Shown: positions 1 to 64,000 of the stretch, one piece after another
Numbering within the stretch: position 1 is the stretch's first letter
How the letters are laid out: the number at the start of each line of letters is the position of its first letter
Assembly (NCBI GenBank): GCA_964393485.1
Contig: CAYMTW010000003.1
Location: forward strand, 13,773 to 77,772
DNA from: an uncultured Melioribacter sp.
GTDB taxonomy: Bacteria; Bacteroidota; Ignavibacteria; Kapaibacteriales; Kapaibacteriaceae
Direction: 5' to 3'
Length of the DNA stretch: 64,000 bases
Notes under the pieces: generated by a model
What the model saw: the letters and a program-made list of their open reading frames with translations, nothing else
Database searches by the model: none
What the model was told of the DNA's origin: nothing
Program-made: the position numbers and the translations under genes

Positions 1-750
1 TTTCCATGACTGGAGTTCGATCGTGACCGAGCCGATATAGACCTTCATCTTGGCTTTGATGGGCACGCGTGCAGCGTCATCACTGAACCAACCTTCAAAG
101 TTTCCGCTCAGACCATAGATACCAGTCCAGTTTGCGATGCCATCGAGGTAAAGTGTCTTGACAGGATACTTCACCGCATCGATCTCCACCGAGCCCCTGG
201 TGCCTCGACAGTTAACGACGGTATTGACCGTGTCGTCCATGATGATGGTTGGCAAACGGAATGTCCTCTTGGCACTAACAAGACTACGAGCTGCATACAG
301 GATGGAGCTGCCGTCATTGTATTTCTTGGTGATCGTGTATGACTTATTGCCGACCCTCTGCTTGTCGCGGAACTTCTCCATGACCAGTGACCGCGCATTG
401 TAATCGAGGACGTACTGATCAAACTCCCACCTGCCGCCGTCGATCTCGGTATTGGCATTGAAGTGCCGCGAGAATGTAATTGACGTGTCCATCCATGATT
501 CGTAGATCGAATTCAGCGAGACAAATGGAATGCTGGGACTGGACTTGATAAAGACCTTCACCTTTGCAACACGCTCGCCATTGCGCGTAGTGTATCCCTC
601 GGTGACCGTGCGGATGGTACCAAGGGTGATATTCAGATAGGATACGCGGTAGAGCATCTCTTCGCCGGCGTAGATAAAATCCTGTGCCGAAGCCTGGCTG
701 GCACCTAAGATCGACAACACCAAAAGAGCGATCCCCACGATTCCTCTCAT
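1..750 (-). CDS. DUF3108-like secreted protein (5' complete, 3' end beyond the left window edge)
   Basis: Not in the supplied ORF track because no stop lies in the window. My own reverse-strand translation from ATG (750..748) stays open for all 250 codons: MRGIVGIALLVLSILGASQASAQDFIYAGEEMLYRVSYLNITLGTIR...LSGNFEGWFSDDAARVPIKAKMKVYIGSVTIELQSWK. It has a signal peptide plus the E-x-L-x-Y-x-V-x-Y and W-x-SDD-x-x-R-x-P pattern I associate with DUF3108. Confidence 0.6.
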   Translation of the reverse strand, partial: MRGIVGIALLVLSILGASQASAQDFIYAGEEMLYRVSYLNITLGTIRTVTEGYTTRNGERVAKVKVFIKSSPSIPFVSLNSIYESWMDTSITFSRHFNANTEIDGGRWEFDQYVLDYNARSLVMEKFRDKQRVGNKSYTITKKYNDGSSILYAARSLVSAKRTFRLPTIIMDDTVNTVVNCRGTRGSVEIDAVKYPVKTLYLDGIANWTGIYGLSGNFEGWFSDDAARVPIKAKMKVYIGSVTIELQSWK

Positions 751-788
751 AATTGCAATTCTCAGTAGTGATACAATGGACTGGGATA

Positions 789-2402
789 TCAGCGAGTCTT
801 CGCAATACGAGCTGCTTCGGGGAAGAGCGTCAGAGCCTTCTTCACCTGTTTGTCCATAGCCAGCATCACGGATGTGAACCCATTGTTGTTAAACACCGAA
901 CGTCCAACGTAGGCTTTGATCGCCAGTCGTAGATACTCAGCGTCGGCAGCGAATTCCTTCTCGTTCCACTCTACAGATTTTGCTTCGGCAGCCTTCTTGA
1001 GGCTTAAAAGATCACCGTCGGTGATCGTGAACTCCCTCAGGAATTTCTTCATGTCACCGCCGTAGGTAGAACGGATCTCTTTACCACGCACTCGCATGAT
1101 CTGGTCTGCCATTTCCCAGAAGAGATTTTTCGCACGCAGTTTTCTTGAAAGGGGCACGATGGTATCCTGCTTGACGATGTAGTCAGGCATGATGCCGCCG
1201 CCACCATAGACGGTTCGTCCTGATGCGGTCTTGAACTTCGGGCGTGTATTCGAGGTGTCATCGGTCTTGTGATCGATGTTATCACCTTCTTGGCCGTCCT
1301 CACGTCCTTCACCCGAGTAGTACTTGTCCTTGTCACCATACGGACGCTGGATCAGACGTCCAGACGGCGTATAGTAGCGAGAGATCGTCAGGCGGAATGC
1401 AGACCCGTCACCCATCGGATACTGGCGCTGGACAAGCCCCTTGCCGAATGACGTTTCTCCGACGACCAGTCCGCGGTCAAGATCCTGAATCGCACCCGAG
1501 ACGATCTCACTGGCCGAAGCCGAGCCGCCGTTGATCATTACGATCAGCGGAATGTCCTCGAGAGCGCCGCCAGGTGATGACCAGAAGTCTTCATCAAACT
1601 CCGGACGACGGCCCTTGGTATAGACCAGCTTCTTCCCGTCGGAGATGAACTCATCGGAGATCTTGAATGCCTGATCCAAGTAGCCCCCTCCATTGTATCG
1701 GAGGTCGAACAGAAGTTTCTTCATGCCCTGTGTGCGCAGCGTCCGGGCAGCGTTCATCACCTCGTCATGCGTGGTAGCACTGAACCTGTTCACAACGATG
1801 TAGCCAACGTCGGTGCCATCGATCATGAAGTATGCATCAACGGAGTTTACAGGGATCTTGTCACGAGTGACTTCATACACCAGCAGATCAGCCTGACCGG
1901 CCCGCTTGATATGGAGCTTTACAACGGTACCCTTCGGGCCTCGAAGTTTCTTGGGGACCTGCTCGCGCGTTGTCTTAACGGCTGACGTGTCATTGATCTT
2001 TACGATCTTATCCCCGGCCATGATGCCTAGGGCTTCGCTGGGTCCGCCAATGATCGGCGTCACAACCGTGATCGTATCGCTGATCACGTCAAACTCGACG
2101 CCAATACCATCAAATGAACCCCGGAAATCTTCTTCGACCTTGACCATTTCTTTGGCTGTGATATACACCGAGTGCGGGTCAAGTTCTTCAAGCATGCCAC
2201 GAATAGCGGCTTCTGTCAGTTTCTGGGTGTCGACTTCCTCAACGTAATTCTTGACGGCCATGGACAGGACATCCGAGAACTTCCGGGTCTGGTCCATGAC
2301 CGAGTCGCCCGACATGACGGGCTGTACGATAAAGCCAATGCCGATACCGACAACGACCGCAACGGCCGCCAGTACCGACAAACGAACAGAGAGATTTTTC
2401 AT
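789..2402 (-). CDS. C-terminal processing (tail-specific) peptidase, family S41
   Basis: PDZ segment (GIGVEFD..IIGGPSEALGIMAGDKIVKIND) and S41 catalytic block (MINGGSASASEIVSGAIQDLDRGLVVGETSFGKGLVQ). The ORF is open to 2450. I start it at M17 (cat at 2400..2402), which gives a normal signal anchor MKNLSVRLSVLAAVAVVVGIGIG. Confidence 0.9.
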   Translation of the reverse strand: MKNLSVRLSVLAAVAVVVGIGIGFIVQPVMSGDSVMDQTRKFSDVLSMAVKNYVEEVDTQKLTEAAIRGMLEELDPHSVYITAKEMVKVEEDFRGSFDGIGVEFDVISDTITVVTPIIGGPSEALGIMAGDKIVKINDTSAVKTTREQVPKKLRGPKGTVVKLHIKRAGQADLLVYEVTRDKIPVNSVDAYFMIDGTDVGYIVVNRFSATTHDEVMNAARTLRTQGMKKLLFDLRYNGGGYLDQAFKISDEFISDGKKLVYTKGRRPEFDEDFWSSPGGALEDIPLIVMINGGSASASEIVSGAIQDLDRGLVVGETSFGKGLVQRQYPMGDGSAFRLTISRYYTPSGRLIQRPYGDKDKYYSGEGREDGQEGDNIDHKTDDTSNTRPKFKTASGRTVYGGGGIMPDYIVKQDTIVPLSRKLRAKNLFWEMADQIMRVRGKEIRSTYGGDMKKFLREFTITDGDLLSLKKAAEAKSVEWNEKEFAADAEYLRLAIKAYVGRSVFNNNGFTSVMLAMDKQVKKALTLFPEAARIAKTR

Positions 2403-2482
2403 GTATGATCCGGCGTGAGGAGTCGCAAAACTACGGAATGGAAACCCCACTAATGACGTTGAGTCGGGCGGGAGAGTGTTGC

Positions 2483-5400
2483 TCAGCGCGTGATCACGAC
2501 CGGAACAACCTGCGTCTGATCAGTGATGATCTGACACGCATAGTGTCCGGCGGGGGCATCAGAGCACTCTACCGATACTGCGGACGTGGCGTCTCCGGAC
2601 CAGACACGTTCCCAGACAACGCTACCCATCAGATCGACGAGGCGAATGGTACAGGCGCTGACGCTGGACTCACCGAAGGCAACAACAAAGGCGTCCCGCG
2701 CCGGCTGTGGCATGATCAAGGGTCGACCCAGACGACGCGCAGTAGCGGTGATCGGAGCGTCGCAGCGGCTGATGCCCTCATACTGCTTCACCTGGCCACG
2801 TCCAGATACGATCACGCGTCGCACGCGGCAGTTCGCCTCAAAATCCAGGGTGTCGTAAAGGAACTTTGATGTGTCAGCCACACTCGGACTGAAACAAACG
2901 ATCAGTGACGCACGTCCGGACGGGGCGACGACTATGTCGAACTGCGACCGCGGAAGACTGAACACCGTGTTGCCACGGATGAAGATATTCGAAAACGTGT
3001 GCGAAGTAAGACCAATGTTCTCCAGGTCCAGTGTATCGCATGTAACCGTGCCGATGGTATGAATCCCCATGGGATGACGTATGACGGGGTCCAGCGATCC
3101 GGCGATCGACATCATGAAGCCCGGGATCGTATCGATTCGGCGCGAGACGTTGCCAGCCGAGTCAATGGCCTCAAAGCCATAGATCGCATCACGGTATGCA
3201 TCGATAAGGCGCACCCGGTATTGCTTGACAAGGGGCTTATCGAGCGTAGCATCAACTGAGCAGTTCACGAGGACCGAATCGAGAACTCGAGCCCCTTGAA
3301 GTCCGAGGTCTGCGGAGGTCTCGTCAAGGATTTCGACCTGAAACACACTGTCGCAGTCACCTCGGGTGGTGAGTACTGTAGGACCCTGCTTGTCCTGACG
3401 TTCATCGAACGTCATTTCGGCTACGGGCCGTCGCAGGCAGGAATCACCAAACACCAGTGTGTCGAGTGTAGTCTGCGTTGCAGTGCCCGCACGACAATAC
3501 CGGAGCATCCGCCGCTCACCTGGGAGCAGCGTCATAGGTTGTGGTTCATCAACGCGTGAGACTCCCGTGAACGAGGCCGTAAACGTACGCGGATAGGCAC
3601 CGTAATTCTCGATCTCGATAGAGTCGCAGCGCTCGCGGCCAACTGCCACAACCGAGCTCCTTTGAACAAGAGCACGCACCTGGCGCATTCCGGAAGTTGC
3701 GACGGTAAATCCAGGGATACGAATCTTCTGCCGGTTCTTTTGCAGCACACCGTCGATAGCTTCGATCTCAAGACTTCCGTCAAGGTACTCGTCCTGCAGT
3801 CGCACAACAATGGGGACAACGGCCTGTGGCGGGTTGAATCCGGGCAGATCTAGCACTGCGTTGGTGTCTGAACCCGGGATGACGGAAATCGTTCGAACCT
3901 TGGTGTCAGCGATCACCGAGTCGGCTATTCTTCCCTGGAACGTGTTGCACTGGAATGAACCAAGAAATATTGGTGGAAACACATCAAGCGGACGAAACGC
4001 CATGCCACCAATGTATCCGTAGGATACAGCACCACCATAGCCATAGACATAGATCCCAAACAGCGTGTCAGCGGAGATATCATGGACGCCGTCACGCATG
4101 GCAATGTTGGCGTAGCTAAACCCAGACGACGCGATGGGTTTGAACAGACTCAAGGGTATCGGTCTTCCGTCAAGTCGCAATGAGGCTATCCCTGCGTCAG
4201 GAACAACCACGTTCAGCCACTGCTCTTTGTACACGGAATCATCAACGACCGTTCGGTTACCAATCTGCTGATAGGTATACGATTGGATGCTGACAAAGCG
4301 GTAGGACTTCATGAACTGCTCTGCCGGTGGCACGAGCATCATCAGTGGATCACCGTACTCGGAACTGTCAACGTTACCGGGGTTGTTGTTCGGCACCCCC
4401 GAAGACTTCTTGAACTGAGCCGTAAGGGTTGGCCGTGTGGTGGTGATCTCAAACGCCGCAAGGAGTTTGTCCTCGTAGTAGTCACCCTCCATCAGCATTG
4501 TGCGACGCTGTCCGTTGACGAACACCTCCGTCGAATCAAAAGCTGCAACTACGCGGTAAAGATCATATCCCACCCCCATATCATCTGAGGGCTGAGAAAA
4601 TGGAGCAACGAATGCACTCTTACCCCATGTTCGAACAGGATTCATCTGCTCGATCAGACAGTCACGTGACTGAAGTTCCGAACGTAGCTCGATCGGAATG
4701 ATTGCACGGGTTTGTCCAGCAAAGACCGCCACAGGCCGTGAGGCACGAATCACAGAGCCCGTCAGATCACCACGAATGTCGCGTCGTGGGTCAGCCTGGA
4801 CGAGATAGGATTCGCCCTTGTTCAGGCGGACAGTTACTGACGATGCCGTCGGGTTTTTGATGGTTGGTACCGAGGGACGGATCGTTACCTGCGTGCTGTC
4901 TTCGGTGGCTACAACGGCAAACTGTGATGGTGTTGTTGCAGCATTGACATTAGCCGCTGTATTCGATCCGATGTCCGTGCTGTAGGTCATCACGACGTAG
5001 TCTTCAGCCAGAGCATCAGCCGGCAGAACAAGAAAAGCCTCACTGGTCAGCGGTGCCTGATTCAGTGCATAGACTGTCACATCATCGTCAGCCTGCACGC
5101 GTACATGCTGCGGTGCCGCTACTTCGTTCTGAGAGTTGGTAAAGTCCAGAGCTGCTCCGCTACTGGAGTACCCCTTCAGTTCGATCCCCTGATAGAAGGT
5201 CGCAAAACGATAGATGTTTCGGGCATCACTTATGGTGAAGTTCTGCGTCTGCGTCGAGCCATCACGTCGGCGCCAGGAGATCGTTCCTTTGGTGGGACGT
5301 TCCGCGCCGATGTAGATCTGCAGCTCATGCTGGAGCCGTTCGGCGCTTGTAAGTCCCTGCGACTCGTTGTTGTGAAAATTCGGAAGGAACGTCAGCCAGA

Positions 5401-5503
5401 AATCTCGCCCCTTGCTATCCGGCACGTCTTGTGCCACGCATGGCAAGCCCCCTGCCAGGAGCGCAGCGAGAAGGAGAACGATATAGTGCAGACGGAATCT
5501 CAC
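2483..5503 (-). CDS. 1006-aa surface protein: IgGFc-binding-type N-domain + Ig-like / choice-of-anchor-D-like modules + T9SS C-terminal sorting domain
   Basis: Signal peptide MRFRLHYIVLLLAALLAGGLPCVAQ. The first ~520 aa share signature blocks with 12931..15291 (GRDFWLTF, DLTGSVIRASRPVAVFAGQ, CLIEQMNPVRTWGK, GDPLMMLVPPAEQF, YVYGYGGAVSYGY). Ig-like modules follow. The last ~75 aa (IMPQPARDAFVV..GHYACQIITDQTQVVPVVITR) look like a T9SS CTD. The GTG start overlaps the upstream stop (GTGA). Confidence 0.75.
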   Translation of the reverse strand: MRFRLHYIVLLLAALLAGGLPCVAQDVPDSKGRDFWLTFLPNFHNNESQGLTSAERLQHELQIYIGAERPTKGTISWRRRDGSTQTQNFTISDARNIYRFATFYQGIELKGYSSSGAALDFTNSQNEVAAPQHVRVQADDDVTVYALNQAPLTSEAFLVLPADALAEDYVVMTYSTDIGSNTAANVNAATTPSQFAVVATEDSTQVTIRPSVPTIKNPTASSVTVRLNKGESYLVQADPRRDIRGDLTGSVIRASRPVAVFAGQTRAIIPIELRSELQSRDCLIEQMNPVRTWGKSAFVAPFSQPSDDMGVGYDLYRVVAAFDSTEVFVNGQRRTMLMEGDYYEDKLLAAFEITTTRPTLTAQFKKSSGVPNNNPGNVDSSEYGDPLMMLVPPAEQFMKSYRFVSIQSYTYQQIGNRTVVDDSVYKEQWLNVVVPDAGIASLRLDGRPIPLSLFKPIASSGFSYANIAMRDGVHDISADTLFGIYVYGYGGAVSYGYIGGMAFRPLDVFPPIFLGSFQCNTFQGRIADSVIADTKVRTISVIPGSDTNAVLDLPGFNPPQAVVPIVVRLQDEYLDGSLEIEAIDGVLQKNRQKIRIPGFTVATSGMRQVRALVQRSSVVAVGRERCDSIEIENYGAYPRTFTASFTGVSRVDEPQPMTLLPGERRMLRYCRAGTATQTTLDTLVFGDSCLRRPVAEMTFDERQDKQGPTVLTTRGDCDSVFQVEILDETSADLGLQGARVLDSVLVNCSVDATLDKPLVKQYRVRLIDAYRDAIYGFEAIDSAGNVSRRIDTIPGFMMSIAGSLDPVIRHPMGIHTIGTVTCDTLDLENIGLTSHTFSNIFIRGNTVFSLPRSQFDIVVAPSGRASLIVCFSPSVADTSKFLYDTLDFEANCRVRRVIVSGRGQVKQYEGISRCDAPITATARRLGRPLIMPQPARDAFVVAFGESSVSACTIRLVDLMGSVVWERVWSGDATSAVSVECSDAPAGHYACQIITDQTQVVPVVITR

Positions 5504-6372
5504 AGGTCAAAACGTCCCTTAGATACACCATGGGAATCGAAGAGTTCAACAGAAAGTTCCGTCTGACGCACCCGAACGCAGGCAAAACCGCCATCAGTAT
5601 ACGCAATCTTGGAATGTGGGCCCAGGCGCGTGGGGCGCTCGCCACCGCCGCCGCCCGATACCAGGCAGGCGAATCGATCGGCTGGATTACGAATCAGCTG
5701 TATGTCGTGATCGTGCCCGCACATGTACATGCGCACGCGATGCTTGTCCAGAATGGGCTTTACATGGGTAACAAGGGGCTTACTGTCCTGGTAATGCCCA
5801 TAGCTGCGCAATGGATGATGTCCGACCACTACAGCGACACCAGACGGTGACGACGTCAGCGTTTCATCAAGCCATGACAGCTGGTTTTTCCAGCCGTCGG
5901 CCCCCTGCATGATGGGTGTCGTGTCGATACCGAGGATTGAAAGCACGCCACCACCAGCAGCAGTCACGTCCTTCTGCCACGTCCGGCCCGGCATATTCCA
6001 GCGATGATTGCGCTTGCCATAGGCGACCTGAGCATCGGGGTTGCCACGATGATCATGATTACCCAGAACGCTCCACCATGGCAGTGGCAGATCGGCATAG
6101 ATCTTCTCGAACTTCGTCTTCCACTGCGGGTCTGCGTCCGACGTTACACCGTCGGGATAAATGTTGTCGCCGGTGCTGACAACGAACGATGCGCCGCTGC
6201 GGCCGGCTACACCCGTCATCGCCGCTGCGATGCGACGCTGCAGAGCGCCCCCTGTTCCCCAATCGCCTACGACAAGGAATGCAATCTCATCGGCAGCAAG
6301 AAGATTCCCGAGAGCCCCAATGGAAAGGGGCATCCCGGCCAATGTGGTGACAAGGAAATGACGACGGTTCAT
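5500..6372 (-). CDS. Tat-exported metallophosphoesterase (purple-acid-phosphatase-like)
   Basis: Twin-arginine leader MNRRHFLVTTLAG. Metallophosphoesterase motifs GDWG, GDNIYPDG, GNHD, GHHP and GHDH occur in canonical order. Confidence 0.85.
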   Translation of the reverse strand: MNRRHFLVTTLAGMPLSIGALGNLLAADEIAFLVVGDWGTGGALQRRIAAAMTGVAGRSGASFVVSTGDNIYPDGVTSDADPQWKTKFEKIYADLPLPWWSVLGNHDHRGNPDAQVAYGKRNHRWNMPGRTWQKDVTAAGGGVLSILGIDTTPIMQGADGWKNQLSWLDETLTSSPSGVAVVVGHHPLRSYGHYQDSKPLVTHVKPILDKHRVRMYMCGHDHDIQLIRNPADRFACLVSGGGGGERPTRLGPHSKIAYTDGGFACVRVRQTELSVELFDSHGVSKGRFDL

Positions 6373-6398
6373 GCGGCCGGAAACTACGATATTCGCAT

Positions 6399-6941
6399 GT
6401 GCGCAAGCTCACCTATGAAGAACTGGTTCAGCAACGCCTGTCACCGCAAGAAGCGGCGCAGGCCAAGCGTCATCCCATCCAGGTGGTCCTGCACGACATT
6501 CGGAGTCTGTACAACGTGGGTTCGATCTTCCGCACCTGCGACGCGTTCGGCGTCGAACACGTGTACCTGACGGGGTTTACGCCCGCACCCCCACGACCCG
6601 AGATCTCCAAGACCGCTCTGGGTGCCGAACAGGTCGTGCCATACTCCTATCACCCCTCAACAACCGACCTCGTAGGTGAACTGCGTGGCAGGGGGCTTAC
6701 CATTGCCGCCGCAGAGATCGCCGAAGGCTCGCGCAGGGCAGAGATGCTCTCACCGGCAGAGTTTCCGCTGGTCCTCATCCTTGGCAACGAGCTCACTGGC
6801 GTCCCGGATGAACTCCTGCGGCTGTGCGACTTGGCCCTTGAGATCCCGATGTATGGCACCAAGCACTCGCTGAACGTTTCGGTTGCTGCCGGCGTTCTGC
6901 TTTCCTCGATCACTGCACGATACCGAGAGACCCATCCATGA
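6399..6941 (+). CDS. SpoU/TrmH-family RNA 2'-O-ribose methyltransferase
   Basis: SPOUT motifs VVLHDIRSLYNVGSIFRTCDAFGV, LILGNELTGV and IPMYGTKHSLNVSVAAGVLL. GTG start. Confidence 0.85.
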   Translation: MRKLTYEELVQQRLSPQEAAQAKRHPIQVVLHDIRSLYNVGSIFRTCDAFGVEHVYLTGFTPAPPRPEISKTALGAEQVVPYSYHPSTTDLVGELRGRGLTIAAAEIAEGSRRAEMLSPAEFPLVLILGNELTGVPDELLRLCDLALEIPMYGTKHSLNVSVAAGVLLSSITARYRETHP

Positions 6942-7678
6942 AGATCGCTGTTCCGACCCTTGCGTTGGCCCACCCCCTAACGTTGAATCTCGAAGCTGTC
7001 TGCGCAGAGCAGGGAATCACCGTCCGACATGCTTCACTTGAGCAGTGTGGCGAGCTGCTGTTTGCCAACATGGTGGATGCGGCACTCGTCTCGCCCCTTG
7101 GATATGGAATGGGTGTTGGACGAGTGGATTATCGAATCGCAGCCGGACCCTGCCTTGCTCTTCGGGAATATACCAATGTCTATGGAGCATCGTTCTCCGA
7201 AGGCAGCAAAGGGCTCTCTACATTCTCGAGCGACGAGCCCGACTCATTCATGTCGCTCATGATGCGCTTGGCCATGTCGGAAAAGTTCGATGTTCAGCTC
7301 AGCCCCGTTGCTGACGGTTCCACGGCCGACTGTGTGATGGGTCCGTCGCAGGCAGGGCATACCCATGCTCTGGACCTTGGCGAAGAGTGGTTTGATATGG
7401 CCGAGGCTCCTCTGCCCCTTGCCCTCTGGGTTGTGCGCGTGGATTCGGAGATCGCCAGCTTCGACGACCTGGTCAACCGGGCCTGCCAACCCGGGCTCAC
7501 GGAACGTCCGGTGAGCGAGGTTATTCCGTTACACTCAGAGCATGCACCGCGCGAGGGAAGTATTCTCTATCGATGGTCGGAGAGTATCGAAGAGGGGCTG
7601 CTGGCTACACTCAACACCTTGTTCTTCCACCAGCTCCTGAGCGAGATCCCGGCCATCAAACTCTACGGTCAGGACTGA
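6938..7678 (+). CDS. MqnA/MqnD-family protein (futalosine-route menaquinone biosynthesis, PBP-like fold)
   Basis: MKIAVPTLALAHPL.., DAALVSPLGY and DLGEEWFDMAEAPLPLALWVVR resemble the MqnA/MqnD pattern (DLG..W...TGLP.VFA.W). ATGA overlap with the upstream methyltransferase gene. Family call by eye only. Confidence 0.5.
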   Translation: MKIAVPTLALAHPLTLNLEAVCAEQGITVRHASLEQCGELLFANMVDAALVSPLGYGMGVGRVDYRIAAGPCLALREYTNVYGASFSEGSKGLSTFSSDEPDSFMSLMMRLAMSEKFDVQLSPVADGSTADCVMGPSQAGHTHALDLGEEWFDMAEAPLPLALWVVRVDSEIASFDDLVNRACQPGLTERPVSEVIPLHSEHAPREGSILYRWSESIEEGLLATLNTLFFHQLLSEIPAIKLYGQD

Positions 7679-7719
7679 CATCCCCTATTTTTGCTGCACC
7701 ATTATCACGAAAGACTCAC

Positions 7720-8370
7720 ATGCAGATCTATGTCGATAGCGCAAACCTCAAGGAAATCCAGCACGCCGCCGCGATGGGCTTCATTAGTGGTGTGACCACA
7801 AACCCGTCATTGCTGGCCAAGGAAGATCCATCGACGAACATCAGGGACCTGATCCTGAAGATCCACGAGTCCGTTGGTGGCCATACTAGCGTGGAAGTCA
7901 TCAGCACCGATACCGATGGCATGCTGCGCGAAGCCGATGAGATCCTGAAGTGGTTTCCCGATGCGACGATCAAGATACCGTTCATCCCGGCCGGACTGAC
8001 GGCCGTGCGCAAGCTCAGTGATCAGGACATTCCAACCAACGTCACGCTGCTTTTCACGGCAAATCAGGCCCTGATCGCTGCCAACGCTGGCGCTACCTAT
8101 GTGAGTCTGTTTATGGGACGTCTCGACGACATCGGCACAGACAGCCTCATCGCCCTACAGGACACCTGTGAGATCTGGGATGCTCAGGGTCTGGACGCGC
8201 AGATCATTGCCGCCTCGATCCGCACGCCGATCCACCTGCTCGAATGCGCCAAGGCCGGTGCGCACATCGCGACAGTCCCCTACAAGGTACTCATGCAGTC
8301 GATGAAGCATCCCCTTACCGACGCTGGACTCGAGGCATTCCTCAAGGATGCCGCTAAGCTCACGATGTAA
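7720..8370 (+). CDS. tal: Transaldolase / fructose-6-phosphate aldolase (short Tal/FSA subfamily)
   Basis: MQIYVDSANLKEIQHAAAMGFISGVTTNPSLL and DATIKIPFIPAGLTAV (Schiff-base Lys context). The ORF track begins at 7573. The in-frame ATG at 7720 gives the canonical N-terminus and removes the overlap with 6938..7678. Confidence 0.9.
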   Translation: MQIYVDSANLKEIQHAAAMGFISGVTTNPSLLAKEDPSTNIRDLILKIHESVGGHTSVEVISTDTDGMLREADEILKWFPDATIKIPFIPAGLTAVRKLSDQDIPTNVTLLFTANQALIAANAGATYVSLFMGRLDDIGTDSLIALQDTCEIWDAQGLDAQIIAASIRTPIHLLECAKAGAHIATVPYKVLMQSMKHPLTDAGLEAFLKDAAKLTM

Positions 8371-8879
8371 TGTCCATGAAAACCGTCATCATCACCACGG
8401 TCATGATCCTCATGACCCTGACGGCCATTGGCAGAACCAGCGACAGAGCCATCGGCAAGCAGGCCAGAGAATTCACGCTCCTCGACCAGTATGAAAAAGA
8501 ATGGTCGTGGTCAAAGAACTGGAAGGGACGCCCGACGATCATTGTGCTCAGTGACTGGAAAGGTAGCGACTACACAGCAGCCTGGACGGACCCACTCGTG
8601 GCACGTTTCAAGGACCGCGTGCAGTTCGTCGCCATGGCCGATGTATCGTTGGCTCCTGGCTTTCTCGAAGGCTATCTGCGGTCACGTTTTCGTGATGCCT
8701 ACAAGACGCCCATCCTTCTGGACTTTGAGGGCGATGTGTTCGAATACTATCAGTTTGTCTCGGGTACCCCCAACGTTCTCTTCATCGATGCCTCAGGCAC
8801 GGTGCGCCTGCACACCTGGGGCAAGGGGGCGAGTGAATCCGTGACAAAATTCGCCGATAACGTTCAGCAGCTTCTCTGA
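8370..8879 (+). CDS. Exported thioredoxin-fold (TlpA/AhpC-like) protein lacking any cysteine
   Basis: N-terminal signal/anchor MSMKTVIITTVMILMTLTAIG. FTLLDQYEKEWSW..GRPTIIVLSDW and VLFIDASGTVRLH resemble a redoxin fold. The 169-aa sequence contains no Cys. The start ATG shares one base with the upstream TAA. Confidence 0.45.
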   Translation: MSMKTVIITTVMILMTLTAIGRTSDRAIGKQAREFTLLDQYEKEWSWSKNWKGRPTIIVLSDWKGSDYTAAWTDPLVARFKDRVQFVAMADVSLAPGFLEGYLRSRFRDAYKTPILLDFEGDVFEYYQFVSGTPNVLFIDASGTVRLHTWGKGASESVTKFADNVQQLL

Positions 8880-8897
8880 AGCACACCAGTATTTCTA

Positions 8898-9584
8898 ATG
8901 CCTGCCATTGTCGATAAAGCCGCCAAGCGCGCCCAGATCGTCAGCCATGCGGCCGAGGTCTTCTCCCAGACTGGCTACCATGCATCCAAGATGGCCGATA
9001 TCGCCAATGCGGCAGGCATTGGCAAGGGTACGATCTACGAGTACTTTGCAACGAAAGAGCAGCTATTCCTTGCCGTCTATGACGCCTGGATGGGTCAGTA
9101 CGAACGCCTCGTGCGTGAGCGTGTGGCCGACGCCGTCGATGCCCTATCGAAGGTCGATGCTGTGCGCGAAAGTGCCGTTGAATTCTACGAATCTCGCGCT
9201 GTGCAGGCCCCCTTGCTACTAGAGTTCTGGGCTCATGCGCTGCGTACCGACAACCCGGCCTTTCTCGAACGCATCAATGTCACGCGGGAGTTTCTGCGCT
9301 CAATTGGCCGCGAGCTTACTGGTGAGTTGGTGCGTGCCGGTTGGTTCCGCGACGTAGACGTCAATGCCTTCACCGATCTTGAAGCGGGCATGTCCGACGG
9401 GATCTTTCTGACGTGGGTGCTCGAGGGACGATCTTTCCCGCTCGATAAGGCCTTCACGTTCCGTCAAAGCGTTATCGGTCTAGGGTTGCTGGCACCTGAA
9501 TCACGCGCACTTCTCGAGGACCGCCTTGGCGCAAAGTTGAAAAAGGGGCTAGGTACTACCACGCGATCAAAAACAGGACGATAA
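8898..9584 (+). CDS. TetR/AcrR-family transcriptional regulator
   Basis: N-terminal HTH IVSHAAEVFSQTGYHASKMADIANAAGIGKGTIYEYFATKEQLF. Confidence 0.9.
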   Translation: MPAIVDKAAKRAQIVSHAAEVFSQTGYHASKMADIANAAGIGKGTIYEYFATKEQLFLAVYDAWMGQYERLVRERVADAVDALSKVDAVRESAVEFYESRAVQAPLLLEFWAHALRTDNPAFLERINVTREFLRSIGRELTGELVRAGWFRDVDVNAFTDLEAGMSDGIFLTWVLEGRSFPLDKAFTFRQSVIGLGLLAPESRALLEDRLGAKLKKGLGTTTRSKTGR

Positions 9585-18101: not shown

Positions 18102-19166
18102 TTGTCTGTGGAAGAACGCCTGCATAGTATCATCGACCGTTTTGCCGAGGTAGAACAGTCACTCAACGATCCCAACACCGTTAACAATCCGGCATTGCTT
18201 CGCGAGGCCAGTCGCGAATACAAAAGCCTGTTGCCGATCGTCACCGCCGGACGTGAGTACCTCGACGTGGTCGAACAGGTACGATCGAACCGTGCACTTA
18301 TTGACGATGCCTCCACGGATGCTGATCTGCGTGATATGGCCTACGAGGATACACGTCACCTGGAGGAGCGCCTCGCCGTTCTCGATGAGCAGCTTACCGT
18401 GCTGCTCATCCCACGTGACCCGAATGACCTGAAAGACTGCATCGTGGAACTACGTGCCGGAACAGGGGGCGATGAAGCTGCACTGTTTGTTGGCGATCTG
18501 TACCGGATGTATCAGCGCTTCTGTGAGCGTCGGGGCTGGACGATCGAGACGATCGACATCACCGAAAGTGAGCGAGGGGGCTTCAAGGAGATTACCTTCG
18601 AGGTTCATGGCGACGAGGCCTACGGTGTGCTGAAGTACGAGAGCGGCGTCCACCGCGTGCAGCGCGTACCGGAAACCGAGGCTCAGGGTCGCATACACAC
18701 CTCTGCTGCGACCGTAGCGGTATTGCCTGAGGCCGAAGAAGTGGACGTACAGATCAACGAGTCGGACCTGCGTATTGACATCTTCCGGTCAGGGGGCAAG
18801 GGCGGACAGAACGTCAACAAGGTCGAAACAGCCGTGCGACTGGTCCACATCCCCACAGGCATCGTTGTCCAATGTCAGGACGAACGCTCGCAACTCAAGA
18901 ACAAAGACAAGGCCATGAAGGTGCTGCGGGCTCGCCTCTATGACCTTGAGCTCGAGCGCCAGCAGTCGGCCATTGCCGGAGCACGCAAGGACATGGTCCG
19001 CTCGGGTGACCGCTCCGAGAAGATTCGCACCTATAACTGGCCCCAGAATCGCGTCACAGACCATCGCCTGGAAGGTGATGCCAAGAACCACCCCCTACAG
19101 GGTGTCGTGGATGGCGATCTGGATGAGATCATCACGGCCCTGCGAGTGGCCGAAAACGCCCCCTGA
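18102..19166 (+). CDS. prfA: Peptide chain release factor 1
   Basis: GGQ motif ([19 protein letters not shown]), RF1-type context [23 protein letters not shown], and full-length collinearity. TTG 18102 or GTG 18108 start. Confidence 0.93.
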
Positions 19167-19169
19167 TAC

Positions 19170-19631
19170 ATGTCACTTAAAGAACGCCTCAAACAGCAGA
19201 AGTTTACCTCCGCCCAGCAGGAAGCCGTTCTTGGCATTCTCTCCTGCGCCGACATCATCAATCGTCGGATGGATGAACTGGTGAACCCCTTCAACATCAC
19301 CATCGCGCAGTACAATGTGCTGCGCATCTTACGTGGCGTTTATCCGGGCGGTCACCCCCGTGGCGAGATCACCTCGCGCATGATCCAGAAAGCACCCGAC
19401 GTCACGCGTCTGATCGACCGGCTGGAAATACTGGGCCTCGTGGTCCGCAGCAAAAGTCAAGATGATGGCCGTCTCTCCATGAGCACCATCACCGACAAGG
19501 GGCTTGCCCTTCTTTCAGAACTCGACCCCATCATCCGCCGCTTTGACCGTCAGCTCCGCTCGGCCCTTCCCGATCCCGATGCCACCGCCGTCTCAACGAT
19601 CATCGATCATCTCGTCGATGGGTTGGAGTAG
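19170..19631 (+). CDS. MarR-family transcriptional regulator
   Basis: Winged-helix block ITIAQYNVLRILRG..GEITSRMIQKAPDVTRLIDRLEILGLVVRSKSQDDGRLSMSTITDKG. Confidence 0.88.
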   Translation: MSLKERLKQQKFTSAQQEAVLGILSCADIINRRMDELVNPFNITIAQYNVLRILRGVYPGGHPRGEITSRMIQKAPDVTRLIDRLEILGLVVRSKSQDDGRLSMSTITDKGLALLSELDPIIRRFDRQLRSALPDPDATAVSTIIDHLVDGLE

Positions 19632-19748
19632 TTTGAGGTGTGAGGTTTTGGGTTTGGGGTGTGAGGTGTCATTCCTGCAAATGCAGGAAGCGTGTTGCAA
19701 CTGACTACATCATCCGTATCCCGTATCCCGCACCCCATACCCCTCTTG
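19631..19748 (+). repeat. Repeat locus A: GT-rich heptamers + GTCATTCC hairpin unit + C-rich CCGTATC-type heptamers
   Basis: 19631..19665 reads GTTTGAG GTGTGAG GTTTTGG GTTTGGG GTGTGAG. It is followed by GTGTCATTCCTGCAAATGCAGGAAGCG (hairpin TTCCTGCA/TGCAGGAA, 19672..19689). 19714..19748 reads CCGTATC CCGTATC CCGCACC CCATACC CCTCTTG. Confidence 0.9.
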
Positions 19749-20498
19749 CCCCTTTCCATCATCATCCCTGCCCTCAACGAAGAACGATCCATCGGCATCG
19801 TGATCGACTCCGTGCGGGAATATGTGGACCACGTTGTTGTTGTGGACAATGGATCAACCGACAGAACAGCCGAGGTGGCGCGCGATCATGGCGCAATGGT
19901 TGTGCATGAGCCGCAGCGCGGCTATGGGGCCGCCTGTTTGCGAGGCATTGAAGCCCTGCGCGAGATCCATCAACATTCGCCATCGGGCGTTGATCCGTCC
20001 CCCGGGCCAAGGCCCGGGGCTACTGTTGTCAAACGTCCCTCTTCATTTGTTCTTTTCCTCGATGCTGACGCTAGCGATCATCCCGAGGATGTGCGGGCGA
20101 TCATCGAGGTGATGCAAACGACGGACGTTGGGATGTGTCTAGGCAGCCGGACGACGGGGCTTGCTGATGCGGGTTCACTCACACCGCAGCAGAGGTTTGG
20201 GAATTGGCTTTCGACGCGGCTGATCGCATTGATCTGGAAGACGCGGTTCACCGACCTGGGTCCGCTAAGGGCCGTGCGCTGGGATGTCCTTGAGGAGCTT
20301 GACATGCAGGATCGCACCTGGGGCTGGACAGTGGAGATGCAGATCAAGGTGGCCCGCCACGGCATTGCTTTCCGCGAGATCCCCGTGCGGTATCGCCGTC
20401 GCATCGGTCAGTCGAAGATCTCTGGAACCGTCGTAGGTTCGGTCCGTGCGGGTGCAAAGATTCTCTCAACCATCGCGCGTCTGGCCCTGGGTCGCTGA
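19746..20498 (+). CDS. Family-2 glycosyltransferase (polyprenyl-phosphate glycosyltransferase-like)
   Basis: LSIIIPALNEERSIG, VVVVDNGSTDRT, FLDADASD. The ORF is open from GTG 19692, but 19692..19748 is repeat sequence (locus A). TTG 19746 gives the canonical MPLSIIIPALNEE. Confidence 0.8.
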   Translation: MPLSIIIPALNEERSIGIVIDSVREYVDHVVVVDNGSTDRTAEVARDHGAMVVHEPQRGYGAACLRGIEALREIHQHSPSGVDPSPGPRPGATVVKRPSSFVLFLDADASDHPEDVRAIIEVMQTTDVGMCLGSRTTGLADAGSLTPQQRFGNWLSTRLIALIWKTRFTDLGPLRAVRWDVLEELDMQDRTWGWTVEMQIKVARHGIAFREIPVRYRRRIGQSKISGTVVGSVRAGAKILSTIARLALGR

Positions 20499-21780
20499 CG
20501 CATCCCTGCTGGTCATCCTTATGGGAATGATCCAGCTTACGCTTCCGCATGTGGATGTTGCAGCATCCATGCCGGATCCGATCACCGTCTGGTACAACCT
20601 CTCGGCCGCGTGGCTTGGTCTGGTTGTGGCATTCTTCCGATGCCCTGCGCATCAGCGAGAAGCACTGCAACGTCGGGCGCGGACGGTTCTCATTTTAGCG
20701 GTTCTGTGCACGGCTCTTCCCAGCGGACTCTTCACCGATGATGCATTGCGGTATCAGTGGGATGGATGGCTGACCACGCATCGGGAAAGCCCCTTTACAG
20801 CAGCTCCCGAATCAGCTGATCTGCAGTATCTGCGCCATCCCACGGGCACGGCCATGCTCCCCGATGACCTACCGTATGCCGATATGCTGACAATCTACCC
20901 GCCGGGTGCGCAGCTAGTGTTTGCCCTAGCATCGTTGGCTTCAGGGGGCGATGCACTGCTGTGGAAGCTCTCGATGTGGGTACTCTTTGTAGCTCTGGGC
21001 GCAGCACTCTGGCGTGCAATGGATGCGGCACAGCGTCCATGGCTTCTGCTCGTGGGTCTGTCGCCTGTGGTGCTGCTGCACGGCTTTATCGACGTGCACA
21101 TCGACCTGGCCATGGCCTTCATGATGATGCTCGCATTTGCGGCACGTAACCGCGGATACATCATCGTCGGCGGCATGCTACTGGGTGCGGCCGTCACAAT
21201 CAAATACCTACCATTGCTTGCACTGCCAGTGTTGCTATCCGGACTGGAGCGACGCCACCAGTTGCGACTGACGATGGCAATGGTACTTAGCATAACGGTT
21301 ATCTACACTCCGTTTCTCGGACCGAATCTCTTCGGCTCGCTGGGTACGTTTACCGGATCCTGGCAGACGAACTCACTGATGTACACCTTCGTAGCATCGG
21401 TTGCCGGCGAATGGCTGACACGGCCCATCCTGCTGAGCCTGGCAATAGCTGCAACATCAGGCGTGGTCGTCCGGTGGCGACGCGAACCGCTCGTTGCCCT
21501 TGCGCTAACGCTCGTCGTGCTCTACGTCCTTTCGCCTGTGGTTCACCCGTGGTATCTGCTGGCGCCCCTTGCTCTCTTGCCAATGGTGCCGCTGCGCTCC
21601 ATGATCATCTGGACGGCTTCTGTGACTTTGTATGGGGCTGGCCTTTCAACGTACAAGGGCAGCGGTGTGTGGTTGGAACACCCCGCTGCCCTTGCTGTTG
21701 AATTTATTCCTGTAATGGTCGCTCTCGTTGCCGACGTGCGGCGTGGTCCTCTATCTCTTCTGGACGAGCACCGTGCGTGA
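20446..21780 (+). CDS. GT-C-fold polytopic membrane glycosyltransferase (DUF2029/GT87/PMT-like)
   Basis: About 11 TM helices. The loop DALRYQWDGW...TIYPPGAQLVFAL resembles polyprenyl-phosphate-sugar-dependent GT-C enzymes. Start uncertain: GTG 20446 (overlaps the GT2 gene) or ATG 20521. Confidence 0.45.
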   Translation: MRVQRFSQPSRVWPWVADASLLVILMGMIQLTLPHVDVAASMPDPITVWYNLSAAWLGLVVAFFRCPAHQREALQRRARTVLILAVLCTALPSGLFTDDALRYQWDGWLTTHRESPFTAAPESADLQYLRHPTGTAMLPDDLPYADMLTIYPPGAQLVFALASLASGGDALLWKLSMWVLFVALGAALWRAMDAAQRPWLLLVGLSPVVLLHGFIDVHIDLAMAFMMMLAFAARNRGYIIVGGMLLGAAVTIKYLPLLALPVLLSGLERRHQLRLTMAMVLSITVIYTPFLGPNLFGSLGTFTGSWQTNSLMYTFVASVAGEWLTRPILLSLAIAATSGVVVRWRREPLVALALTLVVLYVLSPVVHPWYLLAPLALLPMVPLRSMIIWTASVTLYGAGLSTYKGSGVWLEHPAALAVEFIPVMVALVADVRRGPLSLLDEHRA

Positions 21781-23832
21781 CTCGCCACCGGCGCGCAGCG
21801 TGACCACATACATGCCAGTTGCACCATCAAGCTCAACCGTCTGGTACTGGGCTGCCGAGCCAACGAAGGTCACGATACGGCCCATCACATCGCGCACTGA
21901 AACCTCGACACCTTCGGCACCGGCGATCGTAAAGGCACCCGACGTTGGATTCGGATACACAGCGATAGAGGTGCCTTCGATCAGATCGTCGACGCTCGTT
22001 GTTCCAACGAGGAAGTTTTCCGACCAGCGCTCACAGCCGGCTGTGTCAGAGATCAGAACACGATAGTTGCCTTCTCCGGAGATCTTGATCGTCCGTGATG
22101 TAGCACCGCTGATCTTCTTTCCTTCACGATACCACTGATAGTTCACAAGATCAACACTACAGGTCAGCTCATCGGCCTTGCGCGTGATGAGGGGTACCGT
22201 CAGACCCGGAGCGACAACGACCTTGATCGTGTCCGAGTTTTTGATGCACTCGTCAAAGCCCTTGATGCGGCAGTAGATCGTGTATGTACCAGTTTTCAGG
22301 TTGGTTGTCTTCAGCGTGTAGCTGGGTTCCGGATCCTTCGTGCCGTTGACGAACCACTCATACGAGGGATAACCGAGACGGGCCACGATCGGACGATCCA
22401 TTCCTTCGCAGATCTTCAGTTCGTTCGAATTCGGGCGAAGCTGCGTGCTCGGACCGCAGTCGAGCGCGGCTAGGAAGATGTCGTCGAAACCCTCTCCATT
22501 GTACCGAATGTCATCGAAGAACGCATACGTTTCAAAGATGCCGGCAACGTACGGGATGCCCTTGGCATCAATGCCTACACCCGTTACGGCGTCTTCATAG
22601 GGTCCACCGAAGGTTTTCACCCAGTCAACGTCGCCGTTTGACAGCAGGCGCATCACGAAGCCATCGCTTGCCCCGTATGACTCTTGCTGGAACGTCTCCA
22701 GAATCGTTGTACTGTCGAACGAGCCACCCACAAACATGTTACCCTTGGCATCAGCGACAATACACGACGCCGTTTCTTCGAAGATGCTTCCATAGCGACG
22801 CAGAAGCTCGAAATCTCCATCGCGGTTAACCTTGACCACGAAGACATCTGGATCGTTCTCGCCGTCGGCCTTGAGGGTTTTGGTGTCGAAGGTCGTTGTC
22901 AGACGCATCGTTCCTGCCAGCAACAACTTGCCGTCCACTGTGGTATTGGCACCAATCTGGAAGTCTGGCTCGCTTGAGCCGATACGCTTGCACCACAACG
23001 GCTGTCCCGATGCATTGAGCGCACGCACGAAGAAGTCCGTGCGGTTGACAAAGCTCTCAATTGTATTGCTACCGAAATTGACCATTCCGATGAAGTTGCC
23101 GACGGCATAGATACGGTCTCCGTTCGGCGTCACGTGAACATGAAGCGTCTGATCGTTATCCGCCGAACCAGCACCTTGCACCCATTGAACGTCACCATTG
23201 GCATTGAGCTTGGCAACAAAGGCATCGAGTTTGCCGGCAGAGGTGTACTTCTTCGTTCCGAACTGTCCTGATCCACCAATGCCGCCAGCCACATACACAT
23301 TGCCCGTTGAGTCAACGGCAAGTGAAGGGGCTCCTTCGTCGTATGATGGAGAACCAAAGACCTTTACCCATTGAAGGAGGCCCTCTTTGCTGATCTTGAC
23401 AACGAACATGTCCATCGACGATGGATCGATGCTCTCTATCTGCTCACCAGCAACGACGGCCACATCGATAAAGGCTCCGGCATAGTACGTGTTGCCCTTA
23501 TTATCGACCACGATGGAACGGCCTTCGTCAGCGTCCAGGCCGCCATGGGAAGCCGCCGTGGTGACGTTACCCTTCGAGTTGAAGCGGGCCGTGAAGACAT
23601 CGTAACTGCCCACTGACTGCAGGATAATTCCGCCAACGTCGAGTGAATCTGAAAAGGTGCCGATAAGGTTACATGAGCCGTCCGCGCCCACCTGAAGTTG
23701 TTCAACCTTATCGAAGCTCGGACCTCCGAGCGTCTTGATCCAGGTGATACGCTGTGCTTGGAGCGTCAGAGTGCATGAGATCGCTACCAGCATCATGGTG
23801 ATGATGCTTAGGCGTGCGGATGAGCGAATCAT
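21751..23832 (-). CDS. 693-aa SBBP-type beta-propeller protein with Ig-like modules and T9SS CTD
   Basis: Signal peptide. Repeated units YDVFTARFNSKGN, DMFVVKISKEGLLQW, DAFVAKLNANGDVQW, DFFVRALNASGQPLW, DVFVVKVNRDGDF, DGFVMRLLSNGDVDW. Ig-like modules (YEWFVNG, YQWYREGKKISGATS). CTD IAVYPNPTSGAFTI..GMYVVTLRAGGESRTVLVQKR. Confidence 0.75.
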   Translation of the reverse strand: MIRSSARLSIITMMLVAISCTLTLQAQRITWIKTLGGPSFDKVEQLQVGADGSCNLIGTFSDSLDVGGIILQSVGSYDVFTARFNSKGNVTTAASHGGLDADEGRSIVVDNKGNTYYAGAFIDVAVVAGEQIESIDPSSMDMFVVKISKEGLLQWVKVFGSPSYDEGAPSLAVDSTGNVYVAGGIGGSGQFGTKKYTSAGKLDAFVAKLNANGDVQWVQGAGSADNDQTLHVHVTPNGDRIYAVGNFIGMVNFGSNTIESFVNRTDFFVRALNASGQPLWCKRIGSSEPDFQIGANTTVDGKLLLAGTMRLTTTFDTKTLKADGENDPDVFVVKVNRDGDFELLRRYGSIFEETASCIVADAKGNMFVGGSFDSTTILETFQQESYGASDGFVMRLLSNGDVDWVKTFGGPYEDAVTGVGIDAKGIPYVAGIFETYAFFDDIRYNGEGFDDIFLAALDCGPSTQLRPNSNELKICEGMDRPIVARLGYPSYEWFVNGTKDPEPSYTLKTTNLKTGTYTIYCRIKGFDECIKNSDTIKVVVAPGLTVPLITRKADELTCSVDLVNYQWYREGKKISGATSRTIKISGEGNYRVLISDTAGCERWSENFLVGTTSVDDLIEGTSIAVYPNPTSGAFTIAGAEGVEVSVRDVMGRIVTFVGSAAQYQTVELDGATGMYVVTLRAGGESRTVLVQKR

Positions 23833-23846
23833 TGCGTTCCTCCCGG

Positions 23847-24434
23847 TCAGGGCTGCAAGCCCCTTCCCGATTTCTTGATGGAATCCGTGGTTTTCAGTTC
23901 TTCGATGATCGCGTCGAGAATGCCGTTGATGAACGTACCACTCTTGTCCGTCGAGTATCTCTTTGCTAATTCGATGACTTCGTTAATGGTTACCTTGATG
24001 GGGATTTCCTGACAAGAAAGCAGCTCTGCAATGGCCATGCGCATCAGGATAATATCCAGCGCGGCAATGCGGTCGAACTCCCAGTTCTGGGCATGCTTTT
24101 GAATCAGTTCTGTACCGGCAACCTTTCCGTCGATCGCGGCAGCGATTACGCGCCTGGCGTATTCGATATCATCATTATTCCACGAGATCGGGATGTCGGC
24201 CTCCAATTCGTGCACCTCGTCCGGACGCAGAATGCGGGTCCCTTCGGGCGCATCCTTGGAATCGAACGTGAACTGACGGTAGAACACATGGCGAAAGGCA
24301 ACGTCGACTTCGACATCGCCGCCATCAATGGCCGACAGGATCTGCAGGACCTTTTCCCGGGCCAGGTGCCGCGAGCCCCTAACCGTTGTCTTGTGACTAA
24401 CGGGAAACTCGTTCGACTGTTCTGAATCTGTCAA
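23847..24434 (-). CDS. nusB: Transcription antitermination factor NusB
   Basis: REKVLQILSA.., AALDIILMRMAIAELL, PIKVTINEVIELAKRYSTDKSGTFINGILDAI. The N-terminus is longer than usual. Confidence 0.88.
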   Translation of the reverse strand: MTDSEQSNEFPVSHKTTVRGSRHLAREKVLQILSAIDGGDVEVDVAFRHVFYRQFTFDSKDAPEGTRILRPDEVHELEADIPISWNNDDIEYARRVIAAAIDGKVAGTELIQKHAQNWEFDRIAALDIILMRMAIAELLSCQEIPIKVTINEVIELAKRYSTDKSGTFINGILDAIIEELKTTDSIKKSGRGLQP

Positions 24435-24449
24435 TGGATCTCCACCGTA

Positions 24450-25538
24450 TTAGACGCCACGAATTGTTGGACTGCCAACATACGAACCGTGAACGTGCCG
24501 CACCTGGCGCAGACGTTCCTCGGCAATGGCGTTGGAGGCTTCGATGGTGAGAAGATTTCGCTCAGTAGCAATGCGGAAGATGTTAGCCGTGATGTCGTAC
24601 ACACCTTCGGCCTGACGCATGACCTTGGCCCGATCATAGCCTTCGACTTCAGAGGCCACGTTCATCAGTCCACCGGAGTTGACGACGTAATCCGGAGCGT
24701 AGAGGATTCCCTTGCTTCGCAGCATTTCGGCATGCTTCTTCTCGTCCTTGAGCTGATTGTTTGCACCACCGCAGACGATTGAGCACTGCATGGCGGGAAT
24801 GGTATCATCATTGAGAATGGCACCCAGAGCGTTCGGTGAGAATACATCGCAAGCTGTCGTATAGACAGCATCCGGTGCGATGACCTCTGCGCCGGTTCGC
24901 GCGGCAAGAGCCTTGACCTTGTCGTCGTAGATATCTGAAATGAGCACGCGAGCCCCATCCTTGACGAGATGTTCGACGAGGTAGGTGGCAACATTGCCGG
25001 CACCTTGCACAACAACTGTCTTACCCGCGAGCGAATCATTGCCCCACGTGGCCTTTGCCGATGCACGCATACCTGAATACACACCGAGGGCCGTTACTGG
25101 ACTCGGATCACCCGAACCACCGGGTCCGCCGATACCAGTCACGTACTTCGTTTCCATGCGGATCCATTCCATGTCCCGCACGCTGGTTCCGACGTCTTCA
25201 GCTGTGATGTAGCGTCCACGGAGGCTCTCAACCATCCGTCCGAAGGCCCGGAAGAGTCCTTCGCTCTTGTCTGTGCGCGGATCACCTATGATCACGGCCT
25301 TACCGCCGCCGAGGTTCACACCGCTGACGGCCGCCTTGTAGGTCATGCCCCGGGAGAGACGGAGTACATCCGTGATGGCGGCCTCGTCGGATTCATACTT
25401 CCAGAAGCGTGTGCCACCCAAGGAAGGGCCGAGCGAAGTGTTGTGAATGCCGATGATGGCACGAAGGCCGGTGACTGTATCGGAGCAGAGAACCACTTGC
25501 TCGTGGCCCATGCCCGAGATCGTATCGAAGATGTGCAT
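24450..25538 (-). CDS. Leucine (Leu/Val/Phe) dehydrogenase
   Basis: Collinear with Bacillus-type LeuDH: LGPSLGGTRFW.Y, GMTYKAAVSGVNLGGGKAVIIGDP, VQGAGNVA, CGGANNQL. Start at M16 (cat 25536..25538); the ORF is open to 25583. Confidence 0.9.
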   Translation of the reverse strand: MHIFDTISGMGHEQVVLCSDTVTGLRAIIGIHNTSLGPSLGGTRFWKYESDEAAITDVLRLSRGMTYKAAVSGVNLGGGKAVIIGDPRTDKSEGLFRAFGRMVESLRGRYITAEDVGTSVRDMEWIRMETKYVTGIGGPGGSGDPSPVTALGVYSGMRASAKATWGNDSLAGKTVVVQGAGNVATYLVEHLVKDGARVLISDIYDDKVKALAARTGAEVIAPDAVYTTACDVFSPNALGAILNDDTIPAMQCSIVCGGANNQLKDEKKHAEMLRSKGILYAPDYVVNSGGLMNVASEVEGYDRAKVMRQAEGVYDITANIFRIATERNLLTIEASNAIAEERLRQVRHVHGSYVGSPTIRGV

Positions 25539-25615
25539 ACGGTCCAGACGTCGGTGAGGGGGGAAACTATACCCCCTCATCATGCAGACAGGGGGCTGGG
25601 GGGCCGCAAAATACG

Positions 25616-25642
25616 AACGGCCACCCTTTTGGGGTGGCCGTT
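25616..25642 (-). terminator. Putative intrinsic terminator after the RRM-protein gene
   Basis: Stem AACGGCCACCC / GGGTGGCCGTT with a TTTT(G) loop. On the minus strand it is followed by CGTATTTTG. It lies between the rbp stop (25667) and the LeuDH start. Confidence 0.5.
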
Positions 25643-25666
25643 ACAGCTCGTGATCGCAGGATTGGA

Positions 25667-25948
25667 TCAGTGACGCGGACCGCGGTCTGACCGCATAGGA
25701 CGCTCATCACGTGGACGTGCTTCATTTACCACGAGAGGACGTCCGCCAAGATTGCGGCCATTCATCGCCTCGATCGCCTGATTGCCAGCGGCAGCGTCCG
25801 GCATTTCAACAAAACCGAACCCGCGCGAACGCCCCGTGAACTTGTCCTTCACAACGGAAGCTGACTGCACGGTGCCGAACTCTGAGAACGAAGCACGAAG
25901 CTCGTTATCGTCCATTGAGTACGGCAAGTTGCCTACATAGATGTTCAT
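25667..25948 (-). CDS. Single-RRM RNA-binding protein
   Basis: RNP2 MNIYVGNLPY, RNP1 RGFGFVEM, and a Gly/Arg-rich tail. Confidence 0.92.
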   Translation of the reverse strand: MNIYVGNLPYSMDDNELRASFSEFGTVQSASVVKDKFTGRSRGFGFVEMPDAAAGNQAIEAMNGRNLGGRPLVVNEARPRDERPMRSDRGPRH

Positions 25949-26133
25949 ACATCGACCCTTTGCGGAACGATTGGACGATTTCGGTGTTGAACCACTGATT
26001 TATCTCGACCCGAAATCACCTCAGCGCCGTCCCGCCTGCGCTTTGGCGAACGCAAGTTAGCGCGAAAACACCTCGAAACAAGGAGTTTTCCACATCGACT
26101 TGAAAATTCTTTTGCGGCGTGTAGAGGCTGGTG

Positions 26134-26847
26134 TTACCGACGCAGTGAAGCTAGGTTCGCTGCCACGGCGTTCCAGTTCACCACGTTCCACCACGCCGTG
26201 ACGTAGTCAGCTCGGTTGTTCTGGTACCGCAGGTAATACGCGTGCTCCCAGACGTCGATGCCGAGGATAGGCGTCGTGCCCCATGCCGAGAGTTTGTGCT
26301 GGTTCTCGGCCTGCATCACGATGAGGCGGCCGTCGTCATGACGCACGTGCAGAAGTGCCCATCCACTTCCCTCAACGGCAACCGCGGCTGCTGTAAACTG
26401 CTTCTTGAAGGCCGCGAACGAACCGAACCCGTCGTTGATCGCCGTCAGAAGATCACCTGTTGGCTCGCCCCCTCCCAGCGTTCCGGGTGCTCCCATGACC
26501 TTCCAGAACATCGAGTGTAGCCAGTGTCCTCCACCATGAAAGGCAGCCTGCTTGGACCAGTGCTGGATAAGTGCAAAGTCGTCGGCCGCGCGTGCTTTGG
26601 CCAATTCTTCCTCGGCTTTGTTCAAGCCGTTGACGTAGGCCAGGTGGTGCTTGCCATGATGGATCTGCATGGTCTGCGCATCGATATGGGGCTCAAGGGC
26701 ATCGAAGGTATACGGCAGTGCCGGGAGCTTGTGCTTGCCGGGAGCCGGAGCAGGGTCAAAGCCGATCGAATGAAGCGAAGGGGCGCCCACTACCAGAGCG
26801 GCGGCACCGGCAGCGCCAGCGGTAAGAAAGCTTCTACGGGTTGTCAT
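26134..26847 (-). CDS. Fe/Mn superoxide dismutase with twin-arginine signal
   Basis: HHGKHHLAYVNGLN and DVWEHAYYLRYQNNRADYV. Start moved from 26949 to M35 (cat 26845..26847), which exposes MTTRRSFLTAGAAGAAALVVGAPS. Confidence 0.9.
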   Translation of the reverse strand: MTTRRSFLTAGAAGAAALVVGAPSLHSIGFDPAPAPGKHKLPALPYTFDALEPHIDAQTMQIHHGKHHLAYVNGLNKAEEELAKARAADDFALIQHWSKQAAFHGGGHWLHSMFWKVMGAPGTLGGGEPTGDLLTAINDGFGSFAAFKKQFTAAAVAVEGSGWALLHVRHDDGRLIVMQAENQHKLSAWGTTPILGIDVWEHAYYLRYQNNRADYVTAWWNVVNWNAVAANLASLRR

Positions 26848-26879
26848 CAGAACGTCCTCTGTAGGTGAACGCTTCGAAT

Positions 26880-27908
26880 CTACGTCATGTTGGCATCGCG
26901 CAGGAAGCGCTCCACTTCCAGAACGTCTTCCGTGCTGCCCATAAAACATGGAACTCTCTGATGCAGGGACGTCGGCTGCAGATCCAGGATTCGGTTCACG
27001 CCGTCAGTGGCACGTCCGCCAGCCTGTTCGACAAGGAACGACATCGGGTTGACCTCATAGACGAGGCGGAGCTTACCATCGGGCATGCGGACATCGCCCG
27101 GGTAGAGGAAGATGCCGCCATAGTGCAGTGTGCGATGAACATCCGCAACCATGGTGCCAACGTAGCGCAGGGAATATGGGCGAAGGCCGTCATCGGACGG
27201 ACGCAGCAGCCAGGATACGTAATCGCGAATGCCTTGCGGCCAGATGTGTGCATTACCGGAATTGACGGAGTAGATCTTGCCGCGCTGCGGGATCCGAATC
27301 TTCTCATAGGTGAGCAGAAACTCCCCGATGGTCGGATCGAATGTGAAAACGTCCACACCGTTTCCGCTCGAGTACACCAGCTGCGTGCTCGAACCATACA
27401 TGCAATAGCCGGCAGCCACTTGCTTCCATCCGGGTTGCAGGCAATCTTCGAGCCCGCCATCGGTGGTCTGCATCGGATCGACCCGTTTATAGATAGAGAA
27501 GATCGTACCGATGGTAACGTTCACGTCGATATTGGATGATCCATCCAGTGGATCGAACACCAGCACATACTTACCGCGCTTGTATTCATCTGGAATACGG
27601 ATCAAACCATCTGATTCTTCTGAGGCCATCACACAGAGATGTCCACCATGGTCCATGGCACGGAAGATCACCTCGTTGGCATGCAGGTCGAGACGCTTGA
27701 CACGTTCGCCGTGAACATTTGTTCCGTCGGTGGAACCGAGCACGTCATTGAGTCCAGCACGGCGCACATCACGCGCCAGAATTCGCATCGCCAACGTGAA
27801 GTCGCGCAGCAGATGGGAGAATTCACCGGTGGCTTCGGGGTGCATCGCCCCCTCCTCAGTGATATGGCGCTCAATGGTGATGAGCTTCGACGTTTTTACG
27901 ATAGGCAT
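26880..27908 (-). CDS. fbp: Fructose-1,6-bisphosphatase class 1
   Basis: VFDPLDGSSNIDVNVTIGTIFSIY, YSLRYVGTMVADVHRTL, GGIFLYPGD. Confidence 0.93.
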   Translation of the reverse strand: MPIVKTSKLITIERHITEEGAMHPEATGEFSHLLRDFTLAMRILARDVRRAGLNDVLGSTDGTNVHGERVKRLDLHANEVIFRAMDHGGHLCVMASEESDGLIRIPDEYKRGKYVLVFDPLDGSSNIDVNVTIGTIFSIYKRVDPMQTTDGGLEDCLQPGWKQVAAGYCMYGSSTQLVYSSGNGVDVFTFDPTIGEFLLTYEKIRIPQRGKIYSVNSGNAHIWPQGIRDYVSWLLRPSDDGLRPYSLRYVGTMVADVHRTLHYGGIFLYPGDVRMPDGKLRLVYEVNPMSFLVEQAGGRATDGVNRILDLQPTSLHQRVPCFMGSTEDVLEVERFLRDANMT

Positions 27909-27913
27909 GGGTC

Positions 27914-28360
27914 TTAGTGCTCAAGACGGACGGAAAGGACCGGACAGGGGGCTTTGCGGAGCACGCGCTCCGTGGTACTTCCGAAGAGAAAGTGTTCAAG
28001 TCCGCCCCTTCCATGGGTGCCGATGGCAACGATGCTGGCGTTATGGTCCTTGGCATACGCACAGATCTCTTCGCTGGCGCGTCCGCGCAGAACAGCCGTC
28101 TCAACCCGATACCCTTCCTTCTGCAGTGTATCGGCCAACCCATTGAGCTCCTTCTGTGTGTTGGCCTCAAGTTCGCGCTCGAGATCAGCAAACCCGACCT
28201 GAGCATAACTCCAGTCGGCCGGGTACACCACGGGCTCTACGACGTGGATCAGATGCAGGGTGGCATTGGTGCCACGCGCGATCTCCTTCGCCAGATCGAG
28301 GGCCTTTTGTGCATTCTCGGAGAAGTCTGTAGGAACGAGGATCGACGAGACCGTAAACAT
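27914..28360 (-). CDS. Universal stress protein (UspA family)
   Basis: ILVPTDFSE, HLIHVVEP, IVAIGTHGRGGLEHFLFGSTTERVLRKAPCPVLSV. Start moved from 28432 to M25 (cat 28358..28360). Confidence 0.88.
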   Translation of the reverse strand: MFTVSSILVPTDFSENAQKALDLAKEIARGTNATLHLIHVVEPVVYPADWSYAQVGFADLERELEANTQKELNGLADTLQKEGYRVETAVLRGRASEEICAYAKDHNASIVAIGTHGRGGLEHFLFGSTTERVLRKAPCPVLSVRLEH

Positions 28361-28375
28361 GGCTTTTGGTAGTTT

Positions 28376-31183
28376 GTGACTATGCATCGCAATGTAGCAA
28401 ACCCACTGATACCCGCGCGCCGGGGCGAACACGGCATCACTGCATCACTGTTTCTTTCGTTGCTTTTTGCAACAGTGCTCATCGCCTGGCCCACACCACT
28501 GATGAGTCAGACGGCATCAACTGGCATTGGAGCATGGTCGATCGTGGGACCCTTTGCCAACGCCGGTGGCATGGGGATACAGCGTCTGACTCCGCCCGAA
28601 CTGGCTGACGACACGGCCACGACCTTCGAGAACATGTGGGGTGGGCGCGCTCGCTGGAACGCGCATCACGCCACGGACCTTTTCGGCTGGGTCAACCTCT
28701 CGGGTCACGTACCCGAAACGTCCTGCCTCTTCCTTGCCCGCACTTACATCAACTCTCTTGCTCGGCAACGCGTCCACCTGCGCTTCGGCCTGATCGGTTC
28801 AGCCCGTCTGTACCTGAATGACTCGCTCATTCTGGCCGTTGATGATGACGTCTTCGCGCGCTCGACGTCGATGACCGTCTCCTGCATGCTGGCCCGGGGC
28901 TGGAACAAGCTACAGTTGCGTATCGGCCGGGATGTGATGCCACTGCTGTCGTTTGCTCTGAGCATTGAGGACACGACGGGAAGCCCCCTTACCGGACTTA
29001 CCGTATCGACGGCCCCTCGCCCACGCCTCGTCTCCAACCCGGAAGCACGCATTGCCGAGCGTCGCACGCAGGAGATCGACACCACGTTTCAGCGTAACGA
29101 CAACATCCTGCGGGCGCTGCGCACGGCGGCCGATCAGGACACCTTGGGTGTAGCGTGGATGTGCCGACGTGCCCAGGAGCGTCTCGACGCTAATGATGCC
29201 GTCGGTGCCAGCTCTTACGCCGTGCGTGCACTCGACATCGTTCAGGAACATGCGCCCGCATGGCACCTCAGGGGGCTTGCGTATCACCGGCGCGGTAGTA
29301 GCGACTCCGCGCGTCTGTGCATCGATCGCGCATTGGAGATCGACCCTGGAATGCCGGAAGTGTGGCATAGCGTGTTCAATGTCCTCAGGCGTGCCAATCC
29401 GCTGGACGAGATCGGACGCGTGGACCTGGACAGTACAGCCAATGGTGCCGCCCGCGAACCTCTCAGTGATTCACTCACACTGGAGACGATCTTTGCCGAT
29501 GTGCAGCAGGCTGTCCTGGCCGGCAGCACGGTCCTAAAGCGCATCCGAAACGTTATCCGCATCCACCGGATCGACTCAATCGTGCCCCTTCCAATGCCGG
29601 CGCGATTTCCTGCGGGCACGCTCGGACGTCAGGAGCTGGTAATCGTATCCGGCGGCGGATCACAGCGCATGATCGACATGCTCGATTCTACGGCATCACT
29701 CAGCGACGTGACCGCCGGTGACGTGCTCATCTACACGGCCGAGCGGATCGTTCGCGACTCGGCGTTTCCGAACTATGCCTATGCCGGCATGGGATTCTCG
29801 GTGGCAAGCCCCGTGCGTCGTGCCCGCTTATGTGTGATCGTTCCACCGTCGGCCTACTACCAGTTTTACACCCACAACTATGCACCCGAGTACTCAGATC
29901 GTGAAGTCAGCGGCGGCACGCTGTTCACCTGGGAGTCCAGCCATGTACCTGCCATGGTGCCCGAACCATCCATGCCCCCTGAGGAGCATTTTGTTCCGCG
30001 GGTTGAGTTTGGAACATTTCCCAACTGGCGGGTCATCAACACGTACGTTGAAGATTGCTATGCACGACGACGGCAGCCATGCGACGAGCTACGAGCGGTT
30101 GTTGAACGGCTGCTTCCATCCGGCGTAAAGTGGACGAAAGAGATCGTGGCACAAACGGTTTCACGCTTTGTGATCGACTCGATCACCTTGATTAGTGACG
30201 GTGCTTCTCTGACTGCTCCACGGCGTGCGTGTGATGTACTCCAGCTGCGAACCGGATCAGTCGCTGACAAAGTCGTTCTGGCTGCAACCATGATGGCGGA
30301 ACGGGGCATAGAAGCTGTTCCCACGCTGGTCAACACCCAGGCGTCCACCACCTACAAGGAGCCGGTTCCGTCGTTTCCGTTCGATCATGTGATCCTGGTA
30401 CTACCGGGAGAAACGCGCGCTCACATGATCGACCTGGCCGCACGAACTCTACCATTCGGCATGGTTCCGCGGAACATTGAGGATCGATTTGCAGCCCCTA
30501 TCGGGGATCGCATGCGAGACCCCGTTCGACTGCACAAGCGCTACATCAACCGACGAGAGTTCCATACCACCTCGCGCCTGGTGTTTTCTGATGCACGCAT
30601 CGCGCAGGGTGAATTCACGATTCGATCGTCCGATTTCGATTCTGCCTCAGCGATCATGATGCGGCAGATGTTTGCGAGCTCGAGTTTGCCCGATAGCCCT
30701 CCAGCGTATGATTCGGCATGGATCACGCCCACAAAGCAGAATCCGGAAACACCAACGATCCACATGCGCGGTCGGGTGCAGGTCACGTCTGACTCCAGTG
30801 CAGACACAATCGTGGTTCGTCCGCAGTGGATGAATATGCCTTGCTATCAGATGGCACCGTACGATCTGGAACAGCGTACGTTCCCTCTCGACCTCGCCGC
30901 CGACTATGACTCGGTCACCTCTGAGATCATTGTCGTGCCGCCAAAGGGCTACAATTTCGTGAAGCCTCCGGATAGGGTGGGCGTAAAGCTTCCATCGATC
31001 AGCTACACCTATTCTGCTGCGATGCAGGGAAAGAACCTGCGCCTTCAGCGTAGCATCATCGTACACAAAGGTCTGGTTGAACCGGCCGACTATCCAGAGT
31101 TCCGTAGGGCGCACCGCACCATGCTGAGTACCGACATGGCCCCGGTGATCATGGTTCGACAAGGTGTGGGATCACGACGATGA
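28376..31183 (+). CDS. 935-aa exported DUF3857 / transglutaminase-like / DUF3858-type protein with TPR-like segment
   Basis: Hydrophobic N-terminus. TPR-like AWHLRGLAYHRRGSSDSARLCIDRALEIDPGMPEVWHSV. EPSMPPEEHFVPRVEF, then LRTGSVADKVVLAATMMAERGIEAVPTLVNT and FPFDHVILVL..HMIDLA match the DUF3857 + transglutaminase-core layout. GTG 28376 or ATG 28382. Confidence 0.5.
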   Translation: MTMHRNVANPLIPARRGEHGITASLFLSLLFATVLIAWPTPLMSQTASTGIGAWSIVGPFANAGGMGIQRLTPPELADDTATTFENMWGGRARWNAHHATDLFGWVNLSGHVPETSCLFLARTYINSLARQRVHLRFGLIGSARLYLNDSLILAVDDDVFARSTSMTVSCMLARGWNKLQLRIGRDVMPLLSFALSIEDTTGSPLTGLTVSTAPRPRLVSNPEARIAERRTQEIDTTFQRNDNILRALRTAADQDTLGVAWMCRRAQERLDANDAVGASSYAVRALDIVQEHAPAWHLRGLAYHRRGSSDSARLCIDRALEIDPGMPEVWHSVFNVLRRANPLDEIGRVDLDSTANGAAREPLSDSLTLETIFADVQQAVLAGSTVLKRIRNVIRIHRIDSIVPLPMPARFPAGTLGRQELVIVSGGGSQRMIDMLDSTASLSDVTAGDVLIYTAERIVRDSAFPNYAYAGMGFSVASPVRRARLCVIVPPSAYYQFYTHNYAPEYSDREVSGGTLFTWESSHVPAMVPEPSMPPEEHFVPRVEFGTFPNWRVINTYVEDCYARRRQPCDELRAVVERLLPSGVKWTKEIVAQTVSRFVIDSITLISDGASLTAPRRACDVLQLRTGSVADKVVLAATMMAERGIEAVPTLVNTQASTTYKEPVPSFPFDHVILVLPGETRAHMIDLAARTLPFGMVPRNIEDRFAAPIGDRMRDPVRLHKRYINRREFHTTSRLVFSDARIAQGEFTIRSSDFDSASAIMMRQMFASSSLPDSPPAYDSAWITPTKQNPETPTIHMRGRVQVTSDSSADTIVVRPQWMNMPCYQMAPYDLEQRTFPLDLAADYDSVTSEIIVVPPKGYNFVKPPDRVGVKLPSISYTYSAAMQGKNLRLQRSIIVHKGLVEPADYPEFRRAHRTMLSTDMAPVIMVRQGVGSRR

Positions 31184-31986
31184 CCTCGCCGTTTCCTCAG
31201 CGTGTGGTGTGCCTAACAGAGGAAAGCACTGAAACTCTCTATGCCATTGGTGCCGACGATCTGATCGTCGGCATCTCCGGCTTCACGGTCCGCCCGCCCC
31301 ATGCCCGCAAGGAAAAGCCTAAGGTCTCGACGTACCTCGACGCAAAGTTCGACGAGATCCTTGCGCTGCGTCCTGACGTGGTCTTTACATGGTCCGACCT
31401 TCAGGCAGACATCTCAGCCGAGCTGATCCGTCGCGGCGTTGAGGTTGTCTGCTTCAATCACCGCTCGGTTGATGGAATCCTGGCCATGATCGCCCGTATG
31501 ACGTCGTTTGTGGGAAGGGGCTCTGCCGGACACTCCTACATGCTGTCGCTACAGGAGCGTGTTGGTGAGATGGCCGAGCGCGGCGCACGCCGCAGCATCC
31601 GTCCACGCGTCTATTTCGAAGAATGGTATGACCCGCTGATTAGCGGCATCTGCTGGGTAAGCGAGATCATCGAGATCTGTGGAGGCATGGATGTCTTCGC
31701 TGAAAATCGCGTGCATCAGGATGCTAAGGGGCGCATCATCGGCGATTCGATGGAACCCGTCAGACGTAATCCCGACATCATGATCGCCTCCTGGTGCGGT
31801 AAGATGCTCAAACCCGAACGCGTTCAGGCACGTCCAGGCTGGGAAGCCATGCGCCCCCTTTCAACTGGCTTTCTGCGGGAGATACCCTCCCCTGTTATTC
31901 TTCAGCCGGGTCCGGCCGCCCTTACCGACGGTATCGAAGCCGTAATGTCCATCCTTGACGACTGGGAAAGGTCTGGACGTCCATGA
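31180..31986 (+). CDS. TroA/BtuF-like (Peripla_BP_2 fold) binding protein without signal peptide
   Basis: RVVCLTEESTETLYAIGADDLIVGIS and ILALRPDVVFTW. No N-terminal hydrophobic segment. ATGA overlaps at both ends. Confidence 0.6.
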   Translation: MTSPFPQRVVCLTEESTETLYAIGADDLIVGISGFTVRPPHARKEKPKVSTYLDAKFDEILALRPDVVFTWSDLQADISAELIRRGVEVVCFNHRSVDGILAMIARMTSFVGRGSAGHSYMLSLQERVGEMAERGARRSIRPRVYFEEWYDPLISGICWVSEIIEICGGMDVFAENRVHQDAKGRIIGDSMEPVRRNPDIMIASWCGKMLKPERVQARPGWEAMRPLSTGFLREIPSPVILQPGPAALTDGIEAVMSILDDWERSGRP

Positions 31987-32633
31987 AGCATGTGCTTGCC
32001 GAAGGCGAAACATTTGATGCCGCGATCCTGCTCAACGGGATCCTTCCCGACAGGTGGGTGCTTGAGCTTGTATCGTCCGTACCATTCATTGCGGCCGACG
32101 GTGCAGCCAACGTGCTGATGGAAATGGGGATTATACCCGACATTCTTTCGGGTGACCTTGACTCCGTGCATCCTGAGGTCATCGATGCTGTCCGGCAGCA
32201 CGGCATGGTAATTGCCGACCCCGATCAGGAGATCAACGACTTTGAAAAGGCACTGCGTGTTGCTGCTTCGTCGCATTGGAACACCGTCCTGGTAGCGGGC
32301 ATCCATGGCGGCGAACTTGAGCACACGCTCAACAACTGGTCTGTGCTGATGCGTTATGGTCGATCGATGAACCTTTACGCACTCGACGGACATCGCATCG
32401 CATCGCCGGTGTATGAGGCGTTCTCCTATACCGCCGAGGTCGGCGAGATCATCTCGGTCATCCCACAGCCGCGCGCGCGCTTGACAACCAGCGGCCTTCA
32501 CTGGCCCCTTACTGACGAGGTTCTCGAGCTGGGTATGCGCGAGGGGGCCCGCAACCGCGCCATTCATTCCGACGTGTCGATCACGGTCCATGAAGGTTCA
32601 GCCCTGGTCTTCGTTGCCAGTCGCATTAGCTGA
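31983..32633 (+). CDS. thiN: Thiamine pyrophosphokinase
   Basis: AILLNG, FIAADGAAN, GDLDSV, PDQEINDFEKAL, IHGGELEHTLNN in TPK order. Confidence 0.7.
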   Translation: MKHVLAEGETFDAAILLNGILPDRWVLELVSSVPFIAADGAANVLMEMGIIPDILSGDLDSVHPEVIDAVRQHGMVIADPDQEINDFEKALRVAASSHWNTVLVAGIHGGELEHTLNNWSVLMRYGRSMNLYALDGHRIASPVYEAFSYTAEVGEIISVIPQPRARLTTSGLHWPLTDEVLELGMREGARNRAIHSDVSITVHEGSALVFVASRIS

Positions 32634-32664
32634 GCGATGCGGTGCAAAGCCGTAGTTTTGCGCC

Positions 32665-33399
32665 ATGCGAAGAGACATTACTTCGTGGCATAGCCCACGC
32701 CTCGACAAGACCATGGAGATCTGCACCTATGGTCATTTTGGCACGCCCATCCTGATGTTCCCGAGTGCCGCTGCCGACTATCTCGAGTATGAGCGGTTTC
32801 ATTTGATCGATAGCGTTAAAGAGCCCCTTGAGCAGGGCCGGATCAAGATCTTCTCGATCAACAGCATCAACAGCGAGGCCTGGCTCAACGATCTAATGGA
32901 AGGACGTCAGAAAGCCATCCGCCATCAGCAGTACAATGCCTACATCGTTGATGAGGTGGTGCCGTTCATTCACAACGATTGCGGCGGAGCACTACCGATC
33001 CTTACCTCCGGCGTTTCCCTTGGTGCCCTGCATGCCGTCAACACCATGTTCCGACGTCCGGATTTGTTCAGCGGCACCCTTGCTATGAGTGGCATCTACG
33101 ACCTCAAGGCCTACACGCAGGGCTACTTCGACGAGGACTGCTACTTCAACTCGCCAATGGATTATCTGCCCAATCTCAAGGAAGGGGCTATCCTGGATCT
33201 GCTTCGCACTGATAAACACATACACATCGCAACCGGCAGCGGCGCCTACGAAGATCCATCGGCCAGTGTCCTCTTTGGTGAGGTCCTCAGTGCCCTTTCA
33301 ATCCCCCACACCATCGATGTGTGGTCAAATGAGTGGACCCATGACTGGCCCACCTGGCGGGCAATGTTGCCGGCAATGGTAGCCAGGTGTGAGGTGTGA
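32665..33399 (+). CDS. Esterase-family (esterase D / putative esterase) hydrolase
   Basis: TYGHFGTPILMFPSAAADY and nucleophile elbow GVSLGALHAVN. The last codons and the stop lie in repeat locus B. Confidence 0.6.
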   Translation: MRRDITSWHSPRLDKTMEICTYGHFGTPILMFPSAAADYLEYERFHLIDSVKEPLEQGRIKIFSINSINSEAWLNDLMEGRQKAIRHQQYNAYIVDEVVPFIHNDCGGALPILTSGVSLGALHAVNTMFRRPDLFSGTLAMSGIYDLKAYTQGYFDEDCYFNSPMDYLPNLKEGAILDLLRTDKHIHIATGSGAYEDPSASVLFGEVLSALSIPHTIDVWSNEWTHDWPTWRAMLPAMVARCEV

Positions 33400-33525
33400 G
33401 GTTTGGGGTTTGGGGTGTGGGGTGTGAGGTTCCGTACCTCCGCAACTCTCTACCCCCGTAACTCCGTAATTCCGTAATTCCGTAATTCCGTAATTCCGTA
33501 CCTCCGTAATTCCGTAATTCCGTCC
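33387..33525 (+). repeat. Composite repeat locus B: six GT-rich heptamers + twelve TCCGTAAY-type octamers
   Basis: 33387..33428 reads GTGTGAG GTGTGAG GTTTGGG GTTTGGG GTGTGGG GTGTGAG. After a GT junction (33429..33430), octamers run from 33431: TCCGTACC TCCGCAAC TCTCTACC CCCGTAAC TCCGTAAT x4 TCCGTACC TCCGTAAT x2 TCCGTCC. The array fills the whole gap between two convergent genes. Confidence 0.95.
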
Positions 33526-33764
33526 TATCCTTCCATTTCATCAAAATCGATGTCATCGTCATCGAACGAGCCGCCGCCGATCTCGCCATCGCTCGATGCT
33601 GCGTCATAGATCTCGCGGGCTTCATCGAGATCATCTTCGAAGACGGACAGTTTGTAGCCGTCGGACTGACTATCTTGAAGTTTATAGTCTATCCCTGCAG
33701 CTTTCAGTTTTGAAGCTAGCAATTGGGCTTCGAGTTCGCTGGTAAATGTTGCTAGAAGGATCAT
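33525..33764 (-). CDS. Small acidic protein, DUF2007-like
   Basis: 79 aa. MILLATFTSELEAQLLASKLKAAGIDY resembles DUF2007. Asp/Glu-rich tail. Confidence 0.45.
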   Translation of the reverse strand: MILLATFTSELEAQLLASKLKAAGIDYKLQDSQSDGYKLSVFEDDLDEAREIYDAASSDGEIGGGSFDDDDIDFDEMEG

Positions 33765-33776
33765 TTCGTCACCTAC

Positions 33777-34412
33777 TCATTTCTTTGGCTGCAGAAACTT
33801 CTTCGCCTTTTCAGGGTTGGCCTGCATCCATTGCTGGGCTTCCTGATTGACGATCTCAAAAGTACGTTTTTGGTGTGCTTGCTTGAGCTCCGACGTAGGC
33901 TGGGCAAAAGACCAGATCATGCACCAGTTATTGCTCACGAGTAGGTCATCCTTCGTGTCAGAGCCGAGGACCTTTTCATCCTTACCGTAAAGAACTCGGC
34001 AGATGGCTTTACGCGCATCGTCCGGAAGTGGCTTTGACCAGCGGAAGTAGAGAATCACCCCGCCTTGCTTGCCTTTGTATGCCTGGATAAACTTCTGTGT
34101 TGGGGCCGCAAACTCCGGAAGCACCTTTTCCCACTTCGTCCAGAGTTTCTGTGCAGCAGGTGTAGCCGGCTTAACGCTTGCGGATTCCGTGTATCCGGAC
34201 GGTTGCTCACCCGGTACAAACTGAAAGCGCTCAAACGTCAGCGGGATCTCCCGGGACAAACCTGAAAAGTCATACCGGGTGGTTACTTCCTTGATCGTAA
34301 CATCTTTGCCAAGCGACTTTGTGATCTGGTCCTTCAAAGCCGAGCTCTGGCCGTAGGCTGAGATGGCAGCGAAGAGGATCGCAACGACAAGACAGAACCG
34401 CAATGATGGCAT
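33777..34412 (-). CDS. Secreted hypothetical protein (211 aa)
   Basis: Start moved from 34616 to M69 (cat 34410..34412). This gives signal peptide MPSLRFCLVVAILFAAISAYGQ and removes a ~200-nt overlap with ettA. No family recognised. Confidence 0.5.
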   Translation of the reverse strand: MPSLRFCLVVAILFAAISAYGQSSALKDQITKSLGKDVTIKEVTTRYDFSGLSREIPLTFERFQFVPGEQPSGYTESASVKPATPAAQKLWTKWEKVLPEFAAPTQKFIQAYKGKQGGVILYFRWSKPLPDDARKAICRVLYGKDEKVLGSDTKDDLLVSNNWCMIWSFAQPTSELKQAHQKRTFEIVNQEAQQWMQANPEKAKKFLQPKK

Positions 34413-34413
34413 A

Positions 34414-36096
34414 TCAATCACGAGTGAGTTTGCGGTATGATATACGATGTGGACGGTCAGCCTCGATGCCCAGGCGCTTGCGACGGTCTTCCTCGTACTG
34501 CGAGTAGTTTCCATCGAACCACACCACCTGACTGTCACCTTCAAAGGCCAGGATATGCGTGGCGATCCGGTCCAGGAACCACCGGTCGTGGCTGATGACC
34601 ACAGCGCAGCCGGCAAAGCCCAGGAGGGCTTCCTCGAGAGCTCGGAGCGTGTTCACATCAAGGTCATTTGTCGGTTCGTCCAGCAGGAGAACATTGGCCC
34701 CCTCTTTGAGCATTTTGGCCAGGTGGACGCGGTTACGTTCTCCACCCGAGAGCTGCGTGACCTTCTTTTGCTGATCGCTACCACTGAAGTTGAAACGTGC
34801 CACGTAGGCACGAGAATTCACTTCGCGTGACCCCAGCTGTACAACATCAAGACCGTCGGAGATCTCTTCCCAGATGGTCTTGTTCGGATCCAGTGGCCGA
34901 TTCTGATCGATATAGCCCAGCTTGACGGTGTCCCCGATGGAGAAGGAGCCCGCATCGGGGTGGAGTTGATCTGCGATCATCTTGAAGAGCGTGGTCTTAC
35001 CGGCACCGTTCGGACCGATGATGCCAATGATACCGCCCGGTGGTAGGGAAAACGATAAGTGTTCGTAGAGAAGTTTATCACCAAACGACTTGGACACATC
35101 GACAGCATCAACGACCTTGTCACCCAGGCGCGGTCCAGCTGGAATGAAGATCTCCATTTCCTCGTTTCGCTTGATGGATTCTTCTTCGAGCATCTTCTCA
35201 TACGCCGAGATACGCGCCTTGCTCTTGGCATGACGTCCCTTGGGGTTCATCCGAACCCACTCAAGCTCTTCCTTCAGGGCCTTCTGACGCTTTGATTCCT
35301 GCTTCTCTTCCTGGGCAAGGCGTGCCTGTTTCTGTTCCAGCCAGTTCGTGTAATTACCCTCGAACGGAATTCCATGGCCGTTGTCGAGCTCAAGGATCCA
35401 CCCGGCAACGTTGTCAAGGAAGTACCGGTCGTGCGTCACAGCAATGACCGTGCCTTCGTAGTCGTGCAGGTGGCGCTCAAGCCAACCCACACTCTCGGCA
35501 TCAAGGTGGTTGGTCGGTTCATCCAGCAGGAGCACGTCTGGCTTCTGTAGCAGCAACCGTACCAGCGCTACGCGACGTCTCTCACCGCCGGAGATCACAT
35601 TGATCGGTGTGTCAGGGGGCGGACAGCGCAGAGCATCCATAGCCATTTCGAGCTTCGAGTCAATGTCCCATGCTCCCATGGCATCGATCTTTTCCTGAAG
35701 CTTGGCCTGCTTATCCAGCAGCTTATCAAAGTCCGCATCGGGATCGGCGAACTGCTCGCTGATAGCGTTGTAGTCCTTGAGAAGCTGCACAGCTTCCTGA
35801 GCACCCTCCTCAACGATCTCTCGTACAGTTTTGTTCGGGTCGAGTTCGGGCTCCTGGGACAGGTACCCGAAAGTGACATCTTTGTTCTTTGTGATCTGCC
35901 CGACGTACTCGTCATCGAGTCCGGCAATGATCTTCAAAAGCGTTGACTTTCCGGACCCATTCAAGCCCAAAACGCCGATCTTGGCGCCGTAAAAGAAGCT
36001 TAGGTAAATGTCGCGTAAAACTTGACGGTTGGGCTTATAGACCTTGCCCACCCCGACCATGCTAAAGATGATTTTCTGGATTTCTGGTTGTGCCAT
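34414..36096 (-). CDS. ettA: Energy-dependent translational throttle protein EttA (ABC-F)
   Basis: Collinear with E. coli EttA over the full length. Two cassettes (GLNGSGKST / LSGGERRRVAL; GPNGAGKTT / LSGGERNRVHL). Confidence 0.93.
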   Translation of the reverse strand: MAQPEIQKIIFSMVGVGKVYKPNRQVLRDIYLSFFYGAKIGVLGLNGSGKSTLLKIIAGLDDEYVGQITKNKDVTFGYLSQEPELDPNKTVREIVEEGAQEAVQLLKDYNAISEQFADPDADFDKLLDKQAKLQEKIDAMGAWDIDSKLEMAMDALRCPPPDTPINVISGGERRRVALVRLLLQKPDVLLLDEPTNHLDAESVGWLERHLHDYEGTVIAVTHDRYFLDNVAGWILELDNGHGIPFEGNYTNWLEQKQARLAQEEKQESKRQKALKEELEWVRMNPKGRHAKSKARISAYEKMLEEESIKRNEEMEIFIPAGPRLGDKVVDAVDVSKSFGDKLLYEHLSFSLPPGGIIGIIGPNGAGKTTLFKMIADQLHPDAGSFSIGDTVKLGYIDQNRPLDPNKTIWEEISDGLDVVQLGSREVNSRAYVARFNFSGSDQQKKVTQLSGGERNRVHLAKMLKEGANVLLLDEPTNDLDVNTLRALEEALLGFAGCAVVISHDRWFLDRIATHILAFEGDSQVVWFDGNYSQYEEDRRKRLGIEADRPHRISYRKLTRD

Positions 36097-36109
36097 GCCG
36101 CAAAAATAG

Positions 36110-36183
36110 GTTTTAGGTGTGAGGTGTGGGGTGTGGGGTTCCCTCCGTAACTGAGTAACTCAGTAATTCCGTAACTCAGCAAT
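36110..36183 (+). repeat. Composite repeat locus C: four GT-rich heptamers + five TNNGTAAY octamers
   Basis: GTTTTAG GTGTGAG GTGTGGG GTGTGGG, then junction GTTCCC, then TCCGTAAC TGAGTAAC TCAGTAAT TCCGTAAC TCAGCAAT. Same order and GGGGTTCC junction as locus B. Confidence 0.9.
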
Positions 36184-37119
36184 CACCTCTGCTATCATCA
36201 GTGCCGCCAGCTTGGCGGTTCTGCCATCGAGGTCGAAGCGGGGGTTGAGTTCGACTACATCGAAAGCAGCAAGTGAGCCGCTGCGTGCGGCATGGCGCAG
36301 GAATGCGGCAACCTCTTGGGGTGCAAAACCGTCAACTGCGGGAGCACTCACGCCTGGGGCATAGGCGGACGTGAATGCGTCCATATCCAGCGAGACATAC
36401 ACGCGTTGCGATGCGGCAGAGGCTTCCCATGCCTGGCCCCATGCATACCCAGTTTCATGGTCACGGATCTCGTCGAGCATCCAGACCTGCATGCCATGCT
36501 CGCGAACAAACGCGAGGTGTGAAGCAGCCACACTGTGATGTTGCAGGCCGAACTCCGCAAAGCCCCCTGGAAGAAGATGCGATTCGTTCAGCGACAACAA
36601 CTGATGAAAGGGCGAGCCCGAATGGGCGCGACCTTCCTTCAGGGGGCGAACGTCCGCGTGCGCATCGATATTGATGACGCCGTAGGGGTTGCCGGCAGAC
36701 TCCATGGCCCGGATCGTGGGCCAGGCACAGTCGTGTCCGCCGCCGAGAATGATCGGCAGATAGCCGTTGCGGAGCACCTCGGAGACCACATCGTGCTGCT
36801 CATCGTGGATCTGCTCAAGAGTTTTCCCGTCCGCGTCGATGTCCCCGGCATCGGCGATCACGAGACGTCCCGAGGCAAGCTGTTCATGCATACCGTTGAT
36901 GGTCAGCCTTGACAATGCCCGGCGGATAGCCTCAGGGCCGGCAGCCGCACCTGAACGCCCACCATTGCGCTCAACGCCAATATCCTGCGGCACACCGATG
37001 AGCACGCAGACCTTTGCAGCATCGGAGGGGATGTCCGACACAGGGACGACCACATCACCGATGCGTAGGTCGTCCGGATCGTTCGACCGAAACATCACCT
37101 CCGGGGGTGTCTGACGCAT
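36160..37119 (-). CDS. hutG: Arginase-fold enzyme, formimidoylglutamase-like
   Basis: Mn-ligand motifs GGGHDCAW, INIDAHADVR, SLDMDAF. GVPQDIGVERNGGRSGAAAGPEAIRRAL is typical of formimidoylglutamases. Start at M18 (cat 37117..37119). The last 8 codons and the stop lie in repeat locus C. Confidence 0.6.
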   Translation of the reverse strand: MRQTPPEVMFRSNDPDDLRIGDVVVPVSDIPSDAAKVCVLIGVPQDIGVERNGGRSGAAAGPEAIRRALSRLTINGMHEQLASGRLVIADAGDIDADGKTLEQIHDEQHDVVSEVLRNGYLPIILGGGHDCAWPTIRAMESAGNPYGVINIDAHADVRPLKEGRAHSGSPFHQLLSLNESHLLPGGFAEFGLQHHSVAASHLAFVREHGMQVWMLDEIRDHETGYAWGQAWEASAASQRVYVSLDMDAFTSAYAPGVSAPAVDGFAPQEVAAFLRHAARSGSLAAFDVVELNPRFDLDGRTAKLAALMIAEVIAELRNY

Positions 37120-37141
37120 GGAACGTCGAAACTTCACTGTG

Positions 37142-40100
37142 TTACCTGGAGATGACAAACGGTGTGGCAAACCGCGAAGCAGCCGTCTCGATGCTTACGA
37201 CGTACATGCCCCCTGTCAGAGATGATGGCACATCAAATGCCTGCTCACCGAAAACGAGGTCACCCCGATGGATGGTAGCTACCGTCCGACCCATGATGTC
37301 CCGAATGACAACCGACACACCTCGTAGAAGATCCTCGCGCACAACGTTCAAACGGATCGTGCCATTATCCATGACCGGATTCGGAACCACATTGACGGTG
37401 ACAGCTGAGGCAAGATCTTCCTCTTCCATAACAGAGGTCGTGCCAGCCGTACCGACCAGGCGTACAAGTCGAGCAGGGTTGCGCTCGTCGTTACAGTACA
37501 CACGGGCGGAGCCTGACGTTGTGCCGGCATCCGGGCGCTCGAAGGCCATCGTCACCACCAGTGAATCGCCTGGTGAAAGAGTTGTGGGAAGCGTCTTGGA
37601 TGTGGTTGCCACGCTGAAGTGCTTACGCACCGAGAAGATCCCGATACTATCAACACGCAGGCCGGCGTCGTTCGCAGCGCGCACTACAAACGTTCGCTCC
37701 ACGCGCACGGGCGTTGGTGTTTCGAACTTGAGCGTATCTGTGCTGACTTGAATCGTCGGCTTGAGGGCCACGATGAACTGCATCCACGCTGAATTGCCGA
37801 AATCAGGTTCAAAGACTTTGATCGTGTTGCCGCCCGACTTGAACAGAAGGCTCCCTGTTCCCAGCTGGTCGCGAAGGAACCAGAAATCCAGACCGTACCC
37901 TTCCCGGTTCACGAGCTCAAAGTCATAGCATCCGGGTTCCAGCTTGAGGTCATAGGTCAAGAGCTTTTCGCTCTCCATCTGGTCCACTTCCTGAATGACC
38001 GTACCGTCAGACTTGCGAAGTCTCCAGCTGTATTGATCCTCCGCTTGCTTGTTGGTGCGCAGCACGATCTGCAGATCATTGTAGTAGGAAGGGGGCATCA
38101 CAAACGCTGAACTGCGCGTATTGTTCTGCGCATACTCGTCGCCTGTTGCGCCCACGGATGCCGTGAACGTCTGATTACCCGCGGCGGAGGGCCACTCTGG
38201 AACCGGCAGGGTTACGGTATCCTTGGCCAAGAAGCCGAGCTTGCCCTTCCAGGTGTAACTGGACTGCTTGGATCCCTTCGCGCCGTAGGTGATGGTGCAC
38301 TCGGTGAGGTCGTTTGAACCGGTGTTCTGGATGACCACCTCGGGGTCGCCGCAGATCGGGTTCATACGACTGTAGTACTCCCACGTGTTCGGCTTGCGGA
38401 TATCAGTGATGGCCACATCGGTCTTGAAGTTGGGAGCCCCGTATCCGATGAGTTGCGTAGAGACTTCCCAGCGGCCCCAGTTTTCTTCAGCAGCTTCCTT
38501 CTTCACACCATAGTCGATCGTCAGGCTGGTCTTGCCCTGCGTGAACGGCGTGGCATCAAACTCATAGAGGTCCACCATTTCGCCCGGACACCAACCAGTG
38601 CGATCGATAAGCCACGTCCCCCCTTGCGGAAAGACCGGATTATTACCGCATTCCTTCCACAGACGCCATGTGAAGCGCTCCGTACCGTCGAGCGAAATGA
38701 AGTGATTGCGCGGACAGAATTCGGCGCAGTTCGTAGCATTGCTGAACTCGTGCCCGGAGGTGATGGCCTTGAGGCGGAACATCTTCGCTTCGGGATTCAG
38801 CGACACCGTAACAGGCGCAATGGCTTTGTTGGTAATGACATCCGGATACCATGCTCCGCGCTCGTACACCACCTGGTCGATCTGCTTCACATCACGAGGG
38901 GGCGTCCCCTTGATGAACATGAACGTAAGGTCGATCAGCTCCTGCTGATTACCGGCCGAAAGCGTCACGTTATTGCGTAGCAATGGGGCGAAGTCGGTCA
39001 CATCCACTTCCCAGCGAAAGCCCTTTGGTCCAAGGTCGAGTCCGATGCCGTAGGGCGTGATGTAGCGACCGATCTCGAAGTCCACGATGGGACTGAAATA
39101 CGGAGAGAGCGTTTTGCGGATCGTCGTCTGTGCGGCAACGACCAGCGAATCCACGCGCACACCGATCTCGTTGAAGAGCGGCACCACACCGGCCTCCTGC
39201 ACCGTAAGTGTGTCGGTAGCAATGGTCGGATGGTCGGGATCATCGAAGCGGTATATCCGCGGCTGCACCGGACGGTTATAGCGCACCAGTGAGGTGCGAC
39301 GCGGTTCGATATCGATGTCGATGTCTGCGCGGTTCGTGGCAACGTTGATGTCTGCGCCCACTTCAAACGACACCACCGGACGTGACGAATTTATCTCTGT
39401 AAGGTAGCCGAGTTGTTCACCCCCGAGCCGCTGCAGCGATGGGATTCCGAACATCGTGGCGTTGTATCCGCTGATCGACTGGTCGCGAGCAACATTGGGA
39501 CTCGTGATGTGTTCAGCACCGTAGTAGGCAATGAGCTTGGTGAACTGCGGATGCTGATCATTGACGGCACGATTCATCCACGAGCGGATGGTTGTTGAAT
39601 CCAGCGCAACGTTCCACACCTGAAACTCATCGAGCATTCCTTCATAGGAGCCCGAGCCCCCTGACCCGATCTGAAAACGCGTGATGCCCTTCATGCTTCG
39701 GATTCGTGTGTTGCCTTCGTGAAAGAGCGTCCCGTTGAGGTAGATCCGCATCAGGCCCGACTTGACAGACTTCGTGAATGCCCAGTGGTTCCAGCGCCCT
39801 TCCGTGGACTCCACCGGAGCGCCCTTTTCGATACGGTCATAGGCACCAGTCTTCGGGTCGTACCCGCAGTCCCAGTAGGCCACCTGGTTGTCCCATGGCA
39901 GGTGAATGTTGACCACACGCCGGCCTGTGGCATCGTACGCTTCCATGGTGTTGTGTGCGCGAGGCATTTTATTGGGGTCGCCCCAGCACCAGAAGGAGAT
40001 CGTAATCTCGTCCGAGACATCCTGTCCGATCGTACCCGGAACGTTGATCACATCTCCCGCCGTGAACGCGTAGGCGCGGCGGGATCCATCATCCACGGTG

Positions 40101-40936
40101 CCGGTGTTTGCGGCCGAACCCGACGATAGCGAGACGCCAGGCGAAGCGCTCATGCACGAGATGTCGATGACGATGTCCGATGTTCCATCCCAGCTGAAAG
40201 GGGCTGAGAATGGAAGATGATTGTCGCCCTGCACGAACGTCACATTGCGACGCACCACGGTCTGCATGTCAGAGCCATTGTCGAGATATCGTTCCACACC
40301 GCGTCCGGCCGTGGCATATGTGACCTGGCGCAGCTTCACGGTCAGCAACGTTACCTGACCCGCTGCAATCGCGTTGACGGAGATACCATGGATGGGTCCG
40401 GCAGCAATGCCGGCCCCCTTCAGCTCCGATGCTTTCCAGACGTAACGTCCACGTCCGCCGGTGGCGCGCAAAATCGCAGCATTGCCTTCTCCGCCCGTGC
40501 CGATCTTCTTGAACTCTCCCACGGCACCGCCCTTGCGGGTAACCGTGGTAGCCTGGTACCGGATTCGTGGCGTTGCAAACGCCGTCGAGTACGGGAATGA
40601 ATCTGGCGTAGCTCCCCTGACCATGAAGTTGGGCTGCATCATGCGTGTGGAGTCGAACTCCCCCGTAGAGTCACGGAGCATCGTGTACGTCAGATAGTCC
40701 CACTCACCGCAGTCGAACCTATCCTGCGTGGTTGCCGGATCACACTTGAGCGTGTAGAGCATCACCACCTTCTCGTAGCGGCCAGGGGGCGGAAACAGCC
40801 ACGTCCCGGAGCGCTTGGTGGTGTCTTTGAAGGTCAGTGTCTTTACGTAAATGGTATCCCCTGATTGAGCTTTACCTACAACGGCAAAAGCAACGAGAAG
40901 TAGGAGACGTGCAATGAGTCGTGTCATGTGACGCAT
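37142..40936 (-). CDS. 1264-aa T9SS cargo: PNGase-F-like beta-sandwich halves + LamG-type insert + Ig-like module + CTD
   Basis: Signal peptide. YTLKCDP..CGEWDY and GHEFSNATNCAEFCPRNHF..NPVFPQGGTWLIDRTGWCPG resemble PNGase F-type domains. LamG-like ISFWCWG..WNHWAF..IYLNG..LDEFQVWNVAL. CTD VNVVPNPVMDNGTI..GMYVVSIETAASRFATPFVISR. Confidence 0.6.
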   Translation of the reverse strand: MRHMTRLIARLLLLVAFAVVGKAQSGDTIYVKTLTFKDTTKRSGTWLFPPPGRYEKVVMLYTLKCDPATTQDRFDCGEWDYLTYTMLRDSTGEFDSTRMMQPNFMVRGATPDSFPYSTAFATPRIRYQATTVTRKGGAVGEFKKIGTGGEGNAAILRATGGRGRYVWKASELKGAGIAAGPIHGISVNAIAAGQVTLLTVKLRQVTYATAGRGVERYLDNGSDMQTVVRRNVTFVQGDNHLPFSAPFSWDGTSDIVIDISCMSASPGVSLSSGSAANTGTVDDGSRRAYAFTAGDVINVPGTIGQDVSDEITISFWCWGDPNKMPRAHNTMEAYDATGRRVVNIHLPWDNQVAYWDCGYDPKTGAYDRIEKGAPVESTEGRWNHWAFTKSVKSGLMRIYLNGTLFHEGNTRIRSMKGITRFQIGSGGSGSYEGMLDEFQVWNVALDSTTIRSWMNRAVNDQHPQFTKLIAYYGAEHITSPNVARDQSISGYNATMFGIPSLQRLGGEQLGYLTEINSSRPVVSFEVGADINVATNRADIDIDIEPRRTSLVRYNRPVQPRIYRFDDPDHPTIATDTLTVQEAGVVPLFNEIGVRVDSLVVAAQTTIRKTLSPYFSPIVDFEIGRYITPYGIGLDLGPKGFRWEVDVTDFAPLLRNNVTLSAGNQQELIDLTFMFIKGTPPRDVKQIDQVVYERGAWYPDVITNKAIAPVTVSLNPEAKMFRLKAITSGHEFSNATNCAEFCPRNHFISLDGTERFTWRLWKECGNNPVFPQGGTWLIDRTGWCPGEMVDLYEFDATPFTQGKTSLTIDYGVKKEAAEENWGRWEVSTQLIGYGAPNFKTDVAITDIRKPNTWEYYSRMNPICGDPEVVIQNTGSNDLTECTITYGAKGSKQSSYTWKGKLGFLAKDTVTLPVPEWPSAAGNQTFTASVGATGDEYAQNNTRSSAFVMPPSYYNDLQIVLRTNKQAEDQYSWRLRKSDGTVIQEVDQMESEKLLTYDLKLEPGCYDFELVNREGYGLDFWFLRDQLGTGSLLFKSGGNTIKVFEPDFGNSAWMQFIVALKPTIQVSTDTLKFETPTPVRVERTFVVRAANDAGLRVDSIGIFSVRKHFSVATTSKTLPTTLSPGDSLVVTMAFERPDAGTTSGSARVYCNDERNPARLVRLVGTAGTTSVMEEEDLASAVTVNVVPNPVMDNGTIRLNVVREDLLRGVSVVIRDIMGRTVATIHRGDLVFGEQAFDVPSSLTGGMYVVSIETAASRFATPFVISR

Positions 40937-41043
40937 AGATGTTGGTTCGTAAGAATTGGCCGTACCGAAAATACGCCTGAACGGATGACGACATGTTCCA
41001 ACGGCTGAAGCCGTGGGCTAATGTGCGGACACAATCGCGCTTG

Positions 41044-41101
41044 AATTCCCGCTTTCGTGGGAATGACCTTCACCTCAAACCTCACACCCCAAACCTCACA
41101 C
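41044..41101 (-). repeat. Repeat locus D: GT-rich heptamers + GTCATTCC hairpin unit (read on the minus strand)
   Basis: The minus strand reads GTGTGAG GTTTGGG GTGTGAG GTTTGAG GTGAAG GTCATTCCCACGAAAGCGGGAATT. The hairpin is TTCCCGC/tttc/GTGGGAA at 41046..41063. Same module order as locus A. Confidence 0.9.
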
Positions 41102-41113
41102 CTGCGCGCGGCG

Positions 41114-41878
41114 CTAGTGCCTCGCCACGCCCCCATCTACATTGATGGTCTGGCCGGTGATGATGCCGGAGGCGGGCAGGGCGAGAAAGGCCACGACGTT
41201 GGCGATGTCTTCGGGCTCATCTGCTCGGTGGACGGCTTGCGTCGGGAGGATACTTTCAAGCAGGGGTCGCATTTCTGGCGACATTCCGACGCTCTGCGTG
41301 GCCGTGAGGCCAACGGTGATGGTATTGATCGTAATTCCGTAGCTACCAACCTCAGAGGCGAGTGATCGCGTGAAGCCGATCACTCCCATCTTCGCTGTGA
41401 CGTAGTGTGTGAGGTAGGGCGTACCGAGCCAGACGGTATCGCTGGAGAACGTGATGATACGTCCGAAGCCTTCTTTTTTCATGTGCGGCAGCACGGACCG
41501 TACAACGTGGAAAAGAGAGTCGAGAGTGATCTCGAGTGTGCGCTTCCACTGCTCAAATGAAAGCAGGTGGAACGGCTCTTCGTGATAATACCCAACGTTA
41601 TGAACGAGAATATCGACGCGACCATAATGTTCGATGGCTGTATTCACAACTCGCTCGACATCAGCGGGATTGGTCATGTCTCCCGTCACGCTCACAACCT
41701 GACCGCCAAGAGCGCGAACTGCTTCTTCTGTTTCTGCGGCCGAGACAAGGTCTGCGATAACAAGGTGAGCCCCTTCCTCGGCAAGGCGCTCACAGAATGC
41801 ACGGCCGCTACCAACGGCAGCACCAGTAATGATAGCCACGCGGCCCTGGAGTCCGCGTTCGAAACGAGTTATCTGCAT
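41114..41878 (-). CDS. Classical short-chain dehydrogenase/reductase
   Basis: GRVAIITGAAVGSGRA (TGxxxGxG), NVGY, YVTAKMG (YxxxK). Confidence 0.88.
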   Translation of the reverse strand: MQITRFERGLQGRVAIITGAAVGSGRAFCERLAEEGAHLVIADLVSAAETEEAVRALGGQVVSVTGDMTNPADVERVVNTAIEHYGRVDILVHNVGYYHEEPFHLLSFEQWKRTLEITLDSLFHVVRSVLPHMKKEGFGRIITFSSDTVWLGTPYLTHYVTAKMGVIGFTRSLASEVGSYGITINTITVGLTATQSVGMSPEMRPLLESILPTQAVHRADEPEDIANVVAFLALPASGIITGQTINVDGGVARH

Positions 41879-41893
41879 GACAGGGGGCTGTCC

Positions 41894-43090
41894 TTACGCC
41901 GAAAGAAGGCCGAGTTCGATGCCGACCTCGTGGAATACATTCAAAATGGCATCGAGATGCTCATCCTCGTGAGTGGCCATGTAACTGGTGCGCATCATTG
42001 ACATGTTTGGCGGCACGCCAGGCGGGATAAACGCATTGACGAAGACGCCCTTGTCATAGAGCTTCTTCCAGAACACCATGGCCAGTTCAGCATCGCCAAC
42101 CACCACGGGAACGATGCCCGTTTCGGAGTCGATCACGTGAAAGCCCATATCTGCGAAACCCTTTCGCATCTTGTCGGCATTGGCGATCAGACGATCGATT
42201 CGCTCTGGTTCGCGTTCGAGAATGTTCAGTGCCGCCAGGGCAGAGGCCACCGATGCCGGGGTTGGTGATGCGCTGAAGATCAGGGCCGGCGAGTGGTGCT
42301 TGATGTAGTTCATCACGCGCTCGGGTCCGGCTACGAAGCCCCCTAACGAGGCAAACGTCTTGGAGAACGTACCCATTGTCAGGTCGGTCTCGTTCACGAG
42401 ATCATAGTACGAGGCCGTGCCACGTCCGCCCTTGCCTACCACGCCTGTGGCGTGAGCATCATCGACCAAAACGCGTGCGCCGTGCTTCTTGGCCACAGTG
42501 AGCAGATCCGGTAGATTGACGAGTTCGCCACTGACTGAGAATACACCGTCGGTTACGACTAGCTTGCCCGCACCGGCAGGTATGCGCGAGAGAACCTTGT
42601 CGAGGTCTTCCATGTCGTTGTGCTTGTAACGCACAAACTCCGCAAAGCCACCCTTAGCCAGTAGGCAGCCGTTGATGATGCAGGCGTGGTTTTCCTTGTC
42701 GGACACTACATATTCGCCCTTCTGCACCAACGCCGAGATTACGCCCAGAGCCGTCTGGTAGCCGGTTGAAAACAGCAGCACATCCTCTGTGCCGAGATAG
42801 GCGGCAAGGCGCTTTTCCAGCTCAATATGCAGACTGATGGTGCCGGTCAGGTAACGAGACCCCGAGCACCCTGTGCCGTACTTCTCAATAGCATCAATGG
42901 CAGCAGCTTTCACCTCTGGATGCGCCGTCAGACCAAGGTAGTTGTTTGATCCGGCCATGATGATCTTGCGGCCTTCGATCTGCACAACCGGACCCTCGTT
43001 CTCTTCGACGGGACGGAAATACGGGTACAGTCCGGCTGCCTTGACATCGTCAGCGCGGGTAAAATCAAGACACTTCTGAAACAGGTCCAC
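41894..43090 (-). CDS. Alpha-oxoamine synthase (Spt/Kbl/BioF family), serine-palmitoyltransferase-like
   Basis: [48 protein letters not shown] (PLP Lys). Confidence 0.8.
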
Positions 43091-43149
43091 AAAGACTCCG
43101 AGTTAGGTTTCGATTTAAATGGACTGCAAATATCGACAATGCCAGGGGG

Positions 43150-43644
43150 CTAGCGTAGGTTCTCCACCTGAATAGGCATTGCCAGATCAGCCCCCTGAAT
43201 GAGCTTGATCACGGCCTGAAGATCATCCTTGCTCTTGCCCGTCACGCGAACCTTTTCATCGATGATCTGCGTGGTGACCTTGATCTTGCTGTCTTTGACG
43301 AGCGTCGTGATCTTCTTGGCCTCTTCACGATCGAACCCGGCTTTGAGCTTGATATCCTGGCGGACACTCTTGCCGCCCAGGAGCTCTACCTTCTGCTCAT
43401 CAAGGGCAAGAACGCTGATGCCGCGTTTGATCATTTTCTGCTTGATGATCTCGAGAGCTGCCGAGACGAAATGCTCACCATCAGCCCGAATCTGAAAGAG
43501 CTTGTCGTTACGGCGCAACTCTACAACGCAATTGGAACCGCGAAGATCGTAGCGATGCTCGATCTCCTTCACAGCCTGATTGATGGCGTTGTCGGCCTCC
43601 TGCATATCGACTTCACTGATGAAGTCAAACGAGTACGTGGACAT
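43150..43644 (-). CDS. yajQ: YajQ-family nucleotide-binding protein (UPF0234)
   Basis: MSTYSFDFISEVDMQEADNAINQAVKEIEHRYDLRGS; length 164 aa. Confidence 0.88.
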   Translation of the reverse strand: MSTYSFDFISEVDMQEADNAINQAVKEIEHRYDLRGSNCVVELRRNDKLFQIRADGEHFVSAALEIIKQKMIKRGISVLALDEQKVELLGGKSVRQDIKLKAGFDREEAKKITTLVKDSKIKVTTQIIDEKVRVTGKSKDDLQAVIKLIQGADLAMPIQVENLR

Positions 43645-43653
43645 GGTCGATGA

Positions 43654-46653
43654 TTACCTTACGAGACAAGTGATGACGGTGCGTATGCGCGACGATGTTT
43701 CGTCGTATAGTGACACGAGGTAGCACCCAGACGAGAGGCTGCCGAAGCGGTGATAACCGTTCACTGAACCAGCAGAGGCCACAAGCTGTCCGCGCAGATC
43801 GAACACATCCACACGTCCGCGGGCATCTGTCACCACGATTGCATCTTCGCTGACACTGATGCGCACCTGGTCAGCCCCTTGCTCCTCATCAACACCGACC
43901 ACGACGATGTTTGCATTGAGCTGAACCTCGTATGGCACCGCGCAGGAATCGACTTGATAGCGAAGCGTGCCCTTGATAAGACCACCTGTCGTGATATCCT
44001 TGGGGTCAAGCGTGACCGTGACGTTTGTGGCCTTGGCATTTGGTATCACGAGCCCCTGCTTCATTGATGTCGTGAACGGCTCAGTGATCTCCACCAGCTG
44101 AACAGTGGCAGAGGGGGCGCCAGTCATCGTAGCCGTGATCGGAAGCTGGCGAATGATCGGCTTGGAACTAGTCCGGACTGTGTCAAATGTGAGAACCGAT
44201 GGTTGCGTGATCTTTGCCAGTGAGTTGCGCAGAATGATCGGCACGGCAAACGAACCTTCGCAGCCATCGCTCTCATAGGTCATCGTAAGCGTGTCCGTAA
44301 ACGTACCCGTCGAGAGCGTCGTCGTCAGGTACATCAGCGCTGAACGCTCGCCACCCGGAGGGACGACAAACGGCGGGCGTTCAAGAGCGATCGTGTTCTT
44401 GGTTGTTTTCGAATAGACGTCGGAAAACGTCATCGGAAAGGACGTTGGATTGGAGAAGCCGACCACGACCATGCGTGGAGTGACCGAGTCGCAGAGGATC
44501 TTTGTTCCAAGGTCTAGCGGCAGGGTTGTAAAGATCTTAGGCACTGTACGAAGTCCGCTGATCGTACCTCGAAAACGCCAGCGGCATGTCTTGTCGAGAA
44601 ACACGATGTCTTCCCGGACCATGCCTGTTCCGCGCACCGTCACGGTAATTGGCACTTTGACAGACGTGCCCGGAGCGATCCGGATCGGAAGCGGAGCCAT
44701 GACTTTGATGGCCGCACCAGTTGTGATCGAATCAATGTCCAGAGTATCAGCACCGATGTTCGTCAGCGTGTACTCCTGCAGAAAGGTGTTCTTGCATGGT
44801 GGCATCTGAGGAATTGCGAGCGTGGACGGTGCCATCGTCATTTGCAGATCATAGGTTTTGATCTCTAGATATGCCGTGTCAGAGCAGGCGTTGCTGTCAG
44901 AAACGATCACTGAGAACCGTGTCGGCTCGTCAATTCGTTGCGAATACAGTTCGGTGATGTTTGAGATCAAGACACCATTGCGAAGCCATTGGTATCTGTA
45001 CGGAGGTGTGCCCCCTGTGACTTCGCACGTTACGTCGGCGCTCTTACCCGAGCAGACCTTGGTTGCAGCTGTAACAAGATTTGCTTCGGGGGCTTCAAAC
45101 ACTTTCATGACGCAGGTGTCGGTAGCCGAATTACCGACAGCATCGCGCACATTCACAAAGAAGGTGAAGTTTCTCGGCTGTTTGATCATGAAACTGTTTG
45201 TCGTGGTGGTTGTATCGAAGTACGAGCTGTACCACCTGTAGGTATAGGGCTCTGCACCTGCAGTAGCGGTAGCTGTTACACTCCTCACACCGTTGCGACA
45301 CGCCCAGATGGTGTCTGGAATCGTAACCTTCAGCTCATAGGTAAGGGGCGTGCACCAATCGTTGACAAGCTTGGTCTTCATGTAATCGGACACTCTCTTG
45401 TTGAAGACCAGGTTTGTGCCCTGCGCCGTGAGGTGACAGTACGACATGATCGTACCCTTGACGGCTTTGGTTCCCGTATAACACGTGCCCCCTTCGGCCG
45501 CTACACAGGAGTCGATCGGCGGATTCCAGCCGCAGTTGAATGTGTGCGGGGATCCAACGTTGTGGCCTGTTTCGTGCGAAAAGACATCCGTATCCCAGAC
45601 GTATCCGGCAGCCGGGTACGTGATATTGTTGTTGAGTCCGCTAACGGCATAGCCATACTGCTTGTTGCACATGGTTTCCAGATACGCGACACCACCAATA
45701 CCATTGATGCCAGACAGTAAATGTGCCAGTGTCCGGTCCACATTAGGAAACGTATTCACCCAACGGGTTGCAAACTGCCCAAGCAACGTTGACGTGTTGG
45801 TTCCGGGATAGGGATCGACCGTAGTCCAGATGGTGATCTGTCCGATGAGCAATGTGGCTGTTATGTCACGCTCATAGATGGCGCTTGAAGCAGCAACCAC
45901 TGACTCCACATACTTGGTAGCCTTATTCAGGTCACGTCCATGGTCGATGTAGTAGTCGTTATCACCTTCAATGGCGATCTTGATCTGACGGTAGCGTACC
46001 TGCTCGTTTTCGCCCTTCTTCGTTGGGCGCACTGCGATCGGCCCCATCTCTGGATCCTTCGTATGACATGACCATTCGTTGCGCGCAGGCACGTGGGATT
46101 GGTCGTAGATCACCATCGTCGAGGGCGCACCATCAATCGACAGGGGGCTCAGCAGGAAGGTACGCTCACCATCGGCAGAACCGGTGGTGATCATGCCCGT
46201 GGCCCAATCCGAATAGATCGCCGCAACAACGAACGAACCCTTCATCGACGGAATGAAACCACGAACCAGAACGCTCTGGGGAGTCGGGATCTTTACGGGT
46301 CCGGTTGCGGTCATCGCCATCAGCTGCGTTGATTCGTCGATCACCCGATAGCGGGCAACAATGGCCTCGACATTGCCAATGCCGGGCAGGTTCAGCGTCA
46401 GCGTAAACGGAATGTTATCCGCCAGCTCACGTGCCTGAACGAACGTGTTCTGATCGATGGTACAAAACGAAGCCGGATGCGAGGCCGTAAACGTCTCTGG
46501 ACGAGACGTAGGGATTAGCACACCGCGCAGTTCTGTGCGGGCCGGACGGCTGGCTAGGGTCGAAAAAATGTCCTGGGCATACATGCAGACTGTTGCCGCC
46601 CAGACGATCAAACCAAGGAGTACGAGACGCATCATGGCGGTCCCAAAAAACAA
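43654..46653 (-). CDS. 999-aa secreted zinc metalloprotease (metzincin, reprolysin/M12B-like) with Ig-like modules and T9SS CTD
   Basis: Signal peptide. HETGHNVGSPH (HExxHxxGxxH, nt 45544..45576). Ig-like repeats (YTYRWYSS, YRYQWLRNG). CTD-like end GCYLVSLYDETSSRIRTVITCLVR. Confidence 0.75.
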   Translation of the reverse strand: MFFGTAMMRLVLLGLIVWAATVCMYAQDIFSTLASRPARTELRGVLIPTSRPETFTASHPASFCTIDQNTFVQARELADNIPFTLTLNLPGIGNVEAIVARYRVIDESTQLMAMTATGPVKIPTPQSVLVRGFIPSMKGSFVVAAIYSDWATGMITTGSADGERTFLLSPLSIDGAPSTMVIYDQSHVPARNEWSCHTKDPEMGPIAVRPTKKGENEQVRYRQIKIAIEGDNDYYIDHGRDLNKATKYVESVVAASSAIYERDITATLLIGQITIWTTVDPYPGTNTSTLLGQFATRWVNTFPNVDRTLAHLLSGINGIGGVAYLETMCNKQYGYAVSGLNNNITYPAAGYVWDTDVFSHETGHNVGSPHTFNCGWNPPIDSCVAAEGGTCYTGTKAVKGTIMSYCHLTAQGTNLVFNKRVSDYMKTKLVNDWCTPLTYELKVTIPDTIWACRNGVRSVTATATAGAEPYTYRWYSSYFDTTTTTNSFMIKQPRNFTFFVNVRDAVGNSATDTCVMKVFEAPEANLVTAATKVCSGKSADVTCEVTGGTPPYRYQWLRNGVLISNITELYSQRIDEPTRFSVIVSDSNACSDTAYLEIKTYDLQMTMAPSTLAIPQMPPCKNTFLQEYTLTNIGADTLDIDSITTGAAIKVMAPLPIRIAPGTSVKVPITVTVRGTGMVREDIVFLDKTCRWRFRGTISGLRTVPKIFTTLPLDLGTKILCDSVTPRMVVVGFSNPTSFPMTFSDVYSKTTKNTIALERPPFVVPPGGERSALMYLTTTLSTGTFTDTLTMTYESDGCEGSFAVPIILRNSLAKITQPSVLTFDTVRTSSKPIIRQLPITATMTGAPSATVQLVEITEPFTTSMKQGLVIPNAKATNVTVTLDPKDITTGGLIKGTLRYQVDSCAVPYEVQLNANIVVVGVDEEQGADQVRISVSEDAIVVTDARGRVDVFDLRGQLVASAGSVNGYHRFGSLSSGCYLVSLYDETSSRIRTVITCLVR

Positions 46654-46771
46654 TGATCAATGGCAGGTATGTGGAAAATACGCACCTGATGAGCTCCTCA
46701 ACGGAACTTGCCGTAGTTTGGTTCTCGTTTTGTTTCGCGCGATTGCGTCACACCCCATTACCGAAGCTCCC

Positions 46772-47722
46772 ATGGTCGCCCGTTTGCTCTTTTTTCTTGC
46801 CCTAGCAACCGTCACGGCCTCGGCCACCGACGTCACTCTGGTCCTGCAATCCATGCATGGAACGGAGCCATTTCGGCTTCAGACGGTCTATCCGGGCGTT
46901 CGGGCCGGATCATTCTACCGTCCTGAAATGCTTCGCTACTACATTTCCAAGATCACCATTCATCATGACGGGACAAAGTCGACCCCACTGCTCGACACCT
47001 ACCTACTGGTTGATGTGAAGGAAATGCAACGGTATTCTCTTGGAGACCTCGATGTCGGAACGGTGGACTCGATCACGTTTTACATCGGTGTTGACAAGGG
47101 CCGCAACCATCTGGACCCCACGACATATCCAGACTGGCACCCGCTTGCCCTCAAAACCCCATCAATGCATTGGGGTTGGACGGCTGGATATCGGTTTGTG
47201 ACCTACGAGGGCATGGCGGGAACCTCGGAGTCAAAGCTTACGGCTGGTTTTCAGATTCATACCCTTGACGATGCCCTCTACACCCGCGTCTCATGCCCGG
47301 TTTCGTCCAGCCGTTCGGTTGCAGGAGTCGAGATCCCAGTAAGGGCAGACTACAAGCGCCTACTGGACGCGATCGATGTGTCTAAGGGGCTCATCATGCA
47401 CGGCAGTACCGATGAAGCCATCACCCTAATGCGCAACATGGGCACGACGGTGTATACCCCCGGAACCACGACCTCGGTCGATGACTGCACGTCACACCGG
47501 GAGCTTGTGCATCCCAATCCCGCACGAGATATCGTGCAGCTTCCATCAAACGTGGTCGAAGCCCAAGTAATCGATGTTGCTGGCTCCAGCGTTCTCTCTG
47601 CGAGGGTGTCCGAGGGCTCTACGATGCTGTCTGTCAGCACGCTTGCCGTCGGCACGTACAGTGTTCTGCTCCGAAGCTCCGCCGGAGCTATCCGGTACCA
47701 AACGCTTGTCATTATCCGATAA
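46772..47722 (+). CDS. MbnP-like copper-binding protein carrying a T9SS CTD
   Basis: Start moved from 46457 to ATG 46772 (MVARLLFFLALATVTASA signal). MLRYYISKITIHHDG, ITFYIGVDKGRNHLDP and HPLALKTPSMHWGWTAGYRFVTYEG fit the MbnP pattern. C-terminal HPNPARDIVQL..VGTYSVLLRSSAGAIRYQTLVIIR is a CTD. Confidence 0.65.
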   Translation: MVARLLFFLALATVTASATDVTLVLQSMHGTEPFRLQTVYPGVRAGSFYRPEMLRYYISKITIHHDGTKSTPLLDTYLLVDVKEMQRYSLGDLDVGTVDSITFYIGVDKGRNHLDPTTYPDWHPLALKTPSMHWGWTAGYRFVTYEGMAGTSESKLTAGFQIHTLDDALYTRVSCPVSSSRSVAGVEIPVRADYKRLLDAIDVSKGLIMHGSTDEAITLMRNMGTTVYTPGTTTSVDDCTSHRELVHPNPARDIVQLPSNVVEAQVIDVAGSSVLSARVSEGSTMLSVSTLAVGTYSVLLRSSAGAIRYQTLVIIR

Positions 47723-48707
47723 ATACCGCCCGTGGCTTGCAGCCCTGGCCGTCCTTGTTCTTACGGCCTGTTCGGTTGAACCGCAGTCGAACATTGACCA
47801 GTACGATCTTGTCGATGTTCCGGCGGGATTTCCCGCACAGAACTTCCCTGCCGACAACGCACCAACTCCCGATCGTGTTGCCCTCGGAAAGCGCCTGTTC
47901 TTCGACTCCCGCATGTCGAATGGCAACGACGTCTCCTGTGCTACGTGTCACGACCCCGCCAAGGCCTTTACGGACGGCTTGCCAGCCTCGCTCGGCACCT
48001 TCGGGCGCACCGGCGTGCGCAATGCCCCTTCGCTTGCCAACGTGGGGTATCTGCCCTACCTGATGCGCGAAGGGGGCGTCCCTACGCTTGAGATGCAGAT
48101 CCTGGTGCCGATCCAGGAACACGCCGAGTTCGATCTTGAGGCCCCCGCCCTGGTGGCACGCCTGACGCTCGACTCATCACTTCAACAGATGAGCCGGACG
48201 GCTTACGGCCGGGCGCTGGACATCTGGGTGATCACCCGGGCGATCGCTTCGTTCGAACGGACACTTGTCAGCGGCCGTTCACGCGTCGATGAAGACCGTC
48301 TGTCGGATGCTGAACGTCGGGGTAGACAGGTTTTCCTGCGTTCGGGCTGCGTTACGTGTCACGGCGGGCCGTTCTACACGGACCACCGTTTTGCCTGCAA
48401 CGGACTTCTCGAATCTTATTCCGATAAGGGGCGGGCACGGCTCACCAACAAGGCATCCGACGAAGCCGTGTTCCGGGTTCCTTCACTTCGCAATGTTGGC
48501 CGCACAGCCCCCTACCTGCATAACGGTTCGATCGCTACCTTGCGCGAGGTGATCGATCGATACAGCCGCGGTGGATATCAGCATCCCAACAAAGACACCT
48601 CCATTGTCCCTCTGGGCCTGTCGGCTTTGGAGTGTTCAGATCTGGAGGCATTTTTGCTGGCCCTTACCGACGATCGATTCACCACCAATCCTCGGTTCCG
48701 ACCATGA
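47706..48707 (+). CDS. Di-haem cytochrome c peroxidase family (MbnH/MauG-like) lipoprotein, copy 1
   Basis: CATCHDP and CVTCHGG haem sites. FRVPSLRNVGRTAPYLHNGS. Lipobox-like AALAVLVLTAC. The ORF is open from 47574; TTG 47706 is the plausible start (17-nt overlap with the upstream gene). Confidence 0.8.
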   Translation: MSLSDKYRPWLAALAVLVLTACSVEPQSNIDQYDLVDVPAGFPAQNFPADNAPTPDRVALGKRLFFDSRMSNGNDVSCATCHDPAKAFTDGLPASLGTFGRTGVRNAPSLANVGYLPYLMREGGVPTLEMQILVPIQEHAEFDLEAPALVARLTLDSSLQQMSRTAYGRALDIWVITRAIASFERTLVSGRSRVDEDRLSDAERRGRQVFLRSGCVTCHGGPFYTDHRFACNGLLESYSDKGRARLTNKASDEAVFRVPSLRNVGRTAPYLHNGSIATLREVIDRYSRGGYQHPNKDTSIVPLGLSALECSDLEAFLLALTDDRFTTNPRFRP

Positions 48708-49774
48708 ACGTCCTCCGATCTGCCCTCATCATCGCCATCGTCTGCCTGGGAATTGGTTGTACCGATCCCGAGGTGCCGGTGTCGTTTGACGAGACCCCCT
48801 ACCCTCTTCGTTTCGAGGATCTGCCGGAGCCTATCCTGCCCATAGATTATCCGCTGACTCTTCAGCGTGTGAATCTTGGGCGTGCGCTGTTTCATGATGG
48901 TATGCTCTCGCGCACTGGCACACAAAGCTGCGCTACCTGCCACTCACAGGCAGCAGCATTCTCAGATAACCGCACCTATAGTATCGGTGTCCGAGGTCTG
49001 TCCGGCACACGTCAGGCCATGGCACTGATCAACCTCGCTTGGAGTGAACGAGGCTTTTTCTGGGACGGACGCTCTCCGACGCTTCGCGATCAGGCACTGC
49101 ATCCGATCGTAGATACTCTGGAAATGGACGATACGATGGAGAACGTGCTGAAGAAGCTTTCGGCATCAGCCCTCTACCGTAACATGTTCATCAAAGCCTT
49201 CGGATCCGACACTGTCACACCTGAGCGCATTGGTGTTGCTCTCGAACAGTTCATGCTCATTCTCGTTTCCGGTAAGAGTCGATACGACCGCGCCGTAGCG
49301 GGGTATGTCGCTCTATCCGAATCCGAGGAACGCGGACGTCAACTCTTCTCTCGGGAGTTCGACCCTACCTACAAGAAGAAAGGGGCGGAGTGCTTCCACT
49401 GTCATGCCGCTCCGTTCTTTACGAACGACCGCTTCATGAACAATGGCCTGGATGACGACGCTTCGTCCCGTGACATTGGCAGGGGGGGCTTTACGGGTCT
49501 CGCCTCGGACCGCGCCAAATTCCGCGTACCTACGCTGCGCAACATCGCCCGCACAGCCCCCTACATGCATGACGGACGCTTTAAGACACTAGAGGAAGTC
49601 GTTGAGTTTTACAACACCGGCGTACGCCGCTCCTCTACCGTGGACCCACTGATGCAATTCAACCTCGCTCCAGGCCTAAAACTCAACGACCAGGAAAAGG
49701 CCGACCTCGTGGCCTTCCTGCGCACCCTCACCGACGAACAGTTTCTGACGAATCCGGTGTATAGAATGCCGTGA
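48704..49774 (+). CDS. Di-haem cytochrome c peroxidase family (MbnH/MauG-like) lipoprotein, copy 2
   Basis: CATCHSQ and CFHCHAA. FRVPTLRNIARTAPYMHDGR. Lipobox IVCLGIGC. ATG 48704 overlaps the upstream TGA (ATGA). Confidence 0.85.
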   Translation: MNVLRSALIIAIVCLGIGCTDPEVPVSFDETPYPLRFEDLPEPILPIDYPLTLQRVNLGRALFHDGMLSRTGTQSCATCHSQAAAFSDNRTYSIGVRGLSGTRQAMALINLAWSERGFFWDGRSPTLRDQALHPIVDTLEMDDTMENVLKKLSASALYRNMFIKAFGSDTVTPERIGVALEQFMLILVSGKSRYDRAVAGYVALSESEERGRQLFSREFDPTYKKKGAECFHCHAAPFFTNDRFMNNGLDDDASSRDIGRGGFTGLASDRAKFRVPTLRNIARTAPYMHDGRFKTLEEVVEFYNTGVRRSSTVDPLMQFNLAPGLKLNDQEKADLVAFLRTLTDEQFLTNPVYRMP

Positions 49775-49778
49775 GAGA

Positions 49779-49955
49779 ATTACGGAATGACGGAAATACT
49801 GAGTTACTGAGTTACTGAATTACGGAGGTACGGAGGTACGGAGGTACGGAGGTACGGAGGTACGGAGGTTCGGAGGTTCGGAGGTACCCCGTCATCCCTG
49901 CGAAAGCAGGGATCAATCTTTGATTGCCTGGGTCCCTGCTTTCGCAGGGATGACG
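49779..49955 (+). repeat. Repeat locus E: 14 octamers (reverse orientation of loci B/C) + 66-bp perfect palindrome made of two GTCATCCC hairpin units
   Basis: 49779..49890 reads ATTACGGA ATGACGGA AATACTGA GTTACTGA x2 ATTACGGA GGTACGGA x5 GGTTCGGA x2 GGTACCCC. 49890..49912 (CGTCATCCCTGCGAAAGCAGGGA) is the exact reverse complement of 49933..49955. The 20-nt spacer holds a third small hairpin (CAATC ttt GATTG). Confidence 0.95.
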
Positions 49956-49967
49956 CTCGGTCTCTCG

Positions 49968-50648
49968 TCACTTGTCTTTCGCCACATACCTAAACGGCAA
50001 CAATACCAGCCCGAACAGCAGGGCACCTACGAGTTCAAATGTGACGTAGAACCAGATTCCGTCTGAGGGGAAGACGGCGAGTACCGTTTGGTCACGAAAT
50101 GGATCCATTGGGTCAAGGAAGCCGTAGTTGGCATTCGTGAGCCAGTTTACGGCCATTGCACTGATGAAATAGATCTGCGAGACGGCCATTACACGCAGCC
50201 ATGCTCCGGGCCGCGGTCGAATCTTCAGACCAAAGACGACCATGCTGGCGGCTGCGATGAGGCCTGTATGGCCGATCACGAAATAGATGAATGGTACTTC
50301 CGGAAATGGATTGTCGAGTTGTGGTGTGATCAGAGCGTTCACGCTTCCAGTCATCACCCAGCACCATGAGATCTCTGCAAAGAGCGGGTTCCGTGTTAGA
50401 AGTGCTAGTGCTGTTACGACATTGGCCCATGCACAGAGGTGCATGGGCAGATCGGTGGCCACTGACCAATAGCCTGCTACCAGGCGATAGGATTGATAGA
50501 CGACGATATTGATCAGAAGAATCACTGCCATGGCAATGCGAACGCGATCGGACGTTTCCGGACGGCGCTGCAACAACACAGGGAGGGCAACGCAGAGAAT
50601 GACGGTTGCGATCACCGTCACCCAGTGCTCAAGTGAAAACATTACCAT
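49968..50648 (-). CDS. Integral membrane protein, TIGR02206/YwaF (TMEM164-like) type
   Basis: Seven hydrophobic helices. HWVTVIATVILCV and YQSYRL..DLPMHLCAWANV resemble that family. Confidence 0.45.
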   Translation of the reverse strand: MVMFSLEHWVTVIATVILCVALPVLLQRRPETSDRVRIAMAVILLINIVVYQSYRLVAGYWSVATDLPMHLCAWANVVTALALLTRNPLFAEISWCWVMTGSVNALITPQLDNPFPEVPFIYFVIGHTGLIAAASMVVFGLKIRPRPGAWLRVMAVSQIYFISAMAVNWLTNANYGFLDPMDPFRDQTVLAVFPSDGIWFYVTFELVGALLFGLVLLPFRYVAKDK

Positions 50649-50750
50649 AACTGATTATCCCAAAGTTCTCTGTTTGCTCGTGTAACTTAAACCTACTGCG
50701 AGCGGAATGCATCGTAGGCGTCCTTCAAACATGACCACCTGAGAGCCACC

Positions 50751-52010
50751 ATGCTGCTTCGAATCTTCATCCTTGTTGCATCGGTTTTGAGTGTCACCGC
50801 GCAGCCACTCTACTTCCCACCAATTTCAAACGATGCGTGGGAGCGACTATCTCGCACCGAGCTCGGGTGGTGTCAGGACAAGGTCGATTCACTCGTGGAG
50901 TTCGGCAGACGAACCGATACGAAGGCACTCATCATCCTTAAGGACGGCAAGATCGCTCTTGAAAAGTACTACGGAGCCTTCACCAAGGATAGCGCCTGGT
51001 ACTGGGCTTCAGCCGGAAAGACCGTTACGTCAGTCCTCGTTAGCATAGCCCAGAACGAGGACCTCATGGACATTACCAGGTCTAGCGCCACATACCTCGG
51101 TCGTGGCTGGTCATCGTGTAGCCCGCAGCAGGAAGACGCGATCACCGTGCGGCATCACCTGACGATGACGACGGGCATCGGATTCGACCGCAGCAATGAC
51201 AACTGCACCACACCGGATTGCCTGCGATACCGAGCCGAGCCGGGCACGATCTGGGATTACCACAACGCCTGCTATCTGCTTCTTCAGGACATGATAGAAA
51301 GGGCCTCCGGTAAGACGTATCAGCAATACTACACACAGCAACTGTCTTTGAAGCTGGGTATGGGTGGCGTGTGGTTCAATGGAGTTCTCTACTCTAAGCC
51401 CCTTGCCATGGCCCGCTTTGGTTTGATGCTTCTGGCAGGGGGCGTCTGGAACGGCGACACCATCGTAAAGGATCGTGAATACTTCGATGCCATGATGAAC
51501 ACATCACAGCAGCTGAACAAGTCGTATGGTTACCTGTTCTGGCTCAATGGCAAAGGGAGCTACATGCAGCCCGGTATCTCAATCGTCTGGCCGACCGATC
51601 TTGTTCCGTCAGCACCGAAGGATATGTATGCAGGTATGGGCAAGAATGACCAACGCGTATACATCGTACCGAGCCAGCGCATGGTTGTCGTCCGTATGGG
51701 CAACCCCGGCGACTCTTCTGCGCCAGCGATCAGCGGCTATGATGATGCCCTATGGCAACGAATAAACGCCCTGCCGTGCAACACCAGCGTCAGCAATGAA
51801 CAACAATCAGAAATCAACATCTGGCCGAATCCAGCAACAACATTCGTCTCGTATCTCGGAGAGTCTGCTATCCTGTACGATGTTCTCGGCAATGAGGTGC
51901 AGCACTCTGGCACGTCAACAATGGATGTTTCATCTCTCGCAGCCGGCACATATCGCGTGGTTGTGACACATGGAGCATCGCGAGCAGGCTCGCCGCTGAT
52001 CATCCGGTGA
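50751..52010 (+). CDS. Beta-lactamase-fold serine hydrolase (class C / PBP-like) with T9SS CTD
   Basis: Signal peptide. SxxK in YWASAGKTVTSVLV. CTD INIWPNPATTFVSY..AGTYRVVVTHGASRAGSPLIIR. Confidence 0.75.
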   Translation: MLLRIFILVASVLSVTAQPLYFPPISNDAWERLSRTELGWCQDKVDSLVEFGRRTDTKALIILKDGKIALEKYYGAFTKDSAWYWASAGKTVTSVLVSIAQNEDLMDITRSSATYLGRGWSSCSPQQEDAITVRHHLTMTTGIGFDRSNDNCTTPDCLRYRAEPGTIWDYHNACYLLLQDMIERASGKTYQQYYTQQLSLKLGMGGVWFNGVLYSKPLAMARFGLMLLAGGVWNGDTIVKDREYFDAMMNTSQQLNKSYGYLFWLNGKGSYMQPGISIVWPTDLVPSAPKDMYAGMGKNDQRVYIVPSQRMVVVRMGNPGDSSAPAISGYDDALWQRINALPCNTSVSNEQQSEINIWPNPATTFVSYLGESAILYDVLGNEVQHSGTSTMDVSSLAAGTYRVVVTHGASRAGSPLIIR

Positions 52011-52056
52011 TGTCATATCTGAATTCACCCCGCGCCGAGACCCAGGCCTACTATTG

Positions 52057-52086
52057 ATCACTGTTGTCACTGGTCACTGGTCACTG
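52057..52086 (+). repeat. Short heptamer array (G/A)TCACTG
   Basis: ATCACTG (52057..63), a TT spacer, then GTCACTG x3 (52066..52086). Overlaps the stop and last codons of 52074..52847. Confidence 0.8.
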
Positions 52087-52847
52087 ATAACTATTCTCTC
52101 TGCCACGGCATCCCACAGCGCAATTCGGTGTTGCAAAGCTGAGCGGGCTGCAGAGAGGGCCTGCTCGTACTTCGTCTGATCATCGGCGATGAGATTCTCG
52201 ACCATTGCAAGGGCGAGAGGTCCGTGGTGATCTCCATCAACGTCGATGTGGCGCTGCAGGTAGTACCGCAGATCATCGAAGACCGTTGCGTCGTCTGCCG
52301 GGATATGGTCAAGCATTCCCAGAAACATCGTCGGAATCACGTCTTCGCGTCCGAACGTGAACACGGCCGCAATCTCGTGAAGTGAGCCGCCGTTAATCAC
52401 GTCGAATGTTCCACCAACGAACCGTGCTGAAGCTTCCGGCACATCTGCTACAACGAGAGCGGTGTTCAGATCAGCCCCATGACGGAGAGACTGCGCGAGA
52501 CTGTCGATTGATGTGGTGGATGCTCCAAGGCCCAGCATCGCGTTACGGTACATTTCGAAGTGGCTCATGCGCACGCCGTGACGGTCCACGTCGCTTTCTT
52601 CACCGACAACGATCTCGTTGATCAGGTAGCGTGTTTCAGCATTGCCCTGTGGCATCCACGGAACGTCCACACAGGTTAGTCCGCGTTGCAGTGCCTTGAG
52701 CAGGGACATAAAATCCCACACAGCGAAGACGTGGTGCTCCATGAACGTGGCGATACCCTGGACCGAGGTCAGTGTTGTGTAGAGACGGTGATTCGACAGG
52801 CTGGTACGGAGATCTTCCGTGGCTTCGAGGAGGTGTTGTGTTTGCAT
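52074..52847 (-). CDS. DUF3050 (haem-oxygenase-like fold) protein
   Basis: FMEHHVFAVWDFMSLLKALQ..PWMPQG..RYLINEIVVGEESD..SHFEMY. Confidence 0.55.
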   Translation of the reverse strand: MQTQHLLEATEDLRTSLSNHRLYTTLTSVQGIATFMEHHVFAVWDFMSLLKALQRGLTCVDVPWMPQGNAETRYLINEIVVGEESDVDRHGVRMSHFEMYRNAMLGLGASTTSIDSLAQSLRHGADLNTALVVADVPEASARFVGGTFDVINGGSLHEIAAVFTFGREDVIPTMFLGMLDHIPADDATVFDDLRYYLQRHIDVDGDHHGPLALAMVENLIADDQTKYEQALSAARSALQHRIALWDAVAERIVISDQ

Positions 52848-52974
52848 GCGGGAAAAACAACAGTAATGAGCCCAAGGGTTCCAACCCCTCCTCAGATTGG
52901 TGGTTTGCCGCTAATACGGCAACTTTGCACCTGCCACGGCTTTATCCACGGATACATCGAAAGGCTCATCAAGC

Positions 52975-53616
52975 ATGAGATCGAATATTCTACTTGCAGT
53001 TGCGCTTCTTTGCGTGACCTCGTCTGCTCTAGCAGTCGAAATCAGTGTCGGACCGGCTCTCGGCGTCAAAGGGTCTGTGAACACCGTTAATCCGGGTACC
53101 GGGCTCAAGACGGGCTTCGCTTTTAATTCGATGCCGGACCTTGGGGTGACTTCGCGCTTGATGTTCTCCAAGGACATGAACATCGGTCTTTTGCTTGATA
53201 TAGAGTCGACAGGATACGGATACATTATGCGTCCGGAGAACGAGGACTTCGCTACCGATGCCAACACCTACATCTCCCGCCATAGCTATATCAACATCGC
53301 TCCGTCGTTCTACCTCGGGGGCCTTACACTGGGCCTGGGGATCTTGTTGCCAACGGGTCTGACCAATAAGTCTGTAGATGGTCAGGATGAACTCTATCTG
53401 AGCGGTACTCAAGCATCCCCTGTCCTCGAAGCACGCCTTGGAGCGATGATTCCGCTGGTCCGGAGCTTTTCCGGAGATCTGAATCTGATCATCCGCGGAA
53501 CCTACATGCTGGGCGGACACTTTACACAGGATGTGCGTTACGTAATCAATTCCAGCAACCCTCAAAGTGCCGGTCTATCGCTCGGATTGAACTACTTGTT
53601 CACCGTTGTGAGGTAA
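52975..53616 (+). CDS. Small outer-membrane beta-barrel protein
   Basis: Signal peptide MRSNILLAVALLCVTSSALA, then ~190 aa of alternating-polarity strands. A clean terminator follows. Confidence 0.45.
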   Translation: MRSNILLAVALLCVTSSALAVEISVGPALGVKGSVNTVNPGTGLKTGFAFNSMPDLGVTSRLMFSKDMNIGLLLDIESTGYGYIMRPENEDFATDANTYISRHSYINIAPSFYLGGLTLGLGILLPTGLTNKSVDGQDELYLSGTQASPVLEARLGAMIPLVRSFSGDLNLIIRGTYMLGGHFTQDVRYVINSSNPQSAGLSLGLNYLFTVVR

Positions 53617-53648
53617 TACTTCACGAACGTCATTGATGTCGTTTATAT

Positions 53649-53676
53649 AGCGCTCCCTCAGGAGCGCTTTTTGTTT
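53649..53676 (+). terminator. Rho-independent terminator
   Basis: AGCGCTCC ctca GGAGCGCT followed by TTTTGTTT, 33 nt after the stop of 52975..53616. Confidence 0.8.
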
Positions 53677-53782
53677 CTACCTGAAGCATCAATGCCACGG
53701 CATTGTCTCGACATTTAGTGTTGTACACTACTAAAGACCCCGCAACCGCGTCCCAACGGGCCCATTTCCGGAGTCATCGAGA

Positions 53783-54454
53783 ATGCTATCCATCATTGCG
53801 GCAATGATCCTTGTGAGCTACGGGGAGATACCCTTGGCGGCAGATGTCACAATCTCTGCTAGCACATGGCTTGACGCTTCGCGCTTCCGACCCGACCCAC
53901 CGCTGGATCGGGATCACATTCTGTTGCATCTGAATGACCTTCGTGGGCGACCACGAGTCTGGCGGAGCTTTGTTGATTCGGTCATTCTGCTGTGGGAGGA
54001 TGGACAGCCGCCCCGGATGCTTCAGCATCTCCTTGGAACAGAAGGGTATTCATTATTGGCGGAGGTTCGCAGATATCTGGATACCGTTACACCAGCACCA
54101 CCTCTTCGGCACCGGGACTGTCTTGAACAGGTTGCGGCAAACCACGCAATGGATGTTGCCAAGTACCCGAATGGGCATCCACACAGAGGTTCAAACGGCG
54201 CAACACTAACGCAGCGCGTAACGTCAAAATGTAGGGACCTACAGTCATTCGGAGAGTGTGTCGATCATCTGAGTTCGTGCGCATCAACAATAGTGCTACG
54301 CCTGCTCTTCGATCCCGACGTGCCGGGCCGCGGACATCGGGCAACACTGCTTGATCCCAACTACCGAGTTGTTGGCATTGGGGGAGCCCCCTGCCAAAAC
54401 CATCCTATCCTCGGAAGCGGCTACGTCGTTGTCCTCACGTTTGCCAACCAATGA
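53783..54454 (+). CDS. Secreted CAP/SCP/PR-1-like domain protein
   Basis: Hydrophobic N-terminus. The C-terminal half (AANHAMDVAKY..HRGSNG..GECV..GRGHRATLLDPNYRVVGIGG) resembles the CAP domain. Confidence 0.45.
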   Translation: MLSIIAAMILVSYGEIPLAADVTISASTWLDASRFRPDPPLDRDHILLHLNDLRGRPRVWRSFVDSVILLWEDGQPPRMLQHLLGTEGYSLLAEVRRYLDTVTPAPPLRHRDCLEQVAANHAMDVAKYPNGHPHRGSNGATLTQRVTSKCRDLQSFGECVDHLSSCASTIVLRLLFDPDVPGRGHRATLLDPNYRVVGIGGAPCQNHPILGSGYVVVLTFANQ

Positions 54455-54463
54455 AGATGAGGA

Positions 54464-56617
54464 CTATCGAACTTTGGCTGTCGCACTAAGCACAGACTCT
54501 GCACCCGACGTGCAAACGACCTTGATCGCATAGACGTCGTCTCTGCGTCCGCCAGAAACATCGATGTACTCACGACGAGATGCATCCTTGACAAGAGCAT
54601 AGGCCTGCAAACCTGAGGCAGTTCGCTTATAGACCACGAAGCTGTGCGGCTCATCAAGAGTTTCATACGACCAGCGCAGAGTGACGTTCTTTGATGTAGA
54701 ATCATAGGATGCCGACAAGGCGCGGACGGTCGGACGCATCATGTTGTCGACGCGCGTGATACTGACGATGTTCGAAAGGGGCGACTTGTTACCTGCACTA
54801 TCGTAGGCAATAACAGCGTACTGGTATGTGCGTGCGCGTGACGGCGAACGGTCCGTGAAAACACTGTCACGCCGACCAGCCCGGCTGAGAGAATCCCATG
54901 CGATGCGATCCGGATTAGCTGCATCAAGAAGACGTCGAAGCACAACGTGGTTGCGGACATCCCGACTTGAACTTGGAACGATATCGAGGTCGATCGTTGA
55001 ATCCGACACAGAGTAATCACGGATCACTGGTGCAACCGGCGGAATAATGTCCGGACGCGGCACAACGAGTGTATTGCTCACTGACGACTCGTTGTAGTGA
55101 TAGTCCAGAGCAACAACCTGGTAGTATGCATTCTTCGTTAACGTCCGCACCGTTAGCGTGTCAATAATGATCGTGTCATTACGGCTGAACATGGAGTCTT
55201 CATTGAACAGGTCGCGTCGGACCGTGAACTCATGAGAGGGATCATTCGCATGCAGCAGGCGGTATCCCATTAGATCGCGATCAGCTGGATGTTGTACGAC
55301 GATACGCACTACGCCGTTGGTATCCATTGTTCCCTTGACGAGCACACCCGGACTTGGGGGTACACTATCAGCAAAGGCCACATAGGCAGGAAATGACCGT
55401 ACAAGATTGCGTGCCGTATCAACGGCCACGACCTGATAGTAGTAAGTTCCACCAAGAATCACATTCTTGTCTCGATACTCCCGAACCCCCTTATCAAGGG
55501 GCTTATCAACGATTGGGCGATCGAATGTTCCATCAACAGCTGTGTCGCGCATGATCAGAAAGCCAAACAGGTCAGAGCTAACGGGCTCGGTCATCTCCCA
55601 CGTGATCACAACATCACGTATGCCTTCGTGCAGAGCTTTAACGGCTATAGGCATTGCAGGGGGCGTAAGGTCACGCGGCATAGCCTTAAGAATGCCGATC
55701 ACATCTGTTTCGGCAAAGGAGTTGTTGCCCACGATCTTGTAGAAGTAGGTCGTGTAGTTTGTCAGATTCGAGTCGAGATAACTACTTGTGGCGGGAGCAA
55801 CGCCATTTCGTAGAGTGAGCATCGGAGACGCTGTGAGCTTTTCATACGACAGGCCATCAACTGATCGATAGACATCATACGTTGAGTGTCCAGTTGAGTT
55901 GTTCCACTTTATAAGTGCAGACCGATCCAATTCGTCAACCGATAGACCAGCATTTTCCATCGATACAACCTTCGGCTCTGGTCCAACATCCACAGTCCCT
56001 GATTCTACGATATATGGCTTCGTGTCACCCAACAGGGTAACGCGATACCGGTAGGCCACGCCCGCACGAGCAGTCTTGTCGACAAAGCGCATGCCAAGCC
56101 CCGTAGCAGCATCAACATTGCGTTCAGCGGCCAGCATGGCCATGCTATAGGTCATTTCAAACTTGCTGCGAGCTTCACGTAGAGCATCAAGTTGACCCGG
56201 GTCGTTGGTCGGATAATCTGCTGGGTCCATTGACGGATCAGACAGCAGTGCTGCAACAACGATCGGACCCATCACGTTCATGTCTTCACTCTTGAGTGCA
56301 GCAGCGTACTGGTCCCACTGCGCTGGCGTCCATGGCGTAACAGGGGCATCGACAAGAGCTGCAAATGCACCAGCCTGCGAGCCGCGAAGCTCGGCGCGTT
56401 CGATTCGATAGCCAGACGTCTTGGATTTCACCCACAGTGCCGATGTACTGGGTGCCCAGCGAATGACAACTGAGTCGGCATATCGCTTTGCGATAGCACC
56501 GACACGGTGCTCAAGCGCACGATCGAGTTCTTTTGTCGTTTGTCCGAAGCTCGTGACATGGACGATGCTCAATGCGATCGCGAACGTCAGGAACGACTTC
56601 ATCGTGGTGGTCTTCAT
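54464..56617 (-). CDS. 717-aa secreted protein with six FN3-like modules
   Basis: Start at M19 (MKTTTMKSFLTFAIALSIVHVTSFGQ); the ORF is open to 56671. The six modules end YRYRVTLLG, YFYKIVGNN, YYYQVVAVDTARN, YYQVVALDYHYNES, YQYAVIAYDSAGNKS, VYAIKVVCTSGAES. Confidence 0.7.
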   Translation of the reverse strand: MKTTTMKSFLTFAIALSIVHVTSFGQTTKELDRALEHRVGAIAKRYADSVVIRWAPSTSALWVKSKTSGYRIERAELRGSQAGAFAALVDAPVTPWTPAQWDQYAAALKSEDMNVMGPIVVAALLSDPSMDPADYPTNDPGQLDALREARSKFEMTYSMAMLAAERNVDAATGLGMRFVDKTARAGVAYRYRVTLLGDTKPYIVESGTVDVGPEPKVVSMENAGLSVDELDRSALIKWNNSTGHSTYDVYRSVDGLSYEKLTASPMLTLRNGVAPATSSYLDSNLTNYTTYFYKIVGNNSFAETDVIGILKAMPRDLTPPAMPIAVKALHEGIRDVVITWEMTEPVSSDLFGFLIMRDTAVDGTFDRPIVDKPLDKGVREYRDKNVILGGTYYYQVVAVDTARNLVRSFPAYVAFADSVPPSPGVLVKGTMDTNGVVRIVVQHPADRDLMGYRLLHANDPSHEFTVRRDLFNEDSMFSRNDTIIIDTLTVRTLTKNAYYQVVALDYHYNESSVSNTLVVPRPDIIPPVAPVIRDYSVSDSTIDLDIVPSSSRDVRNHVVLRRLLDAANPDRIAWDSLSRAGRRDSVFTDRSPSRARTYQYAVIAYDSAGNKSPLSNIVSITRVDNMMRPTVRALSASYDSTSKNVTLRWSYETLDEPHSFVVYKRTASGLQAYALVKDASRREYIDVSGGRRDDVYAIKVVCTSGAESVLSATAKVR

Positions 56618-56642
56618 CTTGATGGTCCTTCGATCGTTGTGA

Positions 56643-59600
56643 TCACTTGTTGGTTTTAACGTTCTTGCCATTATTCAGCACAGCCGTGATGTCGATTGGC
56701 GTTGAGAAATTCTGCACCACCGTTTGCTTTACATCCTGATTCGTAGCCCGATCCTTTGCCACGATCCAGTTCCCGCTCACGAGCTCCCAGAGTGTTCCAA
56801 CGACTGTCACGCGATAGATCTTTGATAGATCCCAGTCGGCCGTCGATGAAATGAAGTTCTCGGTCCCGCTGTTGTCAAAGCTGAAGTTGTCACTCTCGCT
56901 CGGTGCCGGTGCCGGCTTCTCGGGGTCAAGGACAAATGTGCCTTTAGGCTTACTTGGAGTTGCAACTCCCACCGTTGGCGAACTTGGCGGAGGCGTCGGC
57001 GGCTGCACCACAACGGCCGTGTACTGTATGCCTCCGATGGTGATGCCGGATGGGGAGGGAGCTGGAGTCGTACCCTTGCCCGTCGAATACGCGGCACCTG
57101 TGGTGCCTGCCCCCTTCACCGTTGACGCAGGAGTTGTTGTGGACGTGATAACGATAGACTTCTTCTTGCGGAAAAGATTAGCACCGAGAGCATCCTTTGT
57201 CGATTGCAGTGTCAGCGACTTCCAGGTTGCACCATCCTTCTCTTCAATGCCAACCGTGTAGGTCACTTGGAACGTTCTGTTCACCGTGTTGCCCGACGCA
57301 CCACCTGTCATCTCCTGAAGTTCAAAGCTCTGACCTGGTGCGAAGTTGTAGATGACCGATACCGGTTCTTTCACCGAGACATTGTTGGCGGGGGCCGTTG
57401 GCGAGATGGACTTGATCAGCTGATTCTTTTGCTCTGCGGCAACATCTTGAACTGCCGTTGTGGTTGCAGCCGGCGCGGCCGGATAGCATGTTGACCCCAT
57501 GTTAAAGTCGACATCAAAACTACCCTCGATCGCACCACTCAGGAAGCTGAACGATCCGGCTGCCTGACCCTGGACCCATGACGGATTCGGGAAGCCAGCC
57601 TGTGCCCATGCTCCGGCCTTCAGGCTAGCCAGGTTCCAATAGCAGCCATCCTTGCACGGCCAACTACCCTCCGTCACTTGGATGCCGCACGAAGCGATCG
57701 CCCAAGCTGCCGCATTGGCACGGAAATACCACATGTTGTAACCGTTCTGACCGCACAGCGTGCCATCGGGATACCGCAGGAATGAAGCATTGAACTCCAT
57801 ACCACCACCAAAACGCCACTTTACCTTCACCCTACCGAACAGGCTCTTGAGACGGTCACCCGTATCAAAGCCCATGTCAGTGCCACCAGCAAATCCGTTG
57901 CCGGCGATTGCATCGGACGTCGCAGAAACACTTGGAGACATTCCATAGCAACCGACCGCGGCCAGACCATTATTTGTGCGCGTCGTAAAGCCAGACGGCG
58001 GGGCAATATTCTTGCCGAACATGAAGTATGAGTTCGCGCTGATGTTCGTGCCAAAGACATTGACATTTACAACGTTTCGATACACGGGATCACCAAGCTT
58101 TACCCACCATATTCCGGTCTTGCCTTCTATGTGGATGTTCAGATTGGCATTGCCTGTAACGGGAGCCTTGTTGACAATGACACCGGCATTGAGATCAAAG
58201 ATCTTGGTCGTGAAGTCGTACACGATATTGAGTGTACCCTTGACTGGCGCGTTAGCGCGCTCTGTGAGTTTGGCCTGGAGCCACAGATCTCCCGAGAGTC
58301 CGATGTAGCTCATGCCCCCTGATGAATTGAACTGACCGAATAGAGCGACATCGCCGTTCATTTTCTTTGAGTCCGGCGTTGTCCCAAGAATAGCCAACGC
58401 CCTGAATCCAAAAGCCACGTTCCGGTCGGGCGTCATCACTGCTCCGCTATTGGCCGAAGAGGAGGTTGAACCCGCTGCTGCGACAGCATTGATGTTCGGC
58501 TGAGCCGGCAGCATGTTCACGTTCACCTTTCTCCACGCAGCTACGCCGAAGCCATAGAACGCATATCCTGGTAGGAACACAATTCCAGGAGGGGGCAGAA
58601 TGGCCTTTGCACTGACATACCAGTAGCGGTACCGTACGTTGTTATCCACTTTCGAACCGAACCGGGCAGCGGCATCAAGCTGCATCTGCAGCTCCTTGAA
58701 CTTCGCCGTGATCGTGGCATAGAATCCATTACCATAGGTCGGGTCTGAATTATAGAAATTCAGTTCACCATTCATCTGTACGGCCGGCAGATTCGCAAAC
58801 ACAACGATCTTGCCTACGTTGAAATCGACGAACTTCGGCTTGAATGAGAAGTTTGATGTCGGGTTGGTCTTCTCAACTGCTCCGATAACTTCAAAAGAGC
58901 CCCTTCCACCGATACGATTGGAATCGAGGGCAACGACAACATCAAATCCAAGCTTCCCACGGAAGAGCTCATTGCCCTGCGGCGTAGCTTGATCGAACTT
59001 TACCTTATCGATCGTTATCGGGAACTTGGCCAGCTTCTTCTGCGGGCTGGCAAAGCTCCAATCACCGGCCTCGTATCCGAATGGTTTCTGGAGCGAGTCA
59101 TCATAGAACATCCGCATGTTCTCAAACTCTGGAGACAAGTCGAGAGTGATTGTCTTTGACCCAATGGTGAGTGTTGCATCGTTCCATCCTGCTTCGCCAT
59201 TGAGGTTTATCAGGAACTGTTTCCGGCCCTTCTTCAGGGTCATGGTGAGCGTCGATGTAGGGGCGATCGTCAGCTTCGCATTGCCGAAGAGCTTCATCTC
59301 AATCTCGTTTTGAGGCTGCATCGAGAAATTGAAGGTCTTTTCGGTATGATTGAACAATGCCTTATACCAGATGGCATTTTGGGGGGTTGAATCCGATACC
59401 GGCAGCAATAGTCGGCCGCGTATGTATGCCTGCGTGAGGGTGTTGTTCAACATATCAACTCGAACCGTGTCGACACTTCCTCCAAGTCGATTCAGATTCA
59501 TCTTCGGGAACATCACAACATTTGCGGCAATAAGCTTGCCCGTAAAACCGTTCTTGTTGATGATCAGGTCTTGCGCGATGAATTGCGGTGCTGCGTTCGA

Positions 59601-61679
59601 ATCAGCAAATGTTCGCCATCCGTCGGGCATGAACATTTTGATCTGCTTGGCATAGAAGCCATTGAACGTGGCATCCTGGATTCCCACGTAATTCGCGGGG
59701 AAGGTCATCCCGGGGGCATTCTCCAGATCACTGAAATCAAAGGTCATCGTGTCGATCTGCAGACCCATGCCATTGGTTCCGGCAAACGTGCTCGGCGTCA
59801 GATTGCCGAGTAGCATCCACTCCTTCCAGTCGATCGTCTTGCCACGGAGTGTTGCGATCGACTGTTTCGTGGTATCAATATCCGGACGTGGGGTCATCCA
59901 TGCACGGGGGAACATGATGTCGATATCGAGCGACATCGTATCGGAGTTATTGTCGCAGCCCCATGTTACATAGCAACCCGGACGGGTAGCCGTCTTCGCC
60001 TTGGCAGCTATCGTAAACGTTGGCTGACCGGATGTTACTCCTCGTACGTCGATGTCCTGAAGCAATTCCAGACGTCCGGATTTACCCACACCCTGAGGAC
60101 AGATCGGTAGTTGCTTCAGACCGAAACTCAAGGTGTCGTCCAGCTTGGCAAGGGGGAGCGTTGCTACCGAAGCCATGACGGCCTCGGTTGGCATAAACTT
60201 CATCTCCGAGATACAGATCGTGTAACCCTTGAGATTGTTGAAGCCAAGGGGCAGTTTGAGCGGCGTATTGAGGCTGTTGACCTGCTTGACGAGGGCACCG
60301 TTGGCTTTAACCCATTGATCAACGGCGGCAACGGTGTTCTTAACCCAATTCCAGCTTGTAACCTGGTTTATGGCCCATTGCTGCGGATATGGCGGTGCGG
60401 ATGGATCTACTTCACCGCTCACCTGACCAGATACCACCCGACGGGCACTGTTCACGACAACTTCGTCGAACACGACTTGAACTCGCGCGAGAAGCCATGG
60501 AATAACGATCTCGCCCTTCCCCGATGCACTTGCCGACGACGCATTTGTAATGGCCGTTACCTTCATCATGAACTTGCCGACAGCAAGGGAATCGTTAACG
60601 GCCACTGGCTGCGTACCTGCGATCGTATCTGTTAGAACAACGGCTGCTCCACACGTTCCGCAAGGCAGTCCGGGAGGATTAGGATCCACCGTTGTTTCGA
60701 CCTCTTGATTTCCAGCACCAGTAGATTTTGTCTTGTTCCCCGACCCCGAGTCTTCACCACCGCCGGACTTCTTTGCCAGGGTCGTATCGCCACCCGTTGA
60801 TGTCGTACCCTCGTCAGTGGTCTTTGTCTTCTGTTGCGTAGCTATGAAGGTGAACGGTGTTGCGTAACCGTCGGGTTCTCCAACGGGACTACCCCGTTCG
60901 TCGGTTGCTCGTACCGACCAGATGTATTGCTGTCCTGGGCGAGGGAGCTCGTAGTCTGGGGGCCACAGGAGCTGTGATGCGGTCACATTCTGCTGGTCTA
61001 GTATAGGCTTGTTCACACGAAACGCGTTGATCGGCGTCTGGCCCTTGAGAACTTCGAACACTTGAACGCGGTACGAGACCGGGAAGTCCGGTCGTGGCGC
61101 AACAGGCGTCCAGCGGAGCATCGGGCGGTTCAGTGCTGAGATCTCACCCTTGTCGATCGGGAGTAGGAGTATTGGTGCCTGATAGCTCTTCATGGTGAAT
61201 GTTCGGCATACGGGCTCCGAAATAACGGCATTGGTCGTTGGATGAAGAAGTCCAACGCAGAACTCGTAAAAGCCTGCCGGCAGCATTCCAGTTCGAACAG
61301 CGGTCTGGTCCGCACCACCGGCAACACTCATTGATTCGAGTGGAATGAGGTCTTCACCGAAGAACTGGCTTATTCCCACGGGAATCGTGAGCACGGCCAT
61401 TTTCTCCGGCTTGGTCTTAGCCAGATAGGACCCATCTTTGTTCACTCGACAGTCAAACTTCGCCTGAACTTCAGAGCCGGTTGAATTCGTAATCGTAACA
61501 ACAACCGCATCCTTTCGCTGCGCCCAGTTGGACAGGTAAGGCTCTGGACGCGAACTGATGTTGACACTTACCCGAAGCTGCGCGTGTGCCGTCATGAGCC
61601 CCAACAGGAGAAGCACGATGGAGGCGGAAAGGTGGCGTGACAAAGTTCTCATGGGATTGTTCCTGTAGTTCGCGGTCAT
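56643..61679 (-). CDS. 1678-aa secreted giant protein, family unknown, no T9SS CTD
   Basis: Signal peptide (..IVLLLLGLMTAHA|Q; alternative start M10 at 61652). Two N-terminal beta-sandwich modules. A T/G/S/K linker (aa ~281-335). A ~1150-aa beta-rich core. A P/T linker (aa ~1514-1596). A ~80-aa C-terminal domain ending VLNNGKNVKTNK. Confidence 0.75.
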   Translation of the reverse strand: MTANYRNNPMRTLSRHLSASIVLLLLGLMTAHAQLRVSVNISSRPEPYLSNWAQRKDAVVVTITNSTGSEVQAKFDCRVNKDGSYLAKTKPEKMAVLTIPVGISQFFGEDLIPLESMSVAGGADQTAVRTGMLPAGFYEFCVGLLHPTTNAVISEPVCRTFTMKSYQAPILLLPIDKGEISALNRPMLRWTPVAPRPDFPVSYRVQVFEVLKGQTPINAFRVNKPILDQQNVTASQLLWPPDYELPRPGQQYIWSVRATDERGSPVGEPDGYATPFTFIATQQKTKTTDEGTTSTGGDTTLAKKSGGGEDSGSGNKTKSTGAGNQEVETTVDPNPPGLPCGTCGAAVVLTDTIAGTQPVAVNDSLAVGKFMMKVTAITNASSASASGKGEIVIPWLLARVQVVFDEVVVNSARRVVSGQVSGEVDPSAPPYPQQWAINQVTSWNWVKNTVAAVDQWVKANGALVKQVNSLNTPLKLPLGFNNLKGYTICISEMKFMPTEAVMASVATLPLAKLDDTLSFGLKQLPICPQGVGKSGRLELLQDIDVRGVTSGQPTFTIAAKAKTATRPGCYVTWGCDNNSDTMSLDIDIMFPRAWMTPRPDIDTTKQSIATLRGKTIDWKEWMLLGNLTPSTFAGTNGMGLQIDTMTFDFSDLENAPGMTFPANYVGIQDATFNGFYAKQIKMFMPDGWRTFADSNAAPQFIAQDLIINKNGFTGKLIAANVVMFPKMNLNRLGGSVDTVRVDMLNNTLTQAYIRGRLLLPVSDSTPQNAIWYKALFNHTEKTFNFSMQPQNEIEMKLFGNAKLTIAPTSTLTMTLKKGRKQFLINLNGEAGWNDATLTIGSKTITLDLSPEFENMRMFYDDSLQKPFGYEAGDWSFASPQKKLAKFPITIDKVKFDQATPQGNELFRGKLGFDVVVALDSNRIGGRGSFEVIGAVEKTNPTSNFSFKPKFVDFNVGKIVVFANLPAVQMNGELNFYNSDPTYGNGFYATITAKFKELQMQLDAAARFGSKVDNNVRYRYWYVSAKAILPPPGIVFLPGYAFYGFGVAAWRKVNVNMLPAQPNINAVAAAGSTSSSANSGAVMTPDRNVAFGFRALAILGTTPDSKKMNGDVALFGQFNSSGGMSYIGLSGDLWLQAKLTERANAPVKGTLNIVYDFTTKIFDLNAGVIVNKAPVTGNANLNIHIEGKTGIWWVKLGDPVYRNVVNVNVFGTNISANSYFMFGKNIAPPSGFTTRTNNGLAAVGCYGMSPSVSATSDAIAGNGFAGGTDMGFDTGDRLKSLFGRVKVKWRFGGGMEFNASFLRYPDGTLCGQNGYNMWYFRANAAAWAIASCGIQVTEGSWPCKDGCYWNLASLKAGAWAQAGFPNPSWVQGQAAGSFSFLSGAIEGSFDVDFNMGSTCYPAAPAATTTAVQDVAAEQKNQLIKSISPTAPANNVSVKEPVSVIYNFAPGQSFELQEMTGGASGNTVNRTFQVTYTVGIEEKDGATWKSLTLQSTKDALGANLFRKKKSIVITSTTTPASTVKGAGTTGAAYSTGKGTTPAPSPSGITIGGIQYTAVVVQPPTPPPSSPTVGVATPSKPKGTFVLDPEKPAPAPSESDNFSFDNSGTENFISSTADWDLSKIYRVTVVGTLWELVSGNWIVAKDRATNQDVKQTVVQNFSTPIDITAVLNNGKNVKTNK

Positions 61680-61681
61680 GT

Positions 61682-63481
61682 TCAGAACGTGGTATTCACC
61701 GATAGTTGCAGCGTTTGTTCGGTGAACCCGGTACCTTTTGTGGTGACAGTACCGTAGGTGTATGAGCTTACGCCGTAATTCGCAATTAACGTGAGACTCT
61801 TGGTTGTCCGCCAGCGCAGGCCCCCTCGAAGGAATCTCTGGGTATCCGATGGGTTCGCACCAAACGTTGAATTCGCCACTGTGATCGAAAGCGTAGGGAT
61901 GAGCTGTCCACCAAGGAGTCGATACGAAGCGTTGACCCCATAGGATTGGACCTTTAAAACACCGGCCGTGAGCGTGTTTTGCACTTGGCTGGTATTTGCG
62001 CCGATCGTTAGCGGCACAGCTTCAACCACGCCCGTGTAGGCAAGCATAGCACTTCGCGTATTGTTGGATGATTCAACACCACTGACAACGTTGAAGTCAT
62101 CAAATCGATCGATGCCTACGCTAGCCGTTAGAGTGTGAATCACCGATGCGGCCGTAAAGGTTATCATGGGGTCGATACTAAACGACTCGCTCACATTCTG
62201 GATACGCTGCGAGTCGAGTGGGTTCTGTCGGTTGTTTCTCATTCCGAAGTTTGAGTAGGACGAAGACAGCGAGATTGCATCCGAGAACTGCACCGTCATC
62301 TGACCATTGGCAATGGTCTGCATCATCGCCTCGCCCTTCGTTTCCGAAAGGTTGTTCACCCGTTGTCCAATCGTTCCCGAAAGCGTGAAGTCGCCATTAA
62401 AGAGATTGAGCATCGGAGATACTTTGAGGTCAAGCCGATCTGTCTGTATGAACGGATAAGCAAGGGGCTGAAAGCCAGCGCCCATATACAGTCCGGATAC
62501 AGTAACACCCCACGTTGAATACCGCATACTGAGACTGGCACTGCCGGCACCGTCTATTCGAGTTGATGTTCGAGCGTCCAAGAGAAACGAAAGGGGGTTG
62601 TTTACCGGATCGACGAGGTTCGACCTCTGATCACGGGTGAAGATGGAAAGGGCCCCTTCTGCACTAAATGTCAGCGCCTGTCCCAGATTGATCTTCGTAT
62701 TGATGGATGCGATGGCTCCTTCTTCGGCGCGGAGCCTAAGCGTATCAGATGGAATGATGACGCTCGGATCGTCCTCAGCCGGACGTGACGGCAGAATTGA
62801 CGTAATGGTATTGCCTATCGATGTTGGGTCATCCTTGGCGTACACTACGTTGAGGCCCACCGACATTGAGTCCGGGTTACCAAACGCAATCCGCGCCATC
62901 GTCATATCCCTACGGTATGCTCCGGCAATGTTTCGCTCAGCGTTCGGTTCTACAGCCCGTTGACTTATCCCGCGCGAGGCTGACACCTGAACGCTTCCAG
63001 GGGTCAGATCGAAGCCTGCACCAAAGATCTGCAGGTCGCCCCCTGAGAGCTCCGACATTTGCGGAGTGTAGGAACCGAGATGCAGTTGAGCCCATCCGAT
63101 CTTCGGTGAAAAGCTCGATAGACCAAGCGCATTGGCTGGATTGGCAAAGAGCTCTGCCAGTGAAGGGGCTGTAATGGCGGGCGTCGTGGTGTTGGTTTCG
63201 GGGTAGGTGATCATCAACGTCAAGGGCAATGACAGCACTCCAGCGATGTTGATCGTCGGCGTAAAGACCAGCCGGTGCAGAGCAGCGGGACGCCGTCCTA
63301 CTTGAGAGCCAGCTGGGTTCGAGCTGTGCTCATAGAAATCCGACGATACCGAAGCGGCACCTGTTACTGTTATCCATGGTGAGGACGCAGAAGAATCGCC
63401 CGACTCTTCTTCCTGCGCCAGTGCGGCAACGCTGCTGCCCACCAGAATGGCCACAGACAAGAGCCTGAGTACTATCCGCAT
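61682..63481 (-). CDS. 600-aa outer-membrane beta-barrel protein, family unknown
   Basis: Start moved from 63751 to M91 (cat 63479..63481): MRIVLRLLSVAILVGSSVAALAQ signal. Alternating strands run throughout. The C-terminus LQLSVNTTF ends in an aromatic residue. The stop lies 2 nt before the next gene's ATG. Confidence 0.65.
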   Translation of the reverse strand: MRIVLRLLSVAILVGSSVAALAQEEESGDSSASSPWITVTGAASVSSDFYEHSSNPAGSQVGRRPAALHRLVFTPTINIAGVLSLPLTLMITYPETNTTTPAITAPSLAELFANPANALGLSSFSPKIGWAQLHLGSYTPQMSELSGGDLQIFGAGFDLTPGSVQVSASRGISQRAVEPNAERNIAGAYRRDMTMARIAFGNPDSMSVGLNVVYAKDDPTSIGNTITSILPSRPAEDDPSVIIPSDTLRLRAEEGAIASINTKINLGQALTFSAEGALSIFTRDQRSNLVDPVNNPLSFLLDARTSTRIDGAGSASLSMRYSTWGVTVSGLYMGAGFQPLAYPFIQTDRLDLKVSPMLNLFNGDFTLSGTIGQRVNNLSETKGEAMMQTIANGQMTVQFSDAISLSSSYSNFGMRNNRQNPLDSQRIQNVSESFSIDPMITFTAASVIHTLTASVGIDRFDDFNVVSGVESSNNTRSAMLAYTGVVEAVPLTIGANTSQVQNTLTAGVLKVQSYGVNASYRLLGGQLIPTLSITVANSTFGANPSDTQRFLRGGLRWRTTKSLTLIANYGVSSYTYGTVTTKGTGFTEQTLQLSVNTTF

Positions 63482-63554
63482 TTTTACCCCTAGAAACACC
63501 CCTGGCCGAAAATAGGGCAGTACGCGTGCTTTCCAAGTATTCTGCTCGTTACGA

Positions 63555-64000
63555 CTACGAAAGCCGCAGTCCGGCGTCAAGCAGGGTGTTGACCATCTCC
63601 ATGGAAGGGGCTTCTGCGTAAAAGCGGACAAGCGGCTCCGTGCCGGAGGCCCGGATAAGCAGCCAGCCGTCCTTGACGTAGAACTTGAACCCGTCGCGCG
63701 TATCGATCCGCTCCACCGGATACGTTCCGATCGTGGTCGGCTTCTTGGCACAGGCAGCCAGGATGGCCTGCTTTACCTCGTTGGTCACGTGAACATCACG
63801 GCGACGGTAGCGATGCGGGCCAAACTCCTCGTCGAGCTCGTCACAGAGCTGCTTAAGCGACTTCTTTGTGGTGGCCATCATCTCAAGAAGCAGCAGGCCG
63901 TTAAAGATGCCATCACGCTCAGGAATATGGAGTGACGTGCCGAGTCCACCGGACTCCTCGCCCCCTATCAGGATCTTTTCCTCGTTCATCAGCTTGGCCA
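63555..64000 (-). CDS. Alpha-D-phosphohexomutase (phosphoglucomutase/phosphomannomutase family), C-terminal part; 5' end beyond the window
   Basis: GGEESGG sugar-binding loop and IRASGTEPLVRFYAEA phosphate-binding loop. The reading frame stays open to the window edge. Confidence 0.85.
   Translation of the reverse strand, partial: AKLMNEEKILIGGEESGGLGTSLHIPERDGIFNGLLLLEMMATTKKSLKQLCDELDEEFGPHRYRRRDVHVTNEVKQAILAACAKKPTTIGTYPVERIDTRDGFKFYVKDGWLLIRASGTEPLVRFYAEAPSMEMVNTLLDAGLRLS

Follow-up and report, generated by a model that had tools for sequence, protein, structure and literature searches.

The cyanobacterial STRR belong to the same class of intergenic heptamer repeats as the heptamer direct repeats and the long simple sequence repeats (LSSRs) compared here. 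Arrays of the heptamer TAACTGA are known from Beggiatoaceae, Cyanobacteria and Bacteroidetes (MacGregor 2015, PMC4679880), and LSSRs are taken here as that paper cites them (Mrazek 2007). Cyanobacteria and Bacteroidetes are known to have intergenic arrays of mixed heptamers, with 7-nt indels from strain to strain and with contigs that stop inside an array (PMC4679880, PMC4692102), and Xanthomonas and Nostoc carry the G-quadruplex-forming heptamers GGGNATC and GGGGAYT (Rehm 2015, PMC4692102). Short intergenic hairpins have been described as dRS3 in Neisseria (consensus in Bentley 2007, PMC1797815), as NTS and SRM, defined together with the Ssn nucleases, GIY-YIG enzymes that act on single-stranded DNA and have NTS as their target (Chenal 2025, PMC11893778), and in REP/REPIN-RAYT systems and BIMEs (Bertels & Rainey 2011, PMC3116915; Nunvar 2010, PMC2817692; bioRxiv 10.1101/2021.07.10.451892). 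The last of these treats the same hairpin core in Neisseria as a REPIN with a Group 2 RAYT.

The window analysed here, a stretch of 64,000 nucleotides, comes from a Kapabacteria-like lineage in which, unlike the groups above, such repeats were not covered before. Three modules, namely GT-rich heptamers (H7), GTAAYTCN octamers (O8) and a GTCATYCC hairpin (P), are present at five loci (A to E) and nowhere else in the window. Compared with dinucleotide-preserving shuffles of the window, the two-unit H7 pattern gave 15 matches (0.35 expected), the two-unit O8 pattern 15 (0.03 expected) and the P pattern four (0.00 expected), and every array was also called by Tandem Repeats Finder. The first-pass annotation was thus right about the modules and their positions, and also in that several loci carry the same modules in the same order and orientation. 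H7-like arrays and P-type hairpins were also found beyond the window, in other assemblies. Contigs from short reads break within the repeats (five Logan contigs stop at 33414–33426, in locus B). Since the repeats are found again in independent assemblies from NCBI, JGI, ENA and Logan, they are not assembly artefacts. The pattern is real, but it is a known kind of bacterial repeat and not a new mobile element: H7 and O8 belong to the LSSR/heptamer direct-repeat class, and P is separate from them. With a probability of roughly 0.6, the five loci are not copies of one composite; two unrelated repeat classes, both common in the lineage, would fill whole spacers there.

Like heptamer direct repeats and LSSRs, the arrays are intergenic tandem units of 7 nt that occupy many loci in a genome, one spacer can hold several unit types side by side, whole-unit indels separate close strains, short-read contigs end in arrays, and the arrays often adjoin start or stop codons. 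Some O8 units (GTAACTGA) even contain TAACTGA. The units themselves differ, being GTKTGRG and the 8-nt GTAAYTCN. The first-pass annotation knew of no described element of this kind; each part, however, is known, the arrays from PMC4679880 and PMC4692102, and P through its resemblance to the dRS3/NTS/REPIN hairpin. A further difference is that orthologous spacers were followed here across species, which revealed that the position of an array persists while its units turn over.

The arrays occupy complete spacers, reaching until coding sequence. They carry stop codons in all three frames of one strand (TGA in H7, TAA in O8) and often provide the stop codon of a gene; no arrays were found in divergent promoter spacers. 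At locus A, the first base of five heptamers (19631–19665, + strand; GTTTGAG GTGTGAG GTTTTGG GTTTGGG GTGTGAG) is the final G of the TAG of a MarR-family gene (MarR by Pfam). At locus B, the TGA of an esterase gene (33397–33399) lies inside the second of six H7 units (33387–33428, +). The four heptamers of locus D (41074–41101, −) are on the sense strand and begin 12 nt past the TAG of an SDR gene (41114–41878, −), and the O8 array of locus E (49777–49887, −) begins 2 nt beyond the TGA of the CCP gene on the + strand. The statement that all five loci start 0–15 nt from a stop codon holds for these four and not for locus C, where the H7 end lies near a start codon instead.

Loci B and C are H7-O8 composites. 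In locus B, a junction GTTCC (33429–33433, +), interpretable as an O8 unit cut short (GT...TCC), joins H7 to about 11 octamers (GTACCTCC, GTAACTCC, GTAATTCC and others; 33434–33525, +, the module proper ending at 33523; period 8, 8.5 copies and score 115 in Tandem Repeats Finder) that end 0–2 nt from the stop codon of a convergent DUF2007 gene (33525–33764, −). In locus C, four heptamers (36110–36137, +) are followed at 36138–36183 (+) by GTTCC (+CTCC) and the octamers GTAACTGA GTAACTCA GTAATTCC GTAACTCA GCAATCAC, the O8 array alone covering 36147–36183 (+). Here the G-rich strand is antisense to both neighbouring genes: the 5′ end of H7 is 13 nt from the ATG of an ABC-F gene (36096, −), with a TATTTTTG box between, and the O8 end overlaps the last codons and stop of an arginase-family gene (36160–37170, −).

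The first-pass annotation took conserved junctions as a sign that H7-O8 and H7-P spread between loci as units, by a non-autonomous mobile element or by templated synthesis, with no local origin. We regard this as very improbable, although one part of the argument stands. Loci B and C have the same H7-O8 junction, G-GTTCC, which is also kept at the B ortholog of L140 (a genome about 76% identical), the corresponding sequence in L137 and L138 being GTTTCTTCC. At spacer C, H7-O8 is limited to the window lineage, with other heptamers there in relatives, so that a B-like composite may have been copied to C. In addition, the relative L126 has a two-module composite of other units in the same order at two spacers. 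Against spread as units, no two loci have their unit variants in the same order, and GTTCC is readable as a truncated O8 unit. The H7-P junction loses its constancy once further copies are compared, reading GT (shared bases), GTGAAG, GTGAAT or GTT, and the "GAG-GTG" seen ahead of P is merely the next, truncated H7 unit. Neither terminal inverted repeats nor target-site duplications were seen at the loci, and the composite ends are gene ends. The arrays of B, D and E have orthologs in other species, from which they differ by units or by module; comparison of orthologous spacers revealed no presence or absence of a whole element. As had been noted at first pass, the genes of the window include no transposase, and no recombinase or nuclease gene was found there either. 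An array lies directly 5′ (0–6 nt) of three of the four P copies, an association that would not be expected if P and the arrays were independent.

Local change, against which the first-pass annotation had argued, is observed directly. Within their spacers, H7 and O8 arrays grow and shrink by whole units: the H7 units of locus D number four in the window and two in the 99.7%-identical L128, which points to local slippage, and the same spacer has four units in L132, six in L134, five in L135, two in L137 and four in L138. Locus B has six H7 units in the window, five in both L137 and L138, and nine in L140, and the octamers of locus E number from three to about 17 across strains and relatives. 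Among relatives 73–77% identical to the window over the parts aligned by blastn, every one compared has arrays at spacers D and E, as has every one that covers spacers B and C with gene order kept. The turnover would come about by replication slippage or by unequal exchange within a locus.

The units also seem to change in concert. Spacers C′ and D′ of L126 both carry (GTACTGG)n followed by (KKACCAA)n, whereas the window has H7 followed by O8 or P. Since both spacers compared have changed, some force acts across loci, as judged from two spacers in this one relative. Ectopic gene conversion between arrays may keep one species-specific unit set at many loci, and would explain both the GTTCC shared by B and C and the switch of both L126 spacers to GTACTGG. 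Related arrays consist of GTCACTG in the window and of GTCATYG, AATGACS, AGTGACS and GTACTGG in relatives. H7, for its part, varies at two positions over deep divergence, 58 of 61 units being GT[G/T]TG[A/G]G in a tally whose pattern pre-selects H7-like units. The same four variants are kept at B and D in five lineages about 75% identical and recur in other phyla. Such persistence and recurrence are hard to obtain by pure slippage and drift, which argues for selection or a biased generating process.

P was compared with the known hairpins. Classic REPs start with 5′ GTAG, which P lacks; a different hairpin, starting GTAGGG, occupies the same spacer in relatives. The window has no RAYT gene. P shares with REPs, REPINs and BIMEs the character of a short GC-rich extragenic palindrome that forms inverted doublets, which make long hairpins (locus E), and mosaics with other repeats. 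With dRS3, NTS and SRM it shares the 5′ (C)GTCAT, the palindromic ATYCC...GGRAT stem, the GAAA loop, a defined orientation and the inverted doublet, and in one copy the 3′ bases are CCAG-like. Hairpins closely similar to P abound across phyla, at times beside small GIY-YIG genes. Neisserial intergenic mosaic elements (NIMEs) are likewise modular intergenic mosaics with dRS3-type hairpins, syntenic positions and strain-variable repeat number. NIMEs, however, are dRS3 pairs flanking 50–150-bp RS units, whereas the partners here are 7–8-nt microsatellite arrays that are not bracketed by P.

The P copy of locus D (41044–41070, −, the module proper at 41046–41067; GTCATTCC-CAC-GAAA-GCG-GGAAT) fits the dRS3 consensus ATTCCC-N8-GGGAAT exactly, with an A.C mismatch in the stem and T in place of C after the palindrome. 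It is followed at about 40960–41040 (−) by a module Q, which includes the hairpin CCCACGGCTTCAGCCGTTGG (40998–41017), is single in the window and is tandemly repeated in the relatives L132–L134 (five units of about 85 nt). The P of locus A (19666–19692, +, the module proper at 19668–19689; GTCATTCC-TGC-AAAT-GCA-GGAA) shares its GT with the truncated last H7 unit and is the most diverged copy, with eight mismatches to the 28-nt NTS. At locus E, the O8 array (about 14 octamers; Tandem Repeats Finder score 120) reads on the − strand as GTACCTCC x6, GAACCTCC x2, GTAATTCA, GTAACTCA x2, GTATTTCC, GTCATTCC and GTAATTC, and next to it two inverted P copies (49891–49912, + and 49933–49954, −) with a 20-nt spacer form a doublet (49889–49956) between the convergent CCP and TMEM164 genes. 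This doublet resembles those of REPINs and NTS.

Among metagenomes, P was found in 140 copies on more than 120 contigs of 32–71% G+C, and none of the 140 has H7 upstream. Watson-Crick pairing at two variable stem pairs is kept in 136 of them, including 24 double compensatory changes. An inverted partner lies downstream in 73 of 127 copies, compared with 30 of 127 in the upstream control, and a small GIY-YIG gene adjoins eight of the 140. By sequence, orientation, compensatory stem changes and inverted-doublet architecture, P matches a cross-phylum hairpin and is a dRS3/NTS-like DNA hairpin. For P, therefore, a catalogued repeat family with known partners exists, the partners reported being Ssn nucleases and, in Neisseria, the RAYT transposase (PMC1797815, PMC11893778, bioRxiv 10.1101/2021.07.10.451892). 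P nevertheless has four to eight mismatches to the 28-nt NTS and matches neither of the published search patterns, NTS (with at most one mismatch) or SRM, the latter on account of a TGC/GCA stem. In A and D, P lacks the C that follows the palindrome, which in PMC11893778 was the most crucial base for SsnA binding. By analogy with Chenal et al. (2025), a putative Ssn-type GIY-YIG nuclease encoded elsewhere in the genome may recognise P as single-stranded DNA.

Ssn cuts a few nucleotides upstream of NTS (PMC11893778), and a nuclease of this type could seed arrays by nicking single-stranded DNA a few nucleotides 5′ of P, repair with slippage then duplicating the 5′ arm or flank into (NGTCATT)n and O8. 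The arrays at 0–6 nt from the 5′ side of three of the four P copies would agree with such an origin. The O8 unit GTAATTCC is 1 nt from the P 5′ arm GTCATTCC, itself found as a unit inside the O8 array of locus E; (CGTCATT/GGTCATT)n stands at the same spacers in relatives (L265 at E, L126 at C′, L138 at D), and the metagenome contigs L183 and L230 have the 5′ arm three times before a full hairpin. Seeding is nevertheless most improbable: tandem repeats are rare beside 129 metagenome copies (5′ versus 3′, five versus one at a low threshold and two versus one at a high threshold), H7 has no similarity to P, loci B and C are arrays without P, and most H7 arrays across phyla lack such a hairpin.

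The order of stop codon, G-rich array and hairpin recurs across phyla, usually with the G-rich strand as sense. Of 99 arrays, 29 have a stop codon on the same strand no more than 20 nt from their 5′ end, compared with eight that have an opposite-strand stop within 20 nt of the 3′ end. Of 116 arrays, 18 are accompanied within 100 nt by a strong GC hairpin on the 3′ side and four by one on the 5′ side. This significant polarity suggests that the arrays might be functional transcript-end or insulator elements, in which G-quadruplexes or R-loops of a G-rich 3′ UTR would pause or terminate transcription or block 3′ exonucleases, or the G-free, C-rich complements would load Rho, the downstream hairpin completing a terminator. 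It matches the rule for GGGNATC/GGGGAYT repeats, which are also G-rich heptamers over-represented in non-coding DNA, that the G-rich strand is sense within 50 bp after a stop or antisense within 50 bp upstream of an ORF (Rehm 2015, PMC4692102). Canonical intrinsic terminators are absent from these spacers, and arrays persist at the same 3′-end-containing spacers over about 25% divergence even where the unit changes.

Two loci also fold significantly better than shuffles. In locus A, C-rich heptamers (19713–19745, +; CCGTATC CCGTATC CCGCACC CCATACC CC), which the first-pass annotation had correctly reported, are imperfectly reverse-complementary to H7, with which they pair within the locus; they reach the likely TTG start of a GT2 gene at 19746. 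The spacer folds whole as a long imperfect hairpin with P at its tip (−49 kcal/mol, z −2.87, 0 of 200 shuffles as stable). The doublet of locus E folds at −60.4 kcal/mol (z −6.4) on the + strand and −55.8 kcal/mol (z −7.1) on the − strand, and may also act as a strong two-way hairpin between the convergent genes. A transcript-end function is still unlikely in our judgement. Loci B, C and D have no structure beyond shuffles (z −0.78, +0.33, −1.93 and +0.83). H7, differing in this from the Rehm repeats, mixes GGGG- and GAGG-containing units and therefore usually lacks four G3 tracts: no H7 array of the window has four runs of at least three G, that of B having three and the GAG variants only GG; any G-quadruplex here is putative. 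H7 also has no preference for four units; unit number varies freely (2–9), and units are replaced by unrelated ones. The array of locus C is antisense, just upstream of a promoter-like box. Moreover, the stop codons of the units all fall on one strand, so that survivorship may account for the stop-codon polarity, which is thus weak evidence about function. With two repeat classes filling whole spacers as the preferred reading, the arrays are probably for the most part transcribed 3′-UTR or spacer filler without sequence-specific function, tolerated only at gene ends.

The restriction of H7 to two variable positions and the joint unit switch at two spacers of L126 could also be expected of multivalent binding platforms for a trans-acting protein that co-evolves with the units. 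The phyletic ranges of RRM proteins and heptamer arrays may overlap, and the window encodes a 93-aa RRM_1 protein (25667–25948), a candidate RNA-binding protein for G/U/A-rich 7–8-mers in 3′ UTRs. RbpB of B. thetaiotaomicron binds three tandem copies of a G/U/A 8-mer and not a C/U motif, and RNA-binding proteins were proposed for TAACTGA arrays (MacGregor 2015, PMC4679880). We consider such platforms quite unlikely, however, as the RRM gene has no direct link to the arrays, the transcribed strand at locus C is the C-rich one, many unrelated unit types occur together in one genome, and the pattern behind the H7 tally favours H7-like units from the outset.

A sixth array, locus F (GTCACTG x3; 52067–52087, +), was missed by the first-pass annotation. 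Its reverse complement provides the TGA of a DUF3050 gene (52074–52847, −), and an orthologous TGACGAG array is found in L137 at positions 1–25.

Three module types had been described at five loci (A to E) in the first-pass annotation, and all were confirmed there by reading the loci, by a regular-expression scan, by Tandem Repeats Finder and by shuffles. GT-rich heptamers of the form GT[G/T]T[G/T][A/G]G (H7) lie on the plus strand at 19631-19665 (locus A), 33387-33428 (B) and 36110-36137 (C), and on the minus strand at 41074-41101 (D). Octamers of the form GTAAYTCN (O8) lie at 33434-33523 (B) and 36147-36183 (C) and, reversed, at 49777-49887 (E). The GTCATYCC hairpin (P) is found at 19668-19689 (A, plus strand), 41046-41067 (D, minus strand), and in locus E at 49891-49912 (plus strand) and 49933-49954 (minus strand). 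Every array was also reported by Tandem Repeats Finder, and the scan found no further H7, O8 or P in the window outside these loci. The counts were 15 H7, 15 O8 and 4 P, against 0.35, 0.03 and 0.00 expected from dinucleotide-preserving shuffles of the window, whose G+C content is 55.8%. The modules are real and statistically secure.

The list of five loci was incomplete. A sixth array (locus F), three copies of GTCACTG at 52067-52087, was reported by Tandem Repeats Finder in the spacer that separates a beta-lactamase-family gene from a DUF3050 gene. The latter lies on the minus strand and takes its TGA from the reverse complement of the array, whose ortholog in the relative L137 (1-25) consists of 3.6 copies of TGACGAG. 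Locus D also contains a further module after P, which we call Q (GATTGTRTCCGCACAATAGCCCACGGCTTCAGCCGTGGG..., with a 7-bp hairpin). It is present in a single copy at 40960-41040, and in the relatives L132-L134 (about 10830-11280) it forms tandem units of about 85 nt, repeated five times. Neither Q nor a hairpin of the relatives, GGGTCGCAGCATGCTGCGACCC, has further copies in the window.

Each composite at loci A to E occupies an entire intergenic spacer. Locus A begins at the TAG of a MarR gene and runs up to the probable start codon, TTG, of a GT2 gene. Locus B begins at an esterase TGA that falls within its second H7 unit, and reaches the stop codon of DUF2007, a convergent gene. Locus C spans the interval between an arginase-family stop codon and a TATTTTTG box that precedes the ATG of an ABC-F gene by 4 nt, locus D runs from the stop of an SDR gene towards the GTATTTTCG box of the next gene, and locus E lies between the stops of convergent CCP and TMEM164 genes. 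The four H7 and three O8 loci per 64 kb are all in spacers of the window, and divergent promoter-only spacers contain no arrays. All five loci had been said to start near a stop codon, which holds except for locus C, where the H7 end is near the start codon of the ABC-F gene on the other strand and the O8 end overlaps the arginase-family stop. The G-rich strand is the sense strand after the stop codon at A, B and D, and is antisense at C, 13 nt from the ATG. The arrays end right at the TATTTTTG / GTATTTTCG box (36097-36109 and 40950-40975), which is conserved just upstream of ABC-F and N-glycanase-like start codons and is also found in the relatives' spacers C and D. This box resembles the Bacteroidota -7 promoter element.

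The window ORFs encode housekeeping, secreted and regulatory proteins according to Pfam. By 90%-identity clustering or close homology, these proteins group with entries labelled 'Bacteroidota bacterium', 'Candidatus Kapabacteria' or 'Candidatus Kapaibacterium'. As had been noted from the sequence, no transposase was detected in a Pfam scan of essentially all window ORFs, and the same scan revealed no recombinase or GIY-YIG nuclease. Short-read contigs carrying the neighbouring genes terminate inside the arrays, indicating that the arrays are multi-copy. In practice, the arrays interrupt short-read assemblies, give rise to spurious ORFs and provide neighbouring genes with stop codons. We dismissed an assembly artefact because independent assemblies agree, CRISPR because no spacers are present, and telomere-like ends because the loci are internal.

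Many members of the clade have been sequenced, and the same spacers can be traced through them. Relatives were gathered by look-ups with the flanking proteins, and identities refer to the blastn-aligned parts. They include near-identical strains (L128-L131; L128 shares 99.7% identity with the window), a relative at about 85% identity (L141-L144), and relatives at 73-77% identity in which the gene order is kept (L125-L127 and L132-L140). L265, L268 and L269 also keep the gene order. At locus D, H7 starts at the TAG or at most 12 nt from it in all fetched lineages except the L126 and L268/L269 types. The number of H7 units at this locus is four in the window, two in L128, and 4, 6, 5, 2 and 4 in L132, L134, L135, L137 and L138, respectively, and the lineages contain differing mixes of the same four variants. 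At locus B, O8 and H7 lie between the same two stop codons in four lineages, with 6, 5, 5 and 9 H7 units (window, L137, L138 and L140, respectively). At locus E, O8-type octamers or 16-mers occur in 3 to about 17 copies across lineages, and the neighbouring hairpin varies, being the P doublet in the window and GGGTCGCAGCATGCTGCGACCC in L132-L138. In L265 the same spacer contains a run of about 25 AATGACS heptamers, and in L268 and L269 an unrelated repeat made up of GGGAC-based units and small hairpins. The units of locus C vary widely: O8 and H7 in the window, 20 copies of AGTGACS in L137, L139 and L140, three copies of GTCACTN in L138, and CATTGGT with AGTACCC in L126. Whole-unit gain and loss in place, that is local slippage, is directly visible in these comparisons. 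The array positions are old and their content turns over.

Several other features were observed in the orthologous spacers. A PF05635 gene (23S_rRNA_IVP), which we take to be Avd-like, is inserted in spacer C of L137 (15637-16248) and also of L139 and L140. Heptamer arrays in inverted orientation lie on both sides of this gene, with 20 copies of AGTGACS upstream and six of CGTCACT downstream. The gene is absent from spacer C of L138, which holds only the three GTCACTN units. In the 85%-identical relative, spacer A (L141, 7996-8426; also L142-L144) contains 45-nt units on GGGAC with small GC hairpins, nine of them in L141, and this repeat family also fills spacer E in L268 (10700-10860) and L269. 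In L141 the repeat was called as a 156-aa protein, which has no Pfam hit and is probably a spurious ORF. The assembly GCA_943372295.1 (CALRYC01; L140 and L038) is titled as a ‘Chitinophaga pinensis’ MAG. This name looks wrong, since L140 is syntenic with the window, about 76% identical to it, and carries the same arrays.

The composites had been proposed to spread or be templated as units rather than to arise by local slippage, on the grounds of conserved junctions between modules. The bases after H7 always start with GT, because the phase of the array simply continues, and the GAG-GTG taken for a junction before P is merely the next, truncated H7 unit. The H7-P junction itself is not conserved across loci and lineages, being GT (overlapping) at A, GTGAAG at D, GTGAAT in the strain L128 and GTT in L132-L136. 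The H7-O8 junction G-GTTCC is indeed common to B and C, and recurs in the B ortholog of L140; it reads GTTTCTTCC in L137 and L138. On its sequence, GTTCC may represent an O8 unit that has been truncated. Unit variants are ordered differently at every locus, and no further H7-O8 or H7-P junctions were found in all fetched loci beyond the known loci and their orthologs. Reading of loci A-E revealed no terminal inverted repeats or target-site duplications. Orthologous spacers always hold arrays and differ in units or modules, which does not fit a MITE or a composite element. The slippage, the differing variant order and the lack of transposon hallmarks in these readings speak against spread as composite units, and the loci are not one mobile composite. 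Locus C carries H7-O8 only in the window lineage, so a B-like composite may plausibly have been copied into it, for instance through conversion between arrays.

A change shared between loci was found in L126 (73% identical), in which the counterparts of both D and C (D' and C') consist of (GTACTGG)n followed by (GTACCAA/TGACCAA/TTACCAA)n. These modules have the same position, order and orientation as H7 followed by O8 or P in the window. The independent arrival of two spacers at the same new unit pair is very unlikely, which implies, from two spacers in one lineage, a force acting across loci, either conversion between arrays or selection by a trans-acting factor. Units are likely to be shared between loci, probably by conversion. 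The clade shows arrays at fixed spacers while their units turn over, apparently in concert across loci. It is conceivable that the 7-8-nt units at fixed 3'-end spacers form a species-specific vocabulary which is written or maintained by a genome-wide process, not by drift at each locus separately; we consider this unlikely, with a probability of roughly 15%. Under such a process, sets of arrays would switch their unit together, as from H7 to GTACTGG in L126, and position, order and polarity would be kept. The process might be ectopic conversion by a dedicated factor, Ssn-type nicking 5' of NTS-like hairpins that seeds arrays, or co-evolution with an RRM-1-type protein. If true, a genome-wide process would provide a mechanism and possibly a function for the long-puzzling heptamer arrays of bacteria. 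If no lead holds, the loci simply extend a known repeat class to a new host and to unit sequences not seen in it before.

The first-pass annotation recognised no described element of this kind. The parts, taken separately, belong to known kinds, namely heptamer/octamer simple-repeat arrays and an NTS/REP-like hairpin, and what is new here is the host, the units and the evidence that positions stay fixed while the units turn over in concert. Reports of intergenic heptamer arrays go back to at least 2007 and cover Cyanobacteria, Bacteroidetes, Beggiatoaceae and Xanthomonas, with no accepted origin or function. Mrazek 2007, as cited in MacGregor 2015, found that heptanucleotide repeats outnumber other long simple repeats in most of the genomes examined, and suggested slippage. 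Intergenic TAACTGA heptamer arrays are known in Beggiatoaceae, 15 Cyanobacteria and 5 Bacteroidetes, mixed with other heptamers, with strain indels in 7-nt steps and with contigs ending in the repeats (MacGregor 2015; PMC4679880). Like such long simple sequence repeats (LSSRs) and heptamer arrays, H7 and O8 are head-to-tail runs of a 5-11-nt unit longer than chance, as seen with Tandem Repeats Finder and shuffles. They are also mainly intergenic, with four H7 and three O8 loci in the 64-kb window and contigs that break at arrays. Whole-unit polymorphism exists between close strains (four units at D versus two in L128) and in relatives (2-9 units at B and D), and unit types are juxtaposed in one spacer at B, C and E, in relatives and in other phyla. 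The G-rich GGGNATC arrays of Rehm 2015 (PMC4692102) follow the same positional rule as H7, the G-rich strand being sense after a stop, as at A, B and D, or antisense upstream of an ORF, as at C. The arrays of that study are characterised by at least four G3 tracts, a preference for four units and quadruplex formation demonstrated by circular dichroism; in the window, locus B has three GGGG runs, locus A has two runs of three or more, and the GAG units have only GG. Judged by these tracts, quadruplex formation is possible for GGGG-rich stretches and would not be general.

A cross-phylum scan with one genome per species, requiring three H7 units, yielded at least 119 stretches. Among the matches listed, H7-type stretches were found in Cyanobacteria, Bacteroidota (Saprospiraceae and Chitinophagaceae), Chloroflexia, Planctomycetota, Ignavibacteria and others, often followed in the same spacer by other short arrays or by their own reverse complement. 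Of the 99 arrays so compared among the matches listed, 29 have a same-strand stop codon at most 20 nt from the 5' end, and 8 have an opposite-strand stop at most 20 nt from the 3' end. Strong GC hairpins within 100 nt were found on the 3' side of 18 of 116 arrays and on the 5' side of four (again among the matches listed), and some of the 3' hairpins are plain intrinsic terminators. The order of stop codon, G-rich array and hairpin is general, recurring in many phyla, and loci A, D and E of the window fit it. Survivorship may account for part of the stop-codon rule. Stop codons occur in all three frames of one strand of H7 (as TGA) and of O8 (as TAA), and in no frame of the opposite strand, so that an array can grow into a gene end in one orientation only. 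The complete Saprospiraceae chromosome OZ245751.1, a MAG (L006, L020, L046, L058 and L083), contains at least seven separate GTTTGAG arrays, several of which are followed by their own reverse complement and form long perfect hairpins (L112 is listed alongside).

The P hairpin resembles a described family. The Neisseria dRS3 element, ATTCCC-N8-GGGAAT, is the core of the 28-nt NTS, and NTS and its relatives (Ssn-related motifs, SRM) are widespread and flank ssnA genes; SsnA binds NTS/SRM only as ssDNA and cuts a few nt upstream (Chenal et al. 2025; PMC11893778). For Neisseria, the dRS3 core has also been interpreted as a REPIN whose partner is a RAYT (bioRxiv 10.1101/2021.07.10.451892). Like NTS/SRM, P is an oriented hairpin with a conserved 5' GTC and a compensated stem: all four copies start with GTCAT, and ATTCC/GGAAT versus ATCCC/GGGAT is a compensatory change. 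The dRS3 sequence is exact only in the D copy (41045-41064), the E copies having ATCCC...GGGAT and the A copy ATTCC...GGAAG. The NTS sequence CGTCATTCCCGCGMAVGCGGGAATCYRG does not match at one mismatch or fewer, the copies showing four (D), five and six (E2 and E1, the two copies of the locus E doublet) and eight (A) mismatches. The published SRM pattern, HGTCWYN(0-2)YYVSBRHN(0-5)WNVSBRGN(0-2)RNCYNB, matches none of the four P copies and has no hits in the window versus 0.64 expected; it also misses a TGC/GCA-stem variant that makes up 21 of 140 metagenome copies among the matches listed. Because of the 4-8 mismatches and the failed SRM pattern, we describe P as NTS-like and not as a member of NTS/SRM. 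No cd10448 GIY-YIG (ssn) gene was found in the 64-kb window or in 20 related loci by motif scan and Pfam. Locus E, with its 23-bp stem, resembles the inverted doublets with a long hairpin of REP/REPIN elements, and no match to Y1_Tnp, the IS200/IS605-like transposase family of RAYTs, was found among the window ORFs.

A metagenome scan for GTCATTCCYRCGAAAGYRGGAAT gave at least 120 contigs with at least 140 copies, at contig G+C contents of 32-71%. Among the matches listed, GTCATTCCCGCGAAAGCGGGAAT accounts for 112 of 140 P-like copies, both variable stem pairs are Watson-Crick in 136 of 140, including 24 double compensatory changes, and most copies are followed by CCAG or CCAT. H7 directly precedes none of these 140 hairpins. 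An inverted partner lies at most 110 nt downstream in 73 of 127 listed copies, versus 30 of 127 for the upstream control, and the locus E doublet has exactly this architecture. A small GIY-YIG ORF adjoins the hairpin in eight of the 140 listed copies. Such ORFs (..VYILAS.RNGTLYIGVT..) lie directly beside the hairpin in L147, L149, L170, L188 and L219, in agreement with the Ssn/NTS association of Chenal et al. 2025 (PMC11893778).

Locus A folds as a long imperfect hairpin in which H7 pairs with C-rich heptamers and P is at the tip (z -2.87), and the locus E doublet forms a stem of 23 bp (z -6.4 and -7.1). For B, C and D, the predicted RNA folds did not surpass those of shuffled sequences. Since only A and the E doublet fold significantly, the arrays have no common structure, and a general hairpin or terminator role was rejected. 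A consensus promoter/terminator scan detected no canonical terminators or sigma-70 promoters at the loci. No Rfam match was obtained for the whole window at the gathering threshold or for 19000-50500 at E <= 1, ruling out a known structured RNA family.

Some arrays may be related in sequence to the 5' arm of NTS-like hairpins, the targets of the recently described Ssn nucleases. The O8 unit GTAATTCC is one base off the 5' arm of P, GTCATTCC, and the O8 array of locus E itself contains a GTCATTCC unit. Within the clade, spacers that contain P or O8 in the window are occupied by (CGTCATT/GGTCATT)n arrays in some relatives (at E in L265, at C' in L126 and at D in L138). Since Ssn cuts just 5' of the hairpin, arrays might, by analogy, be seeded at the cut site. 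Among the metagenome matches listed, tandem repeats beside NTS-like hairpins are on the 5' side in five of 129 versus one of 129 on the 3' side, too few to support seeding. In the metagenome contigs L183 (about 358-450) and L230, three tandem copies of the hairpin 5' arm (GTCATTCCCGC plus 7-10 nt) directly precede a complete hairpin. A Bacteroides RRM-1 protein binds tandem G/U/A-rich 8-mers, and by analogy an RRM_1 protein of the window is a candidate reader of the G/U-rich arrays. This RNA-binding protein of 93 aa is encoded at 25667-25948 on the minus strand (Pfam E 9.5e-24).

Follow-up and report, generated by a model that had tools for sequence, protein, structure and literature searches.

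The window analysed here, a 64,000-nt stretch of DNA from an uncultured freshwater Kapaibacterium, contains an esterase-family gene (PF00756; 32665..33399, + strand) that converges on a small gene encoding a DUF2007 protein of 79 aa (PF09413; 33525..33764, - strand), and the 138-nt gap between them is wholly occupied by two simple-repeat arrays. The first of these, located at 33385..33430 (+ strand), consists of 6.6 G/T-rich heptamers of the GGTKTGR type (TRF period 7, score 57); read from 33387, its units are GTGTGAG, GTGTGAG, GTTTGGG, GTTTGGG, GTGTGGG, GTGTGAG and a final GT. On the + strand, which is the sense strand of the esterase gene, this arm is composed of 59% G and 0% C. The octamers abut the heptamers without any gap from 33431 and form the second arm (33431..33524, - strand), with ~12 units, TCCGTAAY on the + strand and ATTACGGA on the - strand, which follow each other on the + strand in the order TCCGTACC TCCGCAAC TCTCTACC CCCGTAAC TCCGTAAT x4 TCCGTACC TCCGTAAT x2 TCCGTCCT. 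TRF reports this arm at 33456-33523, with a period of 8, 8.5 copies and a score of 115, and its composition is 37% C and 12% G on the + strand, that is 37% G and 12% C on the - strand, the sense strand of DUF2007. The TGA of the esterase gene (33397-33399) falls within the second heptamer, so that the C-terminus ..ARCEV and the stop are encoded by the array, and the DUF2007 stop (33525-33527) adjoins the last octamer; the array therefore spans the full 138 nt between the ancestral gene ends.

This arrangement, six heptamers followed by about twelve octamers from the last esterase codons to the DUF2007 stop, had been described in an earlier sequence-only reading, and it is borne out by the sequence and by TRF, including the series GGGG TTT GGGG TGT GGGG TGTGAGG quoted from the heptamer arm. 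The accompanying claim that the array is non-coding holds, save for the last esterase codons. A CRISPR, which is defined by repeats of 24-48 nt and unique spacers of similar length, had rightly been set aside, the units being 7 and 8 nt long, contiguous and without spacers. Beyond the DUF2007 gene, the longest ORF at 33777-34616 (- strand) encodes 279 aa and matches no Pfam family; the gene calls on Logan assemblies give a 211-aa product that starts near the signal-peptide-like MPSLRFCLVVAILFAAISAYG.

Unit-step variation and orthologous gaps

Ten independent Logan assemblies, from different runs, encode an identical DUF2007 protein and represent the same species. Where the octamer arm is readable in them, it measures 70, 78 or 94 nt, in exact 8-nt steps, and all the differences lie within the internal run of perfect ACGGAATT units, present in 1, 2-3 or 4 copies. 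In the heptamer arm, ACCCCAC and ACCCCAA units are swapped and the length remains 44 nt. Logan contigs are built with k=31, at which four or more perfect octamers are not resolvable, and the copy numbers seen set no upper limit; three contigs stop after three perfect octamers, as expected if four or more are present in these samples. The variants with 1-3 octamers are real, since such runs have unique flanks and do not reach the length of the assembler k-mer. The length of the array changes in unit steps, as expected of slipped-strand mispairing.

It could be argued that the array results from misassembly or from the collapse of a repeat, given that 19 of the 244 contig ends in the MAG fall within such arrays, where assemblers struggle, and that the contig of one relative (L019, from G004) ends inside the same orthologous array, after two heptamers. 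The same structure, bounded on each side by unique sequence, has nevertheless been recovered in independent MAGs that come from different studies, and it is present in the Logan assemblies of 10 different runs, two of which cover the whole gap. This reading is effectively refuted, with hardly any probability left to it.

The closest relatives are MAGs named Candidatus Kapaibacterium or 'Ignavibacteria' from lakes and rivers (NCBI lineage Bacteroidota, Kapaibacteriaceae), and the two-part array was found at the orthologous site in four other species-level MAGs. Besides the truncated contig mentioned above, the gap holds about 9.7 heptamers and 5.8 octamers in L013 (G015), 10.6 heptamers and 6.0 octamers in L021 (G014), and 3.6 heptamers, 17 unique nt and 14.4 octamers with a unit shifted to TCCCGTAA in L022 (G013). 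Between species, the arms range from 3.6 to 10.6 heptamers and from 5.8 to 14.4 octamers, and the copy-number polymorphism that had been predicted is consequently seen at both levels, in the unit counts of different species and in the 70, 78 and 94 nt within one. Other relatives carry other repeats at this site: heptamers, two inverted REP-like hairpins (F and R, with a spacer between them) and GTCACTC repeats in L015; about 19 GATTACT/GATGACT units, a hairpin and inverted AGTAATC units in L016; and AGCGAGT-type heptamers followed by CAGTAAC or CCCTAGT units in L023 and L025. In three other species, the orthologous gap is free of repeats, with genes that overlap by ~29 nt in L014 (G001) or lie 22-23 nt apart in L017 and L018 (G003). 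The arrays are dispensable.

The window, L013 and L021 have the same junction, GAGGT|TCCGTAA, and they lie on both sides of an esterase tree that is poorly resolved, with open forks. This shared junction suggests that the two-part array was probably ancestral to the subclade and that its loss or replacement has since occurred on several occasions. Wherever a species bears an array, the first repeat units provide the esterase gene with its final 2-4 codons and its stop: the C-termini read ..ARCEV, ..ARFGV, ..RRFAQG, ..RRCAQV or ..GRMTDY, compared with ..ARL in the repeat-free species. The last esterase codons have been overwritten by the array, which supplies the stop.

A search for the pattern GGTKTGR x3 in 151 genomes of the order gave dense matches (30-160) in no more than 5 genomes, all of the genus; in two other genera, three genomes showed a few matches, largely equalled by a control pattern. 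Members of the genus without GGTKTGR x3 still bear other heptamers (AAGAGAC, TGTCACT, TTGGGTT, AGGTTTC). The phenomenon is therefore genus-wide, its units turn over, and a pattern search understates its extent. Among the relatives, L014, L021, L025 and L026 are Kapaibacterium-like by gene content and identity, yet they are labelled as Patescibacteria group, Chitinophaga pinensis or Didemnitutus, which suggests mislabelled or chimeric public bins. In a Chloroflexia MAG (L071, 3213-3316), a distant esterase homologue (36% identity) is followed by inverted heptamer arms, AGAAATC and TTCTGAT, and the same architecture therefore occurs in another phylum.

Array family and strand polarity in the genome

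The genome, a 2.27-Mb MAG of 122 contigs with 56% GC, contains about 190-230 arrays of period 7 or 8. At a TRF score of at least 50 (the TRF and skew thresholds used here are arbitrary), 75 period-7 and 41 period-8 arrays were found in the real genome, and neither period was found at this score in a third-order Markov simulation of the whole genome. Periods 5, 6, 9-11 and 13 yielded only 0-2 arrays at the same score; arrays of period 14-21 are also present, as multiples of 7 and 8 and as 18-20-nt repeats. The heptamers are dominated by the families GGTTTTA/GGTGTGA/GGGGTTT, GGGGTAC and GTCATTN/GTCACTN, and the octamers by TCCGTAAY/CCTCCGTA/CTCAGTAA. Outside crude ORFs lie 65% of the array bases, against 6.7% of the genome overall, with genes called by a greedy longest-ORF heuristic that overestimates coding density; the cases within ORFs are mostly weak chance repeats in genes, or arrays under spurious or over-extended ORFs. 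Convergent gaps hold 40% of the arrays and represent 16% of the gene pairs. Divergent gaps, with 17% of the arrays and 16% of the gene pairs, show no depletion. The copy number per array has a mode of 5 and a broad spread, four units not being preferred, and heptamer-to-octamer junctions like that of the esterase/DUF2007 gap number only 3 in the genome.

The claim that these arrays form a recurrent family in the window is well founded, and it extends to the genome. Four other loci in the window share their modules. At 36115..36179 (+ strand), between two minus-strand genes and upstream of ettA, a second composite has G-rich heptamers followed in the same order by TCCGTAAC/CTCAGTAA octamers. 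At 19634..19745 (+), a hairpin core (REP-like, 19668-19689) is preceded by G-rich heptamers (19634-19669) and followed by C-rich CCGTATC/CCCATAC units from 19714, with the same polarity. At 41045..41103 (+), a REP-like hairpin in R orientation (41045-41067) precedes the C-rich heptamers ACCTCAA/CACCCCA. Finally, 49777..49954 (+) contains G-rich octamers, GAATTACT and then TACGGAGG x8, an F hairpin (49891-49913), a spacer and an R hairpin (49931-49954).

Two further observations concern the repeats of this genome. The heptamer and octamer arrays, together with 19-nt and 30-nt tandem repeats, fragment the MAG: contigs C5, C13, C16, C18 and C30, and also C8 and C27, have, for example, ends in heptamer/octamer arrays or in the 19-nt tandem repeat TGCGCCGTAGGGGGACGGC, and in C13 a stretch of N interrupts a tandem series of 30-nt hairpin units. 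The 9-mer AGCCCCYTG is an over-represented word, reminiscent of DNA uptake sequences or HIP1, with 694 copies on both strands compared with ~29 in the Markov simulation. Its copies are single, dispersed and without strand bias per contig, and seemingly mostly intragenic, judging from the context of 14 of them; an 11-mer version lies in the window at 1435, 5446, 6687, 51397 and 54385.

The polarity of the family was scored as the G-C skew of each array. The G-rich strand coincides with the sense strand in 60 of the arrays at stop codons and runs counter to it in 5, a genome-wide rule (binomial p ~7e-12 for all gene boundaries, starts included). The ratio of sense-G-rich to opposite arrays is 27:2 in convergent gaps, 14:3 in tandem gaps and 47:5 for arrays that overlap the stop codon itself; it is 15:10 at start codons, which is not significant, start positions being unreliable because of the crude longest-ORF calls. 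Arrays located 60-300 nt downstream of a stop are, in turn, sense-C-rich in a ratio of 46:13. The polarity is independent of the unit sequence, of the period and of the potential to form quadruplexes. Adjacent arrays are ordered G-rich then C-rich in 20 pairs and in the reverse order in 0, and the corresponding counts in the loci of relatives are 11 and 1, several of these being the same orthologous esterase/DUF2007 site. This order arises because stop-anchored arrays are sense-G-rich and two of them meet in a convergent gap. Both arms of the esterase/DUF2007 gap obey the rule. The two-period structure can therefore be read as two polar arrays, one per gene, grown until they met. The sequence-only reading was correct in seeing two arrays rather than one microsatellite, each arm belonging to one of the convergent genes; its proposition that abutting arrays of unlike period need a special explanation falls away, since each arm follows the stop-codon polarity found genome-wide.

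Origin of the arrays and of their polarity

We consider it likely, with good confidence, that the gap holds two independent heptamer/octamer simple-sequence arrays of the LSSR/STRR kind, each anchored at a stop codon and G-rich on the sense strand of the gene, and that they do not constitute one element. According to this proposal, the heptamers of the GGTGTGA type would be those of the esterase gene, the octamers of the ATTACGGA type (TCCGTAAT on the + strand) those of the DUF2007 gene, and the meeting of the two in the middle of the gap would produce the two-part G-rich then C-rich pattern. The arrays gain and lose whole units, the outcome expected of slippage during replication or repair. 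The arrays would occupy DNA just behind the stop codons that is transcribed and free of ribosomes, a location that may be the cause of the polarity: repeats with a G-rich non-template strand may be favoured by a bias linked to transcription, G-rich sense RNA may be a poor substrate for Rho or prone to R-loops, and Rho would load on the C-rich complement present in read-through or antisense RNA.

A different origin is suggested by the REP-like hairpin GTCATYCCYGCGAAAGCRGGRAT, with its GAAA loop, of which the genome has about 100 copies, often as inverted doublets or tandem runs. These hairpins resemble REPINs, nest between G-rich and C-rich array arms and share the polarity of the arrays, with a strict grammar: FR pairs number 16 and RF pairs 0, a G-rich array lies to the left of F in 14 cases, and R lies to the left of a C-rich array in 18. 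It can be hypothesised that the esterase/DUF2007 gap is a hairpin-less form or remnant of a composite made of a G-rich array, F, a spacer, R and a C-rich array, which would be spread or maintained in a transposition-like manner. The orthologous gap of L015 has exactly such a series of heptamers, F, spacer, R and second array, and that of L016 has inverted GATTACT/AGTAATC arms around a hairpin. The esterase/DUF2007 gap of the window, however, has no hairpin, and neither do the three orthologous gaps with arrays that are closest to it; the two arms share neither sequence nor period, and heptamer-to-octamer junctions of this kind are as rare as stated above. A solitary ORF resembling HUH/Y1 transposases does exist outside the window (G000:C35:15385-15864; PF01797, 30.8 bits) and would be consistent with mobilisation, but it was rejected as a RAYT mobiliser of the hairpins, scoring 26.9 bits for NCBIfam IS200 and 21 bits for REP_Tyr_transpos, both below cut-off, and being without flanking hairpins. 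We regard a REPIN-like origin of this locus as unlikely.

The sequence-only reading had emphasised G-quadruplex or i-motif formation. On this view, the heptamer arm would function as a G-quadruplex element and its complementary strand would form an i-motif, as has been proposed for the GGGNATC repeats of Xanthomonas and Nostoc. The three GGGG runs and the flanking GG runs make two-tetrad quadruplexes conceivable. The canonical motif of four G3+ runs separated by N1-7 is, however, absent from the heptamer arm, where G3+ runs number only three; the orthologous arrays do not conserve the count of G runs and have even fewer GGGG runs; and only 22 of the 158 strand-biased arrays of the genome carry the canonical motif. 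Moreover, the octamer arm shows the same polarity without any G runs, and a preference for four units is lacking in the distribution of copy numbers. The emphasis on quadruplexes is accordingly not upheld, and such a function is very improbable here.

It is conceivable that the dyad of G-rich and C-rich arms has been selected as a bidirectional Rho-dependent terminator or insulator, in which each transcript would first pass its own G-rich, Rho-blind arm and then the rut-like, C-rich complement of the arm of its partner. This proposition is consistent with the strength of the polarity and its independence from unit sequence and period, with the presence of Rho in the genome, and with the composition of the read-through RNA, in which C would make up 59% over 46 nt, with 0% G, in one transcript, and 37% over 94 nt, with 12% G, in the other. 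In addition, no intrinsic terminator (a GC-rich stem-loop followed by a U tract) was found in a scan of 33380-33530. Against it, close relatives have neither array nor terminator, even where the genes overlap, the copy number drifts freely, and single arrays give their own transcript no rut site. Selection of the dyad as an insulator appears quite unlikely. The polarity suggests a transcription-linked bias, for which a Rho-based insulator, or an expansion promoted by R-loops of arrays with a G-rich non-template strand, would be plausible. In more general terms, we attach a similarly low probability to the hypothesis that the polarity reflects a co-transcriptional process acting wherever ribosomes leave the mRNA, whether expansion driven by R-loops or a selection that is Rho-blind outward and Rho-loading inward. 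Were such selection real, convergent genes would be insulated by these dyads, acting as sequence-agnostic boundary elements that renew themselves.

Other candidates were rejected. A CsrA sponge formed by repeated ACGGA is untenable in a genome without CsrA, and the units have not been selected to carry stop codons, since a stop triplet occurs in 73 of 158 G-rich strands and in 74 of 158 C-rich strands. No promoter was found in a scan of the array, RNA folding of both strands was not better than that of shuffled sequences (z-scores of -1.05 and +0.18), and Rfam gave no match at E<=1 over 33000-34000. Taken with the array-free relatives and with the lack of a terminator, a fold, an Rfam family, a canonical quadruplex motif or an enrichment in stops, dispensable arrays driven by slippage are therefore the best-supported account. 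We think that the array has no essential function, and that it would at most be a spacer or insulator that lengthens both 3' UTRs. Slippage accounts for the change in length; it does not account for the dominance of a few unit families at more than 100 loci, nor for the restriction to periods 7 and 8.

Comparison with known repeat classes

Few unexplained features of bacterial intergenic DNA are as common as arrays of heptamers and octamers, and these arrays break short-read assemblies. If their polarity has a transcriptional cause, be it Rho or R-loops, this would explain the repeat class across many phyla. The nearest precedent is provided by the G-rich heptamers GGGAATC of Xanthomonas and GGGGA(C/T)T of Nostoc PCC 7120, which are G-rich on the sense strand in the 50 bp that follow stop codons, which vary in copy number and sequence between close relatives at the same intergenic sites, which are under-represented between divergent genes and for which no function was found (Rehm et al, 2015; PMC4692102). 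The arrays described here are likewise dispersed genome-wide in intergenic regions, sense-G-rich after stops (60 vs 5) and variable among relatives. They differ in the phylum, in the units, in the existence of octamers and in their enrichment in convergent gaps, and, in contrast to the Xanthomonas and Nostoc heptamers, they show neither a preference for four units nor a depletion in divergent gaps and mostly have no canonical quadruplex motif.

The TAACTGA direct repeats of marine Beggiatoaceae, some Cyanobacteria and Bacteroidetes lie mostly just upstream of start codons, in forward orientation, with CsrA as one proposed binder (MacGregor, 2015; PMC4679880). They resemble the present arrays as intergenic heptamers that may overlap gene ends, vary in 7-nt steps between strains and are known in Bacteroidetes. 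The arrays of this genome, which lacks CsrA, are instead anchored at stop codons, have other units and show no significant polarity at starts, and they do not belong to the TAACTGA type. With the REP/REPIN/BIME mosaics, whose REPIN definition does not include tandem direct repeats (Bertels and Rainey, 2011; PMC3116915), the genome shares inverted hairpin doublets between array arms at other loci. The esterase/DUF2007 gap has no hairpin and no convincing RAYT was found, and the palindromic hairpins, inverted doublets and RAYT that define REPs and REPINs are thus not what characterises this locus.

A broader frame is given by the long simple sequence repeats (LSSR) of Mrazek, Guo and Shah (2007), which have units of 5-11 nt, are dominated by heptamers and occur across prokaryotes (summarised in PMC4692102 and PMC4679880). 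The likeness covers tandem units of 7-8 nt, lengths far above chance, intergenic location and sporadic occurrence by lineage; the survey reportedly describes neither stop-codon polarity nor paired G-rich and C-rich arms, and its sample reportedly lacks Kapaibacteria. The arrays of this genome possess every feature of the class, namely units of 5-11 nt repeated beyond chance, a mainly intergenic location and copy numbers that are unstable by whole units. The STRR heptamers of heterocystous cyanobacteria, attributed to Mazel and colleagues in 1990 (cited in PMC4692102), reportedly form several families at many loci per genome and are said to be hypervariable. The similarity lies in several heptamer families dispersed over one genome and in this hypervariability; the name STRR is nevertheless tied to heterocystous cyanobacteria and to the units of STRR1-3, such as CCCCAGT, and a Kapaibacterium-like host within Bacteroidota, with GGTKTGR and TCCGTAAY units and with octamers, lies outside it.

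The esterase/DUF2007 gap is an addition from the Kapaibacteria to a known, widespread and functionally unexplained class of bacterial repeats of 7-8 bases. The contribution is modest, consisting of this example and of some statistics on a known phenomenon, and the locus offers a clean worked example of two polar arrays that meet, of unit-step polymorphism within a species, and of a C-terminus and a stop codon rewritten by an array.

Follow-up and report, generated by a model that had tools for sequence, protein, structure and literature searches.

A 180-bp spacer that is filled almost entirely by repeats, between two genes pointing at each other, raises the question of whether its sequence serves the adjacent genes or is merely housed there. 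The window, that is, the whole 64,000-nucleotide stretch of DNA that was analysed, contains such a spacer between a CCP_MauG gene (the second di-haem, MbnH-like gene; 48632..49774, plus strand) and a gene encoding a TMEM164-family membrane protein (49968..50648, minus strand). The convergent position given in the preliminary description is correct, with TGA codons on both sides (49772-49774 and 49968-49970). A tandem octamer array begins 2 nt past the CCP_MauG stop, with its G-rich strand as the sense strand of that gene, and is followed by a pair of inverted hairpins, of which the second arm ends 12 nt short of the TMEM164 stop.

Direct parsing of the array (49777-49888, plus strand) yields 14 units of the GARKTACK type, the number counted before, in the order GAATTACG, GAATGACG, GAAATACT, GAGTTACT twice, GAATTACG, GAGGTACG five times, GAGGTTCG twice and GAGGTACC; read in the register used originally, from 49779, five copies of GGTACGGA and two of GGTTCGGA are indeed present. 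With TRF, the segment 49821-49887 comes out as a period-8 array (8.4 copies, 96% matches, score 120), and a less strict one starts at 49777. The last eight units carry GGAGGT. Seven of these motifs had been described: their tandem spacing of 8 nt stands, while their number is eight, from 49824 to 49880.

The hairpin arms, at 49890-49912 and 49933-49955, are 23 nt long, 100% complementary and 20 nt apart, exactly as first seen, and no chance match to the 23-nt arm is expected within the window. The 66-bp stretch was called a perfect palindrome; the arms are complementary, but the asymmetry of the 20-nt spacer (49913..49932), which has a small CAATC-ttt-GATTG hairpin inside, leaves only 50 of the 66 positions self-complementary. 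Each arm forms a hairpin of its own with an 8-bp stem and a GAAA loop (-14.5 kcal/mol), and the proposed alternative folds, three stem-loops or one long structure, are a sound structural description. Folding of both strands, the check that had been suggested, turns the 66 nt into a single long hairpin (plus strand, -50.1 kcal/mol; minus strand, -47.4 kcal/mol), and the surrounding 204-nt region has z-scores of -4.85 and -6.12. An Rfam E-value scan of 49300-50400 returned sub-threshold chance hits only, the best being a miRNA model with 24.5 bits, where the gathering score is 96.

Both parts of the element belong to dispersed repeat families and are far from unique genome-wide. A lack of further copies of the 23-nt arm had been named as an argument against the element; instead, about 100 copies are found. 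The arm is a dispersed repeat with the consensus CGTC-ATYCCYGC-GAAA-GCRGGRAT-CCA, represented by about 103 units (at most 2 mismatches, counted genome-wide) in the 2.27-Mb focal genome assembly, G000, and about 20 of these are identical to the focal 23-mer. The 26-mer also has exact matches in at least 120 loci, which are spread over many phyla. The tag is CGTC in 58 and TGTC in 33 of the 103 units, the loop is GAAA in 74 and the tail CCA in 77; the stem, ATYCCYGC / GCRGGRAT, has two covarying pairs (C-G in 51 and T-A in 48 units for one, T-A in 62 and C-G in 31 for the other). In the focal pair, both tags are CGTC. The left unit (49890..49916, plus strand) has an 8-bp stem ATCCCTGC/GCAGGGAT, a GAAA loop and a CAA tail instead of the consensus CCA, and its 3' tail is overlapped by the 20-nt spacer. 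The right unit (49929..49955, minus strand) is inverted, so that the CGTC tags are outermost, and ends with CCA, while its stem-closing A-T pair has become A.C. This arrangement is the rule: all 19 opposite-orientation junctions in the focal genome have the tags outward ('+-') and none the reverse ('-+'), the modal spacing of the inverted dimers being the 20 nt of the focal pair (12 of the 19), and a tags-outward arrangement is likewise seen for units in other phyla. Same-orientation units recur every 28-31 nt. A CRISPR array is ruled out, as the gaps between these 26-nt units are 2-5 nt, where unique spacers of at least about 26 nt would be needed, and the focal pair is inverted.

These properties are those of the CGTC-1 REP family, which Di Nocera, De Gregorio and Rocco (2013; PMC3733652) equate with the Neisseria dRS3 and define by an unpaired CGTC/TGTC tag, an 8-bp stem starting with A-T then T-A, a 4-nt loop and a CCA tail; one inverted dimer type (HH) predominates, the opposite type is rare, and units were already reported in Chlorobi and Bacteroidetes. 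Tag, stem, loop, tail and a predominant dimer are all found here, the A.C closing pair of the right focal unit being the exception. Judged by sequence, the focal arms are an inverted pair of CGTC-1 REP units, of the same family as the Neisseria dRS3/NTS ("Ssn-related motif", SRM).

The array also has many relatives. About 201 merged intergenic arrays of 7- or 8-nt units are present in the focal genome, in dozens of unit families, among them GARKTACK, AGGTKTG, GGGGTAC and GGTCATT. The pattern (ACGGARKT)3 has 141 matches in this genome and occurs in 18 of 25 genomes of the genus and in 0 of 16 outside it; the focal octamer family is, by this sequence pattern, confined to one genus. With genes crudely called as the longest ORFs, for 111 of the 164 arrays outside ORFs the closest gene end is a 3' end, with a median distance of 3 nt from the stop codon, and in 80 of these 111 the G-rich strand is the sense strand. 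Arrays may also be paired; 34 such pairs have the G-rich array first and the C-rich one second, and a single pair has the opposite order. A second pair of this class lies in the window, at 33385..33523 (= C3:47157-47295), where (AGGTGTG)6.6 is followed by (CCGTAATT)8.5; its G-rich arm comes first and its C-rich arm second, and the two are not mutually complementary. Cyanobacterial STRR and Mrazek's LSSRs are further intergenic arrays of heptamers or octamers, and the features of such arrays (tandem 7-8-nt units, many intergenic loci, a G-rich sense strand after the stop) are all present in the focal genome.

Part of this class is associated with a gene. Three of the four confident PF05635 ("23S rRNA IVP") genes in the focal genome lie between 7-8-nt arrays, with G-rich and C-rich arms (C40:9000-9532, C51:8299-8843 and C3:78730-79323), and the arms of the last cassette share one octamer family with the focal array; the fourth gene lies between GGGAAGC-type repeats. 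In the C40 cassette, the gene spans 9049-9444 and the arms are (GGGTACG)n. All 7 sampled PF05635 loci of congeners are likewise found between such arrays. Across the genus, the presence of PF05635 matches that of octamer arrays in 24 of 25 genomes (Fisher p = 4e-5, with genomes counted as independent and no phylogenetic correction). A full element would consist of a G-rich arm, a small gene for a PF05635 four-helix bundle and a C-rich arm, and gene-less copies, single or paired, would occupy the space after stop codons. The focal locus does not qualify as an array-flanked PF05635 cassette. Because it has one arm and no IVP gene, its array is at most a gene-less derivative of such a cassette; within the genus-specific class of 7-8-nt arrays, it would be placed as a gene-less copy.

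Hence, the spacer is very probably made up of two adjacent kinds of dispersed, rapidly turning over intergenic repeat, a tags-outward CGTC-1 pair and a genus-specific octamer array. The copies elsewhere in the genome make the locus an ordinary one, a single instance of two families and not a device of the MbnH-like operon. A function specific to the MbnP/MbnH genes is not to be expected, and any effect on them would probably be generic, with the hairpin of -50 kcal/mol likely to impede 3' exonucleases or to make RNA polymerase pause on both convergent transcripts. The turnover is evident from ten congeners, in which the CCP-TMEM164 spacer has ten different fillings: GAAGTACG, GAGTTACG, GAATTACT, heptamers, unrelated 15-27-nt repeats, or nothing.

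A repeat of this kind may still be put to use by its neighbours. The inverted pair could have been co-opted as a bidirectional terminator and/or a 3'-end stabiliser for both mRNAs, with the array as a passive passenger in the 3' UTR; we regard this as possible though unlikely. In enterobacteria, such roles as terminator or 3'-end stabiliser have been proposed for REPs. The very high stability of the hairpin on both strands and the z-scores of the region agree with it. Furthermore, convergent spacers are enriched in both families (43% of arrays and 34% of units, against a background of 18%), and a strong hairpin of some kind is present in most orthologous spacers, such as GGGGTCGCAGCATGCTGCGACCC in G013 and G014. 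On the other hand, a stem is present but is followed by a U-tract (T-run) on neither strand, as an intrinsic, Rho-independent terminator would require, and a scan of 49775-49967 gave no terminator-like site. The orthologous spacer of G015 has arrays only and that of G010 consists of 138 nt free of repeats, and any tolerated junk would be expected to be just as enriched behind stop codons.

The second use that has to be weighed involves a nuclease. NTS or Ssn-related motifs are recognised by SsnA, a GIY-YIG ssDNA nuclease, and have the oriented consensus CGTCATTCCCGCGMAVGCGGGAATCYRG, in which the C directly 3' of the palindrome is critical for binding (Chenal et al. 2025, PMC11893778). Binding of ssDNA and cutting a few nt upstream of the motif are known for the Neisseria and Wolbachia enzymes only; the Neisseria enzyme is sequence-specific, and its cutting limits the recombination of incoming ssDNA. 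In a by-eye comparison, the focal left unit agrees with the consensus at 22 of 28 positions, with the C after the palindrome in place, and 4 of the 6 mismatches form two compensated stem pairs. Many other copies in the focal genome (ATTCCCGCGAAAGCGGGAAT variants) fit better. Three genomes of the genus (G006, G018 and G023) and one of the order (G039) have a 99-105-aa GIY-YIG (Ssn-like) gene embedded in units, which are '+' on one flank and '-' on the opposite flank; in G023, where the protein has 99 aa, they number up to 6 and 9. In SRM systems, the motif flanks a small single-domain GIY-YIG gene of the cd10448 type; the small genes found here are classed by Pfam (GIY-YIG, 56-66 bits).

By analogy with these systems, a focal unit exposed as ssDNA would fold into its 8-bp/GAAA hairpin, as in other bacteria, and a GIY-YIG Ssn of about 95 aa would bind it and nick a few nt 5' of the CGTC tag. 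The putative ssDNA target is CGTCATCCCTGCGAAAGCAGGGATCCA, and the nick is predicted to lie within either the 1-nt linker or the final octamer of the array. If an Ssn enzyme were present, the units would mark ssDNA cut sites. Five kinds of small GIY-YIG protein as tblastn queries, an HMM search and a protein search revealed no ssn homologue in the focal assembly; the only two GIY-YIG matches are UvrC-sized. Consequently, the nuclease part of this mechanism cannot operate from the genome as assembled, and its units are either orphans or are served by an ssn gene lost in an assembly gap.

The latter possibility, in which the units are parts of an active Ssn system, ssn is missing from the draft and the pair restricts recombination, transformation or ssDNA mobile elements at the flanking genes, must be considered doubtful. 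It would fit with the dense unit clusters around ssn in congeners, which short reads would assemble poorly, with the N gaps that break unit clusters in the focal assembly (C13:45926-46163 and C7:28837-29014), and with the 34 of 244 contig ends in array or unit repeats, which cover only 0.5% of the bases and explain part of the fragmentation. The sequence identity of about 20 units with the 23-mer and the maintained covariation of the stem also speak for it. Against it are the lack of any tblastn match, an estimated completeness of 100% for this assembly and the fact that 6 of the 15 unit-positive genomes of the genus are without any small GIY-YIG gene.

Array and unit often lie close together in the focal genome. 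An array lies within 40 nt of 37 of 64 unit loci, compared with 1.2% at random positions, and at single-orientation unit loci 24 arrays are found on the CGTC side, as against 4 on the opposite one (p = 1.8e-4). The order on each strand is thus fixed, the G-rich array first and then the CGTC unit, and 13 of the 34 mirrored array pairs enclose units where full cassettes hold the IVP gene. In a small regional sample from G023, G020 and G024, the array is on the 5' side in 5 of 6 informative junctions. As a general property of CGTC repeats this coupling is ruled out, since only 5 of 158 units from other phyla are near an array, and 3 of the 5 are from the focal genus; it is specific to this lineage. 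Across the genomes of the genus, units and octamer arrays are only weakly associated (13/2/5/5, Fisher p = 0.075), with arrays and no units in G005, G008, G009, G016 and G024 and units without octamer arrays in G017 and G018. Because the two families are separable in this way, their adjacency may partly reflect a shared tolerance of the spacers after stop codons, but this does not explain the 24:4 polarity.

It could be imagined that the two repeat systems, each linked to a small protein (PF05635/IVP for the arrays, Ssn for the CGTC hairpins), interact physically on ssDNA, a proposal to which we give only a slim chance. The array could supply a variable upstream flank in which Ssn nicks, or CGTC hairpins could insert into array cassettes or replace their cargo. 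Seeding of array growth by Ssn nicking at the unit-proximal end is not supported, as there is no gradient of homogeneity (0.83 proximal, 0.85 distal; Wilcoxon p = 0.70, n = 13, a test of little power). If the proposal is true, arrays and hairpins would together make up a composite element for mobility or recombination, not described before, by which the spacers after stop codons are remodelled. The polarity rule, with the array on the side where Ssn would cut, is a concrete and testable lead on the origin of these repeats.

Two further explanations hardly survive. The run of GGAGGT motifs, eight of them at 8-nt intervals on the strand that is sense for the CCP_MauG gene, had suggested a ribosome or 16S-tail decoy, a Shine-Dalgarno or anti-Shine-Dalgarno sponge in the 3' UTR; this is highly improbable, for a GGAGG unit in at least 3 copies is found in only 7 of the approximately 201 merged arrays, the motif is not conserved in the orthologous spacers of congeners, and the window has 37 GGAGG and 37 CCTCC without strand excess. 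SD-like motifs are also rare before the crudely called starts (GGAG in 12%, against a background of 6%), and the anti-SD sequence itself is unreadable, as the 16S 3' end is absent from the assembly. A REPIN or MITE whose mobility depends on a REP-associated tyrosine transposase (RAYT, IS200/IS605 Y1 family) is scarcely credible, since, despite the REPIN-like inverted doublet and one weak Y1_Tnp-like gene in the focal genome (C35:15274-15864, 30.8 bits), this only gene has no flanking units, the tag is CGTC and not GTAG, Y1_Tnp genes occur in almost all congeners with or without units, and Di Nocera et al. (PMC3733652) saw no tyrosine transposase with CGTC repeats around it.

For the MbnP/MbnH locus, the reading as two dispersed repeats is a negative but useful result: what follows the operon is generic repeat DNA and should not be taken as a regulator of the pathway. 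More generally, the intergenic arrays of 7-8-nt units, whose presence here follows that of PF05635 genes, and the CGTC/NTS hairpins are two poorly understood repeat systems. The hairpins and the Ssn nucleases were characterised only in 2025. The genus, with at least 25 genomes of 2-3.5 Mb in which both systems vary in presence between species, offers a compact natural test bed.

How do these repeats compare to known systems? The units resemble CGTC-1 REPs in their tag, A-T/T-A stem start, loop, CCA tail and single dominant inverted dimer, and also in being intergenic, of high copy number and mostly 3' of genes; the Rickettsia RPE-6 has likewise been grouped with CGTC-1 REP/dRS3. They differ in having four covarying stem variants (ATYCCYGC) and in regularly having a G-rich tandem array of 7-8-nt units before them, which PMC3733652 does not report. 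The dominant dimer of the focal genome, with its tags outward, would correspond to the HH of that paper. In comparison to NTS/Ssn systems, congeners show the NTS-ssn-NTS layout while the focal assembly is without ssn; moreover, a cognate enzyme would be needed, because the focal stem differs from that of the Neisseria NTS and the Neisseria enzyme is sequence-specific.

The S23p / PF05635 / TIGR02436 elements, of which the Coxiella burnetii IVS is an example (PMC4990558), are known as intervening sequences of 23S rRNA, whereas the cassettes of the focal genus lie between protein genes and not in 23S rRNA. Here and in congeners, the PF05635 gene lies between G-rich and C-rich 7-8-nt arrays, and the link between protein and array is correlative. 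Intergenic heptamer arrays are known as GGGAATC in Xanthomonas and GGGGAYT in Nostoc (Rehm et al. 2015, PMC4692102) and as TAACTGA in Beggiatoaceae, Cyanobacteria and Bacteroidetes (MacGregor 2015, PMC4679880). The focal arrays share with known heptamer and octamer arrays the 7-8-nt units, the variable copy number, the many intergenic loci and the G-rich sense strand within tens of bases past the stop. G-quadruplex potential, in contrast, is no general feature of the focal-genome units, the unit families are different, the octamer family is limited to one genus, and there is a coupling of fixed polarity between arrays and CGTC units.

The spacer lies between the second of two CCP_MauG (MbnH-like) genes (48632-49774, plus strand, stop codon TGA) and a convergent TMEM164-family gene (49968-50648, minus strand). 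Directly after the CCP_MauG stop come 14 octamers (49777-49888), as the preliminary description stated, the last eight being GAGGTACG five times, GAGGTTCG twice and GAGGTACC; the homogeneous part of this period-8 array has a TRF score of 120 and 96% matches. The tandem GGAGGT motifs noticed there are present, at a spacing of 8 nt from 49824 to 49880, but they number eight instead of seven. Two 23-nt arms follow (49890-49912 and 49933-49955), 100% complementary and 20 nt apart, and the TMEM164 stop comes 12 nt past the second arm. Only 50 of the 66 positions of the whole stretch are self-complementary, so that the term "perfect palindrome" is true of the arms only. Folding of both strands bears out the two proposed structures: each arm is a hairpin of its own (8 bp, GAAA loop, -14.5 kcal/mol), and the 66-nt stretch as a whole forms a single long one (plus strand -50.1 kcal/mol, minus strand -47.4 kcal/mol). 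The observation is confirmed, while its interpretation is only partly supported. Upstream, the two CCP_MauG ORFs (47574-48707 and 48632-49774) overlap by 76 nt when called from the first start codon, and the true start of the second is probably further downstream; the pair is preceded by an MbnP-like gene with a T9SS C-terminal domain (46457-47722).

The arm is one member of a dispersed family. A lack of further copies, which would have refuted the preliminary description, is not seen: 75 occurrences with at most 3 mismatches are found in the window's own genome (G000; 2.27 Mb, 122 contigs, 56% G+C), and a slightly more general pattern yields 103 units at 64 loci. The consensus is CGTC-ATYCCYGC-GAAA-GCRGGRAT-CCA, the tag being CGTC in 58 and TGTC in 33 of the 103 units, the loop GAAA in 74 and the tail CCA in 77. 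In the two stem pairs that vary, covariation is almost perfect (C-G 51, T-A 48, other 4; and T-A 62, C-G 31). Neighbouring units of opposite orientation have their tags outward ('+-') at 19 of 19 junctions, with no '-+' case, and the spacer of these inverted pairs is modally 20 nt, 12 of the 19 having the exact focal geometry. These units agree point for point with the CGTC-1 family of Di Nocera et al. (2013, PMC3733652), which is defined by a CGTC/TGTC tag, an 8-bp stem beginning with A-T pairs, a 4-nt loop and a CCA tail, in which one inverted dimer predominates and a dedicated transposase is absent. Those authors equate CGTC-1 with the dRS3 of Neisseria and report it from Chlorobi and Bacteroidetes (PMC3733652); in 2025 it was redefined under the name NTS, an oriented motif CGTCATTCCCGCGMAVGCGGGAATCYRG, with "Ssn-related motif" as the broader term (PMC11893778). 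No family matching the unit was found in Rfam.

The exact 26-mer GTCATYCCYGCGAAAGCRGGRATCCA occurs at at least 120 loci when one genome per species is searched, for which chance matches, given the degeneracy of the pattern and the 596-Gb collection, are estimated at far below one. Among the matches listed are Proteobacteria, Chloroflexota, Patescibacteria, Omnitrophota, Nitrospirota, Planctomycetota, Acidobacteriota, Rickettsia and one Nanoarchaeota MAG, which, within these matches, is far more phyla than the 5 given by Di Nocera et al. in 2013. There, too, most of the units form tags-outward dimers. Such near-identity over such distances suggests either that the unit has spread horizontally or that its protein partner is under strong constraint. 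Dehalococcoidia, Patescibacteria (CPR), Zixibacteria, Bipolaricaulota and Vampirovibrionales also figure among the matches listed.

The octamers belong to a second class of repeats. Arrays of period 7 and 8 are in large excess in G000 (132 and 62, respectively, at three or more copies by TRF), and after merging there are 201, covering 9 kb. They comprise dozens of unit families, among them AGGTTTT, ACGGAATT, ACGGAGTT, ACGGGGT, GAGGTTT, GGTCATT and CGTCATT, and only 7 arrays have ACGGAGGT, with its GGAGG, as their consensus. With genes called crudely as the longest ORFs (92% coding), 43% of the arrays lie in convergent spacers, against 18% of all spacers. For 111 of the 164 arrays outside ORFs the nearest gene end is a 3' end; these start at a median of 3 nt past the stop codon, and in 80 of the 111 the G-rich strand is the sense strand. 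(ACGGARKT)3 is present in 18 of 25 genomes of the genus; the 16 genomes taken from other genera of the order all lack it. Five of these 18 genomes have octamers without CGTC units and two genomes have units without octamers (Fisher p = 0.075); since each occurs alone, the two classes are separable. Further 7-8-nt arrays in the window lie at 33385-33523, 36115-36179, 41072-41103 and 19634-19669, with the units AGGTGTG, CCGTAATT, CTCAGTAA, ACCTCAA and TGAGGTG.

Arrays and units follow a fixed order in G000. A 7/8-nt array is found within 40 nt at 37 of the 64 unit loci, compared with 1.2% of random positions. At loci with units of a single orientation the array could stand on either flank; it lies on the CGTC side in 24 cases and at the opposite end in 4 (p = 1.8e-4), and in 25 of the 28 its G-rich strand is the strand of the unit. 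Of the successive arrays no more than 700 nt apart, 34 pairs have the G-rich array first and the C-rich one second, and a single pair has the opposite order (p = 2e-9). The paired arms often belong to unrelated unit families (for example, in the window, the G-rich heptamer AGGTGTG at 33385-33430 and the C-rich octamer CCGTAATT at 33456-33523, which is not its complement), and complementarity is therefore not required. The 34 pairs enclose CGTC units (13), a PF05635 gene (2) or a short spacer (19). The focal locus has the left half alone, a G-rich octamer arm with a pair of units, and lacks the right arm because the TMEM164 stop comes at once. Among other phyla and congeners, 5 of 158 units have a nearby array, 3 of the 5 being from this genus, and in a small sample from the congener G023 the order agrees 5 to 1. 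The coupling is specific to the lineage of G000.

PF05635 ("23S rRNA IVP", the TIGR02436 four-helix bundle) is encoded in 19 of the 25 genomes of the genus: in all 18 with octamer arrays and in none of 6 others, which also lack these arrays. The sole exception, G017, has PF05635 without octamer arrays, but with heptamer arrays (Fisher p = 4e-5, uncorrected for shared ancestry). Of the four PF05635 genes called with confidence in G000, three have an array on the left and an inverted one on the right: C40:9049-9444 has (GGGTACG)6 and (CGTACCC)8, C51:8435-8818 has (AGTGACC)10 and (GTCACTC)3, and C3:~78900-79290 (cassette 78730-79323) has GACGGAGG/TACGAAGT octamers left and AACTCCGT right. The last uses the focal octamer family on the same contig, about 1 kb past the end of the window (C3:77772); its HMM match spans only model positions 31-105, so that the gene may be truncated. 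Its left side also carries a CCCCGAGCC..GGCCCGGGG hairpin. In congeners, a G-rich array stands left and a C-rich array right at 7 of 7 PF05635 loci. The fourth gene (C39, region 5100-5800) lies between inverted GGGAAGC-type repeats, which resemble the fillings of the focal spacer in G001, G020 and G003; PF05635 cassettes are thus not restricted to 7-8-nt arms. These GC-rich units of 15-27 nt, with GGAGGGAC or GGGAAGC, form a third repeat class, seen in the spacer of three congeners and beside the C39 gene.

The spacer itself is rapidly replaced. It was read in ten genomes of the genus, and all fillings are different: octamers and a CGTC dimer in G000; GAAGTACG/GAATTACA or GAGTTACG octamers and a different hairpin, GGGGTCGCAGCATGCTGCGACCC, in G013 and G014; GAATTACT octamers and then about 25 GTCATTG/C heptamers in G015; heptamers, two degenerate CGTC units and C-rich heptamers in G041; GACTGAT heptamers, a GC hairpin, one inverted unit and mirrored heptamers in G023; GC-rich repeats of 15-27 nt in G001 (L137), G020 (L142) and G003 (L143); and 138 repeat-free nt in G010. 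In 8 of the 10 the filling begins 2-6 nt past the stop codon. Since all differ, neither the GGAGGT motif nor the CGTC dimer is conserved for the CCP-TMEM164 pair. Identity by sequence criteria, dispersal, order, gene associations in relatives and replacement are all observed; we infer that the focal locus is without an operon-specific role. Where two convergent transcripts end, a hairpin of a predicted -50 kcal/mol might plausibly hinder exonucleases or polymerase. The hairpin has no U-tract after it, however, and a terminator scan of the spacer gave no terminator-like site. The proposed ribosome decoy, with the octamers as Shine-Dalgarno (SD) sites, is disfavoured, as GGAGGT is not conserved at orthologous spacers, and is weakened by low SD-motif use (GGAG upstream of 12% of crude gene starts, against a background of 6%); the 16S 3' end, with the anti-SD sequence, is absent from the G000 assembly.

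[quoted passage not shown] Transformation of N. meningitidis by NTS-containing DNA is lowered in this way, and ssn genes are typically flanked by the motif (PMC11893778). The unit is found in 15 of 25 same-genus genomes, at 3 to 200 copies each, and in one other family of the order, and small GIY-YIG ORFs in 13 genomes of the genus. The G023 type (99 aa) is matched at 62% identity or more in G003, G006 and G018 of the genus and G039 of the order. At all four readable loci (G023, G006, G018 and G039) the gene stands between '+' units and '-' units (6 and 9 in G023), which is the NTS-ssn-NTS layout of PMC11893778. In G000, tblastn and protein searches gave no small GIY-YIG homologue, only two UvrC-sized GIY-YIG hits; the units are thus orphans, or the gene was lost from the draft. 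Such loss may have occurred, since unit clusters (as at C13:45926-46163) contain N gaps and 34 of 244 contig ends fall in arrays or units, which cover 0.5% of bases. Tandem CGTC units with a 30-nt period, broken by N runs (scaffold gaps), occur at C13:45894-46237, with G-rich octamers left and C-rich heptamers right, and at C7:28837-29014; an unassembled ssn gene might lie in either. A second small GIY-YIG subtype, 30-45% identical to the G023 protein, is present in unit-free genomes of the genus (G008, G005, G019, G024); no CGTC units flank it at the two loci read (G008 L155, G005 L157), and it may pair with a different hairpin motif. An Ssn cut would fall on the side where the arrays lie, and array homogeneity near the unit was therefore tested as a sign of growth at the nick. 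It is not higher close to the unit (0.83 versus 0.85; p = 0.70, n = 13), and the test, which has little power, does not support such growth. Mobilisation by a REP-associated tyrosine transposase is dismissed, the only Y1_Tnp-like gene of G000 (C35:15274-15864, 30.8 bits) being without flanking units and Y1_Tnp genes occurring in unit-free congeners too. This 196-codon ORF has HLH in the HUH position and no REP-like repeats in its flanks; as similar weak matches are found in most congeners, it may be a domesticated tyrosine-transposase relative.

What may be novel is the strict array-CGTC unit polarity and the presence of the units where a full cassette has its PF05635 gene; the two are a lead and not a demonstrated mechanism. 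Judged by its sequence, the focal element of this Bacteroidota lineage is a CGTC-1 REP/NTS-type hairpin dimer with a neighbouring intergenic array of 7-8-nt units, and both kinds are known. TAACTGA arrays have been described from Beggiatoaceae, Cyanobacteria and Bacteroidetes (MacGregor, PMC4679880), and the heptamers of Xanthomonas and Nostoc are reported to share the placement of the arrays of G000 (Rehm et al., PMC4692102).

Follow-up and report, generated by a model that had tools for sequence, protein, structure and literature searches.

An envelope locus of an uncultured Melioribacter sp. as a possible elaboration of a widespread two-protein outer-membrane module

The window analysed here, a stretch of 64,000 nucleotides from an uncultured Melioribacter sp., contains three genes on the same strand that are packed head to tail, and all three open reading frames of the preliminary description were confirmed: they encode a beta-barrel protein (the barrel), a giant protein and a protein with an array of FN3-like modules (Table 1).

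Table 1. Features of the three-gene locus, in the direction of transcription; positions are those of the window.
Feature	Position	Strand	Remarks
Intergenic region 5' of barrel gene	63482..63554	(-)	73 nt
Barrel gene	61682..63481	(-)	599 aa; signal and predicted 26-strand outer-membrane beta-barrel
Barrel signal peptide	63416..63481	(-)	residues 1-22, Gln23 at +1
Giant gene	56643..61679	(-)	~1669-1678 aa depending on start
Giant signal peptide	61581..61652	(-)	counted from M10; MRTLSRHLSASIVLLLLGLMTAHA, followed by Q
N-mod domain 1	61188..61580	(-)	giant residues 34-164
N-mod domain 2	60825..61187	(-)	giant residues 165-285
Linker 1	60645..60824	(-)	giant residues 286-345; low-complexity, G/T/S/K-rich
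Giant core	57480..60644	(-)	giant residues ~346-1400
Giant C-terminal part	56646..57479	(-)	small beta module 1401-1500, linker 2 1501-1610, C-terminal domain 1611-1678
FN3-array gene	54464..56617	(-)	717 aa; signal and six FN3-like modules
FN3-protein signal peptide	56543..56617	(-)	residues 1-25, Gln26 at +1
Module 1 insert of FN3 protein	56084..56341	(-)	residues ~93-178, ~80-85 aa

The mechanical open reading frame of the barrel extends to a GTG at 63751 and overlaps the phosphoglucomutase-like gene at 63555..63989 upstream; the ATG at 63481 opens a clear signal peptide and yields 599 amino acids, as in the homologues. For the giant, the previously proposed ATG 61679 does lie 2 nt from the barrel stop codon. 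The true start is more probably M10 (ATG 61652, MRTLSRHLS...), because this methionine is nearly invariant in the family alignment and because the database protein P0001, 100% identical to the giant, has the 1669 amino acids predicted for an M10 start; with it, 29 nt would separate the two genes. Of the two starts considered earlier for the FN3 gene, 56617, situated 25 nt past the stop codon of the giant, agrees with the 717 amino acids of the homologues, including the 100% identical P0126. The 73 nt upstream of the barrel gene are the only non-coding gap of such size in the block and are therefore presumed to be its promoter region; they include TATTTTCG, which has one mismatch to the Bacteroidetes -7 motif TAnnTTTG, and no sigma-70-type site was found in them. 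Inside the three-gene block, there was no promoter-like or terminator-like excess.

All three proteins have signals of the signal peptidase I type with Gln at +1 (ALA/Q23, AHA/Q34 and SFG/Q26), and in the giant the conserved mature sequence begins immediately after the conserved A-x-A/Q site. Neighbouring genes in the window match Por_Secre_tail, showing that T9SS cargo is present in the organism, whereas no T9SS C-terminal domain was detected at E<=1 in the giant or in the FN3 protein; these two proteins therefore need another route or anchor.

The AlphaFold2 model of the barrel (pLDDT 81) has 26 strands that span residues 37-598 and no plug, POTRA, TPR or any periplasmic domain, in agreement with the preliminary description. 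It has 12 short turns (2-6 aa) on one side and conserved loops of up to 36 aa on the other; the C-terminal Phe599 is invariant in the family and the protein has no cysteine. With its signal peptide, even number of antiparallel strands, turn/loop asymmetry and C-terminal aromatic residue, the protein has the generic features of an outer-membrane beta-barrel. A fold search with the model returned 294 PDB chains at E<=1e-3, and all 50 listed are outer-membrane barrels, among them TonB-dependent transporters, FimD, PapC, OccK, OprD and Omp32. The top match is MtrB (6r2q_B; E 3.4e-11, TMq 0.50, 11% identity), which may stem from strand number alone. Conservation is equal in long loops and strands (2.83 bits each) and lower in the turns (2.38 bits); for exposed loops this is unusual, and it would be expected if the loops touch a conserved partner. 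No Pfam or NCBIfam profile matched the window barrel or 46 family members at E<=1, and profile-HMM (Pfam, NCBIfam) and PDB sequence searches likewise left both the barrel and the giant without a known family, in line with the preliminary description, which could place neither.

The giant was correctly described as a protein with two N-terminal modules, two low-complexity linkers and a non-repetitive, beta-rich core. Its first ~250 residues directly after the signal peptide form two domains, together called N-mod. Invariant residues of domain 1 are Trp52, Asn65 and the pair Cys141/Cys158. Domain 2 weakly resembles an Ig/FN3-like beta-sandwich, with sub-threshold profile matches only (among them Ig_Rha78A_N, E 0.0075); Haemagg_act matched neither the giant nor any of 16 N-mod sequences, which gave weak Ig/FN3-type matches only. 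The core is modelled as a non-repetitive all-beta meander with long hairpins (AlphaFold2 pLDDT 77, pTM 0.42) and has several conserved cysteines. It has no sequence or structural relative beyond its own family: every fold match has a TM of 0.17 or less. Of the fold searches that the preliminary description had suggested, the one with the barrel thus led to MtrB and the one with the core to no relative. Linker 2 is T/P/S-rich, and W1638, F1658 and T1660 are conserved in the C-terminal domain of ~70 aa. The only CXXC pair of the giant (C340/C343) precedes Gly, so by inspection there is no CXXCH motif.

The core matches, poor as they are, are to outer-membrane barrels and to amphipathic sheets of the LptD, ApoB100 and MTP type, and the core may accordingly be membrane- or lipid-associated instead of a displayed adhesin. 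Such sheets, together with the long beta-meander, are what the AsmA/TamB-like bridge of the preliminary description would call for: the core would be the amphipathic groove of a periplasm-spanning or lipid-handling bridge that N-mod tethers to the barrel. However, no match exceeds the TM of 0.17, no AsmA, TamB, DUF490 or LptD/OstA profile matched, no TamB-like fold is among the matches listed, and the giant's N-terminus, with its A-x-A/Q site, looks like a cleavable signal and not like a membrane anchor. Moreover, N-mod bears unrelated extensions or none in other proteins, so that bridging cannot be what the system does in general. We consider the bridge very unlikely.

The profile of the FN3-protein family matches arrays of titin, RPTP-delta and contactin over residues ~171-710 with E-values down to 2.7e-19; this generic FN3 similarity is the only match found for any of the three proteins in Pfam, NCBIfam and PDB sequences. 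Six Y-x-Y-x-V-type motifs, ~100 aa apart (four found by pattern search and two by eye), support the six modules of the preliminary description, and the protein, which has a single cysteine, is a predicted tandem FN3 array: the window copy is below the Pfam fn3 threshold and its homologues reach it. The ~80-aa insert previously seen in module 1 is kept throughout the family and plausibly interrupts an FN3 fold. Of the 31 core-bearing loci that extend downstream, 30 have the FN3 gene behind the giant core (the exception is L051); the gene goes with certain types of cargo and not with the barrel.

When 185,579 species genomes were scanned for the barrel, 42 loci emerged, 41 of them informative, and in all 41 an N-mod gene adjoins the barrel gene, either directly downstream (38) or directly upstream (3). 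Scanning metagenomes for N-mod yielded 80 loci, 65 of which had enough upstream sequence; in each of these 65 the N-mod gene is preceded by a barrel ORF that ends within ~100 nt of it. The two genes are thus adjacent in 106 of 106 informative loci, whichever of them comes first and even where identity falls to ~20-30%, and a single protein of 1,031 aa (L003) joins N-mod-like domains with the barrel. Across 47 loci, the identity of the barrel to its window copy co-varies with that of N-mod (r = 0.96), which could reflect shared descent alone. The trio of barrel, giant and FN3 gene is also kept, down to ~20-25% identity, in MAGs of Kapabacteria and Ignavibacteria, in an unclassified MAG (L004), in an unbinned metagenome contig (L005) and in the cultured Runella sp. 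SP2. The trio therefore does stay adjacent in relatives, as had been proposed; the conserved unit, however, is the pair of barrel and N-mod and not the trio, which is one subfamily within a far larger barrel + N-mod system. Neither membership in characterised families nor independent occurrence in relatives, the two outcomes that the preliminary description had set against its proposal, emerged from the profile or synteny data.

Two readings of the barrel can be judged from these loci. The fold matches to OccK, OprD and Omp32 would suit an ordinary porin that is co-transcribed by chance with unrelated secreted proteins, but adjacency at every informative locus, in both orders, and the fused form effectively refute this idea. 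The matches to the ushers FimD and PapC could instead indicate a fibre or pilus platform, with an usher-like barrel, N-mod proteins that polymerise and their mature N-terminus as the donor strand. Some loci do have two N-mod genes for one barrel (L034, L036, L037, L112 and L113), conservation of the mature N-terminus is high from +1 onwards and the N-mod domains are Ig-like by implication. Most loci, however, have a single N-mod gene, there is no conserved periplasmic chaperone gene near the barrel/N-mod loci, and the barrel lacks the plug and the N- and C-terminal domains of an usher, with no Usher or PapD profile match. Fibre assembly is accordingly a very improbable function.

In the library, N-mod is represented by 2,937 clusters at E<=1e-3 and by 217 at E<=1e-30. 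It is found nearly always at residues ~10-280, in proteins of 220 to 2,848 aa. Proteins that otherwise share nothing with the giant have an N-mod 43-61% identical to that of the giant; judged by sequence, N-mod is a movable module. The commonest form, and the majority of metagenome loci, is N-mod with nothing attached (~285-335 aa, ~295 typical). Extensions are PKD, CarboxypepD_reg, SdrD_B, SusE-like (in one relative) and Lcl_C (lectin-like) domains, as surface proteins typically have, and the 1,400-aa extension of the window. A few relatives also repeat both N-mod domain types internally, domain 2 in tandem in some extensions, so these domain types do not serve exclusively for docking. In Pedobacter sp. 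R20-19, core and N-mod are in separate genes, with no barrel found within 19 kb; we counted this arrangement and the internal repeats against a docking of N-mod to the barrel.

The prevalence of a barrel with a bare ~295-aa N-mod resembles a channel plus plug, and a gated channel or uptake complex would have the barrel as a large pore, N-mod as its plug or lid and the extensions capturing substrate for import or release. A plugless 26-strand barrel requires occlusion, TonB-dependent transporters are among its fold matches, and one relative carries the SusE-like domain. On the other hand, there is no TonB box, plug domain or Pfam TonB-dependent-receptor, SusD or LptD signal, the examined loci have no consistent neighbours with transport or catabolic functions, and the extensions are mostly stalk- or adhesin-type repeats; we regard this function as unlikely.

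On balance, we lean towards a two-protein outer-membrane module that is widespread and so far undescribed, and of which the block would encode an elaborate version; barrel and N-mod together would anchor C-terminal cargo of variable kind and probably export it. The preliminary description had proposed a barrel dedicated to its own cargo or anchor, in a two-partner-like scheme without Omp85, and this gains strength from the constant position of N-mod beside the barrel. Barrel and N-mod would form an obligate complex, with N-mod occupying or capping the otherwise open barrel lumen, like LptE in LptD or MtrA in MtrB. Cargo fused to the C-terminus of N-mod would be held at the cell surface, probably after being threaded out, and could have an adhesin- or coat-like role; in the window, the cargo would be the 1,400-aa extension with its novel all-beta core. 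The six-FN3 protein would be a cargo-specific accessory outside the basic machine, perhaps a stalk, a scaffold or a partner of the giant core. Threading predicts a disordered linker after N-mod; such linkers are frequent among close relatives and neither universal nor enriched across the family, which counts against threading. Since no protein matches a described family, the module would, if the reading is true, give Bacteroidota-related bacteria a means, not yet described, of attaching proteins to their envelope.

MtrB of MtrCAB is also a plugless 26-strand barrel, functions solely by ensheathing a partner protein and belongs to an operon of three genes whose third component is exposed at the surface. 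The likeness is one of fold only: the sequences are not similar (11% identity), the MtrB_PioB profile did not match and neither partner has a CXXCH haem motif, and the locus was not assigned to the MtrB/PioB porin-cytochromes. LptD is a 26-strand barrel, too, with the lumen filled by a separately encoded partner of ~170-300 aa. Here, in contrast, we found no LptD/OstA profile match, no N-terminal beta-jellyroll in the AlphaFold2 barrel model and a partner that has a site for signal peptidase I and lacks a lipobox Cys, hence not a lipoprotein; membership was rejected, and multiple paralogues per genome and variable extensions further disfavour a role in LPS insertion. TamA/TamB and AsmA-like bridges combine a barrel and a very large beta-rich partner in a single operon, whereas at this locus the barrel is not an Omp85 protein, DUF490/AsmA signals are lacking, the giant has a cleavable signal peptide where the bridges have an inner-membrane anchor, and the partner can have another body or none; with no profile match and no TamB-like structure among the fold matches listed, this assignment was discarded. 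Chaperone-usher systems have a 24-strand barrel with plug, N- and C-terminal domains and a PapD-like chaperone, while our barrel has no extra domains; it resembles FimD and PapC at barrel level only, with no Usher/PapD profile match, and was not placed with them.

Three further systems involve surface proteins. SprB/SprF (T9SS type-B) belongs to the same phylum-level neighbourhood and has a giant surface protein beside its own small anchoring barrel (PorP/SprF proteins have ~300 aa), but relies on a C-terminal domain and T9SS export, in contrast to an N-terminal module with no detectable CTD and a 26-strand barrel with no PorP_SprF match; as neighbours in the window match Por_Secre_tail and our proteins have no CTD at E<=1, they were not classed as T9SS cargo. 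Inverse autotransporters (intimin/invasin) have an N-terminal anchor and a C-terminal passenger of Ig-like repeats, reminiscent of the fused N-mod-like and barrel protein L003, with a 12-strand barrel and LysM in one polypeptide as opposed to a separate 26-strand barrel with no IAT_beta match. Two-partner secretion (TpsB/TpsA; FhaC/FHA, CdiB/CdiA) differs in its parts: its barrel is a 16-strand Omp85 with two POTRAs, its TPS domain is beta-helical whereas N-mod resembles tandem beta-sandwiches by sequence, and many partners here are N-mod alone, with nothing to secrete. There were no Bac_surface_Ag, ShlB or Haemagg_act matches, so that both the Omp85/POTRA barrel (also by the AlphaFold2 model) and the TPS domain of a T5bSS are missing. 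The logic of the proposed module would nevertheless resemble that of two-partner and inverse-autotransporter secretion, with components non-homologous to either. As in two-partner secretion, a dedicated barrel gene adjoins a cargo gene, several paralogous systems are possible per genome, and the cargo has a Sec signal, a conserved N-terminal module of ~250 aa and a variable, often giant, beta-rich body: the adjacent pair, the conserved cargo N-terminus and the variable body of two-partner secretion are all present at these loci.

Translation of the open reading frames recovered the barrel, giant and FN3 genes (the trio) on the minus strand as the preliminary description had them. The barrel stop and an ATG at 61679 are separated by 2 nt, and a second in-frame ATG lies within the giant at 61652 (M10, MRTLSRHLS...). 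Judged from sequence, the latter is the more likely start, because M10 is nearly invariant in an alignment of 31 giant sequences and a database protein with 100% identity to the giant (P0001) has 1669 aa, matching the length from M10. The start of the FN3 gene is at 56617, 25 nt past the giant stop, and almost all homologues of its product have 717 aa. A mechanical call of the barrel ORF adds 270 nt upstream, up to a GTG at 63751; this extension is Arg/Ser/Pro-rich and overlaps the 3' end of a phosphoglucomutase-like gene, and the start was rejected as an ORF-calling artefact. All components are predicted to be Sec-exported: barrel, giant and FN3 protein have signals of the signal peptidase I type with Gln at +1, which fits the Bacteroidetes 'Q-rule' as outlined in PMC5837995. 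A scan for sigma-70 promoters and terminators was at or below chance level within the three-gene block; a single transcript is compatible with the absence of any internal promoter- or terminator-like excess.

Coordinates and composition of the trio, its neighbours and related loci (L numbers: loci from the homologue, barrel-based and N-mod-based scans, in their own coordinates)
Locus	Coordinates	Strand	Feature
window	37142..40936	-	Laminin_G_3 lectin-like domain and PNGase F C-terminal domain, 1,264 aa
window	43654..46653	-	reprolysin-like M12B metalloprotease, 999 aa, SprB/Ig repeats
window	46457..49774	+	MbnP-like protein with T9SS C-terminal sorting domain, then two overlapping di-haem cytochrome c peroxidase (MauG/MbnH-like) genes
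window	50751..52010	+	beta-lactamase-family protein with Por_Secre_tail
window	52975..53616	+	213-aa signal-peptide protein, alternating polarity, C-terminal aromatic residue, no Pfam match
window	53783..54454	+	CAP/SCP-domain protein converging on FN3 gene stop, 9-nt gap
window	54464..56617	-	FN3 gene
window	56643..61679	-	giant
window	61682..63481	-	barrel, 599 aa
window	61682..63751	-	mechanical barrel ORF
window	63555..63989		phosphoglucomutase-like gene
L004	19149..26993		distant trio
L005	5455..8266		distant trio
L023	6415..11387		giant split into N-mod ORF and core ORF
L051	3462..19180		Pedobacter sp. R20-19 (JCKI01000005.1): core and N-mod+FN3 protein as separate genes
L110	31..8804		minimal pair (6091..7935 and 7944..8804), second N-mod-like protein upstream
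L059, L073, L074, L077, L085, L095, L104, L109			minimal pairs, second N-mod-like protein upstream
L004, L006			flanking TPR-HisKA_3 kinases with GerE response regulators
L007			flanking TPR+GerE proteins
L001			flanking TPR-guanylate cyclases
L005, L048, L110			flanking Y_Y_Y or Reg_prop sensor kinases with LytTR or GerE regulators
L008			flanking AAA_16/BTAD proteins

Searches of Pfam and NCBIfam with the three window proteins returned nothing at or near threshold, and the same was true for 46 barrel homologues and 16 sequences of N-mod (the ~250-aa two-domain module at the N-terminus of the giant) scanned singly. The profile-HMM searches that the preliminary description had proposed place neither barrel nor giant in a characterised Pfam or NCBIfam family. 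Profile searches of PDB sequences with barrel, giant and N-mod found no relatives: the giant's sole matches, to Huntingtin, were low-complexity noise. Between residues ~171 and 710, the family profile of the FN3 protein matches FN3 arrays from titin, RPTP and contactin, which supports the six FN3 modules previously assigned to it, and the ~80-aa insert noted in module 1 proved to be conserved across the family. Homologues form 56 (giant), 69 (barrel) and 69 (FN3 protein) clusters, almost all 'hypothetical' and from MAGs of Kapabacteria, Ignavibacteria or Bacteroidota; apart from one 'carboxypeptidase-like regulatory domain' label, every name obtained by cluster look-up was 'hypothetical protein'.

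A barrel model built from a 46-sequence alignment (pLDDT 81) has 26 antiparallel strands between residues 37 and 598 and lacks any N-terminal or plug domain, in agreement with the large outer-membrane barrel without POTRA or plug read from the sequence. Turns on one side have 2-6 residues, loops on the other up to 36, and the last barrel residue is an invariant Phe. Among the Foldseek matches listed from the PDB there are only outer-membrane barrels: MtrB ranks first (6r2q_B; E 3.4e-11, TMq 0.50), and SlpA, TonB-dependent transporters and the FimD usher come next. MtrB and LptD are known 26-strand barrels that each sheathe a separately encoded partner, and by standard barrel geometry the lumen of such a barrel fits an Ig-sized domain. 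The long loops are as conserved as the strands and more conserved than the short turns, which is unusual for surface loops and is the pattern that a conserved binding partner would impose.

The trio stays together in other genomes, at 56%, 33%, 25% and 22% identity and in cultured Runella sp. SP2 (CP031030.1, about 6.67-6.69 Mb); BLAST and HMM comparisons confirm that the three genes are homologous from locus to locus. The conserved unit is the pair of barrel and N-mod. Decisive here is a stretch of the giant, residues ~21-278, with 43-61% identity to N-termini of proteins otherwise unlike the giant, and this N-mod has a constant neighbour: in a barrel-based scan with one genome per species (42 loci, surveyed by tblastn and HMM), all 41 informative loci have an N-mod gene directly adjoining the barrel, 38 downstream and 3, from Bacteroidia MAGs, upstream. 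Conversely, an N-mod-based metagenome scan gave 80 loci. Upstream sequence was sufficient in 65, and each of these has a barrel ORF that ends shortly before the N-mod gene (12 of these were assigned by coordinates, as the automatic label had picked up another N-mod copy farther away). Barrels with higher identity to the window's barrel come with N-mods of higher identity to its N-mod (r = 0.96, n = 47). These data show that N-mod and a plugless 26-strand barrel are strictly coupled at the genetic level, in both directions; the pairing is near certain, and the probability that the two genes lie together by chance is next to negligible. The pair occurs widely among Kapabacteria, Ignavibacteria and other Bacteroidota; outliers include a Gemmatimonadota MAG. 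Close homologues of the locus also lie on contigs labelled Patescibacteria, Chitinophaga pinensis, Desulfobulbaceae, Chromatiales, Hyphomicrobiales, Armatimonadota and Alphaproteobacteria (L009, L013, L021, L034, L037, L039, L044), probably mis-binned or mislabelled MAG contigs with a locus of Kapabacteria/Ignavibacteria type.

Among 1.84 billion representatives, a full HMMER scan identified 2,937 N-mod proteins at E<=1e-3, of which 217 reach E<=1e-30. The module almost always occupies residues ~10-280, and the proteins that carry it range from 220 to 2,848 aa. In metagenomes, N-mod alone (~285-335 aa) is the most frequent form; others bear PKD, CarboxypepD_reg, SdrD_B, SusE-like or Lcl_C domains, and the giant core (the all-beta part, residues ~346-1400) is present in 25 of the 143 best representatives matching family HMMs. 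This shows that the sequence behind N-mod is freely exchanged or wholly absent. In several loci one barrel is accompanied by two N-mod genes, and L003 encodes N-mod-like domains and barrel fused in one 1,031-aa protein. Of the 31 core-bearing loci with sufficient downstream sequence, 30 have the FN3 gene behind the giant core, and only L051 differs; the FN3 gene also follows some CarboxypepD_reg cargos and is absent from minimal pairs. Minimal pairs of barrel and ~295-aa N-mod often have a second N-mod-like protein (~585-735 aa) ~5 kb upstream. At L110 the intervening gene encodes a ~1,400-aa protein bearing DUF11 and SdrD_B stalk domains, and the arrangement may represent a conserved type of locus of larger extent.

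The model of the giant core (residues 340-1500; pLDDT 77, pTM 0.42) predicts an all-beta meander of long hairpins. Foldseek searches of PDB and BFVD gave no match above TM 0.17, and those to barrels, ApoB100 and phage fibres (TM <= 0.17) were judged non-informative; on this model, we treat the core as having no identified structural relative in PDB/BFVD. Even/odd hydrophobicity, compared between core and barrel strands, did not tell a membrane sheet from a soluble sheet.

On balance we favour a barrel/N-mod complex with an extension that emerges at the cell surface and an FN3 rod specific to the giant core, although topology and surface display are, unlike the pairing itself, not near certain. 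N-mod would fill or cap the barrel lumen, by analogy with LptE/LptD and MtrA/MtrB; the C-terminal extension would emerge at the surface, since the extensions of paralogues carry adhesin or stalk domain types; and the FN3 rod would be a partner of the giant core only. More tentatively, barrel and N-mod may be an unrecognised outer-membrane export and display system, a functionally new type of secretion system that threads fused cargo to the surface: the conserved tandem-domain module of the partner would either plug the barrel or have the barrel assemble around it, and the giant would be cargo with a new all-beta fold. The threading model predicts a disordered linker after N-mod, which is not enriched family-wide. 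N-mod could also be the plug or lid of a gated channel, another reading of a barrel that has no plug of its own, which we consider unlikely. The favoured complex is limited by the non-universal linker, by the internal recurrence of both N-mod domain types in a few proteins and by L051, where profile HMMs find no barrel of the window's family within 19 kb.

In L051, from a cultured strain, the locus is rearranged or decayed: separate adjacent genes encode the core (1,508 aa) and an N-mod+FN3 protein (1,059 aa), and an FN3-array homologue lies ~6 kb downstream, past a run of small unannotated genes without Pfam matches in a scan for a toxin/immunity function. Split ORFs, of the giant in L023 and of the barrel in the metagenome loci L103, L113 and L129, are either pseudogenes or assembly/frameshift errors. 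The distant trios of L004 and L005 are flanked by a ~160-aa Por_Secre_tail protein and large unannotated proteins; at L004, three consecutive PTL_trimer/Peptidase_S74 proteins (tail-fibre-like, self-cleaving chaperone) also follow. Regulators recur in the flanks of barrel/N-mod genes at the loci tabulated, and there is none beside the trio in the window. The window's 213-aa protein may, from its sequence, be a small outer-membrane barrel; neither its gene nor the CAP/SCP-domain gene is conserved beside the trio in other genomes. The MbnP-like protein and its peroxidase neighbours form an MbnP/MbnH-type pair, and here MbnP appears to be T9SS cargo.

Little is known of how proteins are placed on the surface of Bacteroidota and their relatives beyond T9SS and lipoprotein export, and classical type V systems are not known to be common there. 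No T9SS signal is recognisable in the trio, although T9SS cargo genes are nearby; no CTD was detected in its proteins, which were on this ground rejected as T9SS cargo, and the beta-lactamase-family and M12B proteins show that the organism's T9SS serves other secreted proteins. Neither the Omp85/POTRA transporter nor the TPS domain of two-partner secretion is present, nor are LptD/OstA domains. Mtr-type haem motifs are likewise absent: inspection of the window proteins found no CXXCH, and an Mtr-like haem wire was dismissed. An AsmA/TamB-like bridge across the envelope is improbable, and AsmA/DUF490 domains were not found. An usher-like fibre platform, for which FimD is among the fold matches, is quite improbable, and the usher domains of chaperone-usher systems are missing. 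Because these defining features of known families are lacking and a full-text literature search found no equivalent system described, we rate barrel/N-mod as categorically new as a system; we infer its function, and profile-profile or AFDB comparison might still connect one of its components with an established superfamily. A strictly paired module with thousands of sequence clusters and no annotation, in a bare form of ~600-aa barrel and ~295-aa partner beside many cargo-bearing forms, is a testable candidate for a new envelope machine; Runella sp. SP2 is cultured and has the full trio, so experiments are possible. It would name and rationalise three large 'hypothetical protein' families and provide a natural scaffold for surface display. 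In working logic it is closest to two-partner secretion and inverse autotransporters and in barrel structure to MtrB and LptD, and it would join LptDE and MtrAB as a third case in which a 26-strand barrel may depend on a partner.
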